Source: a phage
Assembly (NCBI GenBank): GCA_027568095.1
Contig: GCA_027568095.1_4956.1
Reading direction: 5' to 3' (one strand)
Length of the DNA stretch: 58,547 nt
Part shown: piece after piece, positions 1-58,547 of the stretch
How positions within the stretch are numbered: the first letter of the stretch is position 1
How the letters are laid out: the number at the start of each line of letters is the position of its first letter
The notes under the pieces: model-generated
Database searches by the model: none
Told to the model about the DNA's origin: nothing
The model's input: the letters and a program-made list of their open reading frames with translations, nothing else
Made by a program: the position numbers and the translations under genes

Positions 1-58
1 CTGCTCGTGCTGCTGATGCTGACATTAACAAACTGTTGGTGAAACTTTTCACTGAATA
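1..58 (+). CDS. 3' end of an ORF running off the window start (hypothetical; ...INKLLVKLFTE)
   Basis: Open frame from window edge to TAA at 56-58; next gene RBS follows. Confidence 0.2.
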
Positions 59-80
59 AAAATACTGGAGCGCGTGAAAC

Positions 81-263
81 ATGGGTGATAAACCAACTCT
101 GACACCGTGGCGGATCCGTTTAAATGGTGATGATATTAGAACCATTTACGCTTATCAGGATAAACCACGAAATTTAGCACTGGGGCAATACGCGCAATTA
201 TTCATGTTATCGTCCTGGCAGATTGTGCAACGCGCACTGGAAAAGATTAAAAGAGGTTATTAG
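81..263 (+). CDS. hypothetical small early protein (60 aa)
   Basis: ORF with GGAG about 10 nt upstream of ATG; tightly packed plus-strand array. Confidence 0.4.
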   Translation: MGDKPTLTPWRIRLNGDDIRTIYAYQDKPRNLALGQYAQLFMLSSWQIVQRALEKIKRGY

Positions 264-266
264 GTT

Positions 267-452
267 ATGTTTGATTACAGAAGTATGACCATATTTGAAT
301 GTTTAAATCTATTGGTAGCAACTGACCGTCCTGTACTTTGCGATGCAGATGAACAATGTGCGTATATTGGTGAGCTTGAGGAGGATGATATAACCATTGG
401 GGGAGGTGAATTTTTGCACCAGGTCATGGGGTCAAATAATGAATGTATATGA
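267..452 (+). CDS. hypothetical small acidic protein (61 aa)
   Basis: ORF with AGAGG RBS; 3-nt gap from upstream stop. Confidence 0.4.
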   Translation: MFDYRSMTIFECLNLLVATDRPVLCDADEQCAYIGELEEDDITIGGGEFLHQVMGSNNECI

Positions 453-756
453 TAATCAAAACATGTGGTTTATCCGCAAACCTACTTGTAGTGATAAATA
501 TAAAGCTCTTGATGTCCATCATTATATTGAACAATATGAGATTATAAATAAAACACCAAAAGGTTGGCGTGTTAAATGTCGTTACAGCGATAAAGGTCGT
601 GTGTTACTTAAAAACTCTTATCACTGTTTTTGTTCTGAAAAAGACGCGCTAGAATTCCTCGCAAATGAGGCCAACAACATGGCGGCGTTGTTAGATGAAC
701 GCAAATTAACATATGTTCGTCTATTGTGTGATTGTCGTGATGCGTTAAAAAGGTGA
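439..756 (+). CDS. hypothetical protein (about 105 aa)
   Basis: First ATG at 439 overlaps upstream stop; track ORF 397.. uses a TTG. Confidence 0.4.
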   Translation: MNVYDNQNMWFIRKPTCSDKYKALDVHHYIEQYEIINKTPKGWRVKCRYSDKGRVLLKNSYHCFCSEKDALEFLANEANNMAALLDERKLTYVRLLCDCRDALKR

Positions 757-763
757 TCGAACA

Positions 764-910
764 ATGAAACGCGCTATCATCAGCATTACAATTATTACAC
801 TTGTAATATACATGTTCAATATATCAACTAAGGAAAACATCGAAAAATTACGTTTAATTGCTACTATTAGTATGATTTCTTATTTGATAAACATGTGGCA
901 ATCAAAATAA
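764..910 (+). CDS. small hydrophobic membrane peptide (48 aa, below track cutoff)
   Basis: AAGGTGA RBS 7 nt upstream of ATG 764; predicted TM stretch IISITIITLVIYMF. Confidence 0.35.
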   Translation: MKRAIISITIITLVIYMFNISTKENIEKLRLIATISMISYLINMWQSK

Positions 911-1191
911 TGTGGAACATTTGTCATAAATCCGGGCGTGTACTGTTCACCACAAATGATGAACGGACCGCTATGAATCGTGCTAAATATGGGTGGAGGG
1001 TTAAAAAAGTGGATGAACATTTTGAAGTAGGTGAGATTTGGTTGTCACCTCGTGGTTATTTCTACAAAGTGGTTGATGTACAAAATAACCATGCGATTTT
1101 AAAAATGGGTACTCACGGATTAGGTAGAAAGATTAAACGTCGCAAGAATGCTACTAAAAACTGGCAGTTACATGTGGAGACATTGAAATGA
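895..1191 (+). CDS. hypothetical protein
   Basis: Track ORF (GTG start; alternative ATG at 910); weak RBS. Confidence 0.35.
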   Translation: MAIKIMWNICHKSGRVLFTTNDERTAMNRAKYGWRVKKVDEHFEVGEIWLSPRGYFYKVVDVQNNHAILKMGTHGLGRKIKRRKNATKNWQLHVETLK

Positions 1192-1283
1192 GTTTGCTTG
1201 GTTTAGTTAGTGCATTTGTAGTCGGTGTGGTAGCTGGAGCAATGTTAATGGTGTTGATTGTTGTACTGGCAATGCGAACTTAG
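1188..1283 (+). CDS. small single-TM hydrophobic peptide (31 aa)
   Basis: ATGA start/stop overlap with upstream gene; sequence MSLLGLVSAFVVGVVAGAMLMVLIVVLAMRT. Confidence 0.35.
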   Translation: MSLLGLVSAFVVGVVAGAMLMVLIVVLAMRT

Positions 1284-1409
1284 TTGGGAAAGGTGAAAAG
1301 TCAGTCGTTAACAACGTACCAGCCGAAACCCCTGTTAAATTATCGTAAATCCTATACCATCTTCACCAGTTCCACACTACCCTGAAATTATCAAACAGGA
1401 GTGTGGAAC

Positions 1410-1616
1410 ATGTTCAGATACGTTTTAAAATTACTCGCCATCATTGTAACCTGGCTAATCATACAATCCGGGTATGACCTTCGTGTTCGTAACCAATGCT
1501 CAGACTATCAACGCATTACACGAACTGCGACAATCTACAGTCACGGTATTTGTTACGCCGCAGATAGTGACGGTCAGTTTAAAATAATTCTTGACGGTTT
1601 ACACATTATCAGATAG
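1410..1616 (+). CDS. small membrane protein (68 aa)
   Basis: CAGGAG RBS 8 nt upstream of ATG 1410; N-terminal hydrophobic helix. Confidence 0.45.
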   Translation: MFRYVLKLLAIIVTWLIIQSGYDLRVRNQCSDYQRITRTATIYSHGICYAADSDGQFKIILDGLHIIR

Positions 1617-1651
1617 ACTTCAGTTTGTGTAAAACAACTGGAGTTATCACC

Positions 1652-1918
1652 ATGTTTAAAACTGGTCAACACGTAGAAATCACCAGTCCACGACTGTTAG
1701 AAATTCTCGCACGTCGCAAATCTCAACCGTTCGGTACTGTTGTAGCGGTCGATCCGCAAGCTGAATACCCGGTTAAAATTCGCATCATTGATGATACAGG
1801 GTTTCAAATCCCCTTCACGTTCGACGGTGAGCAGTGTGATTACACTTTCTCATTTACCATGAATGGTCATCATGACCATCGTAGCCTGACACCTGATTTA
1901 AAAGTGGTGAACGTATGA
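1652..1918 (+). CDS. hypothetical protein (88 aa)
   Basis: CTGGAG RBS 8 nt upstream of ATG 1652. Confidence 0.5.
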   Translation: MFKTGQHVEITSPRLLEILARRKSQPFGTVVAVDPQAEYPVKIRIIDDTGFQIPFTFDGEQCDYTFSFTMNGHHDHRSLTPDLKVVNV

Positions 1919-2070
1919 TTCTTGATTACGCAATTAAATTGTTAAGTTCCACTAACACTTTATGGAGTGTTCCACAACAACGAATCATTACTTACCGTAA
2001 ACAACAGCATCATAAAACAGGTATTGCAAAAGCCCGACGCGAGGCGAAGAAAAGAAGGAACAGGAAATGA
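1915..2070 (+). CDS. small basic protein (51 aa)
   Basis: ATGA overlaps with both neighbours (translational coupling); Lys/Arg-rich C-terminus. Confidence 0.4.
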   Translation: MILDYAIKLLSSTNTLWSVPQQRIITYRKQQHHKTGIAKARREAKKRRNRK

Positions 2071-2264
2071 CTGTGCACGAATCCGTGATTAAACAACAAG
2101 CAATTGAACAAGTATTGAAAGATTTAAAAATACTGAACGACGCCAGGTTAATAGCGGCGCGTTATGGTCACTGTCATATTCAGGTTGATTATAACGGTGC
2201 TGTTAAAATTGTAGAAGTCAAAGATTTAGTTGCTGAATATATTAAAAATGAAGGTGGTGTATGA
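2067..2264 (+). CDS. hypothetical protein (65 aa)
   Basis: GGAACAGGAA RBS; ATGA overlap with upstream ORF. Confidence 0.5.
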   Translation: MTVHESVIKQQAIEQVLKDLKILNDARLIAARYGHCHIQVDYNGAVKIVEVKDLVAEYIKNEGGV

Positions 2265-2458
2265 AACTAACAGAAGCACAAGATTATCAGCGTAGAATTT
2301 TAGATCTCATTAAACAGTTAAACCGCACGATACACGAAGCCTCAATCGTCGGAATTAATGTTGAACTTGATTTATACGAAGAACAAAAACTAAGTGGTGT
2401 AAACACTGTTGTTCTTGACGGAAAAGTTACCATCAAACCACAGGACATTGAACTATGA
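2261..2458 (+). CDS. hypothetical protein (65 aa)
   Basis: GGTGGTG RBS; ATGA overlap with upstream ORF. Confidence 0.5.
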   Translation: MKLTEAQDYQRRILDLIKQLNRTIHEASIVGINVELDLYEEQKLSGVNTVVLDGKVTIKPQDIEL

Positions 2459-3145
2459 ACTTCTTTAAAAACGCTATTATTTATCGTCTGACTAACACGA
2501 TGGCATTAATGGCCCAGTTACCAACGCTGGAAGACAGTCTGTGTGCGTTTCAATTCATGTGGTTCACAGGATATGGCGCGTACTGGATGGATTCCGGCAA
2601 CTGAACAACATCATACACTGGTTCACCAGGCTAACGGGTTGATCGTGGTTGATGCGTCTAGTGCTAAACGGGCTGAAGATGCGTTAGCGCTGTTGCGTAA
2701 ATCCTTGAGTAGTCTGCCTGTAGTCCCACTGACAACTGAAAACCCTGTTGAACTGACAACAACGGAGTGGGTACGTTCAGGAAACGCGCCAACAGGTTTT
2801 ACAATGGGTGACGCTGCTGAACTGAAAGCAGTCCTGACTGACGGCGGTGTTGCACGCGTTAAAAAACAGGATTTAACCAGTGATGAAATAGCCACACATA
2901 TTGAAGCCGGGAAAGTCGTTACAAAACTGGCGATGGACTGGCAGCAGCGGGTAACGTTTACGCTAACTGACAGCATGACGTTAAACCGTGTGAAATTCTG
3001 CGACGAACTGATGTGCCAGAACGACGATGTTGACCTTGAAGACAGTCTGGTACGATTCGACGCTGATTTTGTACTGATGACAGGTGAACTTTCAATGCTG
3101 ATTAAACAACTTATCACTGCTTTGGGTGGGGAGGCTAAACGATGA
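2455..3145 (+). CDS. rdgC: RdgC-like recombination-associated protein, reading frame interrupted by a 1-nt shift near 2540-2545
   Basis: N-terminus [13 protein letters not shown] in frame A from ATG 2455 (resembles the RdgC N-terminus as recalled); [11 protein letters not shown]...[28 protein letters not shown] in frame +1 (track ORF 2543..3145); frames join if one nt is removed in the TGTGTG tract. Confidence 0.5.
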
Positions 3146-3477
3146 AAACAGAACAGGAACGTATTATTCAGTGGTTATGCTCTGGTGAAACTGGTCTGAG
3201 TTCTAAAACGATGGTCTGCATTCACACAGGTAACGAAATGGGTGGTGAATGGGGATTTCGTGCGCCACAAGATGTTGCTGATTTTCGCCGTTGCTGGTTC
3301 CTGGTTGAAGCTGTACCGGAAATCAGAAACAGTTTTCCATTGATTGCTGAAAAGTGTCCGGCGTTTAAAGGCGTGATTGAAAACTGGGATGTTATTAGCG
3401 CAGCTTATGAACGTGAACGCGGATCCGGTAAATGTCCTGAAACGTATCGGTTACTGAAAGAAGCGTTGGGCGAATAA
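3142..3477 (+). CDS. hypothetical protein (111 aa)
   Basis: GGGGAGG RBS; ATGA overlap with upstream gene. Confidence 0.5.
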
Positions 3478-3486
3478 TGAGCATTA

Positions 3487-3510
3487 CCCCGGGTTAACCC
3501 GGGGTTTTTA
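3487..3510 (+). terminator. intrinsic terminator (CCCCGGG-TTAAC-CCCGGGG + T5)
   Basis: GC stem 7 bp followed by TTTTT immediately after stop of 3142..3477. Confidence 0.6.
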
Positions 3511-3524
3511 ACACGAGGGTAATA

Positions 3525-3728
3525 ATGATTGTTAAGTGTTCAGGTTTTACAAAAATTGCAGACCGTTACCGCGAACTATTTACGGTGGGTAAATGTTATC
3601 TGGTAGACCAAAAGTCTGAAAAAGTTTTCGACGACAACAGAAAACCACAACCATTCGATTTTGAAAAATTAGCTGTCAACGGTACACCCGGAATATACGT
3701 TCACTTCCAGAATATCGCCCGGAATTAA
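3525..3728 (+). CDS. hypothetical protein (67 aa)
   Basis: GAGGG RBS; stop codon lies in loop of a GCCCGG/CCGGGC hairpin. Confidence 0.45.
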   Translation: MIVKCSGFTKIADRYRELFTVGKCYLVDQKSEKVFDDNRKPQPFDFEKLAVNGTPGIYVHFQNIARN

Positions 3729-3826
3729 CCGGGCTTTCTAAAACGCTCTCTGACGAACTTAACACCCTACCCTGTACCATCGCACCACCCGACCCTGTTT
3801 ATCAAAAAAGCAAACGGTTTCCGGCG

Positions 3827-4462
3827 TTATTTAAGTGCCTTCTGATACAGTTGCGCGATGTCGTCGATAGTTGCACCTTCAGGAACACTCTGAACCACGT
3901 TTCCAACCACACCAGACAATTCCACACGGTCGATACTGTTCCCGGTGATCTTATCCAGTTGTTCAGACGCTTTTGCACGAGTTTTCGGGTCGAACAGTTC
4001 ACGTGTCACCAGAATGTATCCGCCCAGCATGTAACGTTTGTAGCAAACTACGTACTGTTGCAGATGACTGGGGATATCGTCGGTACTGTTCACCCACAGG
4101 TGTTTCGCTTCTGTGTCGTCTTCACCAGGAACGATTACGCGCTGACAATACGGTTCCAGTAATTCTTCAGCAGTGCTTGCTGCTCGTTTCCACCACTCGA
4201 CACGACTCGTTAACGATTCCCCGACAGACTCAAGCGCATGACTTCCCATCGCGTCCAGATAGTTCAACACCTTCGTATTCGACAGGAGACGGTGCGCGGT
4301 CGTTGCAGCCGCTGCGTCAGATGTGTGACCCGGATAAGCCTCTAAAACGCATCGCGTATTGCTGAACCCGTTATTGACACGATCTAACCACAGGTTGGCG
4401 AATTTGAGCTGTTCCGGCGACAACTCCAGAGCAGCCCTTTTAGCCCGGTCTGAAATTTTCAT
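3827..4462 (-). CDS. terminase small subunit-like protein (Terminase_2-type HTH motif)
   Basis: LSPEQLKFANLWL...GFSNTRCVLEAYPGHTSDAAAATTAHRLLSNTKVLNYL resembles the TerS HTH pattern; GGAG RBS 8 nt upstream of ATG 4462. Confidence 0.45.
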   Translation of the reverse strand: MKISDRAKRAALELSPEQLKFANLWLDRVNNGFSNTRCVLEAYPGHTSDAAAATTAHRLLSNTKVLNYLDAMGSHALESVGESLTSRVEWWKRAASTAEELLEPYCQRVIVPGEDDTEAKHLWVNSTDDIPSHLQQYVVCYKRYMLGGYILVTRELFDPKTRAKASEQLDKITGNSIDRVELSGVVGNVVQSVPEGATIDDIAQLYQKALK

Positions 4463-4960
4463 AAATTTGTCTCCCATAAATTTTAAATTAGTTTCCCACA
4501 GATACCCACGGGTTGTCTACACGCCCTGTTTTACAGCTAATACGATGTTAGTATTAAGTTTATAACCTGTCATGGTTTATAAACACATAATCCCAACAAT
4601 TTCAAAGACTTGCATAAAAACATAGATTACAATAGGTATCTCCCAGACTTTTATTTTAGCTCTATTTACAGCTTACACTACTCTAGTATTATCTCTATCT
4701 TTCTATACTACTTCTTATTTATATCTATGTTTTCTATGTTATCTATAAAAAGATAATAAAAAGAATAAGATAGAGAGGGGTTGGTTAAAAAATAAACATG
4801 ACGAAATCTATACCAATCTATGATTTTGATACTATGACAGGATTAACTGTAACACTAATACTATCATAGTGTTCTATCTTAGTATTAGCAGTTTGCGAGC
4901 AATCCTATGATAGTCAGTCGTTCTACCATAGGACTAGCTGTAACACTATGACAGGATTAC

Positions 4961-4988
4961 TTGCATAGCTCTCACCCCGTGGTAAAAT
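4961..4988 (+). promoter_or_regulatory. sigma70-like promoter for 5008 gene (TTGCAT-16-TAAAAT, TG-extended)
   Basis: -35 TTGCAT 4961-4966, -10 TAAAAT 4983-4988, then AAGGAGGG RBS and ATG 5008. Confidence 0.5.
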
Positions 4989-5007
4989 AAAAGAAAAGGA
5001 GGGTGAA

Positions 5008-5775
5008 ATGAAAAAGAATATTTTTAAAGAATTTGCTGATGCAATGGGTAGTTTACGCGAGGCTGTTGATTATCTTGCTAAACACGACGTTAAAATTTCA
5101 GTTGGTCGTTATAATGAATGGATGGCTGGCAAGCAGTACCCACTGGCTACCACGCTTAACGTCATCATGAAAAAACTTGGGTTACCGAATCTGGACCCGG
5201 TGATTGATGTTGGTGAGGTTGTTCTTAAACGCACAATACCAGTTACCGAACTGCGTCAGAAATTACCACACAGACGTTTTGCTAATAACTACTGGCAACG
5301 TGTCAGATACGTTGATTCACAGATCCTGGAAGCTGTTCACGGTCACGACGTGTGGACACGGTTTGAGGCGATGTGCGGTAATTTTGAATGTGCAAGATAC
5401 GTGTTACGCAGGAATTTAAACAAACACACAATTACTGACAGTTGGATTCAGAATGGTTTGCGCCGGGGCTGGATCCCGGAATGTGTAAACGTAATGGTCG
5501 ATTTGCTTGAAAAATACGAAGGCACTGGGACACCGTTTAACGTGATGGTTTGTGAACCACCTGTAGCACGAGTGGAACCACCTGTAGCACGAGTGGAAGC
5601 ACCTGTAGCACGAGTGGAAGCACCTGTAGCACGAGTGGAAGCACCTGTAGTCGATGTCAGCGATTTGAAGGAGAAAATCAGACTGTATGCGTTATCACAC
5701 AATCCTCATTGCGATGTAGATAATATGCCGGATGATGTTGTTTTGATGATGTATAAAGATATGATGGGCCAATGA
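5008..5775 (+). CDS. hypothetical protein with in-frame PVARVE tandem repeats
   Basis: Strong RBS; 21-bp repeat x about 4.6 encodes (E)PPVARVE units. Confidence 0.5.
   Translation: MKKNIFKEFADAMGSLREAVDYLAKHDVKISVGRYNEWMAGKQYPLATTLNVIMKKLGLPNLDPVIDVGEVVLKRTIPVTELRQKLPHRRFANNYWQRVRYVDSQILEAVHGHDVWTRFEAMCGNFECARYVLRRNLNKHTITDSWIQNGLRRGWIPECVNVMVDLLEKYEGTGTPFNVMVCEPPVARVEPPVARVEAPVARVEAPVARVEAPVVDVSDLKEKIRLYALSHNPHCDVDNMPDDVVLMMYKDMMGQ
5554..5655 (+). repeat. 21-bp tandem repeat (gaa[c/g]cacctgtagcacgagtg) x about 4.6, in-frame coding
   Basis: Direct inspection of 5554-5655. Confidence 0.8.
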
Positions 5776-5779
5776 AGAT

Positions 5780-5804
5780 AGCGGGGCTAACTACCCCGCT
5801 TTTT
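5780..5804. terminator. bidirectional intrinsic terminator between convergent genes
   Basis: AGCGGGG-CTAACTA-CCCCGCT + TTTT between stops at 5775 (+) and 5806 (-). Confidence 0.6.
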
Positions 5805-5805
5805 G

Positions 5806-6144
5806 TTAACAGAAGGGTTCGTTTTTCCAGTCACCATCCTGTTTAAGTATGTAAGGTTGATAATCTGTTTCACCCGTTTCAACATGTTCCAGATTACCCT
5901 GACGATTCGTTTTAAACTTACCCAATGGTAAATACTGACGCGGGAAAACGTTATGCCATTTACCGTATTCGGTATCTTTTCCATCTTTGTATTTAACGGG
6001 ACCACACGCTGAACATAATCGTTTACCTTTCCTTTCAGGTGCATATGACCAGTCGTATAATTTTTCAAAGAAGCCGTTAAATCCCTGAGAAGACAGAGCG
6101 GTGTTTTCAACACATCCACAGTTTTCACATTGAAACAAACTCAT
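5806..6144 (-). CDS. zinc-ribbon protein (CxxC...CxxC)
   Basis: ORF with CENCGC and CSACG cysteine pairs. Confidence 0.45.
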   Translation of the reverse strand: MSLFQCENCGCVENTALSSQGFNGFFEKLYDWSYAPERKGKRLCSACGPVKYKDGKDTEYGKWHNVFPRQYLPLGKFKTNRQGNLEHVETGETDYQPYILKQDGDWKNEPFC

Positions 6145-6207
6145 CGATACACCTCATAGAAAACGTGCGCTACATAGAGCGCACTGATGAATAGTATGAA
6201 CAGGTAG

Positions 6208-6462
6208 TTATTCACTTTTCAGGCACTCTATGCAAGTGTCGTTGATAAAGTGATGTTTGTGGTTGCTGAGGCTTTCGAACTGGCGGTTAGTCGTGTCACA
6301 ATCGTCTGCTATTTTGTCTAGTATCCCGTAAGAATGAGAAACTAGCGAATTAAACTCGTCATCACTGGTTACCGGTACAGGGACAAATCTAATCCCGACA
6401 TGTGCAAGACTATTTGCCATTTCAAGACATTTGCGTATTTCTACAGGCGATGCTTTATTCAT
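6208..6462 (-). CDS. hypothetical protein (84 aa)
   Basis: GGAG RBS 8 nt upstream of ATG 6462; abuts stop of HD gene. Confidence 0.45.
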   Translation of the reverse strand: MNKASPVEIRKCLEMANSLAHVGIRFVPVPVTSDDEFNSLVSHSYGILDKIADDCDTTNRQFESLSNHKHHFINDTCIECLKSE

Positions 6463-6464
6463 GA

Positions 6465-7034
6465 TCACAACTCCCCCATCGCTTTAACCAGTGCGTCGTA
6501 GTGTTTGTCAAACGCGGTCAACTGGACGTTCGTTAGTTTGTATTTGGCTTTAAACAATTCACGCTCAACAAGCGCGTATAACTCCTGATTACTTGCGTCT
6601 GACAGGTGAGCAAGCATGAGTTGTTTTTCAGCCAGGTACGTTACAGCAAACTTCGGATCATGTCGGACAATTGAAGATGTGTTATCCAGCAGATCACACA
6701 GTTTTATAGTTTTCACCACAGGTTCAGCCCGTGATAAATGGTCGATGTCCCGTGCTTTACGTTTAACACGGTTGCCGTGGTGTGGACGACTCACATCAGT
6801 AAGCTGATCAATATAACGTGCCACAGTCTCACCGAACTGCGAACACACATCACCCACGGTCACGGGAGTATCTTCAACGACGTCATGCAGCCAGGCAGCG
6901 GTAACCATATCCGGCGTACCACCATAGCGTTTAACCAGTTCAGCAACGTTCCGGCAGTGGTTCACATATGGGTCGTTGGTATACTTACGAAGTTGATCAC
7001 CGTGTGCTGCTGTTGCGAATTGTTCAGGTGTCAT
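6465..7034 (-). CDS. RelA/SpoT-type HD-domain hydrolase (small alarmone hydrolase-like)
   Basis: AAHGDQLRKYTNDPYVNHCRNVAELV...DMVTAAWLHDVVEDT matches the SpoT/Mesh1 HD hydrolase motif pattern; AGAGG RBS. Confidence 0.6.
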   Translation of the reverse strand: MTPEQFATAAHGDQLRKYTNDPYVNHCRNVAELVKRYGGTPDMVTAAWLHDVVEDTPVTVGDVCSQFGETVARYIDQLTDVSRPHHGNRVKRKARDIDHLSRAEPVVKTIKLCDLLDNTSSIVRHDPKFAVTYLAEKQLMLAHLSDASNQELYALVERELFKAKYKLTNVQLTAFDKHYDALVKAMGEL

Positions 7035-7189
7035 GATGGTTGTACCTCTGTTTGTTTTTCTGCCTTCAACACCATGCGAGAACCATCATCCAGTTCCCAC
7101 GCGATCTCACCACCTTTAACATCGCGCATTTTTGCCAGCATGATAGTTTTTGATAGTGGTGAAAAACCAAGTTGAAGTTTAGTGCTCAT
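7031..7189 (-). CDS. small protein (52 aa, below track cutoff)
   Basis: ATGA overlap with HD gene start; fills gap between 7192..7464 and 6465..7034. Confidence 0.35.
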   Translation of the reverse strand: MSTKLQLGFSPLSKTIMLAKMRDVKGGEIAWELDDGSRMVLKAEKQTEVQPS

Positions 7190-7191
7190 AT

Positions 7192-7464
7192 TCAATACCC
7201 TTTTAATTTTCTACACTCAGGACAGCGCCATCTACCTTTTTGGTAAACTCGCGCATGACCACGTTTACATTTATTGGTTACCAGTGATATACCGAGAAGT
7301 GACGCTTTAATGTGCACCGCTTCAACGTCACGGCGAAGGTAATACGCTATTTCGTCCGCACTGATCTTCCCCGCATTAATTTTTAATAACGCCAGATCTC
7401 GTGCGGACCATTTCAAACCGTTACGAGGGAATCTGTTAGTTGTATCAGTTGAATGTTCATACAT
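7192..7464 (-). CDS. hypothetical protein with C-terminal zinc ribbon
   Basis: ORF; C-terminal CKRG...CPEC. Confidence 0.45.
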   Translation of the reverse strand: MYEHSTDTTNRFPRNGLKWSARDLALLKINAGKISADEIAYYLRRDVEAVHIKASLLGISLVTNKCKRGHARVYQKGRWRCPECRKLKGY

Positions 7465-7977
7465 TCACCATCCTTTGCGAAGCTGTATGGCGAATTCACG
7501 AACTATTTTAATATCCTTGTCATCCCACAAAAGACCGTTTAAATAATCACCGAAAGTATCCACCCCCTGCGCCCGGACTTCAGCCAGGAAAGCATCGGTG
7601 GCTGGGGTGTCTGATTGCATAGACTTTGCGCGATAGTCATTCCACCCTCTTGCATACATGGGATTAACTTGCACTCCATCTTTTACGCAATATGCCTGCC
7701 CTCCACGGTTGATAACCTGGATTTCGTCCATAGCGCCAGACTTCAGCCTCGTATTCTCCGCCGCCAGCGCCGAAAACTTCTCGTGTGCCAACTTAACAGC
7801 TGCATCAGCCTGCTTAATTGACTCAATCGTTTTCTGTTGGTCTTCGGACAGAGCCGAAATCTTAGCCTCCGCTTCAGCAAATTTACGCACCAGATATTCA
7901 GCATTTGTTTCGTTAACCTTTAAATCTCGTGGGATGCATTTACCACGAAGAAAACCTTCCATTTCATATACAGTCAT
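7465..7977 (-). CDS. hypothetical protein (170 aa)
   Basis: GAGGTG RBS 6 nt upstream of ATG. Confidence 0.5.
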   Translation of the reverse strand: MTVYEMEGFLRGKCIPRDLKVNETNAEYLVRKFAEAEAKISALSEDQQKTIESIKQADAAVKLAHEKFSALAAENTRLKSGAMDEIQVINRGGQAYCVKDGVQVNPMYARGWNDYRAKSMQSDTPATDAFLAEVRAQGVDTFGDYLNGLLWDDKDIKIVREFAIQLRKGW

Positions 7978-8214
7978 TTAACGCACCTCGACATCAATCA
8001 TTAAATCTTCTGGTACTGTCACCACAACGCGGTCGTTTTCGCAAAATGGTGATAGCGGTTCCTCTTCCGGTTGTAAGCGAAGGGTAAGTGTTGCCCCGTG
8101 GTAATTGATATAACGCACCCAATACCAGTCGTTAAATACTTCAATCTTGTCACCCGGTTTAATATTACGGGCAACGGTTGGATTCATCAGTCGGATAGTC
8201 ATACTTTCACCCAT
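7978..8214 (-). CDS. hypothetical protein (74-78 aa)
   Basis: Two candidate ATGs (8214 or 8202); 8202 forms ATGA overlap with upstream stop. Confidence 0.45.
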   Translation of the reverse strand: MGESMTIRLMNPTVARNIKPGDKIEVFNDWYWVRYINYHGATLTLRLQPEEEPLSPFCENDRVVVTVPEDLMIDVEVR

Positions 8215-8423
8215 CCTTTACCACGGATACAACGAATCAGACCACGTTTTTTTAACGCTTGTAAACGGCGATCCAATACGCGAAATCCTTCATATTTAAC
8301 AGTTGCTAATTTTTCACATTCTTCACGAACATCACGAACAAAGATATTCATAAATTCTGTTGGGTGACCACCGATTTTATTTAAAATCAATTTGTCGAGT
8401 TTTTCATATTTGTTAGTTTTCAT
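8199..8423 (-). CDS. hypothetical protein (74 aa)
   Basis: GGCGGG RBS; operon context. Confidence 0.45.
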   Translation of the reverse strand: MKTNKYEKLDKLILNKIGGHPTEFMNIFVRDVREECEKLATVKYEGFRVLDRRLQALKKRGLIRCIRGKGWVKV

Positions 8424-8493
8424 AGTTACCCGCCTATTGATACAGTACGTACTTCTGGGTCATACGATGCTGAAAATTCGTCAGTAACATCTC

Positions 8494-8613
8494 TCACATA
8501 ACGAACGTAATTATTAAATTCACCCCCCCGTGATCATGGTATTTAATGATCACTGTTGCTTCTGGTGGCATTTTCTTTAATTGTTTAATCAACTCACGTA
8601 CTGTCACAGTCAT
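8494..8613 (-). CDS. small protein, possibly truncated at a C7/G7 homopolymer (8523-8529)
   Basis: ATGA overlap with upstream gene; with one extra G the frame would run to TAA at 8426-8428, abutting the next start. Confidence 0.3.
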   Translation of the reverse strand: MTVTVRELIKQLKKMPPEATVIIKYHDHGGVNLIITFVM

Positions 8614-8771
8614 TTCTTCTTACTCCCGGTTACTTTAGCAATCCAATAATTTTCATTAACGCTGGGAAAACTGTTATTGAACTTACACTGACGTTCTTCT
8701 TCTTTTGTCAACGGTTTAAATTTAGAACGACAGGTCAACGTACCGTAAATTGATGTTAAGTTGTCTGACAT
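8610..8771 (-). CDS. small protein (53 aa)
   Basis: GGAG RBS 7 nt upstream of ATG 8771. Confidence 0.4.
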   Translation of the reverse strand: MSDNLTSIYGTLTCRSKFKPLTKEEERQCKFNNSFPSVNENYWIAKVTGSKKK

Positions 8772-8947
8772 AAACTAGTCTCCTTTAGTGCGCAGGTGGT
8801 TTTTCCAGCGGTTTTGCGCCGCGCTGCGTTTATATTTACAAAGTAAAACGTCACCAGAATGTTTAAGTATTACTAACCATTTTCTATTACTGATTCGGAA
8901 TGGTCTATTCTTTTTAATAAATAAAAGTTTTGCCTTGCGGTTTTTCA

Positions 8948-9712
8948 TCACTGGTAATCCTTCAATGCTTTTAACGCTTCAAACTGTTCAGTCGTTAGTT
9001 CGATAAGAATTTTACCGTCTCCCCGAGGTGCCACAGACCATCCGCCACGGATTGCTTCCACTGCAGATCGTACCAGTTTAGCAGGCGGACGACGCGTGAC
9101 TACTGGTTCTTTATCACCTGCTTTAAACTGGCGAATGGCTGCTGATGCACTAATTTCACCGTTCTGAATACGACGTTTAAGTTCCAGTGGCATATCAAGA
9201 ATATTCAGTTGTTCGTAAACATGTTGGACGGTTTTACCAACCTGTGTAGCAATCTGCTCAACACTCATGCCATATGAACGGAAACGACCGTAAATAACAG
9301 CACGTTCAACAGGCGACCACGGTTTACCCTCGTTACCTTTTAACAGTGTCAGGGTCTGTTGCAGTTCGTCACCGGACGATTCAACAACGTCTACTGTCAG
9401 AATCGGCGTCCCGGCTTCAATAGCTGCTAACACGCCACGTAAACGATGCTCACCATCCTGAACATATGGAACACCGTCAACAACCTGTACCACGATGGGT
9501 GGAACGAAATCGCCGTTGGTATAAGCCTGACGAAAGTTTTCAATGTGTGCCAGTGCTGCTTCAGTTTCCCAGTAGTTGTCGGTAAACACACCGCGTGGGT
9601 TATGCCCTGGACGAATCTTGATAATACGCGGATCAATACGATACGCATTACCACGTTTTACATTGGTTTTATCGGTATCAGATAGCTTGCGAAGGGAGTT
9701 AATGTTAGCCAT
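8948..9712 (-). CDS. ParB-like nuclease domain protein with C-terminal HTH
   Basis: DGEHRLRGVLAA ParB/Srx-type motif; later SVEQIATQVGKTVQHVYEQL HTH-like. Confidence 0.55.
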   Translation of the reverse strand: MANINSLRKLSDTDKTNVKRGNAYRIDPRIIKIRPGHNPRGVFTDNYWETEAALAHIENFRQAYTNGDFVPPIVVQVVDGVPYVQDGEHRLRGVLAAIEAGTPILTVDVVESSGDELQQTLTLLKGNEGKPWSPVERAVIYGRFRSYGMSVEQIATQVGKTVQHVYEQLNILDMPLELKRRIQNGEISASAAIRQFKAGDKEPVVTRRPPAKLVRSAVEAIRGGWSVAPRGDGKILIELTTEQFEALKALKDYQ

Positions 9713-9746
9713 TTGTGTTTAGCCTCACGTGTGTTAACTGAGGCTA

Positions 9747-9775
9747 ATTATCGGGGAGGGTTGGCAATCTGTCAA
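9747..9775 (-). promoter_or_regulatory. conserved-family promoter (TTGACA-17-GATAAT) for ParB-like gene
   Basis: Reverse complement of 9770-9788 is AAAATAATTCTTGACA; -10 GATAAT at 9752..9747; overlaps stop of upstream gene. Confidence 0.5.
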
Positions 9776-9778
9776 GAA

Positions 9779-10141
9779 TTATTTTAAGAAGTTGGTCAGC
9801 GGTTCGAAACGTTTTATACAATCAGCAGGTACATAATCAGTGATTGACTCCCACGAAAAACGACCGGGTTTATGTTGTAAATTAGTAGCGTTTATAACAG
9901 CAACACACCATTCATCAACAGAACCACGATAACCCATTATTGATATAGCCTCAACAGGATTAAAGGTAATGAACACGGGGTGGAAACCGTATAAATTATC
10001 ATAACCACAGGAACGGATGGGAACACCTAACCCACGTTGAAAATCAAGATCACCACGAAGAAGTTTTATCCCCGGTACGATACCTTTCATCAGGATACTT
10101 TCACGGTTTTCCACTTTAGTAATATGATACGCATCAACCAT
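9779..10141 (-). CDS. hypothetical protein (120 aa)
   Basis: ORF start overlaps stop of upstream SLOG-like gene. Confidence 0.45.
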   Translation of the reverse strand: MVDAYHITKVENRESILMKGIVPGIKLLRGDLDFQRGLGVPIRSCGYDNLYGFHPVFITFNPVEAISIMGYRGSVDEWCVAVINATNLQHKPGRFSWESITDYVPADCIKRFEPLTNFLK

Positions 10142-10530
10142 ACGGAACCCACACAGTTAAACCAGCTTTTAACATGCGACGGTGCATATCAGCAGTACCA
10201 CGCCCACCGGGGAACACAACACCGTATGTAGGGCGTGGTTCACCCTCTAACATCGCCTGATTACGTTGATGACCTGCAACAGCGTTATAAGGCCCGTGCT
10301 TACCTTGTTTTACAACCGCACCTGGTACAGTCAGATCATCCCACGCTGCCGGGCAACTACGCACAGGAATACTGTGTAACTGCGCCCATTGCTTACACAG
10401 GTTATCAACACCTGACGCACCACCTTCAATTAGTTCGGTAATGGGGGAATTGTTTGTGAAGTAGTCCTAACGCGGAAAATACTGCTGTTCTGTCGTTGAA
10501 GTCACGACCACCTGTAACGACTATTATCAT
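10134..10530 (-). pseudogene. SLOG/DUF2493-like Rossmann-fold protein interrupted by a frameshift in a C5/G5 tract (10443-10447)
   Basis: ATG 10530 (ATGA overlap with MTase-like stop) gives MIIVVTGGRDFNDRTAVFSALGLLHKQFP then stop; +1 frame continues ITELIEGGASGVDNLCKQWAQ...FPGGRGTADMHRRMLKAGLTVWV. Confidence 0.5.
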
Positions 10531-11207
10531 TGTTTATTAGCCTCAAATACAGCGCGAGCAAAACCACGCGGGGTTAATGAACGTAACTGTTTAGTTGTTT
10601 CAGATTTACCACCCAGATATTTCCAGCCCCAGAAAAAGCCGATGTTAATCGGTCCGGGACGTTTTTCAGGCATTCTGAAACCGTTACCGAACCACAGACA
10701 CGTTTTCTTCGTGTACCCGTCAAACATCGGCATTTTAGGGTGAAAAGGTTTATCATCTGTTGTCATATAACCGCCATATTCCCATGGGTGAAAATAAGCG
10801 TCAGGTGTCCCCATCATTTCAGGACGCGATAAAGCACCGACAGGGTTTTCCACCATCCAGGGTACGTTATAACGTTCTCCGAGTTCCCGGATCAGTTTTG
10901 CGTTTGCCAATGCATACTGTAGTTCAGCGTCATCTCGGTCATGTTGCGAACCGCTTTGAGCAAACAGGGTGCAATCCGGAAAACCAAAAATAATTGACGG
11001 TAAAGGTGTTCCCAGTATTTCCTGCTTAATTGCAAATTGTGGGTCAATCCACTGATTAACGTAATGAAGATTTGGGTGATCAGCTTTAATAAAATATTCC
11101 CCGTGATTAGCGGAATCAGCATTAAAACAATAAACCTGATAACCATGTATCGCCCACGGTAAGCCCATAATCCCGGAACCATCGAATAACGACCAGACAA
11201 TTTTCAT
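10527..11207 (-). CDS. DNA methyltransferase-like protein (cytosine-C5-MTase-like motifs)
   Basis: LFDGSGIMG (motif I-like), GFPDC (PC-like), MVENPVGAL (ENV-like); assignment tentative. Confidence 0.4.
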   Translation of the reverse strand: MKIVWSLFDGSGIMGLPWAIHGYQVYCFNADSANHGEYFIKADHPNLHYVNQWIDPQFAIKQEILGTPLPSIIFGFPDCTLFAQSGSQHDRDDAELQYALANAKLIRELGERYNVPWMVENPVGALSRPEMMGTPDAYFHPWEYGGYMTTDDKPFHPKMPMFDGYTKKTCLWFGNGFRMPEKRPGPINIGFFWGWKYLGGKSETTKQLRSLTPRGFARAVFEANKQ

Positions 11208-11419
11208 CCTTCTGTCTCCTCGACGATCCGCGTGATTTTAACAGGCGCAATTGTTACTTTTCTACAATTGAAACCCTGATCGCGAAGTGCTTTAAGTGCA
11301 ACCCCAGCCATGTAAGTTGAACTGAACAGAGTAGCTTCACTGATATCGACCCAGGTAATCCGGGTATCAATATGTGCATAACGGTCTTCTTTTTTGATTA
11401 CAGCACCGAACTCAGTCAT
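11204..11419 (-). CDS. hypothetical protein (71 aa)
   Basis: ATGA overlap with downstream gene. Confidence 0.4.
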   Translation of the reverse strand: MTEFGAVIKKEDRYAHIDTRITWVDISEATLFSSTYMAGVALKALRDQGFNCRKVTIAPVKITRIVEETEG

Positions 11420-11609
11420 GATCGTTTTTCACTCCCCACATGCAAGCGCCAATTGATGCCGCAGCCGCTAATAATCCAAGACCAGCCAGAAACCACCACG
11501 GCGTTTCCGCATGATTACCACGTGTCATTAGTCCGACAATACAAGACGCGAGCGTTACGGACACAAGGAAAACAATAACAGTAATTAAACGGTCAAATAT
11601 GTTTTTCAT
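11412..11609 (-). CDS. small membrane protein (2 predicted TM)
   Basis: Hydrophobic segments ITVIVFLVSVTLASCIVGL and WWFLAGLGLLAAAASIGA. Confidence 0.45.
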   Translation of the reverse strand: MKNIFDRLITVIVFLVSVTLASCIVGLMTRGNHAETPWWFLAGLGLLAAAASIGACMWGVKNDHD

Positions 11610-11850
11610 GGTTTTTACCTTTCCTATATTCAGGATAGAATTTTGACATAGGCCATACCCAGAATTTAAAAATCATTTTGAAAGTATCTAATTGTGGGTA
11701 AGCATCAAACATACTCTGTTGATGTGTGTCCCAACCACTTTCGTCAGAATAATAAAAATCAATCATTTTTCTTTGTATGACAGCACAAATAATTATACGT
11801 ATAACGATGATTATCCAAAATACAAGTATGAAAATACTAGTTATTAACAT
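11593..11850 (-). CDS. small membrane protein (about 85 aa)
   Basis: First ATG at 11850 with GGAAG RBS; N-terminal TM ITSIFILVFWIIIVIRIIICAVI. Confidence 0.4.
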   Translation of the reverse strand: MLITSIFILVFWIIIVIRIIICAVIQRKMIDFYYSDESGWDTHQQSMFDAYPQLDTFKMIFKFWVWPMSKFYPEYRKGKNHEKHI

Positions 11851-12076
11851 GGTTTTTCTTCCAGTTCCATTCGCGACGTGCAGCCGCTGATGTTGTTTGA
11901 TAAGTGTGACCACAGGATTTACAACGACAGGTGTAAGCGTTTCCGTTTTTACCTGTTACATCAACATTTTCCCAGTTGCGTGTACCAAACCCTAATAAAT
12001 AATCACGTAGATTTCGCTCATAACATTTACTACAACGTAACGAACGAGTTCGACGACATGATCCACGACCACCCAT
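11837..12076 (-). CDS. zinc-finger protein (79 aa)
   Basis: AAGGTG RBS 8 nt upstream; Cys pairs CSKC...CRCKSCGH. Confidence 0.45.
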   Translation of the reverse strand: MGGRGSCRRTRSLRCSKCYERNLRDYLLGFGTRNWENVDVTGKNGNAYTCRCKSCGHTYQTTSAAARREWNWKKNHVNN

Positions 12077-12078
12077 TA

Positions 12079-12291
12079 TTAGTTCACCTTAGCCCACACA
12101 AGTTTATGAATAGACGTTCTGTATTTTCGCGCGGTTATATTAAAATCATGACCCTCGTGATAAATACTTTCGTGTTTCTTGAAGCTGTTAGCAATTAACG
12201 TGAAAGGTAATAGTTGCTTCAGACGATAAAAATAAAACCGTGTTCCGTTAGGACACTGTGAAAGTCTCATTAATCGGTAGCGTGGTTTCAT
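12079..12291 (-). CDS. hypothetical protein (70 aa)
   Basis: AAGGAG RBS 8 nt upstream of ATG 12291, downstream of promoter at 12323-12352. Confidence 0.45.
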   Translation of the reverse strand: MKPRYRLMRLSQCPNGTRFYFYRLKQLLPFTLIANSFKKHESIYHEGHDFNITARKYRTSIHKLVWAKVN

Positions 12292-12322
12292 AACAATCAC
12301 TCCTTGTTCACTTGATGTACAG

Positions 12323-12352
12323 ACTATAGCGCACACATCTGTAATTCGTCAA
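12323..12352 (-). promoter_or_regulatory. conserved-family promoter (TTGACG-18-TATAGT)
   Basis: Reverse complement of 12347-12365 is AAAATAATTCTTGACG. Confidence 0.5.
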
Positions 12353-12381
12353 GAATTATTTTACACATCCTTGTGCAATGA

Positions 12382-14736
12382 CTAACCGTTACTCGCAGGT
12401 GGGAAAGGCACTACATTAGCTGTTGACTGAAAAGGGAGAAGACGAATACCCCTGAAACCGTTTAGTCGAACGTTATTTATATTAACAACGTCTTTTTTCA
12501 CTTTACCACGAAGTGTGGATTTAAATGCCCGACTAAATGAAGTTTTAGTCATTGCTGGACCACCTTCCTGTGTTTTCCAGAGACGATAACGACCATATAG
12601 TTCTTCAGTGTGCACCTCACCATCAGATACCAATTCGCAACAATCTCTGATAAAACTTCTAAGTGGTGATTGTTGATCCATAATTTCCTGACGTTCTTCC
12701 AGACTTGCTTTTGGTTCAGTAAACCGTCCGTTAGCACGTAACCGTTGCAAACCTTCAATCGCCCAGTTACAGATCCCAGGTAGTTCTTTCATCAGTCGTG
12801 CTTCCAGAGTGGTGTCTTCACGACCCAGGAACGAAACGTTGAATGGCAGGATCAGCAAACGGTTAGCCATTGCACCGGAATCATCAGCAAATGCCGGGAT
12901 GTTGTTAGCAGCCAGTGTCATACGTCCCGGTAAACGACCGTTCCACGCACCTTTATACTTACGATTAACCGGAATCGCATCACAACCTGTAATAGATTTG
13001 AAACGGTCCAGAATTCGGTTGCGATCAGGCCCGGACACACTGTGAGCATCACCAATAAACAGCACAGATTTATCCAGCACAGTTTCAAGTACCGCATCAC
13101 TTGCTAAACCCTCCAGTGTGATCCCTGCATATGCTTCGTCACCTACCAGTGCCTGAATAATACGACCGATCGTACCTTTACCGGAACGTGGCGCACCAAT
13201 CAACAGCATCGCTTTCTGATAGTCATACGAGTTGACAAGCATATAACCCAGCCATTCCTGCAACAGTGCAATACGTTCCTGATCACCTTCCAGAGTTGTA
13301 TTAAGAAACTGTTCAAATGCTGGCGCACGGGCAAACGGATCGTAGCTATACGGTAAAATACTGGTCGTAAAGAAATCCGGGTTATGTGCATCACATTTGC
13401 CCGTGTGTACATCCAGTATTCCGTTCTGACAAACAATATAGTGTGATACATCAACGCCGGGCCATGTTCCAAGCTCACGATCAGCCCGTGTGAATAAATA
13501 CGACAATACCTTGTACGTACCATTGATCACGTCAGCTTTTGGTTCGCTGGCAAGCATTGCCATAGAAATTTGATGTTTCAGTTCATCTTCACTGACACGT
13601 TCCCACACGCGACCGTTGAACCGGTACGGCTGTTGCTGGACGAAAATCAATGTGTTGTTCGGATAATAATTATTAACGAACGTGGATGCGTTAACCGTGT
13701 GGTTTGAACCATATGCACCTTCACCGGGTTTCACACTCATGTACGCAGGTGTTCCACCATTAGGAACGATTGTAGGCGCTGGTGTGACTGCTTTCATCAG
13801 TTCTGGTGTCAGCGTCGGTTGACTACGATAAACCGTATCACAACGTTCCACAGCGCCCAGAATTGTGTTTTCACGGTAATCCTGACGATCTGTCCATTTA
13901 CCACGAACCAGTCCGGAACGGTTAAATAGACGTTCAATACGTTCGCAATCTTTCCCGGTCCAGAAAGCAAGGTGTGAGCACAGAGCAGCATCAGCGGCAG
14001 ATGCATTGTAGTCTTTTCCCTGGTCGCTGGGATATGACACAGACAGGCGTTCAACGTTTGCATTCCACAGATCCGCAAATGACGCTTTATTACCAAATAC
14101 TGAAGCAGCACTGGACGAATTTAACGCCATTTTAATCAGTTCATCATCGTCTGCCGGGCCTGACCAGTCATCACAGGGTGCTGTTGTCCAGCGTGCGGAA
14201 CGGTCTGAACGGATACGACCATACCGGGCAATAGAATCATGAATGCCCTGGGTATAATCAATATCAACATCACCATTACCCGTGAGCGTCATCGCGACGA
14301 AACGATCACGCCAGTACATTTCCAGCCCGGTTTTCTGGTCGTTCAGACTGTTAAAACCTTCCGGTATGCTGGTATAAGCACAGATGATATGCAAACCTGT
14401 TCCTGACTGACTGACTTCAGTGTAAGCATTTGGGAAACGGTTTACGAATTCATGCGCCAGTGGTGACCATGTAGCTGTTGCCTGATCTACCAGACAGTTA
14501 TCAACATCAATAAAGAAATAAGGATCGTTTTCTGTGAATACAAAACCAACACCAGACATACCGTACATTTGTGCCATACCTAACGCGGTGTGATAGTCAG
14601 ACCAGTCGTTAGGGTTAGTGGTACTGGCTTTATAACCGTGTACCGGGCTATATGGTACTTTCGTTGGTTTTGGACGATCGGCGACTGTCTCAAGTCGCCA
14701 CATGACCCACTGTTTACGGTTCAGTAACCCTTTCAT
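12382..14736 (-). CDS. DNA primase/helicase (primase-like N-terminus + P-loop NTPase helicase)
   Basis: 784 aa; Walker A GAPRSGKGT; GGAGCG RBS. Confidence 0.65.
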   Translation of the reverse strand: MKGLLNRKQWVMWRLETVADRPKPTKVPYSPVHGYKASTTNPNDWSDYHTALGMAQMYGMSGVGFVFTENDPYFFIDVDNCLVDQATATWSPLAHEFVNRFPNAYTEVSQSGTGLHIICAYTSIPEGFNSLNDQKTGLEMYWRDRFVAMTLTGNGDVDIDYTQGIHDSIARYGRIRSDRSARWTTAPCDDWSGPADDDELIKMALNSSSAASVFGNKASFADLWNANVERLSVSYPSDQGKDYNASAADAALCSHLAFWTGKDCERIERLFNRSGLVRGKWTDRQDYRENTILGAVERCDTVYRSQPTLTPELMKAVTPAPTIVPNGGTPAYMSVKPGEGAYGSNHTVNASTFVNNYYPNNTLIFVQQQPYRFNGRVWERVSEDELKHQISMAMLASEPKADVINGTYKVLSYLFTRADRELGTWPGVDVSHYIVCQNGILDVHTGKCDAHNPDFFTTSILPYSYDPFARAPAFEQFLNTTLEGDQERIALLQEWLGYMLVNSYDYQKAMLLIGAPRSGKGTIGRIIQALVGDEAYAGITLEGLASDAVLETVLDKSVLFIGDAHSVSGPDRNRILDRFKSITGCDAIPVNRKYKGAWNGRLPGRMTLAANNIPAFADDSGAMANRLLILPFNVSFLGREDTTLEARLMKELPGICNWAIEGLQRLRANGRFTEPKASLEERQEIMDQQSPLRSFIRDCCELVSDGEVHTEELYGRYRLWKTQEGGPAMTKTSFSRAFKSTLRGKVKKDVVNINNVRLNGFRGIRLLPFQSTANVVPFPPASNG

Positions 14737-14739
14737 AAT

Positions 14740-14913
14740 TTACGCTCCGAACTGACGTTCAGCAGCCATCAGTTTGACCAGGTTGATAGCAGATCGCCCG
14801 GTAAGCAGATTACGTTTAACATGAATTTCAGTAACGTTCAGACGTTTAGCAACAGCCTCAATACCGTGGTTATCAATCAGTTTTTGCAGACGTTCAATGC
14901 GTTCAGTATTCAT
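14740..14913 (-). CDS. small HTH DNA-binding protein (57 aa)
   Basis: ATGA overlap with upstream stop; VTEIHVKRNLLTGRSAI helix-turn-helix-like. Confidence 0.4.
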   Translation of the reverse strand: MNTERIERLQKLIDNHGIEAVAKRLNVTEIHVKRNLLTGRSAINLVKLMAAERQFGA

Positions 14914-15401
14914 TGTTTAATCCATTTTTCAAATTGTGAAGGATGAGTGATAAAGCGAAATTCACCACCCGCGTTTTCAACAATCGCACCGAAAGTGGCC
15001 TGTGCTTGTGCACGTTTATCACTGGGGATCATGTGCCAGTCAGGGCGTTTCATTTCGGCAGCAATAAAGATACCCACTTTAGAACCGACCATGTCTGGTG
15101 TAACGATTTTGGTTTTAATTCCGATATAGTCGCTTGACTTCATAACAGCGTTGATTTTCGCACTGGTGTTACCAAGACCATAACGAACCATCATTCCTTT
15201 TTCGTTTTTCAGAGCACCTGAGTTATTACGCCAGATACGTTGCCCTGCACGTGCCGCAATCAGTTCACACTCTTTACTGGTGGCGCTTTCACTTACACCG
15301 TCTTCGTGTGGTGTTCCGTCAGGCTGATAAAGAGCGTATAACTCGTACAACGCCATCTGACTAATACCGTGACGAATCGCCCATTGTTCAAGCGTTGTCA
15401 T
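14910..15401 (-). CDS. VRR-NUC-like nuclease
   Basis: SDYIGIKTK...IFIAAEMKRPD...Q pattern typical of the VRR-NUC PD-(D/E)xK fold. Confidence 0.45.
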   Translation of the reverse strand: MTTLEQWAIRHGISQMALYELYALYQPDGTPHEDGVSESATSKECELIAARAGQRIWRNNSGALKNEKGMMVRYGLGNTSAKINAVMKSSDYIGIKTKIVTPDMVGSKVGIFIAAEMKRPDWHMIPSDKRAQAQATFGAIVENAGGEFRFITHPSQFEKWIKQ

Positions 15402-15904
15402 AATGTTTTAGTCCCACTAGTAAGATATTTAATCTGGTGTAAACAGTCGTCTAACGCATTGTGATAAATACCGTCACGGATAAATTCTTTTGGGTTAATA
15501 CCCAGCAAATCAACTGCTGTACGAACATCACGAACATTCCAGAACTTCCACGGGCAACGAACACCAACCGCATTAAACCATGCTTCCAGAATAGTGATGT
15601 CGAATGTGGAACCATTGCCCCACGGTTTAGCATCATGCCAGATGAATTTGGCAAAATGTTTAGCAACCTGAACAGGATCGGCAGTACCACCAAAAGCATC
15701 TTTTTGTGCTTGTTCTGACTGCTGCGACCACCACTTCATAGTGTCAGGGTCTGTGTGACCATAAGCGAGCGCATTAAAACCCATTGATGCGTAAAACGTT
15801 TCACCAATATTACCCTGACGATCAAAGTAAACAGCGCCAATTGACAGCACTGCACAACCCGGTTTAGTACCACACATTTCAATGTCAATCATCAAATCAC
15901 GCAT
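15398..15904 (-). CDS. DnaQ-like 3'-5' exonuclease (DEDDh)
   Basis: Exo I DIEMCG, Exo II NGSTFD, Exo III YHNALDD. Confidence 0.5.
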   Translation of the reverse strand: MRDLMIDIEMCGTKPGCAVLSIGAVYFDRQGNIGETFYASMGFNALAYGHTDPDTMKWWSQQSEQAQKDAFGGTADPVQVAKHFAKFIWHDAKPWGNGSTFDITILEAWFNAVGVRCPWKFWNVRDVRTAVDLLGINPKEFIRDGIYHNALDDCLHQIKYLTSGTKTL

Positions 15905-15945
15905 TACAGTTCCTTACGTTTAAAATATTTCTATGCAGATTACCG

Positions 15946-17613
15946 TCAGATTAATGAACTTGCAACCCTTGCAGCGAGTTCATTAGCTTCACGAGTACGT
16001 AACCCCTGAGCACTAAGTACATCAACACCAAACACCCTGTAAAACATCTTGTAAGCGTCATCAACGGGTATACCTTTGTCACGCTGAATACCGGCCCATG
16101 TGGTAATCATGCTACGTAATTTACGCTGTGCATCGTTCATTGCCTGAATGTTTTTCATTGCACTGTAAGCTGCAACAGGGGGTGCACCAGCGTTTAACAT
16201 TTGTTCTTTTACCGCAACAGGATCACGGTCGATTATCACAACTGCCCGGCGTAATTCTTCCAGTTCTTCAGGTGTCAGTTCACGTAAATTACCTTCTACA
16301 CGATCCGGGCCTGAGCGTTCGGCTTTTTCAGGAATGTGACCACAATACGGGCAGCACGGAAGACCAGACGGATAAGGCTTCAGACACGGGGGAATACCGT
16401 TATCAGGATCACCCTTGTTTGTGCATGTTGTATTACTGTTCCCACTGCTGTTTGACGAACGACGGTCGCGGTCATCTAAAGACCAGTTGTAGTGCTGATC
16501 GGGAAGTGGAAAACCACGGGCCAGAAATCGACGAACATTACCGACTTTATCAATAATCAGTGCTTTTTTACCGGGTTTGAAACGCAATGGGCGACCCATC
16601 TGTTGTACAAACAAAGAGTAAGATTCAGTGGGACGGTCCATTACTGCACATTCCATTGCCGGGCAATCGTACCCTTCACCGAATAAATCGTTGTTACATA
16701 GCACGAGTGTTTTACGTCGTTCAAAACGTTCCAGAATATCTGCTCGTTCCTGATTGCTGTTTCGCGAACTGATCGCTTCTGCAGGAATGCCAGCATCGCG
16801 AAATTCTTGTGCAAGTGCTTCAGCAGAATCCACATCACACGTAAACACAACAGTGAGCAAACCGTCTGCATACGTTTTCCACGTACTGACGGTATCACCA
16901 ACGATGTTTGAATCTTCCATCGCTTTTTTTAACGCAGAGGGTTTGTAATCGCCCGTAGTATGAGAAATCATTTCTGCAGTTAATTCCAGGTCTGTTTCAG
17001 CCATAATCAGACGATAATCAGCCAGATGTTGTTGACTGATTAACTCACGCATTGACGGACCAATGATCATCTGATCTGCGTAACCTGACGCATGACGACC
17101 CAAGCCTTTACCGTCAGCACGGATCGGTGTAGCTGTAACACCCAGACCTTTAGCGTTAGGGAATTTTTCCCGGCAGTCTCCCCACTGTGTGCCACGCACC
17201 AAGTGATGCGCTTCGTCGCTGAATACAAGAGACACGTCGTTGTACCATCGTTCGTACTGTTTTGTTCTTAACGTTTGTGAACTGGTAATAACGATGTCAG
17301 CGCCGGGGGAATAGGTACTGTAACCAAGCGTTTTCATCTGCTGATTAGTCGCAAATTTAACAGTGTCTTTTTGCGCTATAAATCTGTGTGCTAACCCCTG
17401 ACGAGCAACAGCCATTGCGATTTGGCTAACCAGTTCTTTACGGTGCGCCTGAATGACTTTTACACCGTCGGATTTTACCAGTTCTGCAAGCGCTCGGGTC
17501 TTTCCTGCACCCGTGGGAAGCACAAGAATCACGTCATTAGCACCGTTCGACCATGCCTGGCGCACGTTGTTAACTGCATCTTGTTGGTAATAACGAAGTG
17601 GTTGTTGACTCAC
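15946..17613 (-). CDS. superfamily 2 DNA helicase (DEAH box) with C-terminal zinc ribbon
   Basis: LPTGAGKT (Walker A), FSDEAHH (motif II), CPYCGH; GTG start with AAGGA RBS. Confidence 0.6.
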   Translation of the reverse strand: MSQQPLRYYQQDAVNNVRQAWSNGANDVILVLPTGAGKTRALAELVKSDGVKVIQAHRKELVSQIAMAVARQGLAHRFIAQKDTVKFATNQQMKTLGYSTYSPGADIVITSSQTLRTKQYERWYNDVSLVFSDEAHHLVRGTQWGDCREKFPNAKGLGVTATPIRADGKGLGRHASGYADQMIIGPSMRELISQQHLADYRLIMAETDLELTAEMISHTTGDYKPSALKKAMEDSNIVGDTVSTWKTYADGLLTVVFTCDVDSAEALAQEFRDAGIPAEAISSRNSNQERADILERFERRKTLVLCNNDLFGEGYDCPAMECAVMDRPTESYSLFVQQMGRPLRFKPGKKALIIDKVGNVRRFLARGFPLPDQHYNWSLDDRDRRSSNSSGNSNTTCTNKGDPDNGIPPCLKPYPSGLPCCPYCGHIPEKAERSGPDRVEGNLRELTPEELEELRRAVVIIDRDPVAVKEQMLNAGAPPVAAYSAMKNIQAMNDAQRKLRSMITTWAGIQRDKGIPVDDAYKMFYRVFGVDVLSAQGLRTREANELAARVASSLI

Positions 17614-17649
17614 GTATCTTTCCTTCAGCTAATATCGAATCGTGAAAAA

Positions 17650-17694
17650 AGTTTAAAATAGTTCTTGACGCATTGCAACTTATTCCTCTAACAT
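17650..17694. promoter_or_regulatory. overlapping divergent promoter pair (plus TTGACG-18-TAACAT; minus TTGCAA-17-TAAACT)
   Basis: Conserved GTTTAAAATAGTTCTTGACGCATTGCAA block between divergent operons. Confidence 0.5.
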
Positions 17695-17727
17695 CTGCAT
17701 CAACGAAAGGCGAGTGTAAAATAATTC

Positions 17728-17756
17728 TTGACAGATTACACAACACCTTTTAAAGT
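17728..17756 (+). promoter_or_regulatory. conserved-family promoter (TTGACA-17-TAAAGT)
   Basis: AAAATAATTCTTGACAGATTACA motif upstream of 17789 gene. Confidence 0.5.
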
Positions 17757-17788
17757 TAGTGACAACCAAACAACAAGAGGAAAACGCA

Positions 17789-18550
17789 ATGTTCGAAGTT
17801 AAATTACTTGTAACTGCTCCGGGTCTGGAAACTGCGATCAACAATCTGGCAAATGCTATTGCGACTGGTGCAGCACCGCTCATGGCTGCACAGGGCGACG
17901 GTATCACTAAAGAAATCGTTTCTGTCGTTGCTGAATCACTGCCTGTTGTATCTGCAACAACTGAAGATATTGATGATAACGAAACCAGCACTGAAGAGTT
18001 CGACAAATGGGGTCTGCGTCACGATCCGCGTATCCACACTGACAGTAAATCTCTGAACAAAGGTGATGGTCTGTGGCGTCAAAAGAAAAAACTGGATGAA
18101 GCGTTTGTTGACGGTGTTAAACGTGAACTTATTGCTGAAGCAGTTGAAGCAGGGCGTTATACCGGACCTGCAGAACTTGCACCGGGTTATGTAGCACCTG
18201 TTGATCCTGCTCCAGCGGTTCCTGCCGCTCCGGTAGCTCCAGTTGTACCAGCAGCACCGGCTGTACCAGTCGAGCAACCTGTAACCACGGATCCGGCTAA
18301 AGTTTATAACACCCAGGTTCTTCAGTCAGCACTGATGCAGATGTTTGGACAAATTACGGGTGAACGTGCCGCGCCACTAAGTCAGCGGATCATGGGACTG
18401 TATGAAACTCAGAACGTGATGCAGATTGATGACCCGGTAAAACTGAAGTCTATCATCGAACTGATTGAACGTATTAACGCTACCCCAGCATCTGCTGAAG
18501 ATATTGTCGGTCAGGCTGAATCTGTTAAACAAATGGGTGGAGCATTCTGA
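17789..18550 (+). CDS. hypothetical protein with Pro/Ala/Val-rich linker
   Basis: GAGGAA RBS upstream of ATG 17789; first gene of plus replication block. Confidence 0.5.
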   Translation: MFEVKLLVTAPGLETAINNLANAIATGAAPLMAAQGDGITKEIVSVVAESLPVVSATTEDIDDNETSTEEFDKWGLRHDPRIHTDSKSLNKGDGLWRQKKKLDEAFVDGVKRELIAEAVEAGRYTGPAELAPGYVAPVDPAPAVPAAPVAPVVPAAPAVPVEQPVTTDPAKVYNTQVLQSALMQMFGQITGERAAPLSQRIMGLYETQNVMQIDDPVKLKSIIELIERINATPASAEDIVGQAESVKQMGGAF

Positions 18551-19695
18551 TGACCAGTCACGCTACCTTTAGTGCCAGTGGATCAAAACGTTGGTTAGCT
18601 TGTCCGGGTAGCGTTCAACTGTCACAGCGGATTGACTATGTAGAACCATCATCACCCAGTGCTGAAGAAGGTACAGCCGGACACTGGGTGTTAGAACAGA
18701 AGATTAAAGGCAAACCGCCATTAATGCCGTGTCTTGCTCCTAACGGTGTTCAGGTTACTGAAGACATGCATATTTACGCGGATGACTTTATAGCAGATGT
18801 TCTTTCAGTTGGTGCGAAACTTGATCCGCTGTTTTCAGAAGTTCGCATTCACATTGACTGGTTGTTACCCGGTCAGTACGGAACCTGTGATTATCGCTGG
18901 TATGACTTTAATACTGATACGCTTTATGTATGGGATTATAAATACGGTCATGTTGCAGTTGAAGCAGTTGATAATTCACAGGGGGTCTATTACGCACTGG
19001 ACCAACGTTGCATCGACACCGTTAAGCGCGTTGTGTTCACAATTGTTCAGCCACGGGCTTATCACCCACTCGGACCTGTAAGACGATGGGAGTTTAACCG
19101 GGCAACATTGATGGAATGGGCTGAACGATTTAAACACGGGTTTAACGAAGCACATAAACCAGACGCACCGTTAAATGTTGGTAGTCATTGTCATTACTGT
19201 CCGGCGCGTGGTATGTGTCCGGCGATGTATGAGAGGATTTTAGAATTGGCTACTGTTCTTGATGCACCACCATCACTTACGCCAGAAGAAGTAGCGCGTC
19301 GTCTGGCACTTCTTGAAGAACTGTATACGCGTTCTTCTGAAGCAAAAACAGCGTTACATACTCAGGGGTTACATTTCGTACGTATGGGTAAAGCTTTACC
19401 GGGTTTTAAACTTGCAACAAAGCAAACCAGACGTCAGCTTACGGACGAAGGAAAACTGATCGGTGCTGCACCTATGTTTGGTGTAAACCCTGAAACATTG
19501 TACGAACGTAAATTAAAACCATTGTTAACACTGGAAAAATCACTGCCTCCGGCACTTGTTGACATGTGTACGACAAAACCAGAAGGTCAGCCAGTTTTAG
19601 TACCTGACAGTGACCCGCGTAAAGGTCATAGCACACTGGCAGAATCTGTTTTTAATAAACCCGTGACGATGCCGACTGGCGCACGTCCACTTTAA
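18550..19695 (+). CDS. PD-(D/E)xK nuclease with C-terminal Cys cluster (Cas4/RecB-like)
   Basis: 381 aa; N-terminal WLACPGS and C-terminal HCHYCPARGMCPAMY cysteine cluster. Confidence 0.5.
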   Translation: MTSHATFSASGSKRWLACPGSVQLSQRIDYVEPSSPSAEEGTAGHWVLEQKIKGKPPLMPCLAPNGVQVTEDMHIYADDFIADVLSVGAKLDPLFSEVRIHIDWLLPGQYGTCDYRWYDFNTDTLYVWDYKYGHVAVEAVDNSQGVYYALDQRCIDTVKRVVFTIVQPRAYHPLGPVRRWEFNRATLMEWAERFKHGFNEAHKPDAPLNVGSHCHYCPARGMCPAMYERILELATVLDAPPSLTPEEVARRLALLEELYTRSSEAKTALHTQGLHFVRMGKALPGFKLATKQTRRQLTDEGKLIGAAPMFGVNPETLYERKLKPLLTLEKSLPPALVDMCTTKPEGQPVLVPDSDPRKGHSTLAESVFNKPVTMPTGARPL

Positions 19696-19710
19696 AAGAA
19701 GGTTAATAAC

Positions 19711-20610
19711 ATGGCACAGAAAGAATCTTTTGTAACTCCGGTTGGTCGTCTGGTTGGCGGTTCTTTTTTCGATATCAACACTCATGACCACGAAAATAAA
19801 CCGTTAGCACCTGAAAAACACAACTGGTGGGTTGGTCTGGCGTTTCCTAAAACAGCGGCGAACTGGTGGGAAGAACAAGGTGAACTGGGTGCGGTATTCC
19901 AGGCGATCATGCGAGCGGCTAACTCACACTATGTGAACGGCGAACCACAACAACCCACTTTCGCATGGAAAATTATTAATGGTGACGATCCGAAACATGC
20001 GAGTAAAACTGGTTATGCTGGTCACTGGGTAATTGGTTTCTCACGCAACGTGGCTATTGACGCGTGTCCGGTTTATAACGCAGCGTACCAGCTAGTTATT
20101 GATAAAAATCTGGCGAAAAAAGGTTATTATTACCGTATCAGCGGATCATCTGTTGCAAACGGTCGTACAGGTAATCAGGCTGGTGTGTATATCAACATGG
20201 AAATGGCGCAATTGCTTTATGCAGGTGAAGAAATCATTTCCGGTCCGGCTCCTGCTTCTGTGTTCGGTGCTGCTCCTGCAATGCCTGAAGGCGCACGTCC
20301 GATCGGCGTAACACCAGCGGCAGCACCTGTAGCAGCACCTGTAGCAGCGGCAGCACCTGTAGCAGCGCCTACACCAGCGGCAGCACCTGTAGCAGCGGCA
20401 GCACCTGTAGCAGCGCCTACACCAGCGGCAGCACCTGTAGCAGCGCCTACACCAGCGGCAGCACCTGTGAAGGTAATGACTGAAAAAGCAGGTGGTGCTA
20501 CTTACGAACAGTTTATTGCGCAAGGTTGGAACGATGAACAACTGATCGCTAATGGTTATATGGTAATGACCACCCCGGCCCCGAATTTTCTCAACGGTAA
20601 CGGTTACTGA
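19711..20610 (+). CDS. possible ssDNA-binding-like protein with PA-rich repeat linker and C-terminal FIAxGWND motif
   Basis: Follows the nuclease gene; (AAPVAAPTPA)n repeats then YEQFIAQGWNDEQLIANGY; SSB assignment is inference. Confidence 0.4.
   Translation: MAQKESFVTPVGRLVGGSFFDINTHDHENKPLAPEKHNWWVGLAFPKTAANWWEEQGELGAVFQAIMRAANSHYVNGEPQQPTFAWKIINGDDPKHASKTGYAGHWVIGFSRNVAIDACPVYNAAYQLVIDKNLAKKGYYYRISGSSVANGRTGNQAGVYINMEMAQLLYAGEEIISGPAPASVFGAAPAMPEGARPIGVTPAAAPVAAPVAAAAPVAAPTPAAAPVAAAAPVAAPTPAAAPVAAPTPAAAPVKVMTEKAGGATYEQFIAQGWNDEQLIANGYMVMTTPAPNFLNGNGY
20311..20468 (+). repeat. imperfect 27-30-bp tandem repeats (core gcagcacctgtagcagc), in-frame
   Basis: Direct inspection; core occurs about 7 times. 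Confidence 0.7.
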
Positions 20611-20690
20611 TAGTTACTGGAACTGGGACGACATACCGCTTTAAACAGACATGGGGTCATAGTGCCCCATTTACTTATCAGGGTTTTATT

Positions 20691-22547
20691 ATGTCAGATG
20701 CTTACGTTCACGATATTGAAAACTATCCTAATGTTTTTCTGTTCGGTGCTATTCACGCGTTAACTGAAACACCTTATATTTTTGAGATTTCACATCGTCG
20801 CGATGATCGTCAGGCTTTTTACTTATTCACGGAATATTTGCGTGAACATCGTGCTGAAGAAGTTGGTTATAACAATCTGGGTTACGACTATCCTGTTCAG
20901 CATTCTATTTTGAACAACATCATGTATATCACCAATGCAGACATTTATAAAAAAGGTGATTCGATAATTAACGCTGGTGATGAAAATCGTTTTGCTCATA
21001 TGGTGTGGGAAAAAGACTGGATAGTTCCCCAGCTTGATTTGTATAAAATTCATCATTTCGACAATCAGGCAAAACGAACAAGTCTGAAAACACTTGAATT
21101 CAATATGAGAATGGAAAACATTGAAGACCTCCCATTTACGCCAGGGACTTACTTAACCGATTCTCAAATTGATACGCTTCGTCAATATCTGATACACGAT
21201 TTGAAAGCGACTTTGATGTTTTATAAACACAGTAAAAAGCTGATCGATTTTCGTCGTGAACTTTCTGCTAAATACGGTCGTAATTTCATGAACCATAATG
21301 ACACGAAAATCGGTAAAGACTATTTCATTATGGAACTTGAAAAATCAGGTATTCAATGTTTCGAACCAGGTAGCAGAAAACCACGACAGACGCACAGACT
21401 ATCAATCGCATTGAACAGTGTGATTTTCCCTTATGTCCGTTTTGAACAGCCTGAATTTAATCGTGTTCTTAACTGGTTACGTCAACAGGTCATCACTGAA
21501 ACAAAAGGTGTATTCACAGATTTAAGCGCAGACATTAACGGGTTCTCGTTTGATTTTGGTACGGGTGGTATCCACGGGTCTATTGAGTCTCAAACTATCA
21601 GGTCCACTGAAAATTATGTGATCATCGATCTGGATGTAGCCAGTTTTTATCCAAACCTTGCAATTAGTAATGAACTTTACCCTGCACATTTGGGAAAACA
21701 ATTTTGCACCATTTATAAAAATGTTTACGACATGCGTTCCAGTTACCCGAAAGGTACACCAGAAAACGCAATGTTAAAACTGGCGTTAAACGGTGTGTAT
21801 GGTGACAGTAATAACGTATACAGTCCGTTCTATGATCCTGCTTACACAATGGCCATTACGATTAACGGACAGTTACTTTTGTGTATGTTGGCAGAAGAAC
21901 TTCTGAAAATCCCTGGTTTATCCATGATCCAGGCTAACACAGATGGTCTTACAGTTTACGTACCACGAGTATTTACCGGACAAGTAGAACAGGTTCGTCA
22001 CACGTGGGAAAAATTAACCAGACTCCAGCTTGAAGAAGCGATTTATGACGTGATGTTTATTCGCGACGTAAATAACTACATCGCTGTTTACGAAGGTGGT
22101 AAGAAAGTTAAACGTAAAGGTGCTTATTGTCACAGTGTTGATCTGGGTTGGCATCAAAACCACAGTATGCAGGTTGTTGCAAAAGCGGCTGAGGCAGCAC
22201 TGGTACACAATAAAGATATTCGTGATTTTATAACATCACACGAAGATATTCACGATTTCATGTTAGTGACGAAAGTACCGCGTAACAGTAAATTACTATG
22301 GGGTGATAAACAGGTTCAAAACATCACTCGTTATTATGTCAGTACAGATGGTGCACCGTTGACAAAAGTCATGCCACCACTGGCAAAATCACTGAAACTG
22401 AACCCTGACGCGCCTGAACGCCGTATGTCAGTGTGCAAAGGTTGGTTGACCACGGAGTGTAACGACATGAAACGTTTTAACCGGGCAACGCTAAATTATG
22501 ATTTTTATATCAAAGAAGCTGAAAAACTCGTTGCACCACTTCGGTAA
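20691..22547 (+). CDS. DNA polymerase, family B-like with N-terminal 3'-5' exonuclease motifs
   Basis: 618 aa; Exo I HDIEN, Exo III YLIHD; DLDVASFYPN (motif A-like), KLALNGVYG (motif B-like), NTDGL (motif C-like). Confidence 0.55.
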   Translation: MSDAYVHDIENYPNVFLFGAIHALTETPYIFEISHRRDDRQAFYLFTEYLREHRAEEVGYNNLGYDYPVQHSILNNIMYITNADIYKKGDSIINAGDENRFAHMVWEKDWIVPQLDLYKIHHFDNQAKRTSLKTLEFNMRMENIEDLPFTPGTYLTDSQIDTLRQYLIHDLKATLMFYKHSKKLIDFRRELSAKYGRNFMNHNDTKIGKDYFIMELEKSGIQCFEPGSRKPRQTHRLSIALNSVIFPYVRFEQPEFNRVLNWLRQQVITETKGVFTDLSADINGFSFDFGTGGIHGSIESQTIRSTENYVIIDLDVASFYPNLAISNELYPAHLGKQFCTIYKNVYDMRSSYPKGTPENAMLKLALNGVYGDSNNVYSPFYDPAYTMAITINGQLLLCMLAEELLKIPGLSMIQANTDGLTVYVPRVFTGQVEQVRHTWEKLTRLQLEEAIYDVMFIRDVNNYIAVYEGGKKVKRKGAYCHSVDLGWHQNHSMQVVAKAAEAALVHNKDIRDFITSHEDIHDFMLVTKVPRNSKLLWGDKQVQNITRYYVSTDGAPLTKVMPPLAKSLKLNPDAPERRMSVCKGWLTTECNDMKRFNRATLNYDFYIKEAEKLVAPLR

Positions 22548-22586
22548 ACCGTATAGAATTATTTAAAACTTATTGAGACGATAACA

Positions 22587-23123
22587 ATGCATACTTCACA
22601 CAAATTTGTAGCTGGTTCACCGATTGGTGTCTTTACTCCCGGTAAAATTTACAACCGTGTTGACGGGTTCACCCGTGATGGTCGTTCCCGTGGTTTTTAT
22701 ATTGATGACCGTGGTGAATTCCGTTTAACAGACGATGACATGTTCGAACCTGCAGAACAGATCCAACTTCGTTTACCACAGATGCCAATGTTCCCGGCCC
22801 GTCAGGAACGTCTGAAACTGGCTGCACGCTGGGGAACATCTGAAATCAGTATCAGTAACTGGTACAAAGTTGATGACCTGATGAAACCGTGGCGCATCAG
22901 TGACGCTATCTGTGGCACTCGTGTTCTTACAGAACCTAATACAACGACGTTTAAACCCGGTGAACTGGCTGAACTGGCTAATTCCCGTGGTTATCTATTG
23001 TCAGAACTATCCGTTCGTTGGGGATGGCATTACGGATGTGAAACTTTACACACTATCAGCACGGATCCGCGTCGTGTTGCACTTATCTGGGATATGTTAG
23101 AAGGGATGAATCGTCATGACTGA
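22587..23123 (+). CDS. hypothetical protein (178 aa)
   Basis: ORF in plus replication block. Confidence 0.5.
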   Translation: MHTSHKFVAGSPIGVFTPGKIYNRVDGFTRDGRSRGFYIDDRGEFRLTDDDMFEPAEQIQLRLPQMPMFPARQERLKLAARWGTSEISISNWYKVDDLMKPWRISDAICGTRVLTEPNTTTFKPGELAELANSRGYLLSELSVRWGWHYGCETLHTISTDPRRVALIWDMLEGMNRHD

Positions 23124-23457
23124 TTACAGTAAGATGGACGATAGAGATATTGATCGCCTTGTTTTGAAAGTTATTTACGGTGTTCATGCTGACGATAAAG
23201 ATATCCAAATTTGTTGGTCACGGGGCGGTTTCAAATATACCATTAATCCGACTGACGCAATGCCGATTATTATTGAAAATAAGATTAGCATTGCGTTTGA
23301 CACTAATGAAAACGAATGGTTAGCCTGGGGTGATTTTGAATTTGATCAATGTGGTTGGGATATGATTAACGAACCTACAATTTATTGTTCTCACGCTAAC
23401 CCACTCCGTGCCGCAATGATTGTGTTCTTACAGATGCAGGAAAACAACCATGATTAA
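23116..23457 (+). CDS. hypothetical protein (113 aa)
   Basis: ORF start overlaps upstream stop. Confidence 0.5.
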   Translation: MTDYSKMDDRDIDRLVLKVIYGVHADDKDIQICWSRGGFKYTINPTDAMPIIIENKISIAFDTNENEWLAWGDFEFDQCGWDMINEPTIYCSHANPLRAAMIVFLQMQENNHD

Positions 23458-23803
23458 ACTCTGTTACATTGCCGGGCCTTATCGTGCTGATTGTGCGCTT
23501 AAAACATCCCGTAACGTGTCGCGCGCTGAACAGGCAGGTAAACGACTTGCTTTACAACGTCCGGGATGGTTCCCGGTTATTCCTCACAAGAACACCGAAT
23601 TGTGGGACTTTGACGGCGGTTTACGCAATATACAACCTGAATACTACCTGTCAGGCACATTAGAAGTTATGCGCCGCTGTGACGCTATTCTGGTGCTTCC
23701 TGATTATCGTCGTTCATCCGGTACGCTGGCAGAAATTGCAGAAGCTGAACGTCTGGGTATTCCTGTGTATTACAGCGTGGAGAGTGTACCGGAACATGGC
23801 TAA
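23450..23803 (+). CDS. nucleoside 2-deoxyribosyltransferase-like (Rossmann-like) protein
   Basis: ATG 23450; MIKLCYIAGPY...DAILVLPDYRRSSGTLAEIAEAERLGIPVYY resembles the NDT-like fold pattern. Confidence 0.4.
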   Translation: MIKLCYIAGPYRADCALKTSRNVSRAEQAGKRLALQRPGWFPVIPHKNTELWDFDGGLRNIQPEYYLSGTLEVMRRCDAILVLPDYRRSSGTLAEIAEAERLGIPVYYSVESVPEHG

Positions 23804-24317
23804 AGACAACTGGGAAACACCGTGGGATTTTATTGATAACGTTTCTCGTGAATTCCCACTTGTTCTTGATGTGTGTACCGATGGTTCTAACGCTAAATGT
23901 TCGTTGTTTATCACTGATAGTCTGAATAAAGACTGGCATTCGATTGTTCAAAGTAATGGTGGTGGGTTCGTCTGGTGTAACCCACCGTACAGCGATCCGT
24001 CTCCCTGGGTTAATAAAATAATAACCACTGTTCATCAGGGAACTGGTTCGTTATTACTCGTAAACGCTATGACGTCTGCAGACTGGTTTCACAAAGCGCT
24101 GACACATTGTTCAGAACTATGGGTATTCAAAGGTCGTATTGCGTTTGTAGATCCTGATAACGGGTTACCAGCAGGAGGAAATGATCGTTCACAGGTAATG
24201 TTTATTTTCGACCCGTATCGTATCGGTGAATGTAAAACGAGATCTGTAAAAGTTTCTGACTATCAGAAAATAAAACGACAAGCGTACAGGAGTTATTGTT
24301 ATGTCCACAATCGTTGA
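23796..24317 (+). CDS. dam: DNA N6-adenine methyltransferase (Dam-like)
   Basis: ATG 23796; ETPWDFID...LDVCTDG and NPPY catalytic motif (VWCNPPYSDP). Confidence 0.6.
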   Translation: MAKDNWETPWDFIDNVSREFPLVLDVCTDGSNAKCSLFITDSLNKDWHSIVQSNGGGFVWCNPPYSDPSPWVNKIITTVHQGTGSLLLVNAMTSADWFHKALTHCSELWVFKGRIAFVDPDNGLPAGGNDRSQVMFIFDPYRIGECKTRSVKVSDYQKIKRQAYRSYCYVHNR

Positions 24318-24534
24318 ATTCAACCCTATGGATCCCGCAAAGCGCCCGACAGGACGCTTTGCAAGGTTGCCACAAACACGCGAACAGTTTTTTCCATTGT
24401 TGAACATGCGAGGGATTAAAACAGATCCACACGGGTTGATAGGAACATCCTTGTTCATGTACCGGACTGAATATCCGGTTCCCGCATCGTGGATTGAAGT
24501 ATCGGTTGAAGATTTACTTAAGACTGTCTACTAA
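24301..24534 (+). CDS. hypothetical protein (77 aa)
   Basis: AGGAG RBS upstream of ATG; converges on spanin genes. Confidence 0.35.
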   Translation: MSTIVEFNPMDPAKRPTGRFARLPQTREQFFPLLNMRGIKTDPHGLIGTSLFMYRTEYPVPASWIEVSVEDLLKTVY

Positions 24535-24762
24535 TGCATTATGCATAGTTGCACACTTGAAATAAATATCTAACCACTGGTCGTTAACATCTGTTGAATC
24601 ATTTCCTGTCAGACCGTTCAGCCGTGGAAGGTTTTCGGTCTGACACTTCTGAACTAATGCGGCCTGATAAACGGGCTTCTGCTTCGGTAACTCGTTCGTT
24701 GTACATGCGTTGATATTCAGAAGTAAGACACTCGTTACGAAAAACAGTATTAGTCTTTTCAT
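24514..24762 (-). CDS. outer-membrane spanin candidate (Rz1-like lipoprotein) embedded in the Rz-like gene
   Basis: Signal peptide with lipobox-like LNINAC; overlaps 24599..24997 in another frame. Confidence 0.4.
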   Translation of the reverse strand: MKRLILFFVTSVLLLNINACTTNELPKQKPVYQAALVQKCQTENLPRLNGLTGNDSTDVNDQWLDIYFKCATMHNALVDSLK

Positions 24763-24997
24763 GTCGTATTTCCACGATTTTAGTATTCTGTGACCAGTCA
24801 GCTAAACCACGAAGTACATCATCCGCCAGTTCCTGTTGTGCCTTTAACCGTTGTTGTTCCCGTTGTGCATCGTCTAAACGTTCCTGACGTTCTTCATTTA
24901 CCCGTGCTTTATATCCCGCGTGGTAACACGTATACGCACCAGCGCCTAATACCAGAACAGTTGCAACAACGGTGATTAACACACTACGGGTTGTCAT
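24599..24997 (-). CDS. inner-membrane spanin candidate (Rz-like)
   Basis: N-terminal TM then charged coiled-coil region; adjacent to endolysin. Confidence 0.5.
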   Translation of the reverse strand: MTTRSVLITVVATVLVLGAGAYTCYHAGYKARVNEERQERLDDAQREQQRLKAQQELADDVLRGLADWSQNTKIVEIRHEKTNTVFRNECLTSEYQRMYNERVTEAEARLSGRISSEVSDRKPSTAERSDRK

Positions 24998-25244
24998 TTG
25001 GTGTACCTCGTTGTTTATCTACAGCGATTTTTTTAGCACCAACATACTGACCTATACAGAAACCGAAATAGGTTAACAGCACTGTATCATCAAGTGTGCG
25101 GTCCACGGCCTGATAAATCAGAATACCTGTTACCACGAGGAAGCCTAAAGCCGCTTGTGCGCGGCTTAAAGAGATCCCCCCGGTTGTGTTACGTAATATG
25201 CTGAATTTGTCCATGATTGTCATCTCAGGCCGGATATTTCGCAT
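24984..25244 (-). CDS. holin-like membrane protein (2 predicted TM)
   Basis: Hydrophobic segments AALGFLVVTGILIYQAV and VLLTYFGFCIGQYV; immediately downstream of endolysin. Confidence 0.4.
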   Translation of the reverse strand: MRNIRPEMTIMDKFSILRNTTGGISLSRAQAALGFLVVTGILIYQAVDRTLDDTVLLTYFGFCIGQYVGAKKIAVDKQRGTPNDNP

Positions 25245-25617
25245 ATGGTAACTGGAAGTGTGGACCGTCTTTCAGTGTTTTCCAGTCACCACCCCATTCA
25301 ACAGGAATATTCAGTTCTTTCGCAGCCTGTTTAAATGCAGTGGCAATCTGTTCGTAATATTTCCATTCCCATGATCCGGCAGATGTAGGATAAGCAAATA
25401 CATCCACGGCGTGACCCGAAATATGGCGACTGTTCATCGTCTGACTTTTACCTGTAGCAACCAGTTGTCGTTGTCGTTCAACAGTTCGTAAACCTTCTGT
25501 GATACCGAAATCAACGGGTGATAACTGAAGTGCCCGACGCACGATTTTCACAAGATCCGGGTTAACCCCTTTCAGATTATTTTCACTTCTCTGACTGAAT
25601 TTAAAGTTACTCATCAT
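25225..25617 (-). CDS. endolysin, L-alanyl-D-glutamate peptidase (M15-like)
   Basis: HISGHAVDV and GGDW metal-binding motifs. Confidence 0.7.
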   Translation of the reverse strand: MMSNFKFSQRSENNLKGVNPDLVKIVRRALQLSPVDFGITEGLRTVERQRQLVATGKSQTMNSRHISGHAVDVFAYPTSAGSWEWKYYEQIATAFKQAAKELNIPVEWGGDWKTLKDGPHFQLPYAKYPA

Positions 25618-25934
25618 TTACTCCCGGTTTTACGTTGTTCCGCTTTCAAACCTTCAATAACAACTTTCAGGTCATTTGTTGACTGTGTTAGTTCTTTAAC
25701 ACTGGTGAGAATTTCAGCATTCTGTGTGGCTTGATATTCGATTTTGATATCGTGAACATCAACACGAGATTCAACACGCTTTGCCAGATTAAGAGCCTCA
25801 TGCGCATAAGTTTTTGCATCTGCAATATCTTTTTCGTTAGAATTGATTTGGTTTTGGGTTACCCCATAACCTACCAAACCTGTAGCTACAAATGCTATTA
25901 CAGGCCAATACCTTAATAATGAGTTATCAGACAT
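25614..25934 (-). CDS. lysis-associated membrane protein (holin/antiholin candidate)
   Basis: N-terminal TM WPVIAFVATGLVGYGV followed by coiled coil; first gene of lysis cassette. Confidence 0.4.
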   Translation of the reverse strand: MSDNSLLRYWPVIAFVATGLVGYGVTQNQINSNEKDIADAKTYAHEALNLAKRVESRVDVHDIKIEYQATQNAEILTSVKELTQSTNDLKVVIEGLKAEQRKTGSK

Positions 25935-25960
25935 TGTTCTACACTCCAGGAGACTTAAAG

Positions 25961-28279
25961 ATGGCTAACTGTAATGATTATATCAGTGCTGATGATTTGA
26001 AAACAGGCAAACAAGCGATTTTACATATTGAACACGTTGCAAAAAGTCGTGATGCGAACGGTAATCACTCTGCTGAAGTTACTGATGAAATCCGAGGTGA
26101 ACAAATCACAAACCCCACATTAGACGGTTTTTTCTCATCCATCACTCTTAAACCTGTAGATGGTTCTTTTGAAGACGGTGGGGTTTTAAGACATCGTTGG
26201 GAAACTTTATTATATAAAACGAATCGTTCATTTTATCAATGGTTAGGTGATCTGCCAAAAACAGTACCTGCAGGCAGTAGTCCATTTGATGAATCCGGGC
26301 AGTTAATCATGGGGTGGCGAGATGCTACTGATTTATCTCAGGCTGCTGTAAATAAAAACACATATAAACCGTTATTCATTCACAAAGAAACCGGATCCTT
26401 TACATCCGGGGGTAAAGCTATAAGTAAGATATCAGCACTATATAACCCACAGGATGAAATGTATTACACGCCTAAAACAGGTTCTGTTACCGTACTGCCG
26501 GGTTCAGTTCCAGATTCATCCTGGGTTTGTGTTGGTATCCTGGGGAGATATGAAATTGGTGATTTGCGAAACTTCAAAGCTGTTGGCGATGGTGTGTCTA
26601 TAGATACGCAATCTTTTATATTAGCAATGACATGTGCAAACTTTTTTAAAAATCGGGTGATCGTTCCTGGTGGGTATACGTTTGTTTGTGACAAGATGCA
26701 ATTCAGCAACATCAACAATGTGACAATCGAGGGAACCGGGTGTATCAAAATGATCAGCGAGCGTACAGGTGCTTTTTACTATGCTGATGGTGCCCAGATT
26801 ACATTTATCAACAGCTCAAATGTTAAAATCATTGGTATCGAATTTGACGGTAACAGGTCTGGATCGCCTCAATATACAGGTTTCAACCACGGTATACAGT
26901 TTGTCACGGGTACTGGTGATTTCCGTTCAAATAATGGCGGTGACGTAAAGAAAAATAAAAATATTTATATTAGTAAATGTCGTTTCCACGATCAGGGTAG
27001 TTATAATTCTGGTATAGATAAATTCGGTGACGGAATTTATCTATTTGGGTGTGATGGGGTTGTGATTGAAAATAACGAATTTGTTGATATTGGTCGTTGG
27101 GGTGTTGCTTCCTCAGATTGTTTCAATGTTCGAATTATCAATAATTATCACAATTGCTCTAAAATAGGAACAGTTGCATTAGGTTTTGTTGATATTGAAA
27201 ACGAATCAACAGATAACACAAATGGTTCATACTCTCACAATATCGTAATTTCTGGAAATACGATATGCGGTTTTGGTCAAATTCTTGTTAGTGGTGGTAA
27301 CAATAGTGAAAACAATCTTGGTGCTAAACATTACCTTAGAAACGTGACTATCACCGGAAACTCACTTCTTATTGAGTCAAACACCCATGAGACCGCGTCG
27401 TATATGACAAACCTTGTGTTTATTGGTGTTGCTCCTTTCTGTAATGTTGTGCCAACAACGTCGGCACAGGCTATCGACAACTCGAATATCGTTATCTCAA
27501 ATAATACGCTCAAATGTTATATCCCATCTAATTTGTCGATTGGTACAGGCATTAGTGGACAAGGAACCGGTTTTTCATCAGGTATATTCAATACTGTTAA
27601 CGGTGTGGTAATTAAAAACAATACCATTTTTGGTTTCGAAAAAGGTATACAGGCTGAATCACCAATTGTTTCAACGGGTTATACATTTACAAACGTACTT
27701 ATTGCCAATAATACGATTGATTGTAATGGTCTAACAAACTCCATTGGGATCCGAACTGCATCAACACAGCTTGTAGGTGTCAGCATTCAATCTAATATTA
27801 TCAGGAACGCCGTAACACGAGGTATTTCTGTTGAAGATGGTCGTGAAATCGGCGCAATAGATAGTTATGTTATGATTTCAGACAATGAAGTTTATTCCAA
27901 TATAGGCACAAATTATTTTGCAAATATCTACCGTGCAAGTTTCCAAGGTAATGGCTCCCGAGGTGGAGCGCTGGTTCTCGACGCCACAGTAACCAACATG
28001 GATAAAGATTACGGCAATACCTGGAACCATATTTTACGTGAAATAAATGGTTTTACTGTTAACAGTATGTCTCAAATAACACAGGATGCAATCGATATTG
28101 GGTCACAAACCAGATTCGGTTACACAGTACAACTTATACCGCCATTTAATCTTGAAGGTGCTCAGTCATCAGCAATGGTAACTGGCCCCGGACTAGCCAG
28201 GGCATTTATTACAAATATGTCAGGTTCCCCCGTAACTAAAGCTACTGATATATGGCATATGGTCGTTGAGAAACATTAA
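25961..28279 (+). CDS. tail fiber/tailspike with parallel beta-helix-like repeats
   Basis: ATG 25961 with CCAGGAGA RBS; about 770 aa; recurring N/G/I-rich repeats. Confidence 0.5.
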   Translation: MANCNDYISADDLKTGKQAILHIEHVAKSRDANGNHSAEVTDEIRGEQITNPTLDGFFSSITLKPVDGSFEDGGVLRHRWETLLYKTNRSFYQWLGDLPKTVPAGSSPFDESGQLIMGWRDATDLSQAAVNKNTYKPLFIHKETGSFTSGGKAISKISALYNPQDEMYYTPKTGSVTVLPGSVPDSSWVCVGILGRYEIGDLRNFKAVGDGVSIDTQSFILAMTCANFFKNRVIVPGGYTFVCDKMQFSNINNVTIEGTGCIKMISERTGAFYYADGAQITFINSSNVKIIGIEFDGNRSGSPQYTGFNHGIQFVTGTGDFRSNNGGDVKKNKNIYISKCRFHDQGSYNSGIDKFGDGIYLFGCDGVVIENNEFVDIGRWGVASSDCFNVRIINNYHNCSKIGTVALGFVDIENESTDNTNGSYSHNIVISGNTICGFGQILVSGGNNSENNLGAKHYLRNVTITGNSLLIESNTHETASYMTNLVFIGVAPFCNVVPTTSAQAIDNSNIVISNNTLKCYIPSNLSIGTGISGQGTGFSSGIFNTVNGVVIKNNTIFGFEKGIQAESPIVSTGYTFTNVLIANNTIDCNGLTNSIGIRTASTQLVGVSIQSNIIRNAVTRGISVEDGREIGAIDSYVMISDNEVYSNIGTNYFANIYRASFQGNGSRGGALVLDATVTNMDKDYGNTWNHILREINGFTVNSMSQITQDAIDIGSQTRFGYTVQLIPPFNLEGAQSSAMVTGPGLARAFITNMSGSPVTKATDIWHMVVEKH

Positions 28280-30804
28280 TCATCCTGATAATAACGTGCA
28301 TCGTAGTTGATGCACGTTAAACCTACCTGATAGTTATTGTCTCTTCCTGACGGTTCCATACTCTGAACAAGCATTGCTAACTTGCTACGTTCATTATCAG
28401 CACGGATAATATACGCTGTACGATCGCGTAACCACCCCGTGTAAATTTCTTCAGATGGTTGATAAGCCATTACAACTGAAAATTCATCATTCCCGGCAGT
28501 TACAGGAATGTTTTCAAGTGTTCCCAGTCGGTGTGTTAACGTTATGCTGTATGTATTACCCGTGGTGAACGTAACAGGATCGCTGAGAATAAGCGTTAAA
28601 CCGTCAACGTCAACTACGACACCTTCGTGTTGTTTCATACGGGTGTTATCAATCATGTCCACGCGCATACCCGGGGTAGCCTGTAACCCGATACTAAGCG
28701 CTGTACATTCATGGGTGATACGTTGATAACGTAACTTATTCATCTCACGATTAGCGCGAATGTTTGCAAGATATCGCGACTGACACGCAACAAGATCTAT
28801 CTTATTAAGGTTTGTTTCTTCACCTTTGGTTACATACAAATATGATTTTTCATCGTGGTCGAAGTATTTAACCTGAACACCAGTGTATTCTTTAGGTGGT
28901 GCGAAAGAACGTGTGCGTTTGTCACTGTCAGGAATTTTAAACGCATGACCAAACTGCATTGCGGACTGGTCTTGCGGTAATTCAGGCCAGAAATACAATA
29001 CACTACCGATCTGATACGGTTTAATGTTCACCGTGTTACAGATAGTGTCCAATCCTTCTTCGTACGTCGTACTGTTGTTATCAAATGTATAGCCAACTTC
29101 AATTGCTCGTTGGTCACCAAAATATTCAAGAATTTGTGCCTGAACAGCATATAAAGCATCACGATCAATGGTGTCTAATGTGCGACGACCAAATAAAGGA
29201 TCTGTGTGCATTGACAATACAACGTCTGCAAAATTACTACTTGCAACACCGTTATACACACGGGTTGCAATCATGTTTAATTTACGTTCTTTTTGTTTCA
29301 GTGCCGCATTTGTTGCTTTCGTCACTGTATGGATCAATGTCACATCACCATAGGAACGCGGGGAAACGTTCGTGATAGCGTACAAATCGCGCCACTTGAT
29401 GTTGTCAACAACAGACCCTTCGAAGTCTTTGTCTGTATTTGACAGTCGTCTTACAGACACGTTGACAGGGCCGTCAAAAGGGTTGTCCACAATTAATGAA
29501 TTACCTACAGCTTCTGTATAACGACCGCGGACAGACATAGAGTGTGTCACATTCGCTTTCACACCATTAGGATCTGACAACACTACCTGGAAATCACAGG
29601 TAAACGGATAAATGTCGCCATCAGTTTTATACACGCCATTTTGTGCATAAAGGTTAATCATCAACTTATCCGCACTATCAATCAGATAAGGCCCGACAAT
29701 ATACGGCGTGGTACTGTCAAGAGACGGTAAAAACTTGTATAAAATACTTCCACTTCCTTCAGTGGTTTCAAGTTCCCAGTAACCATCGTTTCGCAAATAA
29801 GCCTGTGTATACGCAGCCTGACCACTTTCAGATAGAGCATCCCAACCATCACGACCATTAGTATCAATGATTAACGTATTCTCACCTGCATAAATAACAT
29901 CATATTCACCGGACAGGTCATTGCGTACATACGTGTTTAACGGTAACGTATTAGGTGTAAAACTGTAAAATTGTGATAAACGAATTTTACTACCGATTGG
30001 TGCACGTTCCGACCAGTCAATCGTAGTGTTATCATCACTGGTAATCGTAGTGTCAATTTCACCAGTGCTGTAAATTTTAAAACTCGCTTTGCTGATATCA
30101 GCATAGTTTGGTGGCTTGACTTCAGATCCGTCTGCTTCGTTCGATGACTTAGCAACCATGATCGGAAAAGTGTTAATATCAATTGCACCACCGATATTCA
30201 TATATGGAGAACCATACCCTGGTGCATTACCTTTTTTATAAAAGTCTAATTTTTCACCGCTGATATTTACAGCAGGTGTAATACCGTCACGAACGTCTTC
30301 GACTTCGTATTCACCAGCGCCCAGACACAGGAACTGAACTTCATATTCTGTTCGGTCAATAAAGATTCGGTAGTCCATTAACAGGTCAGGATATGCCAGT
30401 ACACGACCACGGATATCAGAAATACGTTCGCCCGGTCGTGAAGCGTTGGTACGCCCCTGAAGCGCGTTGTTAGACGATGCTGAACGTGAATTCTTAAGGT
30501 TAGCCGACGCACTGGTGCTCGGCATGAATAATTTTAAAATGGGGTTTAAAATTGCGCCTATAACTTTTGTTATTGCACTAACCACTCCACCTTTTGGTAG
30601 TTCATAAATATGATAAACAGCGTCAGGATCAGTCAATACGCTGGGGTCAGTAACCCACTTTTGGGTGATGTTCTCATCGTTTTTATAAATCAATAACCCA
30701 CGCGGACGAACTGTACCCACGGGCCAGCGTTTTAGCATCCATTCACCAAAGTCAACGTTATCAGCGTGTTCAACAGGATTAGTGTGATAGATGACTTTAG
30801 ACAC
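28276..30804 (-). CDS. large tail tip protein (lambda J-like position)
   Basis: 842 aa; last gene of tail module after K/L/M-like genes. Confidence 0.45.
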   Translation of the reverse strand: MSKVIYHTNPVEHADNVDFGEWMLKRWPVGTVRPRGLLIYKNDENITQKWVTDPSVLTDPDAVYHIYELPKGGVVSAITKVIGAILNPILKLFMPSTSASANLKNSRSASSNNALQGRTNASRPGERISDIRGRVLAYPDLLMDYRIFIDRTEYEVQFLCLGAGEYEVEDVRDGITPAVNISGEKLDFYKKGNAPGYGSPYMNIGGAIDINTFPIMVAKSSNEADGSEVKPPNYADISKASFKIYSTGEIDTTITSDDNTTIDWSERAPIGSKIRLSQFYSFTPNTLPLNTYVRNDLSGEYDVIYAGENTLIIDTNGRDGWDALSESGQAAYTQAYLRNDGYWELETTEGSGSILYKFLPSLDSTTPYIVGPYLIDSADKLMINLYAQNGVYKTDGDIYPFTCDFQVVLSDPNGVKANVTHSMSVRGRYTEAVGNSLIVDNPFDGPVNVSVRRLSNTDKDFEGSVVDNIKWRDLYAITNVSPRSYGDVTLIHTVTKATNAALKQKERKLNMIATRVYNGVASSNFADVVLSMHTDPLFGRRTLDTIDRDALYAVQAQILEYFGDQRAIEVGYTFDNNSTTYEEGLDTICNTVNIKPYQIGSVLYFWPELPQDQSAMQFGHAFKIPDSDKRTRSFAPPKEYTGVQVKYFDHDEKSYLYVTKGEETNLNKIDLVACQSRYLANIRANREMNKLRYQRITHECTALSIGLQATPGMRVDMIDNTRMKQHEGVVVDVDGLTLILSDPVTFTTGNTYSITLTHRLGTLENIPVTAGNDEFSVVMAYQPSEEIYTGWLRDRTAYIIRADNERSKLAMLVQSMEPSGRDNNYQVGLTCINYDARYYQDD

Positions 30805-31156
30805 TTTTCATTCTCCAGAACGTGATTTCTTTATGTGCGGTCTTAATTATACTTAAAGGTGATCTGATTGTCTGTCCTGGTGAATCACCCGGTGGTTGAT
30901 AACAATGATGAACCATTCCGCAATCCCACACGCCAACATGAAAACCGCCTGAATATCTGTTCTTCATCAGTACAAGCGCGCCTTGTTCCGGTGTGGTAAT
31001 TGGTGAAAAACGTTTTCGCATCCATCTAACAAACGCAATATCCCATTCATCACCTGAAACAGTTTTCAATACGTATGGGTAGTTATGGATCTGATACCAC
31101 TGACTAACCTCGTGTGTACAATTCCATTTGTCAATATCGTAGCGATCGCCGATCAT
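30797..31156 (-). CDS. tail assembly protein (lambda K-like position)
   Basis: Position in tail module; Cys/His-containing HVGVWDCGMVHHC segment. Confidence 0.4.
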   Translation of the reverse strand: MIGDRYDIDKWNCTHEVSQWYQIHNYPYVLKTVSGDEWDIAFVRWMRKRFSPITTPEQGALVLMKNRYSGGFHVGVWDCGMVHHCYQPPGDSPGQTIRSPLSIIKTAHKEITFWRMKSV

Positions 31157-31671
31157 GTTGCATACGCCAGCAGTGTAGGAAAACGTTCAAACGTATATAA
31201 TTCACCTGTCCCAGCAAAATTCGTAATAGGTGGTGACGCTGTAAACGTACAACCCTGTGGTTCAGTAGTAATATCGCCAGATTCCAGAAGATATGGTCCA
31301 TCCTGAATATCAGACATGGAACCATCTTCACGGTAAACAAACGTTCGCAACTCAACAGATGGTTTTTCATTACTGTCAAGAGGAATTAAGTCCAGATATA
31401 CACCAACAACTTCATTCAAATCCTGAATAGTGAATGAATAATCCTGTGATAAATCGTTTTGTTTATTCGCCTTCTTGACGGACATCGGAACGTATTCATA
31501 CTCGTATTCCTTACCGTCTTCATGCACAGCGACAAACCCCGGATAAACACTGGTGATGTATATCGGATTGGGCCATGAACTATGGTTCAGTTTCACACCG
31601 TCAACAACACCTTTACCTGTTGTTGCGACCGTTAATAATTCACGCAGTTCGTCTTTCATTCTGGTGTCCAC
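31153..31671 (-). CDS. minor tail protein (lambda L-like position)
   Basis: Position and size. Confidence 0.4.
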   Translation of the reverse strand: MDTRMKDELRELLTVATTGKGVVDGVKLNHSSWPNPIYITSVYPGFVAVHEDGKEYEYEYVPMSVKKANKQNDLSQDYSFTIQDLNEVVGVYLDLIPLDSNEKPSVELRTFVYREDGSMSDIQDGPYLLESGDITTEPQGCTFTASPPITNFAGTGELYTFERFPTLLAYAT

Positions 31672-32159
31672 GCGTTATTTAAGAGTAAACCAGTATCAAT
31701 GATTTCTTTAAGGTGACAAGCAGCGTAATCACCATGACATTTAGTAAGTAACAATCGTGATGCCATTGCGCAACGGTCGATTACCGGAACAGCTTGCAAC
31801 TGTAGATCGACAGATCCTTTCCATCCTACAACAGAGGATGACGGGTTACTGACAATCTGAACAACGTGTTCCTGAATCAAACCATTCACAAACAATTGCA
31901 TCACAAACCGCTTACTACCTTCAGCGATTTCCAGATTGTAAAAGTCGTCCCACCACTGAAGCATCGCGGGACTATATAACTGAATTGTACACGATACCTG
32001 AGCAGGACCACCAAAGGCGCTACGACCTAACCGTGATAGCGTCCCGGAAATATCAGATTTAGTTACACCCCACGGTGGGCTATAACTGTAATTATCACGT
32101 TCAGGTAACACCATTTTCGCGCCGTACTCAAGCCGTGGTAAATCATCTGTATTGCTCAT
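31656..32159 (-). CDS. minor tail protein (lambda M-like position)
   Basis: Immediately downstream of tape measure gene. Confidence 0.4.
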   Translation of the reverse strand: MSNTDDLPRLEYGAKMVLPERDNYSYSPPWGVTKSDISGTLSRLGRSAFGGPAQVSCTIQLYSPAMLQWWDDFYNLEIAEGSKRFVMQLFVNGLIQEHVVQIVSNPSSSVVGWKGSVDLQLQAVPVIDRCAMASRLLLTKCHGDYAACHLKEIIDTGLLLNNAWTPE

Positions 32160-35062
32160 TATATTTTCCTGTTCGCATCATAGTTAGACCTGAACGCTTT
32201 ATTCGTCTGACTGTACGGGTCGTTCCATTGTGCCGCTGATTGTCGTGGGAATTCTTCACCAATGATAAGCACAACATCATCCCGTGTTAATCCTTGTTTC
32301 ACCTGAACACGTTCACCACCGTAATTATGAACCTGAATATTAGGTGAAGAACCACCTTCAGATCCGGGTGTATACGTACCACGGTTCATTGCTTCCAGAG
32401 TGCTACGATAACGACTGGTAGCCTGTTTGGTACTGACAAACTCACCGTTACTTAAACGTGCATTTATACTGTCACTCTGACCTGTACCCGGCCCTTTAAC
32501 ATAACCGCCCGTTGCAAAACCTGTTGCAGCCACAGACTGAATGTTACCCAACACGCTTGTTCCGTATGATAAAGCTTGTGCAATGAATGGAATATTCGCC
32601 GGGAACGGCAACGCCATAGCCTGACTAACCGCTGTCCACAGGTTAATACTTGCCTGTGCGATACTAAAGGCTTTAGACAGTGCAAACATCGCTTTATACG
32701 CGTTTGATTGCTCACCTTTAGATTGTGCCAGACCAGCAGCCATTTGACCCAAAAAATCAGCACTGGATTGTAGCAACAAGCTGTAGTTAGCATTTGCAAG
32801 ATTCATACGGGCTTGTTCCCCGGCCTGTTGAATCTGCGTTTTCATATCCTGATATTGTTGCTCGTTGATTAAATCTTGTTCACGGGCTTGTTGTATGACA
32901 GTAAGGCGTTGTGCTTCCTGCTGATTAACCTGATCAACCTGTGATTGATACGGGTTTAACTCACCCTGTACATCGGTTTGTACCTGTGAAACCTGACCAG
33001 CTAACTGTTGCGCCTGCTGTTGACGTTGCAATGCAGCCACATGTGCATCAACAGCGGCACGTTCAGCATCCGTCGCGTCTTTATTCAGTCGCGACTGTGC
33101 TTCTGCTTGTTGTGAAGCCAGCGTTAACTGTTGACGTACCTGATATTCTTTCTGATACGTTGCTGTAAGTTGTTCAACAGACGACCCCTGTGTTAAAGCA
33201 ATCTGAACCTGTTCGCGTGCTAACTGAACATCATAATTACCAGCATTGATTTTATCCTGAAGTGTTTTCAGGTATTTCTGGTTAGCAGCCTGATTACGTT
33301 CCAGTTCTTTCTGTGCACGTTTAGCTGCAGATTCTGCATTCTTCTGGTTTTTTTGATTTTCTTTATATTCTGCCTGTTGTTTCAACAATGCGGCATAATC
33401 TGCAATCTGTTCCTTTGTTGCTTTGTTACCCAGTTTCTGACTTGCTGCCAGTTCATAGTTACCGTCAGCAAGCGCCTGGGTATAGGTGATCTGTTCTTTC
33501 AGGTTTTTAATCTGTTTTGCAGATTCGGCATCAGGACGTCCGGCAGCCTGAGCAGCCGTAATACTCGCCTGTAAAGTGCTTGCCTGATTTGCAAGATTTT
33601 CAGCAATACCCTTACCCAACGGAGTAGCCTGAACAACCCCTCGTTGTGCTTCTGCTTGTTGTTTTGTTAACTGAATATCAAGTTTTTTAAGTTCGTTTAA
33701 TTTCTTCTGTGCAGCGCTGGTGTCACCAACAAATTTTGTATACCCACCAATTGATTGTGTTGTATATCCACGCTGAATTTGTGCTTCCAGATCTGCAATT
33801 TCTTTCAGATTGGCTTCACGTTTTGCGGTAACACTGTTCAGATTGTTAGTGGCTTGTGCCAGTTTGTCAGCACCTGCAGCGGCTTTTATTAACTCTGTTG
33901 TACCCGATACACCACCTGCTAACAGGTCCAGGAATTTAGCCAGGAATTTAGATGCGCCAATCTGTTGATCGAGTTCAGCGATAGCCACGGACAGGTTATT
34001 ACGTAACGCAGTGGCAGACTGGTCTACAGAACGAGGAAGTTTATCGAACTGTGCGCTGATTTCATCAGTCGCGTTGTTTAACAGCAACAATTTATCACGG
34101 GTAATTTCACCATCAGAACCTAACTGTTTAAGTTCCCCCGTGGTGACACCCATTTGTTTAGCCAGCACCTGAAGAACAGTTGGTAACTGTTCCGACACAG
34201 ATCGGAATTCATCCCCCTGCAAACGACCAGATGCAAATGCCTGTGATAATTGATAGATAGCAGCAGATGCTTCAGCACTGGATGCGCCAGATACACGGGC
34301 CATTTTTTGCAGGTTGTCGGTAAACTGCAAAATAACCTGATTACTAATCCCGGCATCTTTACCAGCAGCGGCAAAACGCTGAAAACTATTTGCCACAGCG
34401 TCAATATCTGTACCAGCACGATTAGCCTGTTGTACTAATTGCGCAAAAATCTGTTGTGATTCAACCGACGTTGATGTGTACAGATTGATGCGACTCTGTA
34501 GCAGTTCAACTTTCGTTGCAGTATCTACAAACGCTTTACCCCAGTCGTAAAGTGACCCTGCAATCTGTAAACCAACAAACGCTTTTGCACCAGTGACAAG
34601 TGTTTCAAGAGCGCCTTTAGTTTTTTGTGTTGATTGATTAGTGTTATTCTGCTGATTATCAAGTTTTTTAAGACTGTTAGTCAGATCGTCAATTGCTTTC
34701 TTTTCATCAGCAGTTGCTTGTTTGATAATTTTGGCTAATTCAGCAAATTTCTGTTGATTATTAACAGTCTGACCAGCCGCACGAGCAGCAGCACCCTGTG
34801 TTGCTAACAGGCGTGATTGTTCCTGTGCTGCTTCACGAGTAGCCCTAGCTACAGCAACAGCTTTAGCAGCCTGATTAGCTTGTTGTTGTGCCAGTTGCTG
34901 TGCTGCTTTTGCAACCTGCTGTTCAGCCACAGATAACTGATTAGCAGCCTGTGCTGCTGCTATGGTTGATTTTTCAGTCTGATCTAACTGACTGTTAAGA
35001 TTATTAAGATTGCGGTCAGCCGAACCGGTATCAATCTTAATATCAATAGGATATTGTGCCAT
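32159..35062 (-). CDS. tail tape measure protein
   Basis: 967 aa, Ala/Gln-rich helical sequence; downstream of G/GT chaperones. Confidence 0.7.
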   Translation of the reverse strand: MAQYPIDIKIDTGSADRNLNNLNSQLDQTEKSTIAAAQAANQLSVAEQQVAKAAQQLAQQQANQAAKAVAVARATREAAQEQSRLLATQGAAARAAGQTVNNQQKFAELAKIIKQATADEKKAIDDLTNSLKKLDNQQNNTNQSTQKTKGALETLVTGAKAFVGLQIAGSLYDWGKAFVDTATKVELLQSRINLYTSTSVESQQIFAQLVQQANRAGTDIDAVANSFQRFAAAGKDAGISNQVILQFTDNLQKMARVSGASSAEASAAIYQLSQAFASGRLQGDEFRSVSEQLPTVLQVLAKQMGVTTGELKQLGSDGEITRDKLLLLNNATDEISAQFDKLPRSVDQSATALRNNLSVAIAELDQQIGASKFLAKFLDLLAGGVSGTTELIKAAAGADKLAQATNNLNSVTAKREANLKEIADLEAQIQRGYTTQSIGGYTKFVGDTSAAQKKLNELKKLDIQLTKQQAEAQRGVVQATPLGKGIAENLANQASTLQASITAAQAAGRPDAESAKQIKNLKEQITYTQALADGNYELAASQKLGNKATKEQIADYAALLKQQAEYKENQKNQKNAESAAKRAQKELERNQAANQKYLKTLQDKINAGNYDVQLAREQVQIALTQGSSVEQLTATYQKEYQVRQQLTLASQQAEAQSRLNKDATDAERAAVDAHVAALQRQQQAQQLAGQVSQVQTDVQGELNPYQSQVDQVNQQEAQRLTVIQQAREQDLINEQQYQDMKTQIQQAGEQARMNLANANYSLLLQSSADFLGQMAAGLAQSKGEQSNAYKAMFALSKAFSIAQASINLWTAVSQAMALPFPANIPFIAQALSYGTSVLGNIQSVAATGFATGGYVKGPGTGQSDSINARLSNGEFVSTKQATSRYRSTLEAMNRGTYTPGSEGGSSPNIQVHNYGGERVQVKQGLTRDDVVLIIGEEFPRQSAAQWNDPYSQTNKAFRSNYDANRKI

Positions 35063-35120
35063 GTTGATTAACCTTTTCGTGAAGCATGTACACAGTTTAA
35101 CATGTTAACCATAATATATG

Positions 35121-35143
35121 AAAAAGCCCGGAACTAACCGGGC
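35121..35143 (-). terminator. intrinsic terminator/attenuator between tail chaperone and tape measure gene
   Basis: GCCCGG-AACTAA-CCGGGC hairpin with T-run on minus strand. Confidence 0.45.
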
Positions 35144-35149
35144 TTATGT

Positions 35150-35419
35150 TTATTTTTCTTCATCTGGCGTAGTTCGCACGGACCGCAATGTTATTAACAA
35201 TTTCCAAAGGAACTGTACATCAACGTTGTATACCTGTGCGTAACGTTCACAGGCAACCCAATCGCTATTTATTAGGTCAAGATAAGCATACCAGTAAAAA
35301 ACAGCGTCAGGTCGTAATTTAGGTCGTTTCTGTACAACAACTGGAACGGGCATACCACGCGCAGCCGCCCCTTGTGCAACCCAGTCCAGGTCATCACCGC
35401 CTGTCTTATTAGTCCACAA
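35150..35419 (-). CDS. tail assembly chaperone T-like segment (expressed as fusion by -1 frameshift)
   Basis: Frame continues from slippery site at 35434-35442 into this ORF. Confidence 0.6.
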   Translation of the reverse strand: MWTNKTGGDDLDWVAQGAAARGMPVPVVVQKRPKLRPDAVFYWYAYLDLINSDWVACERYAQVYNVDVQFLWKLLITLRSVRTTPDEEK

Positions 35420-35430
35420 GAGGAAGTCAA

Positions 35431-35853
35431 TCAGTTTTTTTCAATCTGTTTCTCCCATTCGTCCTGGAAGAATGTGGAATTAATTGCAAACTGAATAACA
35501 CGACTATAGATCACCTTACCGAAACGTTCATCACTTAACAGTTCAATAGCTTCTTTAACACTAAACGGTTCCGGTTTGTCATCTTCACCAATCAGTTTCC
35601 AGTCCAGCATGAGAACGTTAGCCACGAACTTAATGCCTTCTGGTGTATATTCCTGATTCCACAGTTTTTCAAAGAAGTTTTCAGGTAACACACCATTCTG
35701 TTTCACATAGTCTGCGACGGTTGCATTATATACCTGGTTAGTGGTATCCAGGTTCAACACTGTGATACTGAAATTTTCGTTTAAGATCAGTTCGGCAGAA
35801 GACTTCAGCACCAGTGGAGAAAGTGCTTTTTTCAGATGGTCAAACTTTGACAT
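35431..35853 (-). CDS. tail assembly chaperone (G-like)
   Basis: Between major tail and tape measure genes; ends QIEKN* at slippery site. Confidence 0.6.
   Translation of the reverse strand: MSKFDHLKKALSPLVLKSSAELILNENFSITVLNLDTTNQVYNATVADYVKQNGVLPENFFEKLWNQEYTPEGIKFVANVLMLDWKLIGEDDKPEPFSVKEAIELLSDERFGKVIYSRVIQFAINSTFFQDEWEKQIEKN
35434..35442 (-). other. programmed -1 ribosomal frameshift slippery site (A_AAA_AAC)
   Basis: Minus-strand GAAAAAAAC at the G-like stop; -1 frame reads KKLIDFLLWTNKTGGDD into 35150..35419. Confidence 0.65.
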
Positions 35854-35914
35854 GGTTTTTACCTTTTATGTAGTAGACGATTAGATAATAATAGTTCTGT
35901 ACAAATTACGCAAC

Positions 35915-35938
35915 AAAAAAGCCCGGCGTTAACCGGGC
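35915..35938 (-). terminator. intrinsic terminator after major tail protein gene
   Basis: GCCCGG-TTAACG-CCGGGC + T6 on minus strand. Confidence 0.6.
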
Positions 35939-35958
35939 AACCACTACCATCCACCATG

Positions 35959-37416
35959 TCATGCTGTAGGCAAGTACGGGAACAAGCTGAACCCAATCAT
36001 AAAACCGATCGACTCTTCTTCGTGGGCGTTACCGGACACAGCGACTTTCACTTTTTCGCCCGTTGCAAGGTTCTTGGAACCGTCACCCATTGTCATCGCA
36101 GGGATGTTAACCACGATTGCACCATCACCGTTTACCCCGGCAAGTTCGAAGTTGACTGTTGCGTTGTTACGGATCGCAGCCAATACAGCACCGTTCGTCA
36201 TCACCGTTTCAGTTTCCATCGTGATTTCCAGGTTACCAATGTTAGTAAACGCAGCACCCATCACGCCCATCACGTTTTCACCTGACACGTTGTTATTCAC
36301 GGTGATAGTAACGTCTTTCAGGAACGTACTAAGACCACTATCATCAATCCCGGTCAGTCGTACACGGTTCAGGTTCGTTACGGTGTTGTACGCTTCGTTA
36401 GCCACGAATTCAGCATACCCGGAACCCGGTAGCGCTGTTTCTGACGGTGCTGATAAATCCTGTGCAACAAACGTCAAATCCATTGTCATTTTTTCAGTCA
36501 ACGGCGCGTTGATCGTCATCTGGTTTGCAGCTACAGCACGAGCATATTCATAAATAACAGGTGTCGTGTTGTAACGTGCTTCCATTGTGTATTCAGTTTT
36601 CACGAACTCTGCAGAATCAACAGGAACGTTTCGAACAAAACTGGAAACAAATAAACGAACAGCTTTACCCGTACCTTCTTCAGTAGTGAATTCACTGTTA
36701 GCGAGAGTCAGAACATGATCGCCAACCATAGTTACACGGGCCATTTTACTGGTAACCGACTGTGTTAGACCGTCAATATAAATATACTGGCCCGGTACTA
36801 AACCCAGTGTGGAAAAATCCAGGGTGGTAGACGTCAACTGGCCATTACTATTAACAGCGATATCACCAGACGTTGCTGCATAACCCACGAGATACAAACG
36901 AGCTTCAGCAGGCGGTGACGCTTCGGCAGTAAGCCCTGACACGTTGATGGCAGTAGTAGTACTATCAGCACCTACTGTTTTCAAACCGTTGTTTGCAGCC
37001 AGTGTAAAACCTGTCGCATAAACAAGAGCACCTTCAGGTAATGCCGCATCAAGAGTAGTAACGTTATAAGCGTCAGCGCCAACACTGGTAACGTCAATAT
37101 CAATTGCACCAGCACCGACCCATTTACTATAAAGGAATCCGTCACCCCAGTAGCGGAACGTATCAAGTGTCAGGTCTGTCTGAAAACCCGGTGCAACTTC
37201 AACGTTAGTTACTGTGCCTTTACGTGCAGATCGGTCCGTACTAATCGGTGTACGCTGAGTTTTTGTAATATCAGCACTGTAAGAACTGATTTCATTCGGT
37301 TGTTGAACCGTCCAGGGTGTACCAGAAACAGGTTCACAGACTTTTGCCACACTGAGTCGTGTTGCGTTTACGTCAGCCGCAGGTGTTTGCGAACATTTAA
37401 AAATTGATTCAGCCAT
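35959..37416 (-). CDS. major tail protein
   Basis: 485 aa; upstream of chaperones; followed by terminator. Confidence 0.55.
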   Translation of the reverse strand: MAESIFKCSQTPAADVNATRLSVAKVCEPVSGTPWTVQQPNEISSYSADITKTQRTPISTDRSARKGTVTNVEVAPGFQTDLTLDTFRYWGDGFLYSKWVGAGAIDIDVTSVGADAYNVTTLDAALPEGALVYATGFTLAANNGLKTVGADSTTTAINVSGLTAEASPPAEARLYLVGYAATSGDIAVNSNGQLTSTTLDFSTLGLVPGQYIYIDGLTQSVTSKMARVTMVGDHVLTLANSEFTTEEGTGKAVRLFVSSFVRNVPVDSAEFVKTEYTMEARYNTTPVIYEYARAVAANQMTINAPLTEKMTMDLTFVAQDLSAPSETALPGSGYAEFVANEAYNTVTNLNRVRLTGIDDSGLSTFLKDVTITVNNNVSGENVMGVMGAAFTNIGNLEITMETETVMTNGAVLAAIRNNATVNFELAGVNGDGAIVVNIPAMTMGDGSKNLATGEKVKVAVSGNAHEEESIGFMIGFSLFPYLPTA

Positions 37417-37452
37417 TGTTCTAAGCCTCGTTTGATTGCAATCATTCGTAGT

Positions 37453-37878
37453 TTAATATATTTCTTCGTATTCGTAACTAAGTACGACGTTCGTTAAAAA
37501 CCACGCGTTATCACGACCCTGATGACGAATATCAACACTCGTGTAAATTAACGGGCGGTCCTGCCAGACACCTTCAAATAATTTTGCAAGCCGATCCGCA
37601 ATGTCAATGCTTAAAGTGTCCATGCCATACTGAGCAGGCGTGCGTACCTGTAAAAAAACGTTTCCTGTTCTTAAACGACGGCGACAAACACCTTCCCCAC
37701 CCAGCGTGGTTATTGTCCACGGACCGGGATTATGTGTCAGAATCAGACCGGGTTTTTCTGTAGTGTCATCAGGGAGTTGACCAGAAGCAATTGTAAATCT
37801 GTCAGGCGTAATTTCCACGGGGAGGTTCGCCAGAACGCGATTATAAACAATTCCTGAAACATCTGAGAGTGTCATCAC
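37453..37878 (-). CDS. tail terminator-like protein
   Basis: Position immediately upstream of major tail gene. Confidence 0.4.
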   Translation of the reverse strand: MMTLSDVSGIVYNRVLANLPVEITPDRFTIASGQLPDDTTEKPGLILTHNPGPWTITTLGGEGVCRRRLRTGNVFLQVRTPAQYGMDTLSIDIADRLAKLFEGVWQDRPLIYTSVDIRHQGRDNAWFLTNVVLSYEYEEIY

Positions 37879-38345
37879 TGATTAAACCTCACCATTATTC
37901 CGGCTTTTAATATAGCACGTTCGACAAACCCGGAAGGTGTCTGTGTACTGCTACCACCATTGAGAACCCCAATGTAAGGAGCGTTGTTAGTAATATGCAG
38001 TTCCTGACCATTAACTTTAATACTGCTGATAGTGACCGTATCCTGTTCGATACGCGCTTTACTGGCTTCAACATTACCTGTTGGTGTATCAGGACTATTA
38101 GCGGGTTGTCCCTGATCGAACCACCAGTTGTTGCTTGCCCAGCCTGTATCCACAGGTGTACCGTCAGGTGGTTCACTGACAAGAATATTACGTAACGTCA
38201 AGACATACCGGATGACTTCACGATCGGTAAAATCTCGCAGGTCAGCTTTAATGTCCTTAAAGACACCTGTTATCCGGTTTATATCGTTAACGTTAGCCTT
38301 AGCCATATCAGGCCGCTCCAACAGGGTGAATAAATGCCATATCAT
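37875..38345 (-). CDS. tail completion/neck protein
   Basis: Position in head-tail joining cluster. Confidence 0.4.
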   Translation of the reverse strand: MIWHLFTLLERPDMAKANVNDINRITGVFKDIKADLRDFTDREVIRYVLTLRNILVSEPPDGTPVDTGWASNNWWFDQGQPANSPDTPTGNVEASKARIEQDTVTISSIKVNGQELHITNNAPYIGVLNGGSSTQTPSGFVERAILKAGIMVRFNQ

Positions 38346-38685
38346 CCCCTAACAATCGTGGGTTTTGACGATCAAGAAGGCGATATTCTTTACCACGTTC
38401 ATCAACCACAACATCACCCCGATCAGGAACAAATCGTGGTTCAAAACTCTGACTATCCATAATTACCATCGTTGTGGTTATTCTGGTCATAGTAGTCGGA
38501 TCCCACTTTTCTAATGGGTAAATATAACCACGACAGGTGTGTGATTCAGTAACGGTTGTACCCGGTAATGTAGGATTAGACGGGTTGGGAACTGTTGTCA
38601 CACGTTTTACCGTCAAATCCTCACCTACTTCAGCAAGTGCACGAGTAACACCGTTCAGGACACTTTGACGTTTGTCTGTCATCAC
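38308..38685 (-). CDS. head-tail connector protein
   Basis: Position. Confidence 0.4.
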   Translation of the reverse strand: MMTDKRQSVLNGVTRALAEVGEDLTVKRVTTVPNPSNPTLPGTTVTESHTCRGYIYPLEKWDPTTMTRITTTMVIMDSQSFEPRFVPDRGDVVVDERGKEYRLLDRQNPRLLGDDMAFIHPVGAA

Positions 38686-39093
38686 CGTTCACCCTCGTTA
38701 AGTGCACGACCACCGCTTTCAAGTGTTACAGGTGGGTTGTCGAACTGACCACGTTGAATAGCAGGTTGCATACCAGCGCCAGTTAATGTAGCTCCACCAA
38801 CACCCATAAAACTACCTAACAAACCGCCACCTGAATCAGCGCCAGTATTAATACGTAAAATAAAATCTTTTTTAAGTTTATTCCAGGCGTCTGCTGACTG
38901 ACTACTGCTGAGTGAGATCGGACCTACTTTAATATCAGTATCGTTGCTGGCAATAGACGCCATATAATCACAGAGAGCGACGCAAATACTGAGAGGATTT
39001 GTATAACCGTTGTCAATGTACCACTGAATTTGTTCATCAGTAACATCAGGGACACTGATCAAATAACGAATACCTTCAACTGTAATAGCCATG
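38682..39093 (-). CDS. head-tail adaptor protein (start at MAITVEG)
   Basis: AGGTGA RBS 4 nt upstream of ATG 39093; track ORF extension to 39266 would read through an intrinsic terminator. Confidence 0.4.
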
Positions 39094-39129
39094 TGATCAC
39101 CTGTGAGAAATGTTTTCGTTATATTAGCA

Positions 39130-39155
39130 CGAAAAAAAGCCGTCTTAAACAGACG
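39130..39155 (-). terminator. intrinsic terminator (GCCGTCT-GTTTAA-GACGGC + T7)
   Basis: Perfect 6-7-bp GC stem followed by TTTTTTT on minus strand. Confidence 0.65.
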
Positions 39156-39720
39156 GCAAATGACTCTGGGTGATAATGATGGTTTTACATAACTGGTCAT
39201 CCACACCTGACGTCCCAACATACCCCTATGCGTGACACGTGAATAACCAGTTATGTAAAACGACACGCAGTTCAGGATGTTTCACAACATGCTTTATCCA
39301 CGATTTGCGGCTTTCCCGCCAGCAAGATAAGGATCACCTCCTTATCAGCGAGTGTTTGGGTTGCAGTGGTTGGTGTTGAACTCCAACTTGAGGCTACCCA
39401 TCCTAGCCCGAAGCTAGGTGCTCACCTCTGAGCGTTAGCGCATCAACCTGCGCATTCACCACAACGATAAGAGCACTGAGATGTATGATAATCGTCGCAG
39501 CACCACTTTAAACAACTCAATGCTCTTACCTGTTGTGTGCCCGTTATTAATCACACCGGGCCAGTGCGCCGAATTTATTTACAAGGAATCGGAAGACCTT
39601 GCTGACTTACAGGCTATTACGCCGCCATCAGAAAACGTTCTTCGTTTGCATTTATCTTTGTGGTCAGTTTCTAAAAAGTCCGCAAAGTCGCCACGAAAAC
39701 TATCTACAACTAACAATAGG
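39156..39720 (-). other. ORF-free, highly structured region inside late operon (candidate noncoding RNA/regulatory element)
   Basis: Stops in all minus frames; 15-bp inverted repeat, UUCG-loop hairpin, 14-nt copy of 16S rRNA 3' end (plus 39329-39342). Confidence 0.3.
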
Positions 39721-40074
39721 TCAAGAATAGTTATATGTCAAGCCTTGTGATTCACACCATTCAGCAGCGGCACTTTTACTACTAAACGATTCTGAATTCA
39801 TCGGCATACCCATAACATAAACGTTATAGGTTTTTGGCGCATCACGTCGAATTTCAGCAGCTGTGGTTGATGCCGATTCTTCGGTTGCTACAGTCACTGG
39901 TTCTTCAACAGTCGCAGTAGCTGGTTCAATGTGGCGCATACGCACAAGGGCATTTAAAACAGCCGGGGTAGCTTTTGATGTTGATACTTTATCGCCAGCG
40001 GACATCTGTTTACCGTTCCATAGCATCGGACGGGTGAAAACATATTTCAGTGACGGATCATATGAATTACGCAT
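39721..40074 (-). CDS. hypothetical head-associated protein (117 aa)
   Basis: GAGGT RBS 7 nt upstream of ATG 40074; directly after capsid-gene terminator. Confidence 0.45.
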   Translation of the reverse strand: MRNSYDPSLKYVFTRPMLWNGKQMSAGDKVSTSKATPAVLNALVRMRHIEPATATVEEPVTVATEESASTTAAEIRRDAPKTYNVYVMGMPMNSESFSSKSAAAEWCESQGLTYNYS

Positions 40075-40089
40075 GATTTTAACCTCATG

Positions 40090-40115
40090 AAAAAAGGGGC
40101 AGCATAAGCCACCCC
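40090..40115 (-). terminator. intrinsic terminator after major capsid gene
   Basis: GGGGTGGC/GCTGCCCC hairpin + T6 on minus strand. Confidence 0.55.
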
Positions 40116-40136
40116 TTAATGATACCACAGTTGTTA

Positions 40137-41156
40137 TTAAACCGCGTCGTAGAACAGAACGCCCAGGTCAGGTGCAACCATCTGAACATCAATGGCAAAT
40201 TCCGCTTCAACGAAATTACCACGGCGACCTTCAACACCCGGATAGGTGCGGATAGACGGACCGTTGTTAACACCCAGATCAATGTAATCGTTCCACACGA
40301 AGCCAGCAGCAGCAACAGGTTTCATGTTACCAACAGTCGGTTCGACATAGTTGAGCATCAGCACACCAGTTTTAGCAAACTGGAAGTCTGACAGCGGATT
40401 ACCGTTACTGTCTTCAACGCCATCAGCAGCCATGTTGACCACGGACTGCATGATTTCCAGTTCGTCAACTTCCAGCAGTGCAGCCAGTGCCTGTTTAGTC
40501 ACGATGCCCGGATTCTGAGTGGTAGAACCACCGTTAATGCGGTCAATAACAGCCGGGCTACGGGTCAGTGCGTCATACACGTCCAGCGTCATCAGTGCTT
40601 TGTTCCAGCGACGACCACCGGATGCCAGAGAGAACGCAACACGACGTGACAGGACATCACCGATCGGATCGGCGTTCGCATTAGACCATTTCAGGAATTC
40701 GCCCGTGGACGGAGACGCGTCTTTGCCCTGGAAATCAAGACCCCATTTACCAGCGGTCAGGAATTTTTCAGCAAAATCCACTTCTTTGTTGATCAGTAAC
40801 GCATCTGTGGTTACTGCTGATGCTTCCATATCCAGTTGCTGACCGTTCTGAACGTTTGCACGTTTTTTGTCAGAAATGAAGATGCGGATCGCATCGTCAT
40901 CAACGGTATAACCCTGGTTTTTGGTTTTATAACCAATAGTATTAGCAACACCATCTTCGGCACGTTTGGAGTTAACCGGACGACCGAAATACCCTTTCGG
41001 GTAAGTCAGAAACTTACCAGCAGCCTGATTAACAGGGACTACCGGGAAATAACGAGTACCGACAAACAGTGACGTATCCTGCCAGTAACTTACAGAAAAG
41101 TTAGACAGGAATGTATCTGGTGCGCCAACGTCGCGAAAATTCTGTTTGTAACTCAT
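40137..41156 (-). CDS. major capsid protein
   Basis: 339 aa; follows decoration-like and scaffold-like genes; followed by terminator. Confidence 0.55.
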   Translation of the reverse strand: MSYKQNFRDVGAPDTFLSNFSVSYWQDTSLFVGTRYFPVVPVNQAAGKFLTYPKGYFGRPVNSKRAEDGVANTIGYKTKNQGYTVDDDAIRIFISDKKRANVQNGQQLDMEASAVTTDALLINKEVDFAEKFLTAGKWGLDFQGKDASPSTGEFLKWSNANADPIGDVLSRRVAFSLASGGRRWNKALMTLDVYDALTRSPAVIDRINGGSTTQNPGIVTKQALAALLEVDELEIMQSVVNMAADGVEDSNGNPLSDFQFAKTGVLMLNYVEPTVGNMKPVAAAGFVWNDYIDLGVNNGPSIRTYPGVEGRRGNFVEAEFAIDVQMVAPDLGVLFYDAV

Positions 41157-41159
41157 TGG

Positions 41160-41570
41160 TTATGCTCCTTTAGAATACGGTGCAATAAGTAATGCGGTAA
41201 CTACCTGGTTTTCAGCAGTGGCACCAGTTTGAGAAATAGCCACAACCAGTTGTTCAGCAGTAGCGGTCTGGAATCGTCCGTCAGCACCAACAGCAAGTTC
41301 GACACCTGTACCGAACGTTGCAGATGCTTTTACTGGTACAAATTTTTCTTTTTCGTTTACCAGGTCGAAGAATACACCAGCAGTGGCATCGTCAACAGCT
41401 ACACCGTCGATACGACCGCCAGCCGTTGGGAGTTTGTATTTAGGTACACACTGATTAGTGTCACCTAAACTGGTATCCAGAACAAGGCCAACACCTGCCG
41501 AAATAGCCACGGATGCAACGGCACGGGTCGGGCGCTCATAGTTCCAGTAGATTTTGCTGTTCTTAGACAT
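41160..41570 (-). CDS. head decoration-like protein
   Basis: 136 aa immediately upstream of capsid gene. Confidence 0.35.
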   Translation of the reverse strand: MSKNSKIYWNYERPTRAVASVAISAGVGLVLDTSLGDTNQCVPKYKLPTAGGRIDGVAVDDATAGVFFDLVNEKEKFVPVKASATFGTGVELAVGADGRFQTATAEQLVVAISQTGATAENQVVTALLIAPYSKGA

Positions 41571-42829
41571 TATTCGTCACCTCGCATCGCTTCGATTGCT
41601 TCCTGACCTTTTTTAGTTGCAGAAATAGCTTGCATGGCCTGGGTGCGTGTTTTACCCGGATTTGCTTTCAACCATTCGTTGATCATGTCTTCCAGTGCAC
41701 TGGAACCTTTACCACTACCATTCGGCGCGGCTGGCTCTTTACGTGCTTTCCAGAGTTCGTCGGCCTGTTTGAGTTTTTCAACCAGGAATTTACGATCCGC
41801 TTCCGGTAAACGCTCAAGAGTCATAACCATCTGGGTTTTCTGTACCATTTCACCCGGGATGTGTGCGAAATCAGTGTTCACGGTTTCTTTAGCTTTCGCC
41901 AGTGCCGCTTCGGTCTGTGCTTTGCGAAGTTGTTCGTCCTGAGATTTCAGAACGTCATACATCGGACCAGCTACAGATTTCTGAACAACCTGACCAGCAA
42001 TCGTGGTAAATGATTCATCAGCCTGTTTAGCCATCGTCACGAGGGCATCGCGAGCAGTCGCATCCATTTTACGGAATGCTTCCTGATCAGATTCAGGCAG
42101 AGAATTATGATACGCCTTATGGACGTCGTTCATCTCAGCCAGGGCTTTGTATTTTTCCAGTTCGGACATTTCGATTTCCTCTGCCGTTTTTAAAACTTGA
42201 GGTACTTCCTGGTCCGGGTGTAATTTTTTCCACGCGGATCGGACTTTGTTTTTCACACCTGCTAAATCGGCTTCAGGGATTTCAACTTTGTTACCGCGAT
42301 AACCCGGACCTAATGCAGCAAGTGCAGCGCCTACAATACGCGCATCAGGTTCACCGCCAGGGGTAGCTGTTAAACGAAGTTTCCAGGTTGAAGGTTTTTC
42401 TGGATCTGGTACATATGCATAATCAGATGCCGGGAAAACTTCACCGTCTTCAGTTTTACCACCTTTCGCTTTATTCATCGAAATACCAGCGGCCTGTTGC
42501 AACGTTATAATATATTCATTTACCGCGTCACGCAACGCTGCTTGTTTATCGGTAATAGAATCATCTTTTGCAATATCCTCTGCTGCTTCATAAAGCGCAT
42601 CGTTCAACATCCACGAATTAGAGAGGAAATCGCGAACTTTCTGTTCAAGTTCTTTTTCAGCCAGTGCTGCACTAAATGTTGACTTTAAAAGAACAACAGC
42701 AGGCGGTTCTGAATGTGATTTAAGAACAAGAGCATTTGCTCCCTCGTGAGCAGGTTTTGTCACGCCGGACAGAAAACCGATCTTCATCGATTTAGCGCGG
42801 CGTAAATGATTAGTACCATCTGTACGCAT
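41570..42829 (-). CDS. capsid scaffolding-like protein
   Basis: 419 aa, charged helical composition; position upstream of capsid gene. Confidence 0.4.
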   Translation of the reverse strand: MRTDGTNHLRRAKSMKIGFLSGVTKPAHEGANALVLKSHSEPPAVVLLKSTFSAALAEKELEQKVRDFLSNSWMLNDALYEAAEDIAKDDSITDKQAALRDAVNEYIITLQQAAGISMNKAKGGKTEDGEVFPASDYAYVPDPEKPSTWKLRLTATPGGEPDARIVGAALAALGPGYRGNKVEIPEADLAGVKNKVRSAWKKLHPDQEVPQVLKTAEEIEMSELEKYKALAEMNDVHKAYHNSLPESDQEAFRKMDATARDALVTMAKQADESFTTIAGQVVQKSVAGPMYDVLKSQDEQLRKAQTEAALAKAKETVNTDFAHIPGEMVQKTQMVMTLERLPEADRKFLVEKLKQADELWKARKEPAAPNGSGKGSSALEDMINEWLKANPGKTRTQAMQAISATKKGQEAIEAMRGDE

Positions 42830-43239
42830 TATTCCACATCCTCATAATATGCAGTTCCACCGATGCTGTATCCAGTATATTCACCAGTCTGAAACTTTTT
42901 CAAAACTTCGTCATCAGTTATCAACGTACCAACAATGACGCCTGTCTGATCCAGTTTATCAACCAGACCAAAACTTGCCGCAATGTCTTCAGTCATCGGG
43001 AACGCAAACACAACTTTCCCAACAGGTTGTTCATTGTGCATATTGTCCATGATGCGCTGATCAGAATTCATGAAGTCCAACCATGCTTTCAGAGTGACAT
43101 CCTCGGGAAATTGCTCGTTGTCCGTGTCTGTGTAAATTTCTAACTGGCCTGTCTCCTGATTACGTTTTTTACAGATGCTACCCCAACCGAATACCATACG
43201 TAGTGAGTTGTCAACCTTATTAACTTTTACGTTAATCAC
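42829..43239 (-). CDS. hypothetical head-module protein
   Basis: ORF; translationally coupled to neighbours. Confidence 0.4.
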   Translation of the reverse strand: MINVKVNKVDNSLRMVFGWGSICKKRNQETGQLEIYTDTDNEQFPEDVTLKAWLDFMNSDQRIMDNMHNEQPVGKVVFAFPMTEDIAASFGLVDKLDQTGVIVGTLITDDEVLKKFQTGEYTGYSIGGTAYYEDVE

Positions 43240-43583
43240 GGGGATTGTCCTCGTATTGTTTCAACATGACTAAATTCTAACATTTCAGATGAATAATTGC
43301 ACTGGTGATACACGCTGTTTACAACGTTACCGAATATCTCAGAAAGATTCTTGATCGGTTCAACAGCAGTCGTTACTGGTTCAACAGTAGTCATTACTAG
43401 TTCAACACCGTCCAGATGTTCAGCAACAACCTGGAAAAAAACTGTATTAGTTTCACGGTCAATAATTACCACTGTGCTGGAACTATCTTCAACAATGCTG
43501 AATGAGTAGTCGTAACGATCACCGTGAATTTTACGGGCGCGACGAATGAATTCGTCTGTAGCAACTCTGATGTTCGGATCCAT
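43236..43583 (-). CDS. hypothetical protein (115 aa)
   Basis: AGAAGGG RBS 8 nt upstream of ATG 43583; downstream of promoter 43614-43642. Confidence 0.4.
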   Translation of the reverse strand: MDPNIRVATDEFIRRARKIHGDRYDYSFSIVEDSSSTVVIIDRETNTVFFQVVAEHLDGVELVMTTVEPVTTAVEPIKNLSEIFGNVVNSVYHQCNYSSEMLEFSHVETIRGQSP

Positions 43584-43613
43584 ACAATCAACCCTTCTTG
43601 TTTTCTTAACCAC

Positions 43614-43642
43614 AGGGTAGTTGTGTCGGTGTAATCCGTCAA
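43614..43642 (-). promoter_or_regulatory. conserved-family promoter (TTGACG-17-TACCCT)
   Basis: Reverse complement of 43637-43655 is AAAATAATTCTTGACG. Confidence 0.5.
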
Positions 43643-43941
43643 GAATTATTTTACGTATAGATTCATGGGAAGTATGCGACTCCCTATACCTTTTAAACCT
43701 CTCCTACTTGCAGCAACTTTTACTACTTATACTACTCTTCTGTTTATCTATGTTTATTATGTTTTCTATAAAAAGAATAAGATAGAGAGGGGTTGGTTAA
43801 AAAATAAACATGACGAAATCTATGAATTTATGATCTACTAATACAGATTCAGTATTAGCTGTAACTCAAAATCATGAAACCCATGTAAAACCATGTACAG
43901 TTAGTACACGTTCTGTATTAGCTGTATCTTTAAAATAATTC

Positions 43942-43970
43942 TTGACGGATTACAGACGGTAGGGTATCTT
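43942..43970 (+). promoter_or_regulatory. conserved-family promoter (TTGACG-17-TATCTT)
   Basis: TAAAATAATTCTTGACGGATTACA upstream of 44017 gene. Confidence 0.5.
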
Positions 43971-44016
43971 TATCTCGGGAAGCGGCAATGGGTCGCTGGT
44001 GAATGAGGATGTGAAA

Positions 44017-44400
44017 ATGGGAATGTATACCGAATTAGTGTTGAAGTGTCAGATTAAAGCAGATGCACCTGTGGATGTGAAAGCTATTATTGCACACATG
44101 TTCTGTGGTGAAAAAGAACCAGAGAAACTACCACAACATAAGTTTTTCAGTCTTCCCAGATGGAATTTTATTGGTAGTTGTAGCAGTTTTTATCATCACC
44201 CGGAAGTAATAAATAGTTGTCCTAAATTTGATTACACCGATACTCAATATATTTTTAGTCGTAGTGATATTAAAAATTATGATAGTGAAATTGAACAATT
44301 TATCGACTGGTTGAAACCATATGTTGATGCTGAAGATGGTACATGCATTGGTTGGACTTGGTATGAAGAAGACTTACAACCAACATTAATCATTAAATAA
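44017..44400 (+). CDS. hypothetical protein (127 aa), accessory island
   Basis: GAGGA RBS 7 nt upstream of ATG 44017; AT-rich coding sequence. Confidence 0.45.
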   Translation: MGMYTELVLKCQIKADAPVDVKAIIAHMFCGEKEPEKLPQHKFFSLPRWNFIGSCSSFYHHPEVINSCPKFDYTDTQYIFSRSDIKNYDSEIEQFIDWLKPYVDAEDGTCIGWTWYEEDLQPTLIIK

Positions 44401-44415
44401 CTCCGAGACACTAAA

Positions 44416-44796
44416 ATGAAGAAACTGATTCTATGCGCAATGTTAACAACCCTGACAGCCTGTGATAACGCTGCTGATGTTGCCAGTCGTAACGTTGCAA
44501 CCGCTGCAGCTAACTTTGAAGTAAATCGTCGTATCGTTTTCTATAACGTTCGTAACGGTGAGTATCTTTTGTCTATCGAAGGTCGTTGTGCCCGTGAGAA
44601 CACTAGCAAAGAGATCGAAATCACCTGTAAAACTGGTCCGAATGACGTTAAGAAACACTTTATGGGGTTAACCACGGAGGTAACTTATTTCATTGAACAA
44701 ACAGACCCTTCACCAACAGATCAGTATCGTTATCGTGTTACGTTTAACCCGATGCAAATTCTCCCGGATCTAAATATCCGTCACCCTGGGGAATAA
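44416..44796 (+). CDS. lipoprotein (signal peptide with lipobox LTAC)
   Basis: MKKLILCAMLTTLTAC N-terminus. Confidence 0.55.
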   Translation: MKKLILCAMLTTLTACDNAADVASRNVATAAANFEVNRRIVFYNVRNGEYLLSIEGRCARENTSKEIEITCKTGPNDVKKHFMGLTTEVTYFIEQTDPSPTDQYRYRVTFNPMQILPDLNIRHPGE

Positions 44797-44799
44797 CCC

Positions 44800-44901
44800 A
44801 TGGGTAAAAAGAAAAACGGTGAACTGGCGAAGAACTTCACACGTCTGGAAACCAACATCAAAATGTCTTATTGTCCGTTCTGCGGGGAGAAACAGGAATG
44901 A
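44800..44901 (+). CDS. small protein (33 aa) with CPFCG motif
   Basis: GGGGA RBS 8 nt upstream; below track cutoff. Confidence 0.3.
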   Translation: MGKKKNGELAKNFTRLETNIKMSYCPFCGEKQE

Positions 44902-45047
44902 CCATTGATAAGCGTAAAAAACGGCGTGCACATAGAAAAGCCGCTAAAAATCTTTTGAAAAATGGCGGTTTGTTTAACGGTTTTAGTGCCCCCGGTTCAA
45001 CGTTCTTCTGCATTGCTCAATGGCACTTAAAACAGTCGCGTGTTTAA
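44898..45047 (+). CDS. small basic protein (49 aa)
   Basis: ATGA overlap with upstream small ORF. Confidence 0.3.
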   Translation: MTIDKRKKRRAHRKAAKNLLKNGGLFNGFSAPGSTFFCIAQWHLKQSRV

Positions 45048-45068
45048 ACCAGAACAGGAGTAACAGCT

Positions 45069-45299
45069 ATGGGAATGAAACAAATATGGGATGGTAAAAA
45101 CCTTCCTCCCGTTGGTTGTGAAGTGTTGATCCATCTGGCAAGCATTAACAAGTGGGTGGCACGAACTGTTCAGGGTTATGAAATATGGCCTTCTGTTTAT
45201 GAAAACGATACTGCACATCACAGGATAAACATAAAATTTGAAGATAATGTTCGTCTGTTATGTGATGTGCGACCTCTTGACTGGCGTGAACCTGATTAG
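45069..45299 (+). CDS. hypothetical protein with WDGxxLPPVG motif
   Basis: AGGAG RBS; shares N-terminal motif with 49700..50179. Confidence 0.45.
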   Translation: MGMKQIWDGKNLPPVGCEVLIHLASINKWVARTVQGYEIWPSVYENDTAHHRINIKFEDNVRLLCDVRPLDWREPD

Positions 45300-45375
45300 C
45301 CCAATGAACCTATATCTTGCTTGACCACTTAACCTCCTGTTGCTAATATTGAGTTAAACAACAGGAGGTTTTATT

Positions 45376-46299
45376 TTGACTAAACGAAAAACAGAACATG
45401 AAAGACTTTCAGAGATTTCAGAAATTTGCAAAGGTACTATTTATCATTTTGTTAGATTCTTAAATGGTTACAAGAATGCATCAAGTAGACTAATAATGCA
45501 TTGTCAAAAACATGGTGAATGGGAAACATCCTCTGATTTGATAGTGAATGGTAGAAATTTTTGTAAGAAATGTAGTAATGAGAACATAGCACTAAAAAAT
45601 AGTATAGACCAAAAAGAATATGAAAAACGTATCACTAATATTTGTAACTCGCGAGGTTATAAATTTATAAAATGGATTGAAAATTATCATGGTGTTCGCA
45701 CAAAAGCATTAATAGAATGTACTAAACATGGTCAGTGGGTGTCTTCCGGCAACAACATTACTATAAATAAAAGTTTCTGTAAGAAATGTTATTTTGAAAA
45801 TAAAAAGACACCATTACATATAAGAGAAAAAGAGATAAATGAAAAATGTTTGTCATTAAATTATGAATTTTTGGGTTGGGTCAATGGGTATGTTAATCAA
45901 TACAGTAAGATAAAAATTAAATGTCAAAAACATGGTGAATTTATAACAACACCTACAACATTATTACATACTGGCAGACGTTGTGCAGGTTGCGCTACAA
46001 CAGGTTTTAAAATCAAAAACAAAGCTAGCTTATATGTTTTAAGATCTCTATGTGGTAGTTATGTTAAAATAGGTATTAGCAACAATGTTGAAAATAGAAT
46101 AAAAATATTGAAGAAAAGAACACCTTTCGAATTCAATGTTATTGAAATATATAATTCTGATGGTAAAACCATTCGTTCACTTGAAAAAGATTTTCATTCT
46201 CATTTTGAGTCAGCAGAGTTGACTGGGTTCGATGGTTGTACTGAGTGGTTAAAATGGAATCCAAATATAACCACTCTAATACGTATAATCACGGGATAA
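45376..46299 (+). CDS. GIY-YIG/T5orf172-like nuclease domain protein with three Cys-rich repeats
   Basis: C-terminal LYVLRS...YVKIGIS...R...E pattern; three CxKHGxW...CKKC repeats; visibly AT-rich. Confidence 0.5.
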   Translation: MTKRKTEHERLSEISEICKGTIYHFVRFLNGYKNASSRLIMHCQKHGEWETSSDLIVNGRNFCKKCSNENIALKNSIDQKEYEKRITNICNSRGYKFIKWIENYHGVRTKALIECTKHGQWVSSGNNITINKSFCKKCYFENKKTPLHIREKEINEKCLSLNYEFLGWVNGYVNQYSKIKIKCQKHGEFITTPTTLLHTGRRCAGCATTGFKIKNKASLYVLRSLCGSYVKIGISNNVENRIKILKKRTPFEFNVIEIYNSDGKTIRSLEKDFHSHFESAELTGFDGCTEWLKWNPNITTLIRIITG

Positions 46300-47248
46300 C
46301 ATTTATATCTTGAGGGAGAGAATAAGCAACCCTGCAACGGCAATTAATCACATTCGCTGCACTACCGTTAGGATCACGAGGGAACATAAGTGGTCCTAAC
46401 GGCGTTGAAAACGGTCTGTCCATTGGTATCCAACCATTCGTTTCACCTGTGGAAATATGCGCGTCACGTGTCCGACCATCCTTCCTATACAACCAACGTT
46501 TTAATAATTCATTACTGATCGACCCCGTAACCTGACCCTGACGAATAGCCTGGTCCTGACCAACGGATATAGCACGAAGTGATTCAGTACGCGCTATTGT
46601 CTCTGTACGCTGTTTTACGTAACGCAAGCGTGTCTGTTCGATTATCTGGTCAATCTTCGCCTGTGATAGTTTCCCGGCACTTACAGCGTTCTTTGCACTG
46701 TCTGTAACAGTGGTCAGACTATTCACATAACCTGCTTCACCTTTTTCCAGTGCTGATCGCAGACGTTGAACCGTCATTTCCTGCCGTGTGGTTAACCCTA
46801 TTGATGATCGAAAATCACGGGCTATCTGACGCGGATTTCGTCCAGTTACCACACCTTGGTTAACAGCAATCTGAACAGCTTTGACTGTTTCGTCACTGAC
46901 TTCACGGATCAGTTGTCCGACATAATTGTTGATGTATGTACTGACCTGTGGGGTGACCAGACTGAACACAACCGGACCTGTTACAGCCGCTTTCGGTAGA
47001 ACCTGAACGACTACACGACCTGATTCGGCGATCGCATCTTCAATAACCGGGCGCAACTGTGCACTAAGTTCATCAGGGAGTGTTTCAAGAATGGGAAGTA
47101 ATCCGGCAATACCCTGAGTTTCAATGATGTATTCCAGGTTAGCTAACGACTCACTACGACGCACGTTTTCCCACACGACATCAAGTGCTTCGCGAATGCG
47201 AGCGTCATACTTGTCTGAAATATCCGGGTATGGGTCTTTAGTAGCCAT
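46289..47248 (-). CDS. head morphogenesis protein (Mu F-like position)
   Basis: 319 aa between portal and scaffold genes. Confidence 0.45.
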   Translation of the reverse strand: MATKDPYPDISDKYDARIREALDVVWENVRRSESLANLEYIIETQGIAGLLPILETLPDELSAQLRPVIEDAIAESGRVVVQVLPKAAVTGPVVFSLVTPQVSTYINNYVGQLIREVSDETVKAVQIAVNQGVVTGRNPRQIARDFRSSIGLTTRQEMTVQRLRSALEKGEAGYVNSLTTVTDSAKNAVSAGKLSQAKIDQIIEQTRLRYVKQRTETIARTESLRAISVGQDQAIRQGQVTGSISNELLKRWLYRKDGRTRDAHISTGETNGWIPMDRPFSTPLGPLMFPRDPNGSAANVINCRCRVAYSLPQDINVIP

Positions 47249-47254
47249 AAAAAA

Positions 47255-47286
47255 GCCTCAGTTAACACACTGAGGCCGATTATATC
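47255..47286 (-). promoter_or_regulatory. TG-extended -10 (TGATATAAT) followed by GCCTCAG/CTGAGGC hairpin and U6 abutting the start codon
   Basis: Minus strand reads cgTGaTATAATcggCCTCAGtgtgttaaCTGAGGcttttttATGgct. Confidence 0.45.
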
Positions 47287-47291
47287 ACGTG

Positions 47292-47425
47292 TTACGGGCG
47301 TGGAAGATTACGTTTTTCAGTTCCCTGAATGCGGTTCTTAACTTCGCGGATCTGTTCTTCCAGAAACTGTAACGCTTTTTGCGCTCGTTCGTAGTCTATT
47401 TCAAGTTCACGTAATAATTTTTCAT
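47292..47425 (-). CDS. small coiled-coil protein (44 aa)
   Basis: ATGA overlap with upstream HTH gene stop. Confidence 0.3.
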
Positions 47426-47616
47426 CTTTTGTCACGAGTATAACGTCCTTTAAAACCGGGTCTGACCATCAACTTACCATTCACCACCGCGTGAAATTCA
47501 CCATTGGTGTCATCCATATATTTATAAACTGTCGCTTTGTTACACCCAATCCGCCTGGCAAGTTCTGTCACGTTGCCATAAACGGTGGGTAGTAATTCAG
47601 AAATAGTTTGAACCAT
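47422..47616 (-). CDS. small HTH DNA-binding protein (64 aa)
   Basis: VTELARRIGCNKATVYKYM helix-turn-helix. Confidence 0.5.
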   Translation of the reverse strand: MVQTISELLPTVYGNVTELARRIGCNKATVYKYMDDTNGEFHAVVNGKLMVRPGFKGRYTRDKR

Positions 47617-47831
47617 TATAATAGTTCCCCTCTGTCACGTGCCACACGTTCGATTAACCGAATCGTGGCAGACCGTTTATCACCGTCATAAGGTTCTTCA
47701 TAACGAAGATCATCTGTAAAAACGATCTGTTCACGGTCACAGTGAATAACAATAATGTCGTATTTAACCAGAAGGTCGAATGCTTGTTCACCGTTCATTG
47801 TTAAGATATTCCTCTGCGTGTAATGCAGCAT
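47616..47831 (-). CDS. small acidic hypothetical protein (71 aa)
   Basis: ORF; operon context. Confidence 0.4.
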   Translation of the reverse strand: MLHYTQRNILTMNGEQAFDLLVKYDIIVIHCDREQIVFTDDLRYEEPYDGDKRSATIRLIERVARDRGELL

Positions 47832-48606
47832 AGCTGATCAAGTCTTCCAGACTGTCACGATGTGGTGTTTCAGTGTTGGAATAGAAACGAACCGCTTTTA
47901 ACAACATCAGAAACAACCACCCTTCGCCCGGTGTTAAGTCGCGCCCGGTAATTGTGTTAAACGCAGCAACGATTTTAGCTGACGAACGTTCCTGACCAGA
48001 CGTGTCATACTGCTTACCACGTTCTGTCAGTAGCTGTTCAGCCTGTTTCAGTAAGTCAGACGCTGTTGATGGTTGTTGAACGGGTGTGAATGTACACCGA
48101 CAATTTGACGGTGGTGTTGGTCTAGGTGCACTGGTTACTGTTGATGGTTGCTGAACAGGTGTGAATAGATGCGCCAGGTGTAAGTCTGCTAATGACTGTT
48201 GTTCATATTTTGTTATTTCATCATTGGTGCGAACAGCATAACCATGTTCGACTAACTGGTCGTCATTCCACCCATTTGCAATGAATTCGTCATAAGTGTT
48301 CTCACGGGCTTTCGGTGTCATAAACAGTTTTGTTTTGACAGGTGTTGCAGGACCACAAGGGCGTTTTTCAAAGATTTCAAAGTCATCAGCATTCTCCATG
48401 ATTTGTGGCGGATTTCTTAAAATTGGTGCGTGAATTGAACCATCAGACCATGCAAAAGTGTTTGTTGTCTTATTAAGAACAACACATGTAGCCCAGTCTG
48501 GCGCTTCACTCCAGTCTACTTGTTGTGTTTTCATTCGATAGTCAAGTGATTGTTTTTCACTTTCAGCATCATATGCAGGTATGTTCCACGGTTGTTCAAA
48601 CATCAT
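47788..48606 (-). CDS. hypothetical protein with internal FIAxGWNDxQL motif and TPVQQPST repeats
   Basis: YDEFIANGWNDDQLVEHGY matches C-terminus of 19711..20610; duplicated FTPVQQPST. Confidence 0.5.
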   Translation of the reverse strand: MMFEQPWNIPAYDAESEKQSLDYRMKTQQVDWSEAPDWATCVVLNKTTNTFAWSDGSIHAPILRNPPQIMENADDFEIFEKRPCGPATPVKTKLFMTPKARENTYDEFIANGWNDDQLVEHGYAVRTNDEITKYEQQSLADLHLAHLFTPVQQPSTVTSAPRPTPPSNCRCTFTPVQQPSTASDLLKQAEQLLTERGKQYDTSGQERSSAKIVAAFNTITGRDLTPGEGWLFLMLLKAVRFYSNTETPHRDSLEDLISYAALHAEEYLNNER

Positions 48607-48634
48607 TTATTCCTCATTGGTTAACGTTGACAGA

Positions 48635-48679
48635 AGTTTAAAATAATTCTTGACACATTGCAAGCGGTCACACTAACAT
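48635..48679. promoter_or_regulatory. overlapping divergent promoter pair (plus TTGACA-18-TAACAT; minus TTGCAA-17-TAAACT)
   Basis: Same conserved block as 17650-17694. Confidence 0.5.
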
Positions 48680-48713
48680 TTGTCACGAACGAAACACACT
48701 GAGGAATCAAACA

Positions 48714-48881
48714 ATGACTAATGAAGATGTTGCTAAACAATTGCGAGAAATCGCGGATCTGATTGATAGTGGTGAACTTTTACCAATTCGTGTCCGTAAA
48801 TACACCGAGATTTTAGATCGACAAGGTTCTCTTGAAATTGATTTTTTACTAGTAAAACAAGAGGAATTAAACAATGACTAA
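48714..48881 (+). CDS. small protein (55 aa)
   Basis: GAGGAA RBS 7 nt upstream; overlaps dUTPase start. Confidence 0.4.
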   Translation: MTNEDVAKQLREIADLIDSGELLPIRVRKYTEILDRQGSLEIDFLLVKQEELNND

Positions 48882-49377
48882 CCTGTATATCAAAAAACTA
48901 ACACCCCACGCTGAACTTCCGACACGTGCAACACCAGACAGCGCAGGGTTAGACGTTCGTGCTTGTCTGTGGGAAGAATCGGTAACCATATTCACAGAAT
49001 CAGGCGCTAAAGTGGAACGTCCGGTTGTTGCTGGAACAATCGCATTATGGCCCGGCGACCGCGCTATGATCCCCACTGGTCTGAAAATGTCAGTTGATAA
49101 CGGATATTGCATTAAATTTTACCCACGTTCCGGCATGAGTCTTAAACACGGTTTGTCACTGATCAACTGTGTGGGTATCGGTGATCGTGATTACAAAGAA
49201 GAATACTACGTTACGCTGACTAACCACGGGAAGAAATTACAGACTATCGCAGACGGTGAACGCGTTTGTCAGCTTATGGTTGAACGTGTCGAACCTGTTA
49301 ATCTGGTTGAAGTGGAAGAATTACCAGATGTTGATAGTCAGCGTAATGGCGGGTTTGGATCAACAGGACGGGTGTGA
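48874..49377 (+). CDS. dut: dUTP pyrophosphatase (dUTPase)
   Basis: Motifs ATPDSAGLDV, GIGDRDYKEEY, RNGGFGSTGR. Confidence 0.85.
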   Translation: MTNLYIKKLTPHAELPTRATPDSAGLDVRACLWEESVTIFTESGAKVERPVVAGTIALWPGDRAMIPTGLKMSVDNGYCIKFYPRSGMSLKHGLSLINCVGIGDRDYKEEYYVTLTNHGKKLQTIADGERVCQLMVERVEPVNLVEVEELPDVDSQRNGGFGSTGRV

Positions 49378-49703
49378 TGAACAATCGTGATTTATTAGTC
49401 AACGCAGCACGGGCTGCTGAAATCCAGGGTAAATATTACGTCGCGTACGACGAACGTTACATAAACGAAGGTATTGATATAGGTAATGGTCGCCTGTGGA
49501 ACCCTCTTACACGTAATGAGGATGCTTTCAGTCTGATGGTTAACATGTACATGGATCTGGATGTTCGTGACAACGAAGTGACGGTTAATAACCCTGACAC
49601 CGGCGTTAATTATAAGCAACCAGTTAGACACGGAGAAGACCGTGAAAAAGCAACGCGTTTAGCGATCGTCAACTGTGCAGCAATTGTGGGATCATATTTA
49701 TGA
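49374..49703 (+). CDS. hypothetical protein (109 aa)
   Basis: ATGA overlap with dUTPase stop. Confidence 0.5.
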   Translation: MMNNRDLLVNAARAAEIQGKYYVAYDERYINEGIDIGNGRLWNPLTRNEDAFSLMVNMYMDLDVRDNEVTVNNPDTGVNYKQPVRHGEDREKATRLAIVNCAAIVGSYL

Positions 49704-50179
49704 AAAGTTTTTGTGAAAAACACATGCGTGATAACAGTGATCAAAAACATGGTATTTGTCCTGACTGTGTGAATGAAAAACAACAATGGGATGGTGAAGG
49801 TTTACCACCTGTCGGTACAGTATGCGAGTGGTTAGCAAGCGTTGATCACGATTGGGTAAAGGTGACGGTATTAGGTCGTCATGGTGATGATATATGGTTA
49901 AAGCCTGATGACGGTACACAATCGTTTATTGTAGGTGACGCGGAAAACTTCAGACCTATTCCGAATGAACGTGAAAAGGCTATTGATGACCTAGTTTATG
50001 TTTTAATTAGTCATTATGGTGATTCTAAAGGTTCTGAATCTTATATTAAACTTGCGTCAGCTATGTATAACGCAGGGTGGCGTAATTACAACGAACAACC
50101 CGGTTTTGAGTGGCGCTATGTTTGTAAATGTTGTGGTACTCGTGTTCAACCAGGTCAGGAACTTAATCATGGGTGCTAA
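49700..50179 (+). CDS. hypothetical protein with WDGxxLPPVG motif and Cys pairs
   Basis: QQWDGEGLPPVGTVCEWLASV; N-terminal CPDC and C-terminal CKCCG. Confidence 0.5.
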   Translation: MKSFCEKHMRDNSDQKHGICPDCVNEKQQWDGEGLPPVGTVCEWLASVDHDWVKVTVLGRHGDDIWLKPDDGTQSFIVGDAENFRPIPNEREKAIDDLVYVLISHYGDSKGSESYIKLASAMYNAGWRNYNEQPGFEWRYVCKCCGTRVQPGQELNHGC

Positions 50180-50430
50180 CTATGACGATATTTAAAAACG
50201 CAATGGGCGATACTGTCGCGTATCTGCCGAAAGTCATTATTGCAGATCCATCCTGTGTTGATTACCCACACAGCAAGCAATCTGAAGCGACCTACAACGA
50301 CCTGTGCGCTGATATAATGCGTGGTTGTGACATCGGTATTGAACGACTTCAGAAACTTCGGGAGGAATACGAAAAACGGTCTGTACAGGCCGCAATGGGC
50401 TTACCGCCTGTATACGATAATTTAAAATAA
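50173..50430 (+). CDS. hypothetical protein (85 aa)
   Basis: ORF overlapping upstream stop. Confidence 0.45.
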   Translation: MLTMTIFKNAMGDTVAYLPKVIIADPSCVDYPHSKQSEATYNDLCADIMRGCDIGIERLQKLREEYEKRSVQAAMGLPPVYDNLK

Positions 50431-50433
50431 TTC

Positions 50434-50462
50434 TTGACGGATTACACAAGGACGTGTAACCT
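50434..50462 (+). promoter_or_regulatory. conserved-family promoter (TTGACG-17-TAACCT)
   Basis: TTTAAAATAATTCTTGACGGATTACA; overlaps stop of upstream gene. Confidence 0.5.
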
Positions 50463-50492
50463 ACAAACATCAAAACAAAGGAGGACACAATC

Positions 50493-50837
50493 ATGTTATT
50501 CGCTATTTTATGGGTTCTTTTCTCTCTGGTTGTCGCGGGTGTTGCCAAACAAACAGGTCGTAACCTTGGTGTATGGTTCTTTATCGCATTTCTCACAAGT
50601 CCTGTGATCGGTGGTCTGATTCTGCTAATCGCATATCTGTTTAACGGTAAGGTCGTAAGGGAACAACCGAAAGTGGTAACCACGGGGATGTTCAGCAATT
50701 ACCTTGCAGCCTATAACTATGTCAATGAACATTACACCATTGACACTGACTACCGGGCAGAAGCAGCCAGTGACCTGTTTAAGTATGCTACCTGTCGCGA
50801 GGACTGTGATAAACTGATCGCGAAGTACGTTAACTGA
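50493..50837 (+). CDS. membrane protein (2 N-terminal TM + soluble domain)
   Basis: Hydrophobic segments LFAILWVLFSLVVAGVA and VWFFIAFLTSPVIGGLILLIAYLF. Confidence 0.5.
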   Translation: MLFAILWVLFSLVVAGVAKQTGRNLGVWFFIAFLTSPVIGGLILLIAYLFNGKVVREQPKVVTTGMFSNYLAAYNYVNEHYTIDTDYRAEAASDLFKYATCREDCDKLIAKYVN

Positions 50838-50852
50838 CAGGAGAAAACTTAA

Positions 50853-51185
50853 ATGCGTTTTGAAATTCTTGAGCTTGTTAAATATGACAAGACTGCTGCT
50901 GAAATTCTGGTTGATGCAGTTGCTGACAACGAAGTGAAATTTAAACTACTTAACAAAGTCTGGAAATACATTGTAACCACGACTATTGTTGAGCAAGCAT
51001 CACAGTTTAAGGAAGTCGTTGCTGATATGTACGCGTTCACTGGCGATGATGAGGTTAAACTACAACTGCTTGATAAAACGCTGGAACGTGCGATCAACAA
51101 CAGTTATCCGTTACAGACTCGTATTCAGACTGCTGTTGATGAAGCGAGTAAATTACTGTCAATCGTGCAACCTGAAACTAAGTAA
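50853..51185 (+). CDS. hypothetical protein (110 aa)
   Basis: ORF followed by terminator. Confidence 0.5.
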   Translation: MRFEILELVKYDKTAAEILVDAVADNEVKFKLLNKVWKYIVTTTIVEQASQFKEVVADMYAFTGDDEVKLQLLDKTLERAINNSYPLQTRIQTAVDEASKLLSIVQPETK

Positions 51186-51190
51186 AATTA

Positions 51191-51213
51191 AGGGACCAGT
51201 AACGGTCCCTTTT
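51191..51213. terminator. bidirectional intrinsic terminator (GGGACC-AGTAAC-GGTCCC + T5)
   Basis: Between convergent stops at 51185 (+) and 51218 (-). Confidence 0.65.
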
Positions 51214-51217
51214 TCAT

Positions 51218-52573
51218 TCAGTCGTCAATAGACGGTAATCCGTCCCCTGCTTTATCAATCCCCGTAATAGGTAGACCCGCCTCTTTATATACGTATTCCT
51301 GAAGGTCTGGATCCGGGAATACAGGTGCGCCAGCTTGTGCTAAACGAGCAAGTGCCGTAGTCAACGTTTCGATACTGTCTTTACTGATTGACCCGGCACG
51401 AATCGACGGGCGGTATTCATCAGGAAATGCGTTTAATGACCATAACTGTGGTATTAACTGACGATTAACACATTCTACAATGCTATCAATACGTGATTGC
51501 ATTGCGCGGATCCATAATTCAGTACGACTACCCAGGTTAGCATTATTCCCGGTATTACCACCCGTTCCGAAAAACATGAAATCTGCCAGTAACGCGCGGG
51601 CAATACTGGTATCCAGGCGTTTAATCGTCCGGTCAATATCCACAGAACTGGTCTGGTTAGGTGTAACGAATTCCAGTTTCACCTGTTGTTCACCACCGTA
51701 CGTGGTAACACCTGTTTCGTTATCATAACCCGTGATATACGGTTTAGAATAAATCACCAGTCCTGATTGTTCATTGCGTTTGATATTGGCAACAATGTTT
51801 TCATAGTTATCAATCATCGCCTGTGCTGCCTGACGCTGTTGTTCAGGAACGTTGGGGTCATTAGCCGCTTTCTTAATATCTGCGTTAACAGTAATTACCG
51901 GGAACCCTGTACCACGTTCGGCAAGTATGGATTCGATTTCCATATTCACTTTTTTGTAGTACCACGGGCGATAAGCTGTGCGCAGTAGTGATAAACCTTC
52001 CGGGTTACCTTTATTCGGACTTGAAATCAAATGAAGCGAACGGTCACGCGTGATTAACGTCGTTGTACCCTGGTTAGGTGAACGTTGATAAATACCACGA
52101 ACATAACCTGTTGGTTCTTCAATATCCCATCCAGCAAGCGTTTCAGGTGCTACAGGAACCAGACGGGCAATACCCACTGTACCGTCATCAAGGTCTTTCA
52201 CCCAAATGTCATACCAACCCCAGCCGAACACATCAACATCTGTCCACGTCTGAACGAATGCGGACCATGTATCATCAGGGAGTGCACCACGCGGATCACC
52301 CATTTTATTTTCAATAGCGTCCTGTAACCATTCTGAATAACGAATAGCTTCTGGATCATCTTTGTCAGACGGGTCAAAAATCCACTGTACAGAACGATAA
52401 ACGCTACTCATGGCGAATAACACACCGCCAATAGTTTCGTCGTTTTCAGCCATCTGGCGAAGGATGCGACGGCCTTGTTTACCGTTCAGTTTAGGAAGGA
52501 AATCGTCGTTTACCTGGTTGCCTGTTCGACTGTAACCGGCAACTGCTAGTTGTTCGAATTGTTGATCAGCCAT
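51218..52573 (-). CDS. portal protein
   Basis: 451 aa; position between large terminase and head morphogenesis genes. Confidence 0.5.
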   Translation of the reverse strand: MADQQFEQLAVAGYSRTGNQVNDDFLPKLNGKQGRRILRQMAENDETIGGVLFAMSSVYRSVQWIFDPSDKDDPEAIRYSEWLQDAIENKMGDPRGALPDDTWSAFVQTWTDVDVFGWGWYDIWVKDLDDGTVGIARLVPVAPETLAGWDIEEPTGYVRGIYQRSPNQGTTTLITRDRSLHLISSPNKGNPEGLSLLRTAYRPWYYKKVNMEIESILAERGTGFPVITVNADIKKAANDPNVPEQQRQAAQAMIDNYENIVANIKRNEQSGLVIYSKPYITGYDNETGVTTYGGEQQVKLEFVTPNQTSSVDIDRTIKRLDTSIARALLADFMFFGTGGNTGNNANLGSRTELWIRAMQSRIDSIVECVNRQLIPQLWSLNAFPDEYRPSIRAGSISKDSIETLTTALARLAQAGAPVFPDPDLQEYVYKEAGLPITGIDKAGDGLPSIDD

Positions 52574-52655
52574 GTTCTACAGGCTCCATACGGTTTACGG
52601 TTCTTAACGTATGTTATATCAGTGATGGTTTTTTTGCACGGTGTTAAAATAATTC

Positions 52656-52684
52656 TTGACGAATTACAAACGTACGATTATGCT
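52656..52684 (+). promoter_or_regulatory. conserved-family promoter (TTGACG-17-TATGCT)
   Basis: GTTAAAATAATTCTTGACGAATTACA upstream of 52716 gene. Confidence 0.5.
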
Positions 52685-52715
52685 TTAGTCATCAAATGAA
52701 CGAAGGGTGATAACT

Positions 52716-53027
52716 ATGAAACCGAATGAAAATATTACACAACTGGATATTGCTTTTGGACCTAAAAACATTGCTGAATTCCTCCCGACGATGGGTAGTA
52801 TTCCGAAAGAATTTTTCGAAGATTCTAACCCGTGGAATCAGTGGATCAGCAAATGGTTTTTCAATGGTCTGAAAGAATACGCGGTTGCTGTTAAAGGTGT
52901 GGATTTTAAACAGGCCCACGCACACATCAACGTGATTCTGGGTAGTTTCGAACCTAAACACGAACATAAAATTGCCGGGTGTGCGTATCTCGCGTCAATG
53001 TGGTTTGTAGAAGGAACCGTTAAATGA
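52716..53027 (+). CDS. hypothetical protein (103 aa), accessory island
   Basis: AAGGGTGA RBS upstream of ATG 52716. Confidence 0.45.
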   Translation: MKPNENITQLDIAFGPKNIAEFLPTMGSIPKEFFEDSNPWNQWISKWFFNGLKEYAVAVKGVDFKQAHAHINVILGSFEPKHEHKIAGCAYLASMWFVEGTVK

Positions 53028-53326
53028 CATATGAGAATTACAAACAATTTCTGACTGTTCAGGGTATGTCATGTATGGCTCGTTATATGGGTACGGGTGT
53101 TGAAACAGGCTGTCATATGTTCAACGTTAATAACGGTTTGAATATTGAAATAACAATAGATGGTGAAAGAGTATTAGCAGATGCATCTGTAGTTATCCCT
53201 GGTTTAATGAATCCTGTATCAACTGGTAAATTCAGTCAACCGTGGTCAAATCAGGCGTTTATTAATCAATGTAAACGTTTGACACGGATGAAACATTTAT
53301 TAGGTGAATCACTCAAAGAGGAATAA
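53024..53326 (+). CDS. hypothetical protein (100 aa)
   Basis: GAAGGAA RBS; ATGA overlap. Confidence 0.45.
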   Translation: MTYENYKQFLTVQGMSCMARYMGTGVETGCHMFNVNNGLNIEITIDGERVLADASVVIPGLMNPVSTGKFSQPWSNQAFINQCKRLTRMKHLLGESLKEE

Positions 53327-53328
53327 TC

Positions 53329-53664
53329 ATGAACCATGTAAATGCTATTCGTTGTAATGATGAATATCAGTGTTCGCATTGTGGTAAATCGTGGGATATC
53401 CACGAAGAAGCGCCAGATTGTAAAATGACACTGGCTAGTGCAGATGTGTATAAAACGGTCAATTATTTTGGTTTGTCTTTAACTGTTCCTGAAGATATTG
53501 ACTATATAGCCACGAATAGTTACGGGGTTGTTTACGGGTATTTTAGTGAACCAGAACTCTGTGATGAATTTTGGGATAATCGTCGTTACGGTATCCCAAA
53601 AGTGAGGCTTGCAACTGTAAACCTACACGGTCTGGACTGGACGGAGACTCTAAGAGAATGTTAA
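53329..53664 (+). CDS. hypothetical protein with CxxC pair (111 aa)
   Basis: AGAGGAA RBS; CSHCG motif. Confidence 0.45.
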   Translation: MNHVNAIRCNDEYQCSHCGKSWDIHEEAPDCKMTLASADVYKTVNYFGLSLTVPEDIDYIATNSYGVVYGYFSEPELCDEFWDNRRYGIPKVRLATVNLHGLDWTETLREC

Positions 53665-53819
53665 TTGGTTATGTACTGGTGCTTGTTCTGCATGGTGTGA
53701 CTATTGAACCTGTGACAGAACGCATCATGACGTTCGAACAGTGTCAGGGTGCGTTACAAGCTGAACAAGCTTACAACCCTGGTAAAATTTACGGGTGTGC
53801 TGAAGTTTATCGGGACTAA
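53658..53819 (+). CDS. small protein with hydrophobic N-terminus (53 aa)
   Basis: Start overlaps upstream stop; MLIGYVLVLVLHG. Confidence 0.3.
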   Translation: MLIGYVLVLVLHGVTIEPVTERIMTFEQCQGALQAEQAYNPGKIYGCAEVYRD

Positions 53820-53824
53820 TCATT

Positions 53825-54100
53825 ATGGAATACATGTACATTGCTTTTTCATTTCTGTTAATGATTGTTGTCGTTATTACAACTGAGAAAAAAGAACAAG
53901 GGGTGATAGGGTTAGCAGTTGCTCTGATTCGTGTTCTTTCAATCATGTTGCTGGTAACCAGTTTTTCAATTGCTTTTGACATCGTGGAATTACAAAGCGA
54001 TTATTACGGTTTTGTGAAAATTCAACATCAACTAACATACGCCGTCATATTCGGTTTAGGTTCTGTTAGCCTCGCTGTTCTTTCATCTTTCAGACGTTGA
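53825..54100 (+). CDS. small membrane protein (about 3 TM)
   Basis: Three hydrophobic segments. Confidence 0.45.
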   Translation: MEYMYIAFSFLLMIVVVITTEKKEQGVIGLAVALIRVLSIMLLVTSFSIAFDIVELQSDYYGFVKIQHQLTYAVIFGLGSVSLAVLSSFRR

Positions 54101-54125
54101 AAAAAGCCCCGGAACTGTCCGGGGC
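54100..54125 (-). terminator. intrinsic terminator (GCCCCGGA-CAGT-TCCGGGGC + T6) ending the TerL-portal accessory operon
   Basis: Perfect 8-bp stem; T-run on minus strand. Confidence 0.55.
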
Positions 54126-54312
54126 AAAGTCGATCAGTAAAATACAAAAGGCCTAAACGTGAACGCGGAAAACTGTAACGGTACTATGAACGGACTGGTA
54201 AACCCTCTGAAAACGGCCTGAGTATGTGCAATCTGTGACTGAAGAAGACCAAATTGCGTAGCAGGACTTCCCAGACAACACGATGTTCTACAACACATAA
54301 TAACCCCCTTTT

Positions 54313-54567
54313 TTACGCTTTTTCTGACTCTTTAAGACCTAAAACGGCAATTACTTTTACAGCGATACGTTGCGCCAGGTCTAACTGTTGCTGGCTCAAT
54401 TTCCCGGTAGCCATCACTGCCATGATCCCACTCATTGAACCCAACGCTTTAAAATCGTTAAATGCCGACTTCATGATCACTTCTTGACTGTGACCTTCGT
54501 CTACGATCACGTGTGCGCGTAACCCCAGACTTTCGACTACTTTGTCTACCCCTTCATTCTTCGTCAT
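54313..54567 (-). CDS. hypothetical protein (84 aa)
   Basis: ORF overlapping upstream gene end. Confidence 0.4.
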   Translation of the reverse strand: MTKNEGVDKVVESLGLRAHVIVDEGHSQEVIMKSAFNDFKALGSMSGIMAVMATGKLSQQQLDLAQRIAVKVIAVLGLKESEKA

Positions 54568-55072
54568 CTTCGTTTACCTTATTTTTGGCTACTTTTGGTT
54601 GCTCACGAGGATTCAGAATTTCTTTATCAATCATCGGGGGCCACGGGCTGATATTTTCACGGGTTTCCACGGGTTCCGGTTCTGTACCTAAAAACTTACT
54701 GACAAATTCACCAGCAAAGTGAGAAGTATCGCTGACATAAACATGCATCCTGTCTAAATCAGCCTGACTAATTGAATTAGGTGCAATATTAATTTTAAAT
54801 TGATGGAAACCAACATACATCACATTAATCGGTCGTTCGATTGTCCCCGGCGTTGGGGGGATTACACCCATAATCCAACAGTAATGAACGCGACCATCTC
54901 CCATCGGTTCGCAACCCGCATTAAGCCAGCTTACTTTCTGATGGGGAAACATCGTTGTTGAGTCAGTGGCATCCCGACGTAATGACCACTCCACACCACC
55001 AATGTTAATAGTGCTTCGCGGTTTCATACCGTTAAATTGAGTGACGCCCATACCTGAGTTAATGTTCTGCAT
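54554..55072 (-). CDS. hypothetical protein (172 aa)
   Basis: AGGAAA RBS 5 nt upstream of ATG. Confidence 0.45.
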   Translation of the reverse strand: MQNINSGMGVTQFNGMKPRSTINIGGVEWSLRRDATDSTTMFPHQKVSWLNAGCEPMGDGRVHYCWIMGVIPPTPGTIERPINVMYVGFHQFKINIAPNSISQADLDRMHVYVSDTSHFAGEFVSKFLGTEPEPVETRENISPWPPMIDKEILNPREQPKVAKNKVNEDDEE

Positions 55073-55088
55073 GTCGGTTTCCTGTTAG

Positions 55089-55445
55089 TTACATCTTTTT
55101 AAGCGCGTGGATACAGGCTGCAGCCAGATCCGTTAGCTCTTTTTTAATACCAGACGTCGAACCTTCGGTTTTTTCTTCCATCAGTTCGCGATATTCCATT
55201 TCAACAATGGACATCATCCCGCCGGGCTTATCGTGGTACGACGCCCAAGTCGAAGGAGGGTTATCCATACGTGCTTTAACATGGGCCATAGCTGAACCAT
55301 GTTCGCCAGCATAGCTATCATGATGAAATACTCCCATTGCTGGATGATGCCCGTGGTGATAATGATGGTGATGATGAATCTCTACATCTTCCTCTTCATC
55401 GTCATCATCGTCTTTCTTAATAACGTAATACGGTTTGTAATGCAT
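55089..55445 (-). CDS. histidine-rich acidic protein (118 aa; DDDDDEEEDVEIHHHHHYHHGHHP)
   Basis: AGGAGA RBS 7 nt upstream of ATG 55445 (track ORF begins at an upstream TTG). Confidence 0.5.
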   Translation of the reverse strand: MHYKPYYVIKKDDDDDEEEDVEIHHHHHYHHGHHPAMGVFHHDSYAGEHGSAMAHVKARMDNPPSTWASYHDKPGGMMSIVEMEYRELMEEKTEGSTSGIKKELTDLAAACIHALKKM

Positions 55446-55495
55446 ACTCTTATCTCCTGTTAAAGCGCCCCGGAAAGAGGCGCTCAATTAACTAA

Positions 55496-56191
55496 TTAGC
55501 AGCAACCAGTTGGAGGAGTCGGAGGAGTAGGCAGTTTGAAGTTAACCAACTGTTCGACCTGGTTAATTTTGCAATTCAGTTGTGCAGTTTGCGCCAACTG
55601 AGAATTAGCAAAACGAGATTCCTGAAGCTGAGATTTCAGGTCACAAATCAGAACAGCCTGAGACTGTGCGAACTGGTCACGGATCAGTGCACGAGTTGCT
55701 TCCGCCTGACGTTCGATATTCAGGTTAGTTTCGCAGCAACACTTCTCAGCCGCTAATTGTGCCTGGAAAGAACGAGTCAGTGCCGCAGTTTCAGACGCAC
55801 AGATCGCATTGGTCACAGTGTTAGTACCATTCTGAATTTGTGTATTCAGACCTGCAAAACCTTGTACAGATGCCAGCAGGTTTTGTGTGTTCTGTTGAGT
55901 GATACCGTTAAAAGTGGAAGCTGCAGCGCGTTCAACGGTCAGGTTTGTACCATTCTGACCCTGAATGGTCTGAAGAGTACCGTTATTGATGGCTTGCAGA
56001 ATAGCGTTGGTATCTACAGAGGCTTGAACTTCTACAGGACCACCAAAGTTACCGCGACCACTCCAACCGTTACCGCCACCCCAACCGTTACCGAACCAGG
56101 AACCGATAAGACCACCGATACCACCTCCAAGTGCAGCCGCGCCAGCTTCACCGCCGAAACCGCCAGTGGGAACTAAAGTCATGTCAGACAT
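55496..56191 (-). CDS. glycine-zipper / N,Q,T-rich protein with C-terminal coiled coil and terminal Cys pair
   Basis: AGGAG RBS 7 nt upstream; N-terminus GGFGGEAGAAALGGGIGGLIGSWFGNGWGGGNGW; C-terminus ...PTPPTPPTGCC. Confidence 0.5.
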   Translation of the reverse strand: MSDMTLVPTGGFGGEAGAAALGGGIGGLIGSWFGNGWGGGNGWSGRGNFGGPVEVQASVDTNAILQAINNGTLQTIQGQNGTNLTVERAAASTFNGITQQNTQNLLASVQGFAGLNTQIQNGTNTVTNAICASETAALTRSFQAQLAAEKCCCETNLNIERQAEATRALIRDQFAQSQAVLICDLKSQLQESRFANSQLAQTAQLNCKINQVEQLVNFKLPTPPTPPTGCC

Positions 56192-56315
56192 GTTGAAACT
56201 CCTGTGAGAGAATGTTAATTAACTGTAACCGATTGGTTACTTACAGGAGTATAGACCTGTTACATTAATCTAACAGGTAATTTACAAACATTTATAATGT
56301 AATTTGTCAAGAATT

Positions 56316-56345
56316 AAAAAGAAAACGGGCGGGAATAATCCCGCC
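56316..56345 (-). terminator. intrinsic terminator after large terminase gene
   Basis: GGCGGG-ATTATT-CCCGCC hairpin followed by U-rich tract on minus strand. Confidence 0.5.
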
Positions 56346-56353
56346 ACACTGTT

Positions 56354-58123
56354 TTAAAAAATGTCACCATATTCAGGAGTACCAACAGGATTCACACCAC
56401 CAGTAAATGGTTCTTCGACAAATTCAGTGCGTTTTGGTGATAGTGCAATAACCGCAGCATCGAAAAAGTTTGGCGATTTACTCCCATTTGGTTTCTTGTC
56501 AATCACAATCTTCCCGGCACCGTTACTTGTATACGTTGGCTGGCTTAACTCAGCTTCTAACCGTTGTGCATTTTCCAGTGACGGATCAATCAGAATGATT
56601 TCGTCTGGATCCTGTGGTTGACCTTCCACATACCATTTATAAATACGCTGACAGCGCAGACGTAACGCCCATGATGCCTGCGCTTTATAATTTGAAAAAT
56701 AATCTTTGTTTGATTTACGGTCTTTGTCACCAGGTTTTGTACCACCGATAATATCACCACCCGGATCCACAACTTTTCCATTCGGTAACCACGGGCGCAC
56801 ACGGAAGCGTAAAGTATCTTTACGGTCGTTTGCCGCTACTTTAACGCCTGTACCAACACCGTTAACTTCGTACCAATATTCATCAACACCCAGCATATTA
56901 GCCATCGTCAACATTCCTGGTGCAGCCAGTTCAGCGCCCCTGTGGTCAAGCTGTAGATGTGTCAGGAATACACCGTGAGCAATTACCAGTGCACTTGCAT
57001 CTTCACCACCGTCTGCGGCATCCTGTCCGGCGATACGTTGACCTGTTGGTGTAAGTAGTCCGTTAGCTTTGCGCCATTCTGTGTCACGGAAAGCGTCAAA
57101 AGCAGCACGTACCCATTCAGCTTTAATCAGTACACCCTGAACAGCAGCGGCATAGTCGCGATCGACTTCCTGTGCGAAAATATGCTGTAAACCTTTTTCA
57201 GCGAACGATTGTTTTTCTCGCTTATACCATTCGTCATCTTTAGCCGGGTGATCACGCCAGTCAAGAACCATTACACGCAATTTACCACGGGGTAATTTCT
57301 TGCCCGGTTCCCATTCCAGACCAGCTTTACGGTTGCGATAAAAAACGTTACCAACACCGTTAACCGAACTGATATCAATACGAACGTTGGTGTTAGCTGA
57401 CAACGACGCTTCAATCAGTTCAGGACGATCTACGTGTGCTGCCTCGTCGAGAAAATAGACAGATTTACGACCACCACGACCGATGTTATCGCCAGCTTCA
57501 CCAGTAATTGTTGCACCGTTTTCAGGGTTTATACATTTCATGTAAACCAGATGGTCTTTTTCACGCAGACCGACCGGGCGTAATTCCGGTGGTAATGCGC
57601 GGATAATCTGGCGAATCTTTTCAAAAATACTATCCGGGTCGCCCAGTTTATCAACAAGCTGCTCTTTACGTGATCCCCAGCCAACTGAAGAACCGGGACG
57701 ATACAGCCACGCCCACACGGACAAACCACAGGCTACCCAGGTTGCGCCATAATCTCGCGATTTTTCCCAAAGTCCCTTCTCTTTGTCTTCAAGCGCTTCA
57801 TAAACAAACTGAACCATGTCGATCTGACGTTCGAAAAGGCAGAAAGGCATGTTAGGCGGGTATTCAGTACCAACGTTACGCGGGTCATAAGTAAACGCCC
57901 AGTCGAGAATGAATGCCACCGGGTTTGTTTCGTAATACTTTTTCAGTACTGGGACAATTGCCCGATCCGTGCGCATACGATTTAACAGGTTAATGCGGTC
58001 AATGTAACACTGTTTGTAATCCGGGCGTGGCTGACCTTTTCGCCAGATACGTTCGTCGTTTGCGTAGGCATCACGCCAGCGCGGGTAATTATGAATATTT
58101 CCAGTAAACTTATTCATGATCAT
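56354..58123 (-). CDS. terL: terminase large subunit
   Basis: 589 aa; YFLDEAAH Walker B-like segment; position upstream of portal. Confidence 0.6.
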   Translation of the reverse strand: MIMNKFTGNIHNYPRWRDAYANDERIWRKGQPRPDYKQCYIDRINLLNRMRTDRAIVPVLKKYYETNPVAFILDWAFTYDPRNVGTEYPPNMPFCLFERQIDMVQFVYEALEDKEKGLWEKSRDYGATWVACGLSVWAWLYRPGSSVGWGSRKEQLVDKLGDPDSIFEKIRQIIRALPPELRPVGLREKDHLVYMKCINPENGATITGEAGDNIGRGGRKSVYFLDEAAHVDRPELIEASLSANTNVRIDISSVNGVGNVFYRNRKAGLEWEPGKKLPRGKLRVMVLDWRDHPAKDDEWYKREKQSFAEKGLQHIFAQEVDRDYAAAVQGVLIKAEWVRAAFDAFRDTEWRKANGLLTPTGQRIAGQDAADGGEDASALVIAHGVFLTHLQLDHRGAELAAPGMLTMANMLGVDEYWYEVNGVGTGVKVAANDRKDTLRFRVRPWLPNGKVVDPGGDIIGGTKPGDKDRKSNKDYFSNYKAQASWALRLRCQRIYKWYVEGQPQDPDEIILIDPSLENAQRLEAELSQPTYTSNGAGKIVIDKKPNGSKSPNFFDAAVIALSPKRTEFVEEPFTGGVNPVGTPEYGDIF

Positions 58124-58193
58124 CGGTCCGTTTGTAACTGTTCTGTACAGTTTACCATGGGTGACAGGTGGTGACAGAGATTTAAAATAATTC

Positions 58194-58222
58194 TTGACAG
58201 ATTACAGAGGTGGTGTCAGACT
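58194..58222 (+). promoter_or_regulatory. conserved-family promoter element (TTGACA, weak -10)
   Basis: TTTAAAATAATTCTTGACAGATTACA upstream of 58248 gene. Confidence 0.35.
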
Positions 58223-58247
58223 CTGATTATCAACTGAACGGAGGGTT

Positions 58248-58547
58248 ATGAGTATGAAAATCACTAAACAAGAACTGAAAAACTTTGGTGCATGTCAGGA
58301 AGGTTTTAAACGTTTCATCGTTCAGACTAACAATACTGATGAACCGGTTGAAGTTATTAGTCTAATCGGCGGTGAAAATACCGTTTCAGACTTGTTATGG
58401 TTAGCCGGGAAAATTTTATCAAAAGAAAAAATCGTTCGGTTCGCTTGTGATTGTGCTTTGTTGAACATCGAATTGATTCGACCTTACATGAATAACTTTA
58501 ATCTGATTCAGGATTTTCTTAATAATCCATCACAGAATGCTGCTGCT
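58248..58547 (+). CDS. 5' part of an ORF running off the window end (hypothetical)
   Basis: GGAGGG RBS upstream of ATG 58248; open to window end (100 codons). Confidence 0.35.
   Translation, partial: MSMKITKQELKNFGACQEGFKRFIVQTNNTDEPVEVISLIGGENTVSDLLWLAGKILSKEKIVRFACDCALLNIELIRPYMNNFNLIQDFLNNPSQNAAA

What the first reader, a model, noticed from the sequence alone, without database searches (positions are those of the whole stretch)
9747..58222. Genome-wide conserved promoter module AAAATAATTCTTGAC(A/G)(G/A)ATTACA, at least 10 copies on both strands
A roughly 25-bp motif containing an AT-rich UP-like element, a TTGACA/G -35 hexamer and a conserved GATTACA/CATTGCA extension recurs at 9747-9788(-), 12323-12365(-), 17650-17694(+), 17714-17756(+), 43614-43655(-), 43931-43970(+), 48635-48679(+), 50421-50462(+), 52641-52684(+), 58181-58222(+) and a degenerate copy at 56304-56320(-). 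Each has a plausible -10 hexamer 17-18 bp downstream (GATAAT, TATAGT, TAACAT, TAAAGT, TACCCT, TATCTT, TAACCT, TATGCT) and sits upstream of an operon start, several overlapping the stop codon of the preceding gene. The extension beyond -35 exceeds what sigma70 needs, suggesting a phage- or host-factor binding site. The morphogenesis genes mostly lack it; the head-morphogenesis gene has a TG-extended -10 instead.
Basis: seen in the sequence. Interest (0 to 1): 0.5.

Follow-up and report, generated by a model that had tools for sequence, protein, structure and literature searches.

The report
Shared early promoter of 9NA-like phages
A 26-base sequence repeated 12 times in this 9NA-like phage genome is almost certainly the phage's standard early/middle promoter read by the host RNA polymerase; it is a tidy, well-conserved example of a known kind of element, and one conserved stretch next to the -35 hexamer remains unexplained.

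Summary
TTTAAAATAATTC-TTGAC-RRATTRCA occurs 12 times (0.4 expected). All 11 reported copies are confirmed, and one at 1578-1619(+) was missed. The window is a complete 9NA-like siphophage genome. Every copy points at a gene start; in 10 of 12 the start codon lies 54-64 nt from the -35. The same block recurs about 10-16 times in 9NA, Bas82 and two Klebsiella phages, with variants in a Proteus phage and a metagenomic lineage. It is absent from a Vibrio relative and essentially absent from bacterial genomes. Orthologous copies are 91% identical in the block and 38-58% in the flanks.

Best reading: host sigma70 early/middle promoters with an A-tract, a perfect -35 and a weak -10. Late genes (TerL, portal, head morphogenesis, structural operon, holin) instead carry conserved TG-extended -10 elements without a conserved -35. 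This two-class layout resembles the layout that Thermus phage P23-45 gp39 and T4 AsiA exploit.

The RRATTRCA box at -30 to -23 exceeds known sigma70 needs. A phage-encoded binder is plausible but unidentified. Dyad symmetry, recombination-joint and host-site ideas were tested and not supported.

It is a new member of a known kind, of modest interest. No transcription data were available.

The parts
1578..1619 (+). Block 1578-1603, -35 TTGACG, 17 bp, -10 TAGACT. First gene starts at 1652.
9747..9788 (-). Motif promoter. Block 9763-9788, -35 TTGACA, 17 bp, -10 GATAAT. Drives the ParB-like gene (start 9712). The motif's TAA is the stop codon of gene 9779-10141.
12323..12365 (-). Motif promoter just downstream of the primase gene. 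Block 12340-12365, 18 bp, -10 TATAGT. First gene starts at 12291.
17652..17694 (+). Upstream member of a tandem promoter pair for the replication operon (253-aa gene, exonuclease, SSB/annealing protein, DNA polymerase). Block 17652-17677, 18 bp, -10 TAACAT.
17715..17756 (+). Downstream member of the tandem pair. Block 17715-17740, 17 bp, -10 TAAAGT. Start codon at 17789.
43614..43655 (-). Motif promoter of a 115-aa gene (43236-43583) that is inserted upstream of the structural operon only in the window/Bas82 clade. 17 bp, -10 TACCCT.
43929..43970 (+). Motif promoter divergent from the previous one. 17 bp, -10 TATCTT. Drives the accessory cluster 43999-46299.
48637..48679 (+). Motif promoter for the dUTPase cluster. 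18 bp, -10 TAACAT. Start codon at 48714. Its orthologue in phage AVIO78A is annotated as a generic sigma70 promoter.
50421..50462 (+). Internal motif promoter. 17 bp, -10 TAACCT. Start codon at 50493. The motif's TAA is the stop codon of gene 50173-50430.
52643..52684 (+). Motif promoter divergent from the portal gene. 17 bp, -10 TATGCT. Start codon at 52716.
56281..56323 (-). Degenerate copy directly after the TerL terminator (56328-56345). The A-tract is replaced by a T-run. TTGACAAATTACA is kept, the -10 is poor, and the leader is long, with the start codon at 56191.
58181..58222 (+). Motif promoter divergent from TerL. 17 bp, -10 CAGACT (poor). Start codon at 58248. The cluster continues across the window end.
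15919..15944 (+). Class II copy, TTTAAAATATTTC-TATGC-AGATTACC. Flanks are kept and the -35 core is replaced. It lies between the helicase and exonuclease genes, opposite to the direction of the genes. The position is conserved in 5 genomes. Function unexplained.
22543..22568 (-). Class II copy, TTTTAAATAATTC-TATAC-GGTTTACC. It lies between the DNA polymerase stop codon and the 178-aa gene (ATG at 22587). It is identical at 26 of 26 positions in 5 genomes. Function unexplained.
58140..58157 (-). Context: putative late promoter of TerL, extended -10 TGGTAAACT with no conserved -35.
52608..52621 (-). Context: putative late promoter of the portal gene, extended -10 TGATATAAC.
47254..47287 (-). Context: putative late promoter of the head-morphogenesis gene, extended -10 TGATATAAT (47279-47287), followed by a conserved leader hairpin (47254-47277).
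43268..43282 (-). Context: putative late promoter of the structural operon, TGTTAGAAT, at the 3' end of the inserted 115-aa gene. The equivalent in 9NA and the Klebsiella phages is TGATAYTAT.
25971..25985 (-). Context: putative late promoter of the lysis cassette, extended -10 TGATATAAT, lying inside the divergent tail-fibre coding sequence.

Best explanation
The repeats are the phage's standard early/middle promoters, read by the unmodified host sigma70 RNA polymerase. Each is a compact cassette with these parts: an A-tract at -45 to -40 placed like a proximal UP subsite (a contact for the alpha subunit C-terminal domain); an extended, perfect -35 (cTTGACr) for sigma region 4; a conserved box RRATTRCA at -30 to -23; a weak TAnnnT -10 at 17-18 bp with no TG; and a short A/C-rich leader with a Shine-Dalgarno sequence near +14 and a start codon near +24. 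They drive both replication operons and the clusters of small accessory genes that sit between the late genes. Late genes instead use TG-extended -10 promoters without a conserved -35.

Because the early class depends heavily on -35 and upstream contacts and the late class does not, the early-to-late switch probably works by disabling -35-dependent initiation. That could be a phage protein acting on sigma region 4 or the alpha subunit, or a phage DNA-binding protein whose operator is the conserved box and flanks.

What is shown: sequence anatomy, orientation, conservation and phyletic distribution. What is inferred: use by sigma70, the temporal class, and the existence of a switch factor. I put promoter function at about 0.85 and a dedicated factor binding the box at about 0.4.
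For: 12 copies against 0.4 expected. The block from -48 to -23 is nearly invariant and the -10 is only TAnnnT. 12 of 12 copies face a gene start, with -35 to ATG of 54-64 nt in 10 of 12. The same block is present about 10-16 times in Bas82, 9NA, Carvaje and VLCpiS10a and in 64 IMG/VR stretches, several per 52-61 kb contig. Orthologous copies are 91% identical in the block and 38-58% in the flanks. A Proteus phage has the variant TTTAAAATATRGC-TTGAC-AGATTRCA with the same spacing and leader design. A third lineage keeps TTGACGGATTGCA. The motif is absent from a Vibrio relative. Bacterial genomes hold only 8 scattered single hits. No phage RNA polymerase or sigma factor appears in the annotation of relatives or in the 30 proteins scanned. 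Late genes carry positionally conserved extended -10 elements. Switching between the -10/-35 class and the extended -10 class is documented for P23-45 gp39 and T4 AsiA (PMC3950348). Two copies in AVIO78A are independently annotated as sigma70 promoters.
Against: There are no transcription start or RNA polymerase binding data. Several -10 hexamers are poor (CAGACT, TGTAAA, GATAAT). The loose extended -10 pattern TG.TA.AA[TC] occurs 35 times genome-wide, so the late class rests on positional conservation rather than on motif statistics. The helicase operon and the 272-aa gene show no convincing promoter of either class in the window. No candidate switch factor was identified. Two class II copies keep the flanks but lack a -35 and are not explained by this model.
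Confidence: 0.7

Rival explanations
1. These are plain strong sigma70/UP promoters and nothing else. The whole 26-nt block is conserved because selection favours maximal polymerase recruitment (A-tract, tcTTGACa, spacer shape) and because copies spread by duplication of a promoter-leader cassette. No extra factor binds.
For: The A-tract, the C at -36 and TTGAC all have known polymerase rationales (my knowledge of UP elements and of the extended -35 consensus tcTTGACat). Some copies share homologous leaders as well (family D4), consistent with cassette duplication. No regulator was found. The left flank differs between lineages but stays A/T-rich.
Against: ATTRCA at -28 to -23 has no known sequence-specific polymerase contact, yet it is kept in three lineages with different hosts. 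Positions -39 to -37 are invariant in 149 distinct instances but differ in the Proteus lineage. Class II copies keep the flanks while the -35 core is replaced. A Vibrio relative with the same genome architecture has no stereotyped promoter.
Confidence: 0.35
2. These are activator-dependent middle promoters. A phage activator binds the box at about -30 and works with remodelled sigma70, as T4 MotA/AsiA do.
For: The conserved box sits where the T4 MotA box sits, and the -10 elements are of the TAnnnT type, as in T4 middle promoters (my knowledge; the mechanism is summarised in PMC3950348).
Against: A perfect TTGAC -35 is retained in every copy, whereas MotA-dependent promoters lack a -35. If all 12 needed a phage activator, no promoter would remain to express that activator on entry, because no other early promoter class is visible. 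No MotA- or AsiA-like family was found among the 30 proteins scanned.
Confidence: 0.1
3. The repeats are mainly recombination joints: short shared sequences at module boundaries that promote mosaic exchange, like the promoter-stem-loop cassettes of T4-type phages.
For: Homology with 9NA and the Klebsiella phages ends exactly at the motif at 1604, 9785, 17717, 50419 and 58209. That is 9 alignment ends within 10 nt against 2 expected on a uniform model.
Against: With a fair control, intergenic gaps holding the motif have no more breakpoints than other gaps: 1.27 vs 1.48 per 100 nt. Orientation and the fixed distance to start codons are not explained by a recombination role.
Confidence: 0.07
4. 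The block is a symmetric operator for a dimeric repressor centred on the -35 (TAATTC-TTGAC-GAATTA).
For: Two copies (12340-12365 and 52643-52668) form a perfect 6-5-6 inverted repeat.
Against: Only the TAAT/ATTA part is general. In the Proteus lineage the left arm changes to TRGC while the right arm stays ATTRCA, so the arms do not co-vary.
Confidence: 0.03

Closest known systems
Strong, highly stereotyped early promoters of virulent coliphages (T4 early, T5 early), and the phage-specific promoter motifs found by repeat searches such as PHIRE (from my own knowledge)
   Same: Many near-identical sigma70-type promoters within one phage genome. Conservation extends beyond the two hexamers, including an upstream A-rich element. 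They are read by unmodified host polymerase at the start of infection.
   Different: Here the -10 is weak and the conservation is concentrated upstream, from -48 to -23. That includes a spacer box, RRATTRCA, with no counterpart that I know of in T4 or T5 promoters. No experimental data exist for this family.
Promoter-class switching in Thermus phage P23-45 (gp39) and by T4 AsiA (PMC3950348)
   Same: Two promoter classes used by the same host polymerase: a -10/-35 class and a TG-extended -10 class lacking a -35. The extended -10 class serves the later phage genes.
   Different: In P23-45 the -10/-35 class that gp39 inhibits consists of the host's own promoters, and the phage's early genes are, to my knowledge, read by a phage RNA polymerase. 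Here the phage's own early/middle genes carry the -35 class. No gp39- or AsiA-like protein was found, so the switch is inferred from promoter anatomy only.
Factor sites adjacent to or straddling the -35: the T4 MotA box at -30 and the lambda cII TTGC-N6-TTGC repeats (from my own knowledge)
   Same: A conserved phage-specific sequence immediately next to the -35 region, at a position where a bound protein could touch sigma region 4.
   Different: The sequence is unrelated. A consensus -35 is retained here, while MotA- and cII-dependent promoters have poor -35 elements. No cognate protein is identified.
Generic sigma70 promoter annotation in Escherichia phage AVIO78A (MZ726797; PMC10612097)
   Same: Two of the same sites are annotated there as promoters 'similar to TTGACA(N15-18)TATAAT with 2bp mismatch'.
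   Different: Only 2 of the 8 copies in the first 20 kb are annotated. The shared 26-nt block and the second, extended -10 class are not described there. The main comparative paper on the family (Zeng et al. 2019, PMC6819911) could not be read.

Membership tests
Bacterial sigma70 -10/-35 promoter with UP element | A -35 hexamer close to TTGACA | tested here: met
   TTGAC[A/G] in 12 of 12 window copies and in 149 distinct instances from relatives, although the core was part of the selection pattern for those.
Bacterial sigma70 -10/-35 promoter with UP element | A -10 hexamer (TAnnnT) 16-18 bp downstream of the -35 | tested here: met
   Nine of 12 copies have TAnnnT at 17-18 bp. GATAAT, CAGACT and TGTAAA are weaker. 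Pooled logo: T-12 in 96 of 149, A-11 in 118, T-7 in 121.
Bacterial sigma70 -10/-35 promoter with UP element | An A/T-rich UP element upstream of the -35 (proximal subsite at about -46 to -38) | tested here: inconclusive
   AAAATAAT at -45 to -38 is invariant in 11 of 12 copies and resembles the proximal consensus as I recall it. No distal subsite is conserved. Binding by the alpha C-terminal domain cannot be tested here.
Bacterial sigma70 -10/-35 promoter with UP element | Located upstream of a gene or operon and oriented towards it | tested here: met
   12 of 12 copies; -35 to start codon is 54-64 nt in 10 of 12.
Bacterial sigma70 -10/-35 promoter with UP element | Transcription starts about 7 nt downstream of the -10, and sigma70 holoenzyme initiates there | not testable with these tools
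   No RNA-seq or 5'-end data for any 9NA-like phage were found in the library.
Extended -10 (TGn) promoters | TG at -15/-14 and no need for a -35 | tested here: not met
   The motif promoters have no TG (T at -15 in 18 of 149) and an invariant -35. The feature is met instead by the late-gene elements at 58140, 52608, 47279, 43268 and 25971.
T4-type MotA/AsiA-dependent middle promoters | A MotA box replaces the -35, and the phage encodes MotA and AsiA | tested here: not met
   The consensus -35 is retained. The box sequence is unrelated. No matching Pfam family was found among 30 proteins. Not every small ORF was scanned.
Promoters of phage single-subunit RNA polymerases (T7-like) | A phage-encoded RNA polymerase and a promoter spanning about -17 to +6 | tested here: not met
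   No RNA polymerase gene appears in annotated relatives, and all large ORFs have other assignments. Conservation lies at -48 to -23.
Dyad-symmetric repressor operator overlapping a promoter | Inverted-repeat half-sites that co-vary, and a cognate repressor | tested here: not met
   Partial symmetry only. The arms do not co-vary in the Proteus lineage. No repressor was identified.
Recombination linker / mobile promoter cassette | Mosaic breakpoints concentrated at the element | tested here: not met
   1.27 breakpoints per 100 nt in gaps with the motif against 1.48 in other intergenic gaps.

The most novel reading that the evidence does not exclude
The A-tract and the RRATTRCA box that bracket the -35 are the operator of an unrecognised phage-encoded global regulator. 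That regulator gates the early-to-late switch in a phage family that has neither its own RNA polymerase nor its own sigma factor. The class II copies, with flanks conserved and the -35 core replaced, would be pure operator sites. A candidate regulator is the conserved 178-aa protein (22587-23123, 9NA gp64). Its gene sits next to a core-variant site in three lineages, and its model shows an SH3-like barrel followed by two helix-turn-helix-like helix pairs.
Probability: 0.2. Interest if true: 0.6.

Novelty: new member of a known kind. Interest (0 to 1): 0.4.

Why it matters
9NA-like phages are common but barely studied, and one of them (Bas82) is now in the BASEL reference collection. A defined early/middle promoter and a distinct late class give a first transcription map for the family. 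The map predicts which genes are early and supplies a compact, strong promoter-leader cassette for engineering. The clean split between promoters that depend on the -35 and promoters that depend on an extended -10 predicts an undiscovered phage factor that retargets host polymerase. The conserved -30 to -23 box gives a concrete sequence to use as bait for finding it.

Tried and rejected
1. Dyad-symmetric operator (TAATTC-TTGAC-GAATTA). Rejected because the arms do not co-vary in the Proteus lineage.
2. Recombination-joint role. There is an apparent excess of homology ends at the motif, but it disappears against other intergenic gaps.
3. Host regulatory site. Only 8 scattered single hits in 596 Gb of bacterial genomes.
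4. Search for a regulator. Pfam and PHROGs on 30 proteins gave only ParB-HTH, NinH and T5orf172/CapR, with no sigma or anti-sigma family. PDB sequence searches on two conserved unknown proteins found nothing.
6. Class II copies read as promoters, forwards or backwards. No consistent -10/-35 arrangement in the enteric phages. The Proteus copy could be read as TTGCAA-17-TATACT, but this does not generalise.
7. Literature. The key family paper (PMC6819911) is not held. The motif text was not found in any held paper.
8. Generic promoter scans are uninformative, since they are not enriched over shuffles.

Full report
**What the window is.** The 58,547-bp window is a complete genome of a 9NA-like siphophage (Nonanavirus/Sashavirus group). 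It is 96-97% identical to Escherichia phages PDP46 and KarinMuster_Bas82 over an 8-kb probe and runs in the opposite orientation to the Bas82 record. Annotation transferred from relatives places the genes as follows.
- TerS at about 3827-4462(-)
- TerL at 56354-58123(-)
- portal at 51218-52573(-)
- head-morphogenesis at 46289-47248(-)
- major capsid protein at 40137-41156(-)
- DNA polymerase at 20691-22547(+)
- primase at 12382-14736(-)
- helicase at 15946-17613(-)

No phage RNA polymerase or sigma factor is annotated in any relative.

**Checking the observation.** The core pattern gives 12 matches against 0.4 expected. A twelfth full copy lies at 1578-1619(+), outside the stated range. Aligning the copies shows a nearly invariant 26-nt block from -48 to -23, TTTAAAATAATTC-TTGAC-RR-ATTRCA. 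The -10 region is only loosely TAnnnT at 17-18 bp. Apart from coding tandem repeats, the block is the most repeated 11-mer in the genome. A generic TTGACA/TATAAT scan is not enriched over shuffled sequence, so the signal lies in the extended motif and not in hexamer matches.

**Anatomy and context.** All 12 copies point at a gene start. In 10 of 12 the distance from the -35 to the start codon is 54-64 nt, which gives a predicted leader of about 19-28 nt. The two exceptions are the upstream member of a tandem pair (17652) and the degenerate copy behind the TerL terminator (56281-56323). Pooling 149 distinct instances from relatives shows an A/C-rich leader, a G-rich Shine-Dalgarno sequence at about +14 to +16, and no TG at -15/-14. 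The TAA at -41 to -39 doubles as the stop codon of the upstream gene in two cases. The promoters head both replication operons (17652/17715 and 12323), the ParB-like gene (9747), and the clusters of small unknown genes that lie on the opposite strand between the late genes (43929, 48637, 50421, 52643, 58181, 1578).

**Comparative evidence.**
- The same 26-mer occurs about 10-16 times in Bas82, 9NA and the Klebsiella phages Carvaje and VLCpiS10a.
- It is found in 64 IMG/VR stretches, with several copies per 52-61 kb contig.
- For eight sets of orthologous promoters compared between clades, ungapped identity is 91% inside the block and 38-58% in 26-nt bins on either side.
- Proteus phage PmiS-Isfahan (capsid 60% identical, 36% GC) carries about nine copies of the variant TTTAAAATAT(A/G)GC-TTGAC-AGATTRCA, with the same spacing and leader design.
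- A third, metagenomic lineage keeps TTGACGGATTGCA with a different A/T-rich left flank.
- A Vibrio relative (capsid 51% identical) has no stereotyped motif.
- In 596 Gb of bacterial genomes the pattern gives only 8 scattered single hits. None is in the representative E. coli, Salmonella or Klebsiella genomes.

The element is therefore specific to this phage family and under strong purifying selection. Its most widely conserved parts are the A-tract, cTTGAC and the RRATTRCA box.

**A second promoter class.** The late genes are all on the minus strand and diverge from motif promoters, but they lack the motif. Upstream of each lies a TG-extended -10 with no conserved -35, and its position is conserved in five genomes even where neighbouring sequence diverges.
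- TerL: TGGTAAACT
- portal: TGATATAAC
- head-morphogenesis: TGATATAAT followed by a hairpin
- holin: TGATATAAT
- structural operon: TGTTAGAAT in the window, TGATAYTAT in 9NA and the Klebsiella phages

The loose pattern is common genome-wide (35 matches), so the argument for this class is positional conservation and not statistics. The motif copy at 43614-43655(-) looked like a structural-operon promoter. It belongs instead to a 115-aa gene inserted only in the window/Bas82 clade.

**Mechanism.** The simplest reading is that the motif copies are early/middle promoters used by host sigma70 polymerase. They combine maximal upstream recruitment (A-tract, perfect -35) with a weak -10. The late promoters are extended -10 elements that do not depend on a -35. 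Phage proteins that inhibit -10/-35 promoters while sparing extended -10 promoters are documented: P23-45 gp39 and T4 AsiA (PMC3950348). A comparable switch is a reasonable inference here, but it is not shown. The RRATTRCA box at -30 to -23 is not explained by polymerase contacts that I know of. It might be an operator, or it might act through spacer conformation.

**Search for a factor.** Pfam and PHROGs scans of 30 proteins found no sigma, anti-sigma or classical repressor family. The DNA-binding candidates are a ParB-HTH protein, NinH and a T5orf172/CapR protein. Two degenerate class II copies keep both flanks but replace TTGAC with TATAC or TATGC. They sit between genes inside the replication operons, in reverse orientation, and are conserved in five genomes.

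One class II copy lies 18 nt upstream of a conserved 178-aa gene. The Proteus orthologue of that gene (E = 8e-26) and the homologues in the third lineage also have a core-variant site just upstream. A second AlphaFold model of this protein was usable (pLDDT 78). Fold searches gave only a generic SH3/KOW-like barrel and nothing significant for the helical half. This remains a lead.

**Rivals tested.**
- A symmetric operator fails the cross-lineage co-variation test.
- A recombination-joint role fails a controlled breakpoint test.
- A host-factor site is disfavoured.
- A MotA-like activator model is unlikely, because every copy keeps a consensus -35 and no other early promoter class is visible that could express such an activator.

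**Prior knowledge and verdict.** In phage AVIO78A, 2 of the 8 copies in the first 20 kb are annotated as generic sigma70 promoters (PMC10612097). I found no description of the shared extended motif or of the two-class layout. However, the main comparative paper on the family could not be read. My verdict is a real, strongly conserved, family-specific promoter cassette. It is a new member of a known kind, with an unexplained conserved box that gives moderate interest.

Noticed in passing
window 58140-58157(-), 52608-52621(-), 47274-47287(-), 43268-43282(-), 25971-25985(-): Late genes (TerL, portal, head-morphogenesis, structural operon, holin) each have a TG-extended -10 element without a conserved -35. 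The position is conserved in five related genomes. This looks like a second, late promoter class.
   Followed up: partly
window 15919-15944(+) and 22543-22568(-); Isfahan (L071/L072) record positions 22793(-) and 36699(-); L086 2062(+); L087 9939(+): Class II copies of the motif keep both flanks but replace the TTGAC core with TATAC, TATGC, TAAAC, TTAAC or GTGAC. In the enteric phages they lie between replication genes, opposite to the gene direction. One always sits next to the 178-aa gene. Function unexplained.
   Followed up: partly
window 22587-23123(+): A conserved 178-aa protein of unknown function (9NA gp64, phrog_19205). The model has pLDDT 78 and shows an SH3/KOW-like barrel followed by two helix-turn-helix-like helix pairs built around RWG motifs. 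It is present in every lineage that has the motif and was not detected in the Vibrio relative.
   Followed up: partly
window 4713-4811 and 43736-43823: A perfect 56-bp direct repeat (4756-4811 = 43768-43823) extended by an 85%-identical 41-nt stretch. It is A/T-rich and contains short 'CTATGTT/ATAGATA' repeats. One copy lies in the 545-bp gap upstream of TerS and the other between the divergent promoters upstream of the structural operon. A similar A/T-rich 'catagata' region precedes the structural operon in 9NA and the Klebsiella phages.
   Followed up: no
window 9722-9744(-) and 47255-47276: The same hairpin/palindrome, GCCTCAGTTAACACAC(G)TGAGGC, occurs in the leader of the ParB-like gene and, inverted, in the leader of the head-morphogenesis gene (0 expected by chance). 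It could be an operator, a parS-like site or an RNA element.
   Followed up: partly
window 25934-25961: The tail-fibre (+) and holin (-) start codons are divergent and only 26 nt apart. Each gene's promoter must therefore lie inside the other's coding sequence, and the holin's TGATATAAT does.
   Followed up: no
window 12291-12322, 52685-52715, 58223-58247: A subset of the motif promoters also shares a homologous leader, CATCAAnTGAACnrrGGGT…ATGAAA. It is also seen in 9NA and the Klebsiella phages, which suggests duplication of the whole promoter-leader cassette.
   Followed up: no
window 5542-5667 and 20285-20498: In-frame tandem repeats inside coding sequence, with 21-nt and roughly 30-nt periods. 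The second encodes Ala/Pro/Val-rich repeats in the Gp2.5-like SSB/annealing protein gene.
   Followed up: no
window 45376-46299(+): A 307-aa protein with CapR and T5orf172/MUG113 domains. It has only weak relatives in Bas82 and 9NA (26-33% identity) and none detected in the Klebsiella phages. It appears to be an accessory DNA-binding or nuclease-type gene in an early cluster.
   Followed up: no
window 17614-17651 and 48607-48636: The helicase operon and the 272-aa gene start only 38 and 30 nt from the edge of a divergent motif promoter. In the window neither shows a convincing promoter of either class. In the Klebsiella phages the helicase side has TGATAATTT overlapping the motif edge.
   Followed up: partly

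What the first reader, a model, noticed from the sequence alone, without database searches (positions are those of the whole stretch)
10134..10530. SLOG/DUF2493-like gene interrupted at a C5 homopolymer
From ATG 10530 the minus strand encodes MIIVVTGGRDFNDRTAVFSALGLLHKQFP then hits a stop; the +1 frame continues ITELIEGGASGVDNLCKQWAQLHSIPV...GVVFPGGRGTADMHRRMLKAGLTVWVPYG, which is the expected continuation of this domain family. Removing one C from the run (plus G5 at 10443-10447) restores a single 132-aa ORF. Explanations: homopolymer sequencing error, a genuine pseudogene, or slippage-dependent expression.
Basis: seen in the sequence. Interest (0 to 1): 0.4.

Follow-up and report, generated by a model that had tools for sequence, protein, structure and literature searches.

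The report
Frameshifted SLOG (DUF2493) phage accessory gene
One extra C in a short run of Cs breaks a small accessory gene of this Sashavirus-like phage that is intact in every relative examined, so it is most likely an ordinary, very recent inactivating mutation and not a recoding signal.

Summary
On the minus strand an ORF starts at ATG 10530 and meets a C5 run (10447..10443). It stops after 34 aa, and the +1 frame continues open to the stop at 10136..10134.

The window is a Sashavirus/9NA-like siphophage. Every related copy compared at nucleotide level (10 GenBank phages, 13 metagenome/Logan contigs, 3 IMG/VR contigs) has an intact 396-nt gene. The Pro29 codon varies freely among them (CCC, CCG, CCA), so the slippery run is not conserved and no relative needs a frameshift. 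I found no stimulatory element.

The C5 allele is reproduced exactly in a separate k-mer assembly of SRA run SRR12769694, which is 100% identical to the window over 6,231 bp. The window has 260 homopolymers of 5 nt or longer, and this is the only one that breaks a conserved ORF. Downstream of the shift, all 9 internal codon differences from phage Bas82 are synonymous.

Best reading: a genuine, very recent C4-to-C5 insertion that makes a pseudogene. A residual read-level error is less likely. At most about 1% incidental +1 slippage at CCC-C is possible. Low interest.

The parts
10134..10530 (-). Frameshifted YAcAr/DUF2493 (SLOG) gene: 397 nt here, 396 nt in every relative compared
10443..10447 (-). 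C5 homopolymer (G5 on the plus strand), the site of the 1-nt insertion. Relatives have TTC CCC ATT (C4), TTC CCG GTT, TTT CCG [A/G]TT, TTC CCA [A/G]TT or CAC CCG ATT
10426..10530 (-). Frame-0 truncated ORF of 34 aa. It keeps only 3 (G7, G8, R9) of the 19 invariant family residues
10134..10442 (-). +1-frame continuation (residues 30-131 of the repaired protein). It carries G36, G40, D42, W63, R89, N90 and the PGGxGT motif. It is fully open, and residues 29-130 of the repaired protein are 100% identical to Bas82
10527..11207 (-). Upstream 226-aa ORF, annotated in relatives as a cytosine-specific DNA methyltransferase (no Pfam hit here). Its stop overlaps the SLOG start (ATGA)
9779..10141 (-). 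Downstream 120-aa ORF of unknown family. Its ATG overlaps the normal end of the SLOG gene (ATGGTTGA), so any translational coupling would be lost in the C5 allele (inference)

Best explanation
This is a genuine and evolutionarily very recent one-base insertion (C4 to C5, by slipped-strand replication error at a short homopolymer) in the accessory YAcAr/DUF2493 SLOG gene of one Sashavirus-like phage lineage. Translation from ATG 10530 terminates after 34 aa. Neither that peptide nor any internal restart product contains the full set of conserved Rossmannoid motifs, so the gene is functionally a pseudogene. The intact protein in relatives is predicted, not shown, to bind or process ADP-ribose-derived nucleotides as a counter-defence function. 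It is evidently dispensable for propagation on the host used. Incidental +1 slippage of tRNA-Pro on CCC-C could restore a trace of full-length protein, at most about 1%, but this would be a by-product and not a design. Shown here: the insertion, its uniqueness, its reproducibility in a second assembly, and purifying selection in relatives. Inferred: loss of function, dispensability, and the trace slippage.
For: (1) Every related copy compared at nucleotide level has an intact 396-nt gene: 10 GenBank phages, 13 metagenome/Logan contigs that share an identical flanking gene, and 3 IMG/VR contigs with in-frame run variants. The 90%-identity cluster P0001 alone has 202 member sequences. (2) The C5 allele is present in a Logan assembly of SRA run SRR12769694 that is 6231/6231 identical to window 7134-13364. 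It occurs in no other fetched locus and in no IMG/VR contig. (3) The assembly is not homopolymer-error-prone. It has 260 runs of 5 nt or longer. In a tblastn frame-switch scan of 349 relative ORFs, the only window-specific frame switches were this gene and the RdgC homolog, and the RdgC lesion is not at a homopolymer. (4) The same phage carries a second, unambiguously real gene decay: the RdgC homolog has a 5-nt non-homopolymer deletion plus a ~216-nt internal deletion, also reproduced in SRR12769694. (5) The event is recent. Between codons 30 and 130 the window differs from Bas82 at 9 codons, all synonymous. Relatives show 13-25 synonymous against 2-4 nonsynonymous codon differences. (6) Of the 19 invariant family residues, 3 lie upstream and 16 downstream of the shift.
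Against: I could not inspect raw reads or learn the sequencing platform. I also cannot tell whether SRR12769694 is the same read set that produced the window; if it is, the agreement excludes an assembler or polishing artefact but not a systematic read error. A single residual homopolymer miscall would look identical at consensus level. The complete absence of downstream decay fits an artefact as well as it fits a very recent mutation.
Confidence: 0.74

Rival explanations
1. It is a sequencing or consensus error. The real phage has C4 and an intact 131-aa gene, and the extra C is a homopolymer miscall carried into the consensus.
For: The lesion is a +1 indel in a homopolymer, the classic artefact type. 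The downstream frame is perfectly preserved, with 0 nonsynonymous changes against Bas82 over codons 30-130. The closest relatives in this gene have exactly C4. The allele is seen only in material identical to the window.
Against: A separate k=31-type de Bruijn assembly (Logan) of run SRR12769694 gives C5 inside a 14.7-kb contig that is 100% identical to the window over the 6,231 bp compared. That implies accurate reads in which C5 k-mers dominate (my inference about the assembler). None of the other 259 homopolymers of 5 nt or longer breaks a conserved ORF. A 5-nt run is short for a consensus-level error on any current platform (general knowledge).
Confidence: 0.2
2. It is slippage-dependent expression. 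The C5 run acts as a functional +1 ribosomal frameshift site (CCC-C, tRNA-Pro re-pairing) or a transcriptional slippage site, so that the full-length SLOG protein is made at a tuned, reduced level.
For: CC[C/U]-[C/U] motifs allow tRNA-Pro to re-pair in the +1 frame without energetic penalty, giving up to ~1% +1 frameshifting in E. coli at the most shift-prone position, the 2nd codon (PMC4519876). The required shift here is exactly +1 at CCC-C, and the product would equal the ancestral protein.
Against: No relative needs a shift, and the run is not conserved: the Pro29 wobble base is C, G or A and the preceding codon is TTC, TTT or CAC. By inspection there is no SD-like element upstream (CACAAACAAUU) and the 0-frame A-site codon is CAU, not a stop. 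There is no downstream structure beyond shuffled controls (z = -0.07). The site is at codon 29, not codon 2. Five C's are far below the run lengths known to give transcriptional slippage (general knowledge).
Confidence: 0.03

Closest known systems
YAcAr / DUF2493 (Pfam PF10686) SLOG proteins of Sashavirus and Nonanavirus phages, e.g. Sasha gp75 (YP_009787849.1), PDP46_0086 'SLOG cluster4 family protein', Bas82_0080 'GTP-binding domain'
   Same: Same locus, just downstream of the gene relatives annotate as a cytosine methyltransferase and upstream of ParB. The repaired protein is about 95-98% identical to the Sashavirus/Nonanavirus homologs, and residues 29-130 are 100% identical to Bas82. It has the same 131-aa length and all 19 invariant residues.
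   Different: The window copy has one extra C (C5 instead of C4 or CCG or CCA) and is split into a 34-aa ORF plus an out-of-frame remainder. No other copy examined is split at this site.
Viral YpsA-like SLOG domains predicted to sense or process ADP-ribose derivatives, often adjacent or fused to NADAR or Macro domains (Iyer et al. 2022, PMC9503650)
   Same: It is a standalone small SLOG protein in a phage early or accessory region. In several relatives the next gene is a NADAR/YbiA protein (L022, L024, KP13-27), which matches the published SLOG-NADAR neighbourhood.
   Different: In the window the downstream gene is a 120-aa ORF with no Pfam match instead of NADAR. The biochemical function of this SLOG clade is untested according to PMC9503650, and it was not tested here.
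Spontaneous +1 frameshifting at CCC-C proline motifs, and programmed +1 sites such as prfB
   Same: The sequence UUC-CCC-CAU contains the CCC-C motif at which tRNA-Pro can re-pair in the +1 frame, and that is the frame needed here (PMC4519876).
   Different: Programmed sites are conserved and carry stimulators; in prfB these are an in-frame stop at the A site and an upstream SD-like element (general knowledge). Here there is no conservation, no stop or SD-like element at the site, and no structure.

Membership tests
Pfam PF10686 YAcAr (DUF2493), SLOG superfamily | Profile HMM score above the curated gathering threshold | tested here: met
   The repaired 131-aa sequence scores 68.8 bits against a 28.2 cutoff, E 3.6e-19, matching residues 1-64 to profile positions 1-64 of 66. 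The frameshift at residue 29 lies inside the matched domain.
Pfam PF10686 YAcAr (DUF2493), SLOG superfamily | Conserved motifs: N-terminal TGGR(D), GxxxGxD, and C-terminal PGGxGT | tested here: met
   In a 28-sequence alignment, G7 G8 R9 G36 G40 D42 A61 W63 A85 G86 R89 N90 M93 P100 P107 G108 G109 G111 T112 are invariant, and all are present in the repaired window sequence.
Pfam PF10686 YAcAr (DUF2493), SLOG superfamily | A single uninterrupted ORF encoding the whole domain | tested here: not met
   The window has 397 nt with C5, and frame 0 stops after 34 aa. As it stands, the sequence is a disrupted copy (pseudogene) of a family member.
Programmed +1 ribosomal frameshift site | The slippery sequence and the need to shift are conserved among homologs | tested here: not met
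   Ten GenBank phages, 13 metagenome/Logan contigs and 3 IMG/VR contigs all have an in-frame gene. The site varies among CCC, CCG and CCA, and among TTC, TTT and CAC.
Programmed +1 ribosomal frameshift site | Stimulatory elements: a slow or stop codon in the A site, an upstream SD-like sequence, or a downstream structure | tested here: not met
   The A-site codon is CAU. The upstream sequence CACAAACAAUU has no SD-like element (by inspection). The 91 nt starting 3 nt upstream of the run fold no better than shuffles (z = -0.07).
Programmed +1 ribosomal frameshift site | Measured frameshift efficiency well above background | not testable with these tools
   This needs a reporter assay or proteomics.
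Homopolymer sequencing or assembly artefact | Other homopolymer-linked frame breaks scattered through the same assembly | tested here: not met
   There are 260 runs of 5 nt or longer. The frame-switch scan of 349 relative ORFs flags only this site and the RdgC homolog, whose lesion is not at a homopolymer; the two other flagged sites are BDX09P1-specific.
Homopolymer sequencing or assembly artefact | The allele is not reproduced when reads are assembled independently | tested here: not met
   The Logan assembly of SRR12769694 has C5 and is 100% identical over 6,231 bp. Whether these are the same reads as those behind the window is unknown.
Homopolymer sequencing or assembly artefact | Raw reads show the shorter run as the majority, or strand or platform bias | not testable with these tools
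   I had no access to reads.

The most novel reading that the evidence does not exclude
The C5 allele is maintained and not just tolerated. In this reading, low-efficiency +1 slippage of tRNA-Pro at UUC-CCC-CAU yields a small, tuned amount of full-length SLOG protein, making a lineage-specific, newly arisen recoding site in a phage counter-defence gene.
Probability: 0.03. Interest if true: 0.35.

Novelty: already known. Interest (0 to 1): 0.08.

Why it matters
It matters little beyond annotation. The locus should be annotated as a frameshifted YAcAr/DUF2493 pseudogene, or corrected if reads show C4, and not as two hypothetical ORFs. A modest practical use exists. If C5 is real, this phage is a natural knockout of a predicted ADP-ribose-signal-processing SLOG gene, and it also has a decayed RdgC gene. 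It could be compared with close intact relatives such as Bas82, from the BASEL E. coli phage collection, on hosts carrying TIR/Thoeris-type defences.

Tried and rejected
(1) An exact look-up of the 34-aa truncated product in the gene-position index found nothing on record. Such short ORFs are probably rarely called, so this is uninformative. (2) The gapped pattern AAACAATTN{3,7}TTACCGAACT in metagenome contigs and genome contigs was too permissive. A later exact C5 search over all 276 fetched loci found the allele only in the three loci cut from SRR12769694. (3) A full-text search for SRR12769694 found no paper, so the platform and origin of the run remain unknown. (4) I looked for an RNA structure downstream of the run as a frameshift stimulator and found none. 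(5) An internal restart at GTG 10364 (76-aa ORF) as a functional product was rejected. No SD-like sequence precedes it by inspection, and it lacks G7-G8-R9, G36, G40 and D42. (6) The frame-switch candidates at window 5793-5826 and 48328-48367 were rejected as window lesions, because the window agrees with Bas82 there and only BDX09P1 differs.

Full report
**Observation.** Reading the minus strand shows an ATG at 10530 that overlaps the stop of the upstream 226-aa ORF (ATGA). It is followed by ...CAA TTC CCC CAT TAC CGA ACT AAT TGA. The C5 run occupies 10447..10443. Frame 0 gives a 34-aa product ending at the TGA at 10428..10426. The +1 frame reads ITELIEGGASGVDNLCKQW...GLTVWVPYG and stays open to the TGA at 10136..10134. 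The repaired protein matches Pfam PF10686 YAcAr ("YspA, cpYpsA-related SLOG family", the former DUF2493) at 68.8 bits against a 28.2-bit cutoff, and PHROG 289. So the observation and the family assignment are both confirmed.

**What the window is.** The region, and the whole window, is 95-96% identical to Sashavirus/Nonanavirus (9NA-like) siphophages of Escherichia and Salmonella. These include Bas82, BDX09P1, PDP46, AVIO78A, 536P12, Sergei and Sasha. No record in the phage collection is identical to the window.

**Comparison with relatives.**
- In ten GenBank phages that carry this gene it is an uninterrupted 396-nt ORF.
- At the site, Sergei, Sasha, 536P12 and Bas82 have TTC CCC ATT (C4). 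BDX09P1, PJ16 and PDP46 have TTC CCG GTT. AVIO78A has TTT CCG ATT. The Klebsiella phages have CAC CCG ATT.
- Three IMG/VR contigs show CCCG, TCCG and C4.
- I used the exact sequences of the two flanking genes as handles and recovered 13 further contigs from unrelated metagenomes and SRA runs. Each has a called 131-aa PF10686 gene, with C4, CCA or CCG at the site.
- The family search returned 804 hits, and the 90%-identity cluster around the closest hit has 202 members.

So the extra C is specific to this window, the run of C's is not conserved, and no relative needs a frameshift. Differences among relatives are overwhelmingly synonymous, with 13-25 synonymous against 2-4 nonsynonymous codons. 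The intact gene is therefore under purifying selection.

**Real mutation or artefact?** Four results bear on this.
- The 76-aa downstream ORF created by the frameshift is on record as a called gene in exactly one place, a 14.7-kb contig of the Logan assembly of SRA run SRR12769694. That contig is 6231/6231 identical to window 7134-13364 and has C5. A separate k-mer-based assembly of raw reads therefore reproduces the allele. I cannot tell whether those reads are the ones behind the window.
- The assembly is not indel-prone. The window contains 260 homopolymers of 5 nt or longer. A tblastn frame-switch scan with all ORFs of at least 60 aa from Bas82 and BDX09P1 gave 349 ORFs with hits, and only two window-specific frame switches: this one and one in the RdgC homolog.
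- The RdgC lesion is a 5-nt non-homopolymer deletion plus a ~216-nt internal deletion. It too is found only in SRR12769694. So this phage demonstrably carries real decay in another accessory gene.
- Downstream of the shift the window differs from Bas82 at 9 internal codons, all synonymous. The event is therefore very recent. An artefact would give the same pattern, which is the main reason it cannot be excluded.

I put the genuine recent insertion at about 0.74 and a read-level error at about 0.2.

**Slippage-dependent expression.** UUC-CCC-CAU does contain the CCC-C motif on which tRNA-Pro can re-pair in the +1 frame. Published work reports up to ~1% +1 frameshifting in E. coli when the motif sits at the second codon, the most shift-prone position (PMC4519876). 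Here the motif is at codon 29. The A-site codon is CAU and not a stop, and there is no SD-like element upstream. The downstream RNA folds no better than shuffled controls (z = -0.07). The site is not conserved. A trace of full-length protein from incidental slippage is plausible, but a programmed event is not supported (about 0.03).

**Consequence.** An alignment of 28 diverse family members shows 19 invariant residues. G7, G8 and R9 lie upstream of the shift. G36, G40, D42, A61, W63, A85, G86, R89, N90, M93, P100 and the PGGxGT motif (P107-T112) lie downstream. Neither the 34-aa peptide nor the 76-aa internal ORF can form the Rossmannoid SLOG domain; this is inference. The normal stop of the SLOG gene overlaps the ATG of the next gene (ATGGTTGA), so coupling to the 120-aa downstream ORF may also be lost (inference).

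**Function of the intact gene.** Viral YpsA-like SLOG domains are predicted, but not shown, to sense or cleave ADP-ribose-derived signals, and they often neighbour NADAR or Macro domains (PMC9503650). Consistent with this, several relatives have a NADAR/YbiA gene immediately downstream. The window instead has an ORF with no Pfam match.

**Verdict.** This is an ordinary, lineage-specific frameshift in a known and widely annotated accessory gene. It is most likely a fresh pseudogene and possibly a residual consensus error. It is not novel and is of low interest. The decisive test is a read pile-up or Sanger sequencing across 10,430-10,460.

Noticed in passing
window 2455-3145 (+): The RdgC homolog (Pfam PF04381; 304-305 aa in BDX09P1 and Bas82) is decayed. 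A 5-nt non-homopolymer deletion at ~2557 shifts the frame after residue 34, and a ~216-nt internal deletion removes residues ~63-134. This leaves ORFs of 49 aa and 200 aa. The 200-aa product is on record only in SRR12769694.
   Followed up: yes
window 9779-10141 (-) and equivalent slots in L004, L007, L009, L011, L012, L022, L024: The slot just downstream of the SLOG gene is a swap hot-spot among relatives. It holds NADAR/YbiA (L022, L024, KP13-27), an HNH endonuclease (Sergei, Sasha, Kpn BU9), a 76-aa hypothetical protein (Bas82 and others), or, in the window, a 120-aa ORF with no Pfam match. In AVIO78A the slot holds a 140-aa ORF annotated 'ParB-like protein' whose record note cites similarity to a NADAR family protein.
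   Followed up: partly
window ~7560-8840: Short stretches are ~90-95% identical to lambdoid and Stx-converting prophages (small early-region ORFs, one annotated ead/Ea22-like). This is a mosaic module shared with temperate coliphages.
   Followed up: partly
window 5554-5650 and 20315-20468: There are two tandem-repeat arrays: 21 nt x 4.6 copies at 98% identity, and a nested 12/18/30/48/78-nt array. Their copy number differs from Bas82 and BDX09P1 by multiples of 3 nt (21-, 42- and 12-nt indels).
   Followed up: no
repaired SLOG protein residues ~66-82 (window ~10285-10335, minus strand): The phage clade of PF10686, plus a few other members, carries a 16-17-aa insert (LTVPGAVVKQGKHGPYN) that is absent from most bacterial homologs in the alignment.
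   Followed up: no
proteins P0011, P0024, P0027 (short metagenomic contigs): Rare truncated or tail-swapped variants of the same SLOG gene (90, 101 and 78 aa) exist on 1.8-3.3-kb contigs. They could be independent disruptions, module swaps or assembly chimeras.
   Followed up: no
BDX09P1 (L015/L016) opposite window 5787-5805 and 48369: BDX09P1 differs from both the window and Bas82 by 1-nt indels, two of them in T5/T6 runs, that change ORF ends. These are possibly errors or real differences in that unannotated record, not in the window.
   Followed up: partly

What the first reader, a model, noticed from the sequence alone, without database searches (positions are those of the whole stretch)
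17650..17694. Compact back-to-back promoter pair sharing one 45-bp block (also at 48635-48679)
At both 17650-17694 and 48635-48679 the conserved block reads GTTTAAAATA(A/G)TTCTTGAC(G/A)CATTGCAA. On the plus strand this gives TTGACR-18-TAACAT; on the minus strand the palindromic TTGCAA acts as -35 with TAAACT 17 bp downstream, lying inside the UP-like region of the plus promoter. Both copies sit exactly where a minus operon (helicase; the 47292-48606 operon) diverges from a plus operon, so two RNA polymerases would compete for overlapping DNA.
Basis: seen in the sequence. Interest (0 to 1): 0.4.

Follow-up and report, generated by a model that had tools for sequence, protein, structure and literature searches.

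The report
Overlapping divergent phage promoter pair
Two short stretches of this 9NA/Sasha-like phage genome most likely each hold two overlapping bacterial-type promoters that fire in opposite directions, an ordinary but neatly conserved layout built from a promoter module the phage repeats eleven times.

Summary
The 28-bp block is exact at 17651-17678 and 48636-48663. It gives TTGACR-18-TAACAT on the plus strand and TTGCAA-17-TAAACT on the minus strand.

Its core, AAAATAATTCTTGAC, is also found unchanged in phage 9NA and Klebsiella phage Carvaje.

The minus-strand match is only 8 of 12 hexamer positions, which is no better than chance on sequence alone. Other evidence supports it:
- It is the best leftward candidate in both gaps.
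- It sits 22-30 nt before the leftward start codons.
- It scores far above the same position in the other nine family copies.
- At the exonuclease/helicase junction the same layout, with each promoter's -35 lying inside the other's spacer, recurs in Salmonella, Klebsiella, Proteus, Morganella and Edwardsiella phages, even where the -10 sequence differs.
- Two Vibrio phages use a single palindromic TTGCAA as the -35 for both directions.

No transcript data exist, so leftward initiation and polymerase competition are inferred. I classify it as a new member of a known kind, overlapping divergent sigma-70 promoters. Interest is modest.

The parts
17655..17669 (+). Family core AAAATAGTTCTTGAC at site 1: an A/T-rich tract resembling an UP element, plus the first five bases of the -35. 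It is the only one of the 11 copies that departs from the 15-mer (G at 17661).
17665..17694 (+). Rightward promoter P1 at site 1: TTGACG-18-TAACAT. Predicted start is about 17699-17702.
   Evidence: 11.34 bits
17650..17678 (-). Leftward promoter at site 1: -35 TTGCAA (17678-17673), 17-bp spacer, -10 TAAACT (17655-17650). Predicted start is A17643, 30 nt before the helicase GTG at 17613.
17728..17756 (+). Second, stronger rightward family promoter P2: TTGACA-17-TAAAGT (family core at 17718-17732). It lies 63 bp downstream of P1.
   Evidence: 14.22 bits; annotated as a promoter in AVIO78A
15946..17613 (-). Helicase gene, the first gene of the leftward replication operon, which continues to the primase at 12382-14736.
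   Evidence: (ResIII, Helicase_C)
17789..19695 (+). First two genes of the rightward replication operon: a 253-aa protein and the DUF2800/PD-(D/E)XK exonuclease. DNA polymerase follows at 20691-22547.
48640..48654 (+). Family core AAAATAATTCTTGAC at site 2.
48650..48679 (+). Rightward promoter at site 2: TTGACA-18-TAACAT. Predicted start is about 48685-48687.
   Evidence: 12.63 bits; annotated as a promoter in AVIO78A
48635..48663 (-). Leftward promoter at site 2: -35 TTGCAA (48663-48658), 17-bp spacer, -10 TAAACT (48640-48635). Predicted start is A48628, 22 nt before the ATG at 48606.
46289..48606 (-). Leftward operon at site 2: DUF6378 protein (47788-48606), a 71-aa ORF, NinH (47422-47616) and the Mu F-like head morphogenesis protein (46289-47248).
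48714..49377 (+). Start of the rightward operon at site 2: a 55-aa ORF, then dUTPase (48874-49377).
1581..1619 (+). Family promoter copy, TTGACG-17-TAGACT. No close divergent gene.
9747..9785 (-). Family promoter copy, TTGACA-17-GATAAT.
12323..12362 (-). Family promoter copy, TTGACG-18-TATAGT.
43614..43652 (-). Family promoter copy, TTGACG-17-TACCCT, at the head of the long structural-gene operon.
43932..43970 (+). Family promoter copy, TTGACG-17-TATCTT.
50424..50462 (+). Family promoter copy, TTGACG-17-TAACCT.
52646..52684 (+). Family promoter copy, TTGACG-17-TATGCT, at the portal junction. The opposite-strand position reads TTGTAA/TAACAC, which lacks the final T of the -10.
58184..58222 (+). 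Family promoter copy, TTGACA-17-CAGACT, at the large-terminase junction. The opposite-strand position reads CTGTAA/TAAATC, which is not promoter-like.

Best explanation
Each 45-bp block holds two overlapping, divergent promoters of the ordinary host type (sigma-70, with -35 and -10 elements).

The rightward promoter is one copy of a module the phage repeats 11 times: TTTAAAATAATTC-TTGACR-(G/C)ATTRCA...TAnnnT. In this module an A/T-rich tract and a near-consensus -35 do most of the work.

The leftward promoter is made from the other strand of the same module. The spacer sequence CATTGCAA reads as the -35 TTGCAA. The upstream edge AGTTTA reads as the -10 TAAACT, exactly 17 bp away.

The two -35 hexamers lie on opposite strands 2 bp apart, so each sits inside the other promoter's spacer. 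The predicted start points are about 57-58 bp apart.

At site 1 the pair drives the two replication operons: helicase-primase leftward and exonuclease-polymerase rightward. At site 2 it drives the DUF6378-NinH-MuF operon leftward and the dUTPase operon rightward.

Shown: the sequence elements, their positions relative to the genes, and their conservation in other phages.

Inferred: that host RNA polymerase actually starts leftward at these sites; that one polymerase bound in one direction blocks binding in the other, because each covers roughly -55 to +20; and that the stronger rightward promoter limits the weaker leftward one.
For: 1. Rightward promoters are family members. Eleven copies share 15 or more invariant bases, and all have TTGACR-17/18-TAnnnT ahead of a same-strand gene. 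The core is identical at matching positions in 9NA and Carvaje.

2. Leftward candidates. TTGCAA-17-TAAACT is the top minus-strand hit in both gaps at 9.92 bits, against 6.15 and 6.27 for the next best. The tool's own scan found no minus-strand site of 9/12 or better. The gaps between the module core and the leftward start codons are only 42 and 34 bp, so any leftward promoter must overlap the module. An A lies 7 nt after the -10, followed by a 22-30 nt leader with a ribosome-binding site.

3. Within-family control. Scoring the same opposite-strand position in every family copy gives 9.92 at the two sites against 6.15 or less in the other nine. In 9NA the values are 10.63 and 9.92 against 7.74 or less. 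In Carvaje the value is 10.63 at site 1 against 1.58 or less.

4. Comparison at the exonuclease/helicase junction. The best promoter on each strand forms the same overlapping pair in Sasha, SP069, 9NA, Carvaje, KPN_H2, Proteus phage Isfahan, Morganella phage Henu15 and 9 IMG/VR contigs. The helicase-side -10 changes (TAAACT, TATGAT, TAAAAT) but keeps TAnnnT at 17 bp and a TTTCA start context. In Henu15 and Isfahan the strong and weak partners are swapped.

5. More distant phages (helicase about 40% identical). Edwardsiella MSW-3 and Enterobacter Mulvp2 have the same arrangement of one -35 inside the other's spacer. Two Vibrio phages use one palindromic TTGCAA as the -35 for both directions.

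6. The stringent pattern TTGNNA-N17-TANNNT is depleted in the window: 7 occurrences against 13.75 +/- 4 expected. At least three of the seven lie directly ahead of genes on the right strand; three more are on the correct strand but 300-450 nt from the next listed ORF or ahead of an internal gene, and one is probably chance.

7. Steric exclusion at overlapping promoters, with repression of the weaker partner when one direction is highly active, has been shown experimentally for E. coli bidirectional promoters (PMC12825309).
Against: - No transcript 5' ends, reporter data or in vitro transcription exist for any phage of this group in the held literature.
- The leftward match is weak, 4 of 6 in each hexamer. 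Sites this good arise by chance about once per 2.4 kb of single strand.
- The two window sites are paralogous copies and close relatives are nearly identical, so they are not independent observations.
- TTGCAA also occurs in family copies with no leftward gene, at the portal junction and ahead of the ParB-like gene in relatives. It is therefore partly a by-product of the family consensus.
- At site 2, Carvaje has a 17-bp deletion that removes TAAACT and the predicted start. The only candidate left is a weaker, shifted one: TTGCAA-17-TAATCT, 7.75 bits.
- Short gaps between divergent genes force promoters to overlap geometrically, so overlap by itself need not be selected.
- The position-weight matrix used hexamer frequencies recalled from memory.
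Confidence: 0.7

Rival explanations
1. Only the rightward family promoter works. The minus-strand TTGCAA-17-TAAACT is an accident of the family consensus: ATTRCA in the spacer and TTTA ahead of the core. The leftward operons would then be transcribed in some other way, for example from an activator-dependent or extended -10 promoter, or by read-through from further upstream.
For: - The match is at chance level as a sequence.
- Every family copy is within one to three base changes of the same opposite-strand pattern, and TTGCAA appears in copies without leftward genes.
- Other leftward genes appear to use different signals. The large terminase has a conserved TGGTAAACT and the portal gene a conserved TGATATAACAT, with unconserved -35 regions.
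- Carvaje lost the site-2 element.
Against: - No better leftward candidate exists in either gap.
- Sequence upstream on the minus strand is antisense to the rightward operons.
- The opposite-strand score is highest at exactly the two tight junctions in three genomes.
- The -10 changes sequence but keeps its key bases and spacing across genera. In Henu15 and MSW-3 the helicase-side partner at the same position is a strong promoter, at 14.5 and 11.9 bits.
Confidence: 0.2
2. The invariant module (AAAATAATTCTTGAC plus RGATTRCA) is mainly the binding site of a phage-encoded or host regulator that controls all family promoters. On this view the two blocks are switch points: when the regulator occupies the rightward promoter, the leftward one is released or activated.
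For: - Fifteen to eighteen invariant bases in 11 copies, identical across three genera, is more than sigma-70 recognition needs.
- Morganella phage Henu15 has its own lineage-specific version, TTYAAARTATCGCTTGAC.
- Degenerate copies with a destroyed -35 persist in antisense orientation at 15918-15943 and 22551-22565 and are conserved in 9NA and Carvaje.
Against: - No conserved inverted repeat of the kind expected for an operator is present.
- The A-tract at -46 to -37 fits an ordinary UP-element half-site (from memory of the published consensus).
- Lineage-specific uniformity can arise from recombination between copies.
- No candidate regulator was identified here.
Confidence: 0.1

Closest known systems
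Overlapping divergent promoters (the 'overlapping' class in Beck and Warren's 1988 review of divergent promoters; Tn10 tetA/tetR is an example; both recalled from memory)
   Same: Two sigma-70 promoters on opposite strands have RNA polymerase binding regions that overlap, so both cannot be occupied at once. They serve divergent operons separated by a very short gap.
   Different: No operator or repressor is evident here. The pair is built from one copy of a promoter module repeated across the genome. The -35 hexamers are 2 bp apart on opposite strands.
Bidirectional promoters with a shared -10 element (Warman et al. 2021, as described in PMC12825309)
   Same: One short DNA segment is read in both directions. 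Polymerases exclude each other sterically, and competition matters when one direction is strong.
   Different: That class shares the -10 element, with start points 18 (also 10 or 23) bp apart. Here the -10 elements are 33 bp apart, the predicted starts are about 57-58 bp apart, and the shared part is the -35 and spacer region.
Repeated near-identical early-promoter modules in phage genomes, such as the promoter-stem-loop (PeSL) modules of T4-type phages (recalled from memory)
   Same: A near-identical host-type promoter module is repeated many times ahead of small gene clusters that are interspersed among conserved genes.
   Different: No stem-loop accompanies the module. A role in recombination was not tested. 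Here the module also heads the main structural operon (43652, minus strand).
Phage lambda PR/PRM divergent promoters (recalled from memory)
   Same: Divergent phage promoters sit in one short control region.
   Different: The lambda starts are about 82 bp apart, the promoters do not overlap, and they are coupled through repressor sites. No such sites were found here.

Membership tests
Sigma-70 promoter with -35 and -10 elements (rightward member) | -35 close to TTGACA, a 16-18 bp spacer, and a -10 with A at position 2 and T at position 6 | tested here: met
   TTGACG-18-TAACAT (9 of 12) and TTGACA-18-TAACAT (10 of 12); 11.34 and 12.63 bits.
Sigma-70 promoter with -35 and -10 elements (rightward member) | Placed ahead of a same-strand gene with a plausible leader and ribosome-binding site, and recurring at other gene starts | tested here: met
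   Eleven family copies each lie 60-70 bp before a start codon. The same positions are occupied in 9NA and Carvaje.
Sigma-70 promoter with -35 and -10 elements (leftward member) | Hexamers and spacing | tested here: inconclusive
   TTGCAA-17-TAAACT is 8 of 12, with the key -10 bases present and optimal spacing. It falls below the scan threshold, and sites of this quality are at chance frequency.
Sigma-70 promoter with -35 and -10 elements (leftward member) | Conserved position and key bases in related genomes | tested here: met
   Site 1 is kept in all 16 nearer relatives examined (7 phage records and 9 IMG/VR contigs) and in distant phages. Site 2 is kept in the Sasha-type phages and 9NA but lost in Carvaje.
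Sigma-70 promoter with -35 and -10 elements (both members) | Transcription actually starts 6-8 nt after the -10 | not testable with these tools
   No 5'-end data were found for this phage group.
Bidirectional promoter with a shared -10 (Warman/Grainger definition) | Divergent starts on either side of, or within, one shared -10 element, typically 18 (also 10 or 23) bp apart | tested here: not met
   The -10 elements are at 17650-17655 and 17689-17694, and the predicted starts are about 57-58 bp apart. Definition taken from PMC12825309.
Overlapping divergent promoters | Divergent promoters whose core elements or polymerase footprints overlap | tested here: met
   The cores span 17650-17678 (minus strand) and 17665-17694 (plus strand), overlapping by 14 bp. 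Each -35 lies in the other's spacer, and site 2 is the same. Footprint overlap is inferred from the general -55 to +20 footprint.
UP element (binding site for the C-terminal domain of the polymerase alpha subunit) | A/T-rich tract at about -60 to -38 matching the UP consensus, and dependence on the alpha C-terminal domain | tested here: inconclusive
   AAAATAATT lies at about -46 to -38 and resembles the proximal half-site (consensus recalled from memory). It is invariant in the family. Henu15 has TATCGC next to its -35 instead. Dependence on alpha cannot be tested here.

The most novel reading that the evidence does not exclude
The overlapping pair could be a selected, mutually exclusive toggle. 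It has been kept for a long time between the two replication operons of a broad group of siphophages, from 9NA-like phages to Edwardsiella and Vibrio phages, where it reduces to a single shared palindromic -35.

On this reading, each firing of the exonuclease-polymerase promoter excludes the helicase-primase promoter, and the reverse. That would fix the ratio of the two operons or make their expression anticorrelated.

A phage factor that recognises the invariant 15-mer might also flip all such junctions at a set time in infection.
Probability: 0.12. Interest if true: 0.55.

Novelty: new member of a known kind. Interest (0 to 1): 0.3.

Why it matters
If the leftward promoters are real, they are the only promoter found ahead of the helicase and primase genes of this phage. 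(Family promoters at 12362 and 9785 serve the genes downstream of the primase.) They are also the only promoter found for the operon containing the head-morphogenesis gene, so they matter for any transcription map of 9NA/Sasha-like phages. That group includes phage Bas82 of the BASEL collection.

The layout also gives a compact natural test case of about 45 bp for interference between RNA polymerases at overlapping promoters that share the -35 and spacer region rather than the -10.

The comparison across phages suggests that tight coupling of the two replication operons is old in this group. Otherwise this is a routine kind of bacterial and phage gene organisation.

Tried and rejected
- **IMG/VR scan for TTCTTGACRCATTGCAA.** It gave 118 stretches. 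About 100 belong to an unrelated conserved coding sequence and only about 17 come from 9NA-like phages. These were useful mainly for showing that TTGCAA also occurs in family copies at the portal junction and ahead of the ParB-like gene.
- **Rfam search of the whole window.** No matches.
- **Inverted-repeat search for operators.** Nothing at site 1. Site 2 has an imperfect 20-bp palindrome that is not shared with site 1.
- **Literature.** No paper in the held library contains the motif. No transcript-mapping study of this phage group was found. The main genomics paper on 9NA-like phages (Zeng et al. 2019, J Virol, PMC6819911) is not held, so I could not check whether the promoter family is described there. 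The 9NA genome announcement says nothing about promoters. The GenBank records for 9NA, Sasha and Carvaje carry no promoter features at these junctions.
- **Idea rejected: TTGCAA is a deviation specific to the two bidirectional copies.** It is a frequent variant of the family spacer.
- **Idea rejected: membership of the shared -10 bidirectional promoter class.** The geometry does not fit.
- **Shewanella phage SppYZU01.** Uninformative, because the annotated helicase start overlaps the only promoter candidate.

Full report
**What the window is.** The two stretches compared (15900-19700 and 47200-50200) are 95-97% identical to Sashavirus/Nonanavirus phages (Sasha, Sergei, Solent, AVIO78A, Bas82), in reverse orientation relative to the GenBank records. 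These are virulent relatives of Salmonella phage 9NA, in which many small genes are interspersed among the virion genes (PMC4153490). Pfam confirms the flanking genes:
- helicase, 15946-17613, minus strand
- DUF2800/PD-(D/E)XK exonuclease, 18550-19695, plus strand
- DUF6378 protein, 47788-48606, minus strand
- NinH, 47422-47616, minus strand
- Mu F-like head protein, 46289-47248, minus strand
- dUTPase, 48874-49377, plus strand

**Checking the observation.**
- The 28-bp block is exact at 17651-17678 and 48636-48663, with none expected by chance.
- The plus-strand promoters TTGACG-18-TAACAT and TTGACA-18-TAACAT are found by the consensus scan.
- The minus-strand TTGCAA-17-TAAACT is present at 17678-17650 and 48663-48635.
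- It matches only 8 of 12 hexamer positions and is missed by the scan's 9-of-12 threshold.
- In a position-weight scan (hexamer frequencies recalled from memory) it scores 9.92 bits, which is the 99.96th percentile.
- The window holds 48 sites at least that good, against 64 +/- 9 in shuffles. As a bare sequence match it is therefore not above chance. Its exact recurrence reflects that the two blocks are paralogous copies.

- The core AAAATAATTCTTGAC occurs 11 times in the window, with one copy carrying a single G.
- The copies align without gaps to TTTAAAATAATTCTTGAC-RGATTRCA-...-TAnnnT. There are 15 or more invariant columns, and each copy sits 60-70 bp before a same-strand start codon.
- The same core is present at matching positions in 9NA and in Klebsiella phage Carvaje. 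Morganella phage Henu15 has its own version, TTYAAARTATCGCTTGAC.
- Site 1 also has a second, stronger family promoter 63 bp downstream: TTGACA-17-TAAAGT at 17728-17756, 14.22 bits. That one, not P1, is annotated as a promoter in AVIO78A.
- No record examined annotates a leftward promoter.

**Is the leftward promoter real? Four lines of indirect evidence.**

1. Necessity and position.
   - The helicase and DUF6378 operons begin 42 and 34 bp from the family core.
   - Everything further upstream on the minus strand is antisense to the rightward operons.
   - TTGCAA-17-TAAACT is the best minus-strand candidate in both gaps by about 3.7 bits.
   - An A lies 7 nt after the -10 at both sites, followed by a 30-nt or 22-nt leader with a ribosome-binding site.

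2. Within-family control. I scored the same opposite-strand position in every family copy.

| Genome | Tight divergent junctions | Other copies |
|---|---|---|
| Window | 9.92 at both sites | 6.15 or less (nine copies) |
| 9NA | 10.63 and 9.92 | 7.74 or less |
| Carvaje | 10.63 at site 1 | 1.58 or less |

   The copies at the portal and terminase junctions, which have 73 and 61 bp of room, lack the final T of the -10 at this position.

3. Conservation at the exonuclease/helicase junction.
   - The top promoter on each strand forms the same overlapping pair in Sasha, SP069, 9NA, Carvaje, KPN_H2, Proteus phage Isfahan, Morganella phage Henu15 and nine IMG/VR contigs.
   - The helicase-side promoter varies in sequence: TTGCAA-17-TAAACT, TTGCAA-17-TATGAT, TTTACA-17-TAAAAT and TTGACG-17-TAAAAT.
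   - It keeps the spacing, the TAnnnT pattern and a TTTCA start context. This holds although the sequence between promoter and helicase has been remodelled: a small ORF is present in 9NA-type phages and the helicase N-terminus differs in Sasha-type phages.
   - In Henu15 and Isfahan the strong and weak partners are swapped.
   - Henu15 carries a second exact copy of the 32-bp block where only the TTGCAA direction has a downstream gene.

4. More distant phages, with helicase about 40% identical.
   - Edwardsiella MSW-3 has the two -35 hexamers 4 bp apart and shares CGTCAAGAACT with the window.
   - Enterobacter Mulvp2 has them 5 bp apart.
   - Two Vibrio phages use one palindromic TTGCAA as the -35 for both directions.
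   - Pectobacterium PEAT2 has a plain back-to-back pair.

In addition, the stringent pattern TTGNNA-N17-TANNNT is under-represented in the window: 7 occurrences against 13.75 +/- 4 expected. At least three of the seven lie directly ahead of genes on the correct strand. Three more are on the correct strand but 300-450 nt from the next listed ORF or ahead of an internal gene, and one is probably chance.

**Evidence that cuts the other way.**
- TTGCAA is a common variant of the family spacer. It also occurs at the portal junction and ahead of the ParB-like gene in relatives, where no leftward promoter is needed.
- At site 2, Carvaje has a 17-bp deletion that removes TAAACT and the predicted start. 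That leaves only a weaker, shifted candidate.
- Close relatives are nearly identical, so they add little independent information.
- Short gaps force overlap regardless of selection.
- No transcript data exist.

**Mechanism.**
- The rightward core spans 17665-17694 and the leftward core spans 17650-17678. They share 14 bp.
- The two -35 hexamers are on opposite strands 2 bp apart, so each lies in the other's spacer. The leftward -10 lies at about -51 to -46 of the rightward promoter, inside its A/T-rich upstream tract.
- The predicted starts are about 57-58 bp apart.
- RNA polymerase covers roughly -55 to +20 (established knowledge), so the two cannot be occupied together.
- Experiments on E. 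coli bidirectional promoters show that such steric competition is negligible at low activity. It represses the weaker partner when one direction is strongly active (PMC12825309).
- The likely result here is that the rightward family promoter dominates and caps leftward output. That is inference only.
- The single departure from the invariant 15-mer (G17661) is in P1 at site 1, the one place with a back-up rightward promoter. This fits some relaxation or tuning of P1, but is speculative.

**Comparison with known systems.**
- This works like the classical overlapping divergent promoters.
- It is not a member of the shared -10 bidirectional class, because the -10 elements are 33 bp apart and the starts about 57-58 bp apart rather than about 18.
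- No operator-like repeat is conserved, and no RNA family matches.

**Verdict.** It is a new member of a known kind and of modest interest. The comparative result, a tightly coupled divergent promoter pair kept between the two replication operons across a broad group of phages, is the most interesting by-product.

Noticed in passing
window 58149-58157 (minus strand) and 52611-52621 (minus strand): Upstream of the large terminase gene, TGGTAAACT followed by GTACAGAAC is conserved in the window, 9NA and Carvaje, while the -35 region is not. This looks like an extended -10 promoter. Upstream of the portal gene, TGATATAACATACGTTAAGAA is conserved in the same way. The leftward late genes may therefore use a different promoter type from the family module.
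   Followed up: partly
window 15918-15943 (plus strand) with 15937-15965 (minus strand); window 22551-22565 (minus strand) with 22531-22559 (plus strand): Two degenerate family copies have a destroyed -35 (TTCTATGC and TTCTATAC) and lie antisense inside operons. Both are conserved in 9NA and Carvaje. Each overlaps a promoter-like site on the gene strand: TTGCAA-17-TAATCT ahead of the gene starting at 15904, and TTGCAC-17-TAGAAT ahead of the gene at 22587. They may be relics of bidirectional modules in which one direction decayed.
   Followed up: partly
window 12306-12316 (minus strand), 52691-52701 (plus strand), 58229-58239 (plus strand): Three family promoters share a leader motif, CATCAANTGAAC(N2-4)GGAG, just after the -10. 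Several Carvaje and 9NA copies have it too. With one mismatch allowed it is not enriched in the window, but the three exact copies are all in leaders. Its function is unknown.
   Followed up: partly
window 4713-4811 and 43736-43823, within the non-coding regions 4566-5007 and 43653-43931: Two large non-coding regions share a stretch of about 100 bp, including 56 identical bases. They also carry short repeated units (CTATGACAGGATTAACTGTAACACTA three times at 4832-4971, and TCTATGTT-type repeats). Henu15 also has a repeated element (GTTGCAGTTTAAGTCG...) clustered at two loci. These could be replication origins or packaging sites.
   Followed up: no
window 25892-25934 and 26230-26258 (minus strand): The tailspike-like ORF (25892-28279, plus strand) and the first lysis-cluster ORF (25614-25934, minus strand) diverge with overlapping ORF starts and no family promoter. 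The best leftward promoter-like site, TTGGCA-17-TAAAAT at 13.3 bits, lies about 300 bp inside the tailspike ORF.
   Followed up: no
window 20285-20498 and 5542-5667: Tandem 12/18/30-nt and 21-nt repeats lie inside coding regions. They encode Ala/Pro/Val-rich repeats in the 299-aa protein at 19711-20610, which matches a Gp2.5-like ssDNA-binding protein in 9NA.
   Followed up: no
L129 (Morganella phage Henu15) 40200-40240: Two family-type modules face away from each other and share a palindromic A/T centre (GTCAAGCGATATTTTAAAATAATGCTTGCAA). This is a different back-to-back layout at the deaminase/dUTPase-side junction, and it lies inside an annotated ORF (Gp39) that may be mis-called.
   Followed up: no
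L263 1104-1156 and L267 465-517 (Vibrio phages 1.251.O and 1.022.O): A single palindromic TTGCAA serves as the -35 for both a helicase-direction promoter (18 bp to TATACT) and a promoter towards the DUF2800 operon (17 bp to TATAGT). This is a shared -35 bidirectional layout that I have not seen described.
   Followed up: partly

What the first reader, a model, noticed from the sequence alone, without database searches (positions are those of the whole stretch)
39156..39720. 560-bp ORF-free, highly structured region inside the late operon carrying a 14-nt copy of the 16S rRNA 3' end
Between the small gene ending at 39721 and the intrinsic terminator at 39130-39155 there is no credible ORF on the transcribed (minus) strand; stops are dense in all frames. 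The stretch is packed with secondary-structure signals: a perfect 15-bp inverted repeat (TTTTACATAACTGGT at 39181-39195 and ACCAGTTATGTAAAA at 39245-39259), consecutive GC-rich hairpins on the minus strand (GCGCA-GGTTGA-TGCGC; GCTCA-GAGG-TGAGC; CCTAGC-TTCG-GCTAGG with a UUCG tetraloop), and plus 39329-39342 GGATCACCTCCTTA, identical to the 3' terminus of E. coli-type 16S rRNA. A minus-strand transcript would therefore carry UAAGGAGGUGAUCC, a 14-nt perfect complement of the anti-Shine-Dalgarno sequence, with no good start codon behind it (only a TTG-initiated 17-codon frame). It could be a stable noncoding RNA, a ribosome-binding decoy/standby site, an mRNA processing or stability element, or a decayed gene.
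Basis: seen in the sequence. Interest (0 to 1): 0.65.

Follow-up and report, generated by a model that had tools for sequence, protein, structure and literature searches.

The report
Headless tmRNA copy carried by phages
The "empty" 560-bp stretch is a small non-coding RNA unit whose first 166 bases are an unannotated, tRNA-end-less copy of the bacterial ribosome-rescue RNA (tmRNA). It still encodes a 10-residue degradation tag, is complementary to the host's own tmRNA, and occurs in about 700 sequenced enterobacterial phage genomes including Felix O1.

Summary
The stretch has no conserved ORF, is packed with hairpins, and holds the only 14-nt copy of the 16S 3' end in the window (39331-39344).

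A sigma-70 promoter (39741-39713, minus strand) starts a unit that ends at the terminator (39157-39132). Its first 166 nt (39704-39539) derive from tmRNA:
- a resume context AUAAAU-GCA
- a 10-codon tag frame, ANEERFLMAA plus stop
- a hairpin that carries the stop codon
- an H-type pseudoknot and a terminal hairpin, all supported by covariation

There is no acceptor stem, T-arm or CCA. ARAGORN and Rfam find no tRNA-like piece anywhere in the 58.5-kb window.

The module is a swappable cassette. It matches 704 phage records and 146 of 5426 complete E. coli genomes, and is almost never annotated. Across 24 distinct variants the tag frame behaves like a coding sequence: always 10 codons, and changes favour the third codon position.

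The 5' 45 nt are complementary to host tmRNA nt 56-108 (-41.7 kcal/mol; none of 1882 natural control segments was as strong).

Best reading, inferred: the RNA docks on host tmRNA and either substitutes its own tag template or blocks trans-translation. The rest of the region resembles the phage lambda late leader.

The parts
39713..39741 (-). Sigma-70-type promoter: TTGACA (39741-39736), 17-nt spacer, TATTGT (39718-39713). The predicted start is about 39707-39705, 1-3 nt before the module.
   Evidence: 10 of 12 matches. It is conserved at the same place in Bas82, PDP46, AVIO78A (annotated there as a promoter), 9NA, Sasha and Carvaje. Equivalent promoters sit directly upstream of the module in Bas78 and in Felix O1-type copies.
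39539..39704 (-). tmRNA-derived 'tag module' (166 nt), a cassette without an acceptor stem
   Evidence: Sub-threshold Rfam hits go only to tmRNA families (beta_tmRNA E 2.4e-5, tmRNA_permuted E 1e-3). An HMM of 26 copies hits an ARAGORN-called permuted tmRNA at E 2e-9. The core matches 704 phage records. In Sasha, Bas82 and AVIO78A an unrelated leader takes its place.
39660..39704 (-). 5' domain, complementary to host tmRNA nt 56-108. The seed UAGUUUUCGU (39702-39693) is the exact complement of the ssrA segment ACGAAAACUA, which falls within codons 3-6 (D-E-N-Y).
   Evidence: RNAduplex gives -41.7 kcal/mol. None of 1882 natural 363-nt control segments is as low (best -37.4, z -4.9). Homologous 5' regions of real tmRNAs give only -21 to -25. 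The seed is kept at 7-11 nt in all 26 variants.
39617..39649 (-). Tag reading frame GCA AAC GAA GAA CGU UUU CUG AUG GCG GCG UAA (ANEERFLMAA plus stop). It is preceded by AUAAAU (39655-39650) and followed by a second stop, UAG.
   Evidence: All 37 copies first collected, and all 7 later ones, keep exactly 10 codons plus a stop (TAA, TAG or TGA). Among 24 distinct ORFs, nucleotide changes by codon position are 19/17/41. Codon changes are 25 synonymous to 30 non-synonymous.
39602..39631 (-). Hairpin that carries the stop codon in its loop, like tmRNA helix 5
   Evidence: Covariation CUGA/UCAG to CUGG/CCAG; all cells of the outer helix are paired.
39569..39601 (-). H-type pseudoknot: stem 1 CAAGG/CCUUG, stem 2 CCGA/UCGG
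   Evidence: Compensatory changes occur at 3 of 5 and 3 of 4 pairs; 98.5% and 94.2% of cells are paired.
39539..39561 (-). Terminal hairpin GCCCG/CGGGC with a conserved 13-nt loop, GUGUGAUUAAUAA. It sits where the T-arm sits in tmRNA, but it is not a T-loop.
   Evidence: All 4 scored stem pairs show double changes, and the loop is nearly invariant.
39459..39537 (-). Long stalk: CACAACAGGUAAGAGCA, a hypervariable insert, then UGCUCUUAUCGUUGUGG. It is homologous to the lambda late leader just after tR'.
   Evidence: 17-nt arms, 88% complementary. The arms recur as cassette boundaries around tRNA-like inserts and around the tag module.
39369..39453 (-). Four short hairpins (39453-39438, 39433-39420, 39418-39402 with a UUCG loop, 39387-39369)
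   Evidence: Read from the sequence. The first is conserved in the E. coli prophage locus L009 and in phage cp21. The others occur only in close relatives.
39277..39346 (-). Conserved structured element: a hairpin holding UAAGGAGGUGAUCC (39346-39326), then two small hairpins (39320-39307, and 39291-39277 with a GUGA loop)
   Evidence: It is conserved from Sasha to 9NA and Carvaje with one compensatory pair. A similar element follows the tRNA clusters of Felix O1-like phages.
39182..39261 (-). Long inverted-repeat stalk (23-nt arms, 34-nt loop)
   Evidence: It is shared with Sasha, Bas82, AVIO78A and PDP46, and is absent from 9NA and Carvaje. Its function was not addressed.
39132..39157 (-). 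Intrinsic terminator that ends the unit

Best explanation
**What it is (shown).** Region 39741-39132 on the minus strand is a self-contained non-coding transcription unit set inside the late operon. It runs from a host-type promoter to an intrinsic terminator. It is assembled from RNA cassettes that enterobacterial phages exchange.

The first cassette (39704-39539) is a shortened descendant of tmRNA. It keeps these parts:
- the sequence just upstream of the resume codon (AUA at -6 to -4, as in E. coli)
- a 10-codon degradation-tag frame
- a stop codon in a hairpin loop
- one pseudoknot
- a terminal hairpin

It has lost the aminoacylatable tRNA-like end. The phage encodes no substitute for it.

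**How it most likely works (inferred).** The 45-nt 5' domain pairs with the host cell's own tmRNA across nt 56-108. That span covers the 3' half of pseudoknot 1, the A-rich linker, the resume codon and codons 3-6. The domain skips the segment GCAAACGA, which the host and phage frames share, so the RNA does not pair with itself.

The host tmRNA with SmpB supplies the alanine-charged tRNA-like domain. The duplex buries the host resume codon. It also places the phage resume codon about 10 nt beyond a helix, the same spacing as after pseudoknot 1 in the native RNA.

Rescued ribosomes would then translate the phage tag (ANEERFLMAA here; ANDDVVLMAA, ANDNTFLAVA and others elsewhere) instead of ANDENYALAA. 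In effect this is a two-piece tmRNA whose acceptor piece is borrowed from the host.

**What would follow (speculative).** The tag differs at the residues I recall as contacting ClpX (host LAA; phage MAA, AVA or AAA). The fate of proteins from stalled ribosomes would therefore be re-programmed during infection.

**The rest of the unit.** The stalk, the hairpins, the Shine-Dalgarno-like hairpin and the long inverted repeat are probably processing and stability elements. They match the lambda late leader in part, and are not part of the tag mechanism.

**Confidence by step.**
- tmRNA-derived functional RNA: about 0.9
- tag frame is translated: about 0.7
- acts through pairing with host tmRNA: about 0.5
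- template substitution specifically: about 0.35
For: **Homology to tmRNA.** Rfam hits go only to tmRNA families, in several divergent copies. An HMM of the family hits an ARAGORN-called permuted tmRNA at E 2e-9, and beta-proteobacterial tmRNAs at 4e-4, on the same strand at the tag region.

**Coding-type selection on the tag.**
- Every copy examined has 10 codons, and the stop is kept as TAA, TAG or TGA.
- Third-position changes dominate (19/17/41).
- The last Ala codon shows 9 synonymous and 0 non-synonymous changes.
- TH33 and Fifi44 differ by two synonymous changes only.

**Structure.** 90.9% of cells are paired, against about 40% in slid controls. 13 pairs show double changes. 0 of 500 shuffles reach the observed value on four of the five measures.

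**No tRNA-like domain.**
- ARAGORN finds none in the window or in 37 copies.
- An Rfam E-value scan of the whole window finds no tRNA-like hit.
- Conservation starts at GAUAG, right after a promoter, in four independent contexts.

**Complementarity to host tmRNA.**
- The duplex energy is -41.7 kcal/mol, with 0 of 1882 natural control segments as low.
- It is specific: -21 to -25 for homologous tmRNA 5' regions, for the L020 tmRNA and for the module's own remainder.
- It is strongest with Escherichia and other Enterobacterales among 120 ssrA genes.
- The seed is retained in all variants.
- Erwinia and Pantoea phages have A where E. coli and Yersinia phages of the same family have U. That matches ACGAAAACUU in a Pantoea ssrA.
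- The hypervariable nucleotide is the predicted bulge.

**Placement.** The module lies among tRNA genes in the same orientation (Sf14, St11Ph5). In lambdoid prophages it lies downstream of Q/pR'-tR', so it would be silent in lysogens.
Against: - No experiment shows that the RNA exists, pairs with tmRNA, or that its tag is ever added to a protein.
- Trans-translation from a template held only by base pairing to a complete tmRNA has no precedent.
- The extended pairing is not universal. Felix O1-type, L046, L091 and L053 copies keep mainly the 10-11-nt seed (-23 to -28 kcal/mol).
- A perfect complement of 10 nt or more to ssrA occurs in 3.8% of natural 166-nt segments, and in 0.5% within nt 79-120.
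- Mononucleotide shuffles of the U/G-rich query nearly reach the observed energy (best -41.3; z -3.8).
- At predicted paired positions, variant states break pairing more often than they keep it (13 against 7). Only where a pairing-preserving option exists do 7 of 10 keep it.
- The seed resembles the D-loop analogue of real tmRNAs (UAGUUUCGAC in L020). It could be conserved for SmpB binding rather than for pairing.
- The phage tags still look like ordinary degradation tags, so the benefit of swapping them is unclear.
- The ssrA sequences of E. amylovora and P. agglomerans were not available, so the phage-host covariation is unconfirmed.
Confidence: 0.4

Rival explanations
1. Antisense inhibitor or sponge of host tmRNA. 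The 5' domain pairs with SsrA at the resume codon and first codons, and simply blocks trans-translation or triggers cleavage of SsrA. The tag frame is inherited baggage, or helps the RNA mimic tmRNA.
For: The complementarity evidence is the same. As I recall, prophage-encoded anti-sRNAs that pair with core-genome RNAs are known in pathogenic E. coli. Phage DS6A carries a tRNA-like-domain-only tmRNA, and a similar molecule inhibits tmRNA (PMC4131195).
Against: It does not explain the fixed 10-codon length, the retained stop, the third-position bias, or the 9:0 synonymous changes at the last codon. It also does not explain the conserved resume context and stop-codon hairpin.
Confidence: 0.2
2. 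Protein or ribosome decoy that needs no pairing. The headless tmRNA keeps the elbow-like 5' motif, the mRNA-like domain and a pseudoknot. It titrates SmpB, ribosomal protein S1, RNase R or rescue-competent ribosomes.
For: The 5' motif resembles the tmRNA D-loop analogue. A short pairing, GCG/CGC, brings it next to the terminal hairpin as in a tRNA-like domain. A TLD-only RNA titrating SmpB is the published precedent.
Against: The T-loop and acceptor stem are absent. The codon-level conservation of the tag is unexplained. So is the complementarity specific to enterobacterial tmRNA.
Confidence: 0.1
3. Coding piece of a true two-piece tmRNA, whose acceptor piece is another RNA that I did not recognise. 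Candidates are the odd tRNA-like genes next to it in many phages, or a host tRNA-like RNA.
For: The closest bona fide relative is a permuted two-piece tmRNA. Modules often sit among tRNA and tRNA-like genes. One neighbour in Felix O1-like contigs has G3:U70, A73 and CCA. Rfam's permuted-tmRNA model joins the upstream tRNA to the module at 29-30 bits.
Against: The coding piece of a two-piece tmRNA must carry the 5' acceptor strand. Here conservation and the promoter start after that position. The window phage has no tRNA-like gene at all. The neighbours differ from phage to phage.
Confidence: 0.1
4. Non-functional relic. A tmRNA fragment was trapped between recombination-prone linker sequences and spreads by hitch-hiking.
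For: The module is a cassette bounded by repeated arms. It is present or absent among close relatives.
Against: It is conserved in 704 records of at least seven phage families, down to about 70% identity. It shows compensatory changes in four helices and an intact frame in every copy examined.
Confidence: 0.07
5. One reading: the key element is the UAAGGAGGUGAUCC site, acting as a ribosome-binding decoy, a standby site or a leader for a mini-ORF.
For: The 14-mer is unique in the window. It is conserved in relatives, and similar sites follow tRNA clusters in Felix O1-like phages.
Against: Half of the site is paired in an 8-bp hairpin. Sasha has a mismatch in it. The downstream 17-codon frame evolves like RNA structure. 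It may still have a role of its own, which I did not test.
Confidence: 0.08

Closest known systems
One-piece tmRNA (SsrA; Rfam RF00023, RF01850)
   Same: GCA resume codon with AUA at -6 to -4. A 10-codon tag AN(D/E)... ending in a hydrophobic, Ala-rich C-terminus. A stop codon in a hairpin loop, followed by a pseudoknot. Sequence similarity is detectable by covariance model and by HMM.
   Different: 166 nt against 363. There is no acceptor stem, G3:U70, T-loop or CCA. Pseudoknots 1, 3 and 4 are missing. The 5' part is complementary to host tmRNA instead of forming helix 2. It scores 16-31 bits against gathering thresholds of 47-84.
Two-piece (circularly permuted) tmRNA, including phage-borne ones (Rfam RF04321; phage Melnitz, PMC9004378; locus L020 here)
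   Same: The template and the acceptor function lie on separate RNAs held together by base pairing. L020 is the closest sequence relative, with tag ANDERFLMAA against ANEERFLMAA here.
   Different: True coding pieces begin with the 5' acceptor strand and are co-transcribed with their acceptor piece. This module has neither. Its proposed partner would be the complete tmRNA of the host, which is not a known arrangement.
tRNA-like-domain-only tmRNA of mycobacteriophage DS6A (PMC4131195, PMC11915505)
   Same: A phage-encoded partial tmRNA, presumed to interfere with host trans-translation.
   Different: It is the mirror image. DS6A keeps the tRNA-like domain and lacks the tag frame. This module keeps the tag frame and lacks the tRNA-like domain.
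Prophage-encoded anti-sRNAs of pathogenic E. coli (AgvB, AsxR; recalled from memory, not checked here)
   Same: Phage-borne RNAs from the late region that act by pairing with a conserved core-genome non-coding RNA.
   Different: Those target Hfq-dependent regulatory sRNAs and carry no template function.
Phage lambda late leader downstream of tR' (NC_001416 about 44790-44960)
   Same: The stalk arms CACAACAGGTAAGAGCA / GTGCTCTTTCCGTTGTG and the CAACCCAAAC segment are shared.
   Different: Lambda has no tag module. The RNase III processing reported for that leader is from my memory (Daniels et al. 1988) and was not verified here.

Membership tests
tmRNA (SsrA) | tRNA-like domain: acceptor stem with G3:U70, T-arm with a T-loop, 3' CCA, chargeable with alanine | tested here: not met
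   ARAGORN -m finds no tmRNA in the window or in 37 copies. No sequence is conserved 5' of GAUAG or 3' of the terminal hairpin. The candidate stem GUUGUAG/CUGCAAC was rejected because its 3' strand is also present in relatives that lack the module.
tmRNA (SsrA) | Tag reading frame without a start codon, beginning at a GCN resume codon and encoding a degradation tag ending in Ala-rich residues, followed by a stop | tested here: met
   AN[DE]xxx[LR][AMV][AV]A plus a stop in every copy, with coding-type substitution patterns.
tmRNA (SsrA) | Stop codon presented in helix 5, followed by pseudoknots | tested here: met
   the stop-codon hairpin and one H-type pseudoknot show compensatory changes. Only one pseudoknot is present, rather than three downstream ones.
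tmRNA (SsrA) | Reaches the Rfam gathering score of a tmRNA family | tested here: not met
   16-31 bits against thresholds of 47-84.
tmRNA (SsrA) | Binds SmpB and enters stalled ribosomes | not testable with these tools
   Needs biochemistry.
Two-piece tmRNA coding piece | Begins with the 5' acceptor strand and pairs with a co-encoded acceptor piece | tested here: not met
   The promoter places the 5' end at GAUAG. No acceptor piece is found in the window.
Trans-acting antisense RNA against host tmRNA (proposed, not an established family) | Conserved single-stranded seed complementary to an accessible part of the target, beyond chance and specific to the host lineage | tested here: inconclusive
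   - For: and the Erwinia/Pantoea seed variant.
- Against or weak: and the short-type copies.
- The seed is unpaired in the predicted fold of the module.
Protein-coding gene (decayed or small) | A frame that stays open, with coding-type conservation across homologues | tested here: not met
   stops in every frame on both strands in most copies; the 17-codon frame.

The most novel reading that the evidence does not exclude
Phages of Enterobacterales carry a parasitic 'template piece' that converts the host's own tmRNA into a heterologous two-piece tmRNA. It docks by about 40 bp on SsrA, hides the host resume codon and offers its own. Ribosome rescue during infection then writes a phage-chosen tag onto incomplete proteins. 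This would be a new way for a virus to take over a translation quality-control pathway. It would also be the first case of trans-translation from a template supplied in trans.
Probability: 0.3. Interest if true: 0.95.

Novelty: new variant of a known kind. Interest (0 to 1): 0.85.

Why it matters
**An unrecognised RNA gene.** tmRNA surveys of phage genomes rely on detecting the tRNA-like domain. One ARAGORN survey found tmRNA in 402 of 18,146 phage genomes (PMC9004378). Such surveys cannot see this element. It is nevertheless present in classic and therapeutically used phage groups (Felix O1-like, Kuttervirus, T1/Jersey-like siphoviruses, N4-like podoviruses, Chaseviridae) and in Shiga-toxin-type lambdoid prophages. 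It is usually unannotated, or covered by spurious 'hypothetical protein' calls. At the least, a widespread conserved phage RNA gene has gone unrecognised.

**If the pairing with SsrA is real.** Phages would be manipulating ribosome rescue directly. That bears on three questions:
- why some phages depend on trans-translation
- how phages cope with defences that cut mRNA or tRNA
- what tmRNA minimally needs in order to work

The idea is directly testable with a plasmid-borne module, a non-stop reporter and mass spectrometry.

Tried and rejected
1. **Known RNA family or tRNA.** Rfam at gathering thresholds and ARAGORN on the window found nothing.

2. **A complete tmRNA with a non-canonical tRNA-like domain.** I paired GUUGUAG (5') with CUGCAAC-CCA (3', about 39368), next to a T-arm-like hairpin GUUGG-AGUUCAACA-CCAAC. 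I rejected it for three reasons:
   - The 3' strand and hairpin region belong to the lambda-like leader, and are also present in Bas82 and Sasha, which lack the module.
   - The 5' strand lies upstream of the predicted transcription start.
   - No G3:U70 pair is present.

3. **Permuted arrangement with an upstream acceptor piece.** Upstream sequences differ in every context: a promoter, a stalk arm or a tRNA.

4. **Protein gene on the plus strand** (89-aa ORF; other records annotate hypothetical proteins here). The frame is not conserved.

5. **The +1 frame opened by the AUG inside AUAAAUGCA.** Its length and sequence are not conserved (read).

6. **H-type pseudoknot between the terminal-hairpin loop GUGUG and downstream CACAC.** It is supported in some copies only, so I left it out.

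7. **Complementarity as a by-product of homology.** Controls with the 5' regions of E. coli and L020 tmRNA give background energies.

8. **Confirming the phage-host covariation with Erwinia amylovora ssrA.** The single genome scan returned Pantoea and other Erwiniaceae but not that species. A literature search for the tag string found nothing.

9. **Literature searches** for the tag peptides, for tmRNA-like phage RNAs and for anti-tmRNA RNAs found no prior description.
Full report
**1. Setting**

The window is a Sashavirus-like siphophage genome. The region is 98.5% identical to Sashavirus BDX09P1, and the module is 100% identical to that of E. coli phage PJ16. The finding lies between a small gene just downstream of the major capsid gene (stop at 39721) and the next late gene (ATG at 39092). 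All of these are on the minus strand.

**2.

The 14-mer GGATCACCTCCTTA is at 39331-39344. It is unique in the window, and none of 100 shuffles reproduces it. The inverted repeat, the three G+C-rich hairpins and the terminator are present, with coordinates 1-2 nt off.

No ORF is credible. Minus-strand ORFs are at most 45 aa with TTG or GTG starts. The 89-aa plus-strand ORF is not conserved in homologues.

Two features change the picture:
- A near-consensus sigma-70 promoter, TTGACA-17-TATTGT (39741-39713), is conserved in all relatives and is annotated as a promoter in AVIO78A.
- The 14-mer is embedded in a perfect 8-bp hairpin.

The region is therefore a promoter-to-terminator non-coding unit inside the late operon.

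**3. A widely shared element**

A sensitive blastn search showed that about 165-270 nt of the region (39438-39705) is conserved at 70-92% identity in hundreds of phages of unrelated groups. The 164-nt core alone matches 704 of 50,697 phage records. These include Felix O1, Kuttervirus and Taipeivirus (Ackermannviridae), Gamaleyavirus and Pollockvirus (N4-like), Mooglevirus, Chaseviridae, and many 45-48-kb siphoviruses. It also matches 146 of 5426 complete E. coli genomes. It is nearly always unannotated.

Its orientation matches that of flanking tRNA genes in Sf14 and St11Ph5. In a lambdoid prophage it lies between Q/pR'-tR' and the holin gene.

**4. The element derives from tmRNA**

A permissive Rfam scan hit only tmRNA families, on the minus strand over 39568-39711: beta_tmRNA at E 2.4e-5 and tmRNA_permuted at E 1e-3, both below gathering scores. 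Divergent copies again hit tmRNA models.

The match covers AUAAAU-GCA AAC GAA GAA CGU UUU CUG AUG GCG GCG UAA UAG, which reads ANEERFLMAA followed by two stops.

One locus pulled from IMG/VR, L020, holds an ARAGORN-called permuted tmRNA with tag ANDERFLMAA. An HMM built from 26 copies of the phage element hits it at E 2e-9, and hits beta-proteobacterial tmRNAs at 4e-4, on the same strand at the tag region.

**5. The tag frame behaves as a translated frame**

All 37 copies first collected, and seven more from Chaseviridae and Roufvirus, have exactly 10 codons followed by a stop, which appears as TAA, TAG or TGA.

Along a minimum spanning tree of 24 distinct ORFs:
- Nucleotide changes fall 19/17/41 on codon positions 1/2/3.
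- Codon changes are 25 synonymous to 30 non-synonymous.
- The final Ala codon shows 9 synonymous and 0 non-synonymous changes.

E. coli phage TH33 and Erwinia phage Fifi44 differ by two synonymous changes in the tag, while their flanks have diverged.

The tags (ANDDVVLMAA, ANDNTFLAVA, ANEEMYLAVA, ANDEQFLAVA, ANDNVFLAVA, ANDSEMRVAA and others) look like natural SsrA tags.

The three bases at -6 to -4 before the resume codon (AUA) equal those of E. coli, where they are A84, U85 and A86. From memory of the tmRNA literature, U85 and A86 help set the frame.

**6. Structure**

On an alignment of 26 copies, four elements are supported by compensatory changes:
- a hairpin that presents the stop codon
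- an H-type pseudoknot (stem 1 CAAGG/CCUUG, stem 2 CCGA/UCGG)
- a terminal hairpin with a nearly invariant 13-nt loop
- a short 3-bp long-range pairing, for which the support is weaker

In total 90.9% of cells are paired, against 36-44% when partners are slid. 13 pairs show double changes. None of 500 shuffles reaches the observed value on four of the five measures.

**7. No tRNA-like domain**

- ARAGORN finds no tmRNA in any copy.
- The whole 58.5-kb window has no tRNA-like hit even at E up to 5.
- Conservation begins at GAUAGUUUUCG. That motif lies 1-3 nt after the predicted transcription start in the window, and right behind a promoter-like -10 element in Bas78, in Felix O1-type copies and in another lineage.
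- Conservation ends at the terminal hairpin. In Sf14 a tRNA gene follows about 50 nt later.

My initial candidate acceptor stem was rejected, because its 3' strand belongs to sequence also present in relatives that lack the module.

**8. The module is a cassette**

Sasha, Bas82, PDP46, AVIO78A and 9NA share the promoter and the downstream parts of the unit. After the -10 element they carry a different leader of about 100 nt. In the window, PJ16 and BDX09P1, that leader is replaced by the tag module, with the junction right after TATTGTTA.

In many genomes the module is bounded by two complementary arms (GUGCUCUUUCC... and ...CACAACAGGUAAGAGCA). Elsewhere these arms enclose hypervariable, often tRNA-like, inserts. 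The same arms occur in phage lambda just after tR'. From memory, RNase III processing sites were mapped in that leader; I did not verify this.

**9. Complementarity to host tmRNA**

The invariant 5' motif UAGUUUUCGU is the exact complement of ACGAAAACUA in E. coli ssrA (codons D-E-N-Y). RNAduplex pairs module nt 1-44 with ssrA nt 56-108 at -41.7 kcal/mol in five collinear blocks.

Controls:
- 300 mononucleotide shuffles average -29.1, and the best reaches -41.3 (z -3.8).
- 1882 natural 363-nt segments average -23.9. The best is -37.4 and none reaches the observed value (z -4.9).
- The homologous 5' regions of E. coli tmRNA and of L020 tmRNA give -21.5 and -25.2 against the same target.
- The module against L020 tmRNA gives -24.9. 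Against its own remainder it gives -24.8.

Among 120 gammaproteobacterial ssrA genes, the energy is best for Escherichia. It declines through other Enterobacterales and Vibrio to Pasteurellaceae, whose tag codons differ.

All 26 variants keep 7-11 nt of perfect seed. Copies that lose the 5' U gain a 3' C.

By eye, the domain reads as the reverse complement of ssrA 56-108 with two 5-nt deletions. One deletion removes what would pair with GCAAACGA, the segment that the host and phage frames share. This would prevent self-pairing (inference).

In Chaseviridae, phages of E. coli and Yersinia have ...GUAGUUUUC..., while phages of Erwinia and Pantoea have ...GAAGUUUUCGU. The latter is the complement of ACGAAAACUU, found in the ssrA of Pantoea sp. 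B65 (tag ANDENFAPAALAA). Of the 120 ssrA genes, that one pairs best with the Loessnervirus domain.

Caveats:
- Short-type copies keep little beyond the seed.
- A complement of 10 nt or more to ssrA is not rare by chance: 3.8% of segments overall, and 0.5% in the linker/ORF part.
- Substitutions at predicted paired positions are only modestly biased towards keeping pairs.
- The seed also resembles the tmRNA D-loop analogue.
- The ssrA of the actual Erwinia and Pantoea hosts was not obtained.

**10. Interpretation**

Three facts need reconciling: a tag frame under coding selection, no way to be charged, and a host-specific antisense domain.

The simplest reconciliation is that the RNA works together with the host's tmRNA. 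It docks on the host RNA, hides the host resume codon, and offers its own at a similar distance from a helix. In effect this is a two-piece tmRNA with a borrowed acceptor piece. From memory, pseudoknot 1 can be replaced by a hairpin in E. coli tmRNA, which makes the geometry plausible.

The rivals are pure inhibition of SsrA, a protein decoy, an unrecognised acceptor piece, and a relic. I rank each below this because it leaves at least one of the three facts unexplained. None of the steps after 'the RNA is tmRNA-derived and conserved' has been shown.

**11. The rest of the region**

- The stalk at 39537-39459 and the segment at 39368-39346 are homologous to the lambda late leader.
- The Shine-Dalgarno-like hairpin plus two small hairpins (39346-39277) are conserved from Sasha to 9NA and Carvaje, with one compensatory pair. 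A similar element follows tRNA clusters in Felix O1-like phages. Its function is open.
- The long inverted repeat (39261-39182) is shared only with close relatives.

**12. Novelty**

Complete tmRNAs are known in phages, both one-piece and two-piece, and so is a tRNA-like-domain-only form in phage DS6A. I found no description of a tag-encoding form without an acceptor stem. I found no trace of these tag peptides, and no report of a phage RNA aimed at SsrA, in the searchable library. The element is not in Rfam 15.

I rate it a new variant of a known kind. The proposed mechanism would be new in kind if confirmed.

Noticed in passing
L105 1894-1972 and the same gene in L095 (Felix O1-like IMG/VR contigs): Directly after the tag module lies an odd tRNA-like gene. 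Its acceptor stem is CGGGGCG/CGCCUCG, which gives G3:U70, and it has A73 and an encoded CCA (alanine identity marks). Its anticodon loop is CUUCUAA, and it has no obvious D-arm. ARAGORN does not call it. The Rfam tRNA model scores it at 31.7 bits, just above threshold.
   Followed up: partly
L005 (St11Ph5), about 1846-1915 and 1968-2040; L007 (S115), about 1664-1797: Several tRNA-like sequences have T-arms and ACCA or UCCA ends that ARAGORN does not call. One is a unit of about 125-135 nt that starts 7 nt after the tag module in Kuttervirus S115. Its T-arm plus AAACGGCUCCA is also present in Taipeivirus cp21.
   Followed up: partly
window 39459-39537; L009 3928-3991 and 4176-4281; L046, L028, L101; lambda L130 about 390-465: Two complementary arms (CACAACAGGTAAGAGCA and GTGCTCTTTCCGTTGTGG) recur as boundaries of hypervariable inserts in late leaders and tRNA arrays of unrelated phages. 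They look like shared processing stalks or recombination linkers. The right arm contains TGCTCTTT, which resembles the boxA antitermination motif (from memory).
   Followed up: partly
window 39277-39346; L008 about 1830-1880; L121, L105: A near-perfect anti-Shine-Dalgarno complement (UAAGGAGGUGAUCC or UAAGGAGGUGGUC), followed by a CAUGUU...AACAUG hairpin, recurs at the 3' end of RNA-gene clusters in Sasha/9NA-like and Felix O1-like phages.
   Followed up: partly
Records PJ16 (PJ16_048), Bas78 (Bas78_0056/0057), PDP46 (PDP46_0046), Bas82 (Bas82_0039): Annotated 'hypothetical proteins' overlap the tag module or the non-coding unit, some on the opposite strand. The annotated start of Bas82_0039 extends upstream into the non-coding unit, past the start used in Sasha. 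These calls are probably spurious.
   Followed up: partly
window 55343-55412 (+) and 54095-54164 (+): Weak sub-threshold Rfam hits: mir-598 (35 bits, E 0.001) and STnc480 (32.6 bits, E 0.55). They probably just mark hairpins.
   Followed up: no
L020 7154-7563 (IMG/VR 3300027808_000571): A complete permuted tmRNA on a viral contig carries the tag ANDERFLMAA. It is the closest bona fide relative of the module's tag region, and a possible representative of the source lineage.
   Followed up: partly
L261 and L262 (Roufvirus pIS4-A and pYD38-A): Phages recorded as infecting Aeromonas and Vibrio carry identical E. coli-type modules, with a TAG stop, next to tRNA-Arg and tRNA-Met. The module lies on the strand opposite to the flanking tail genes.
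   Followed up: no
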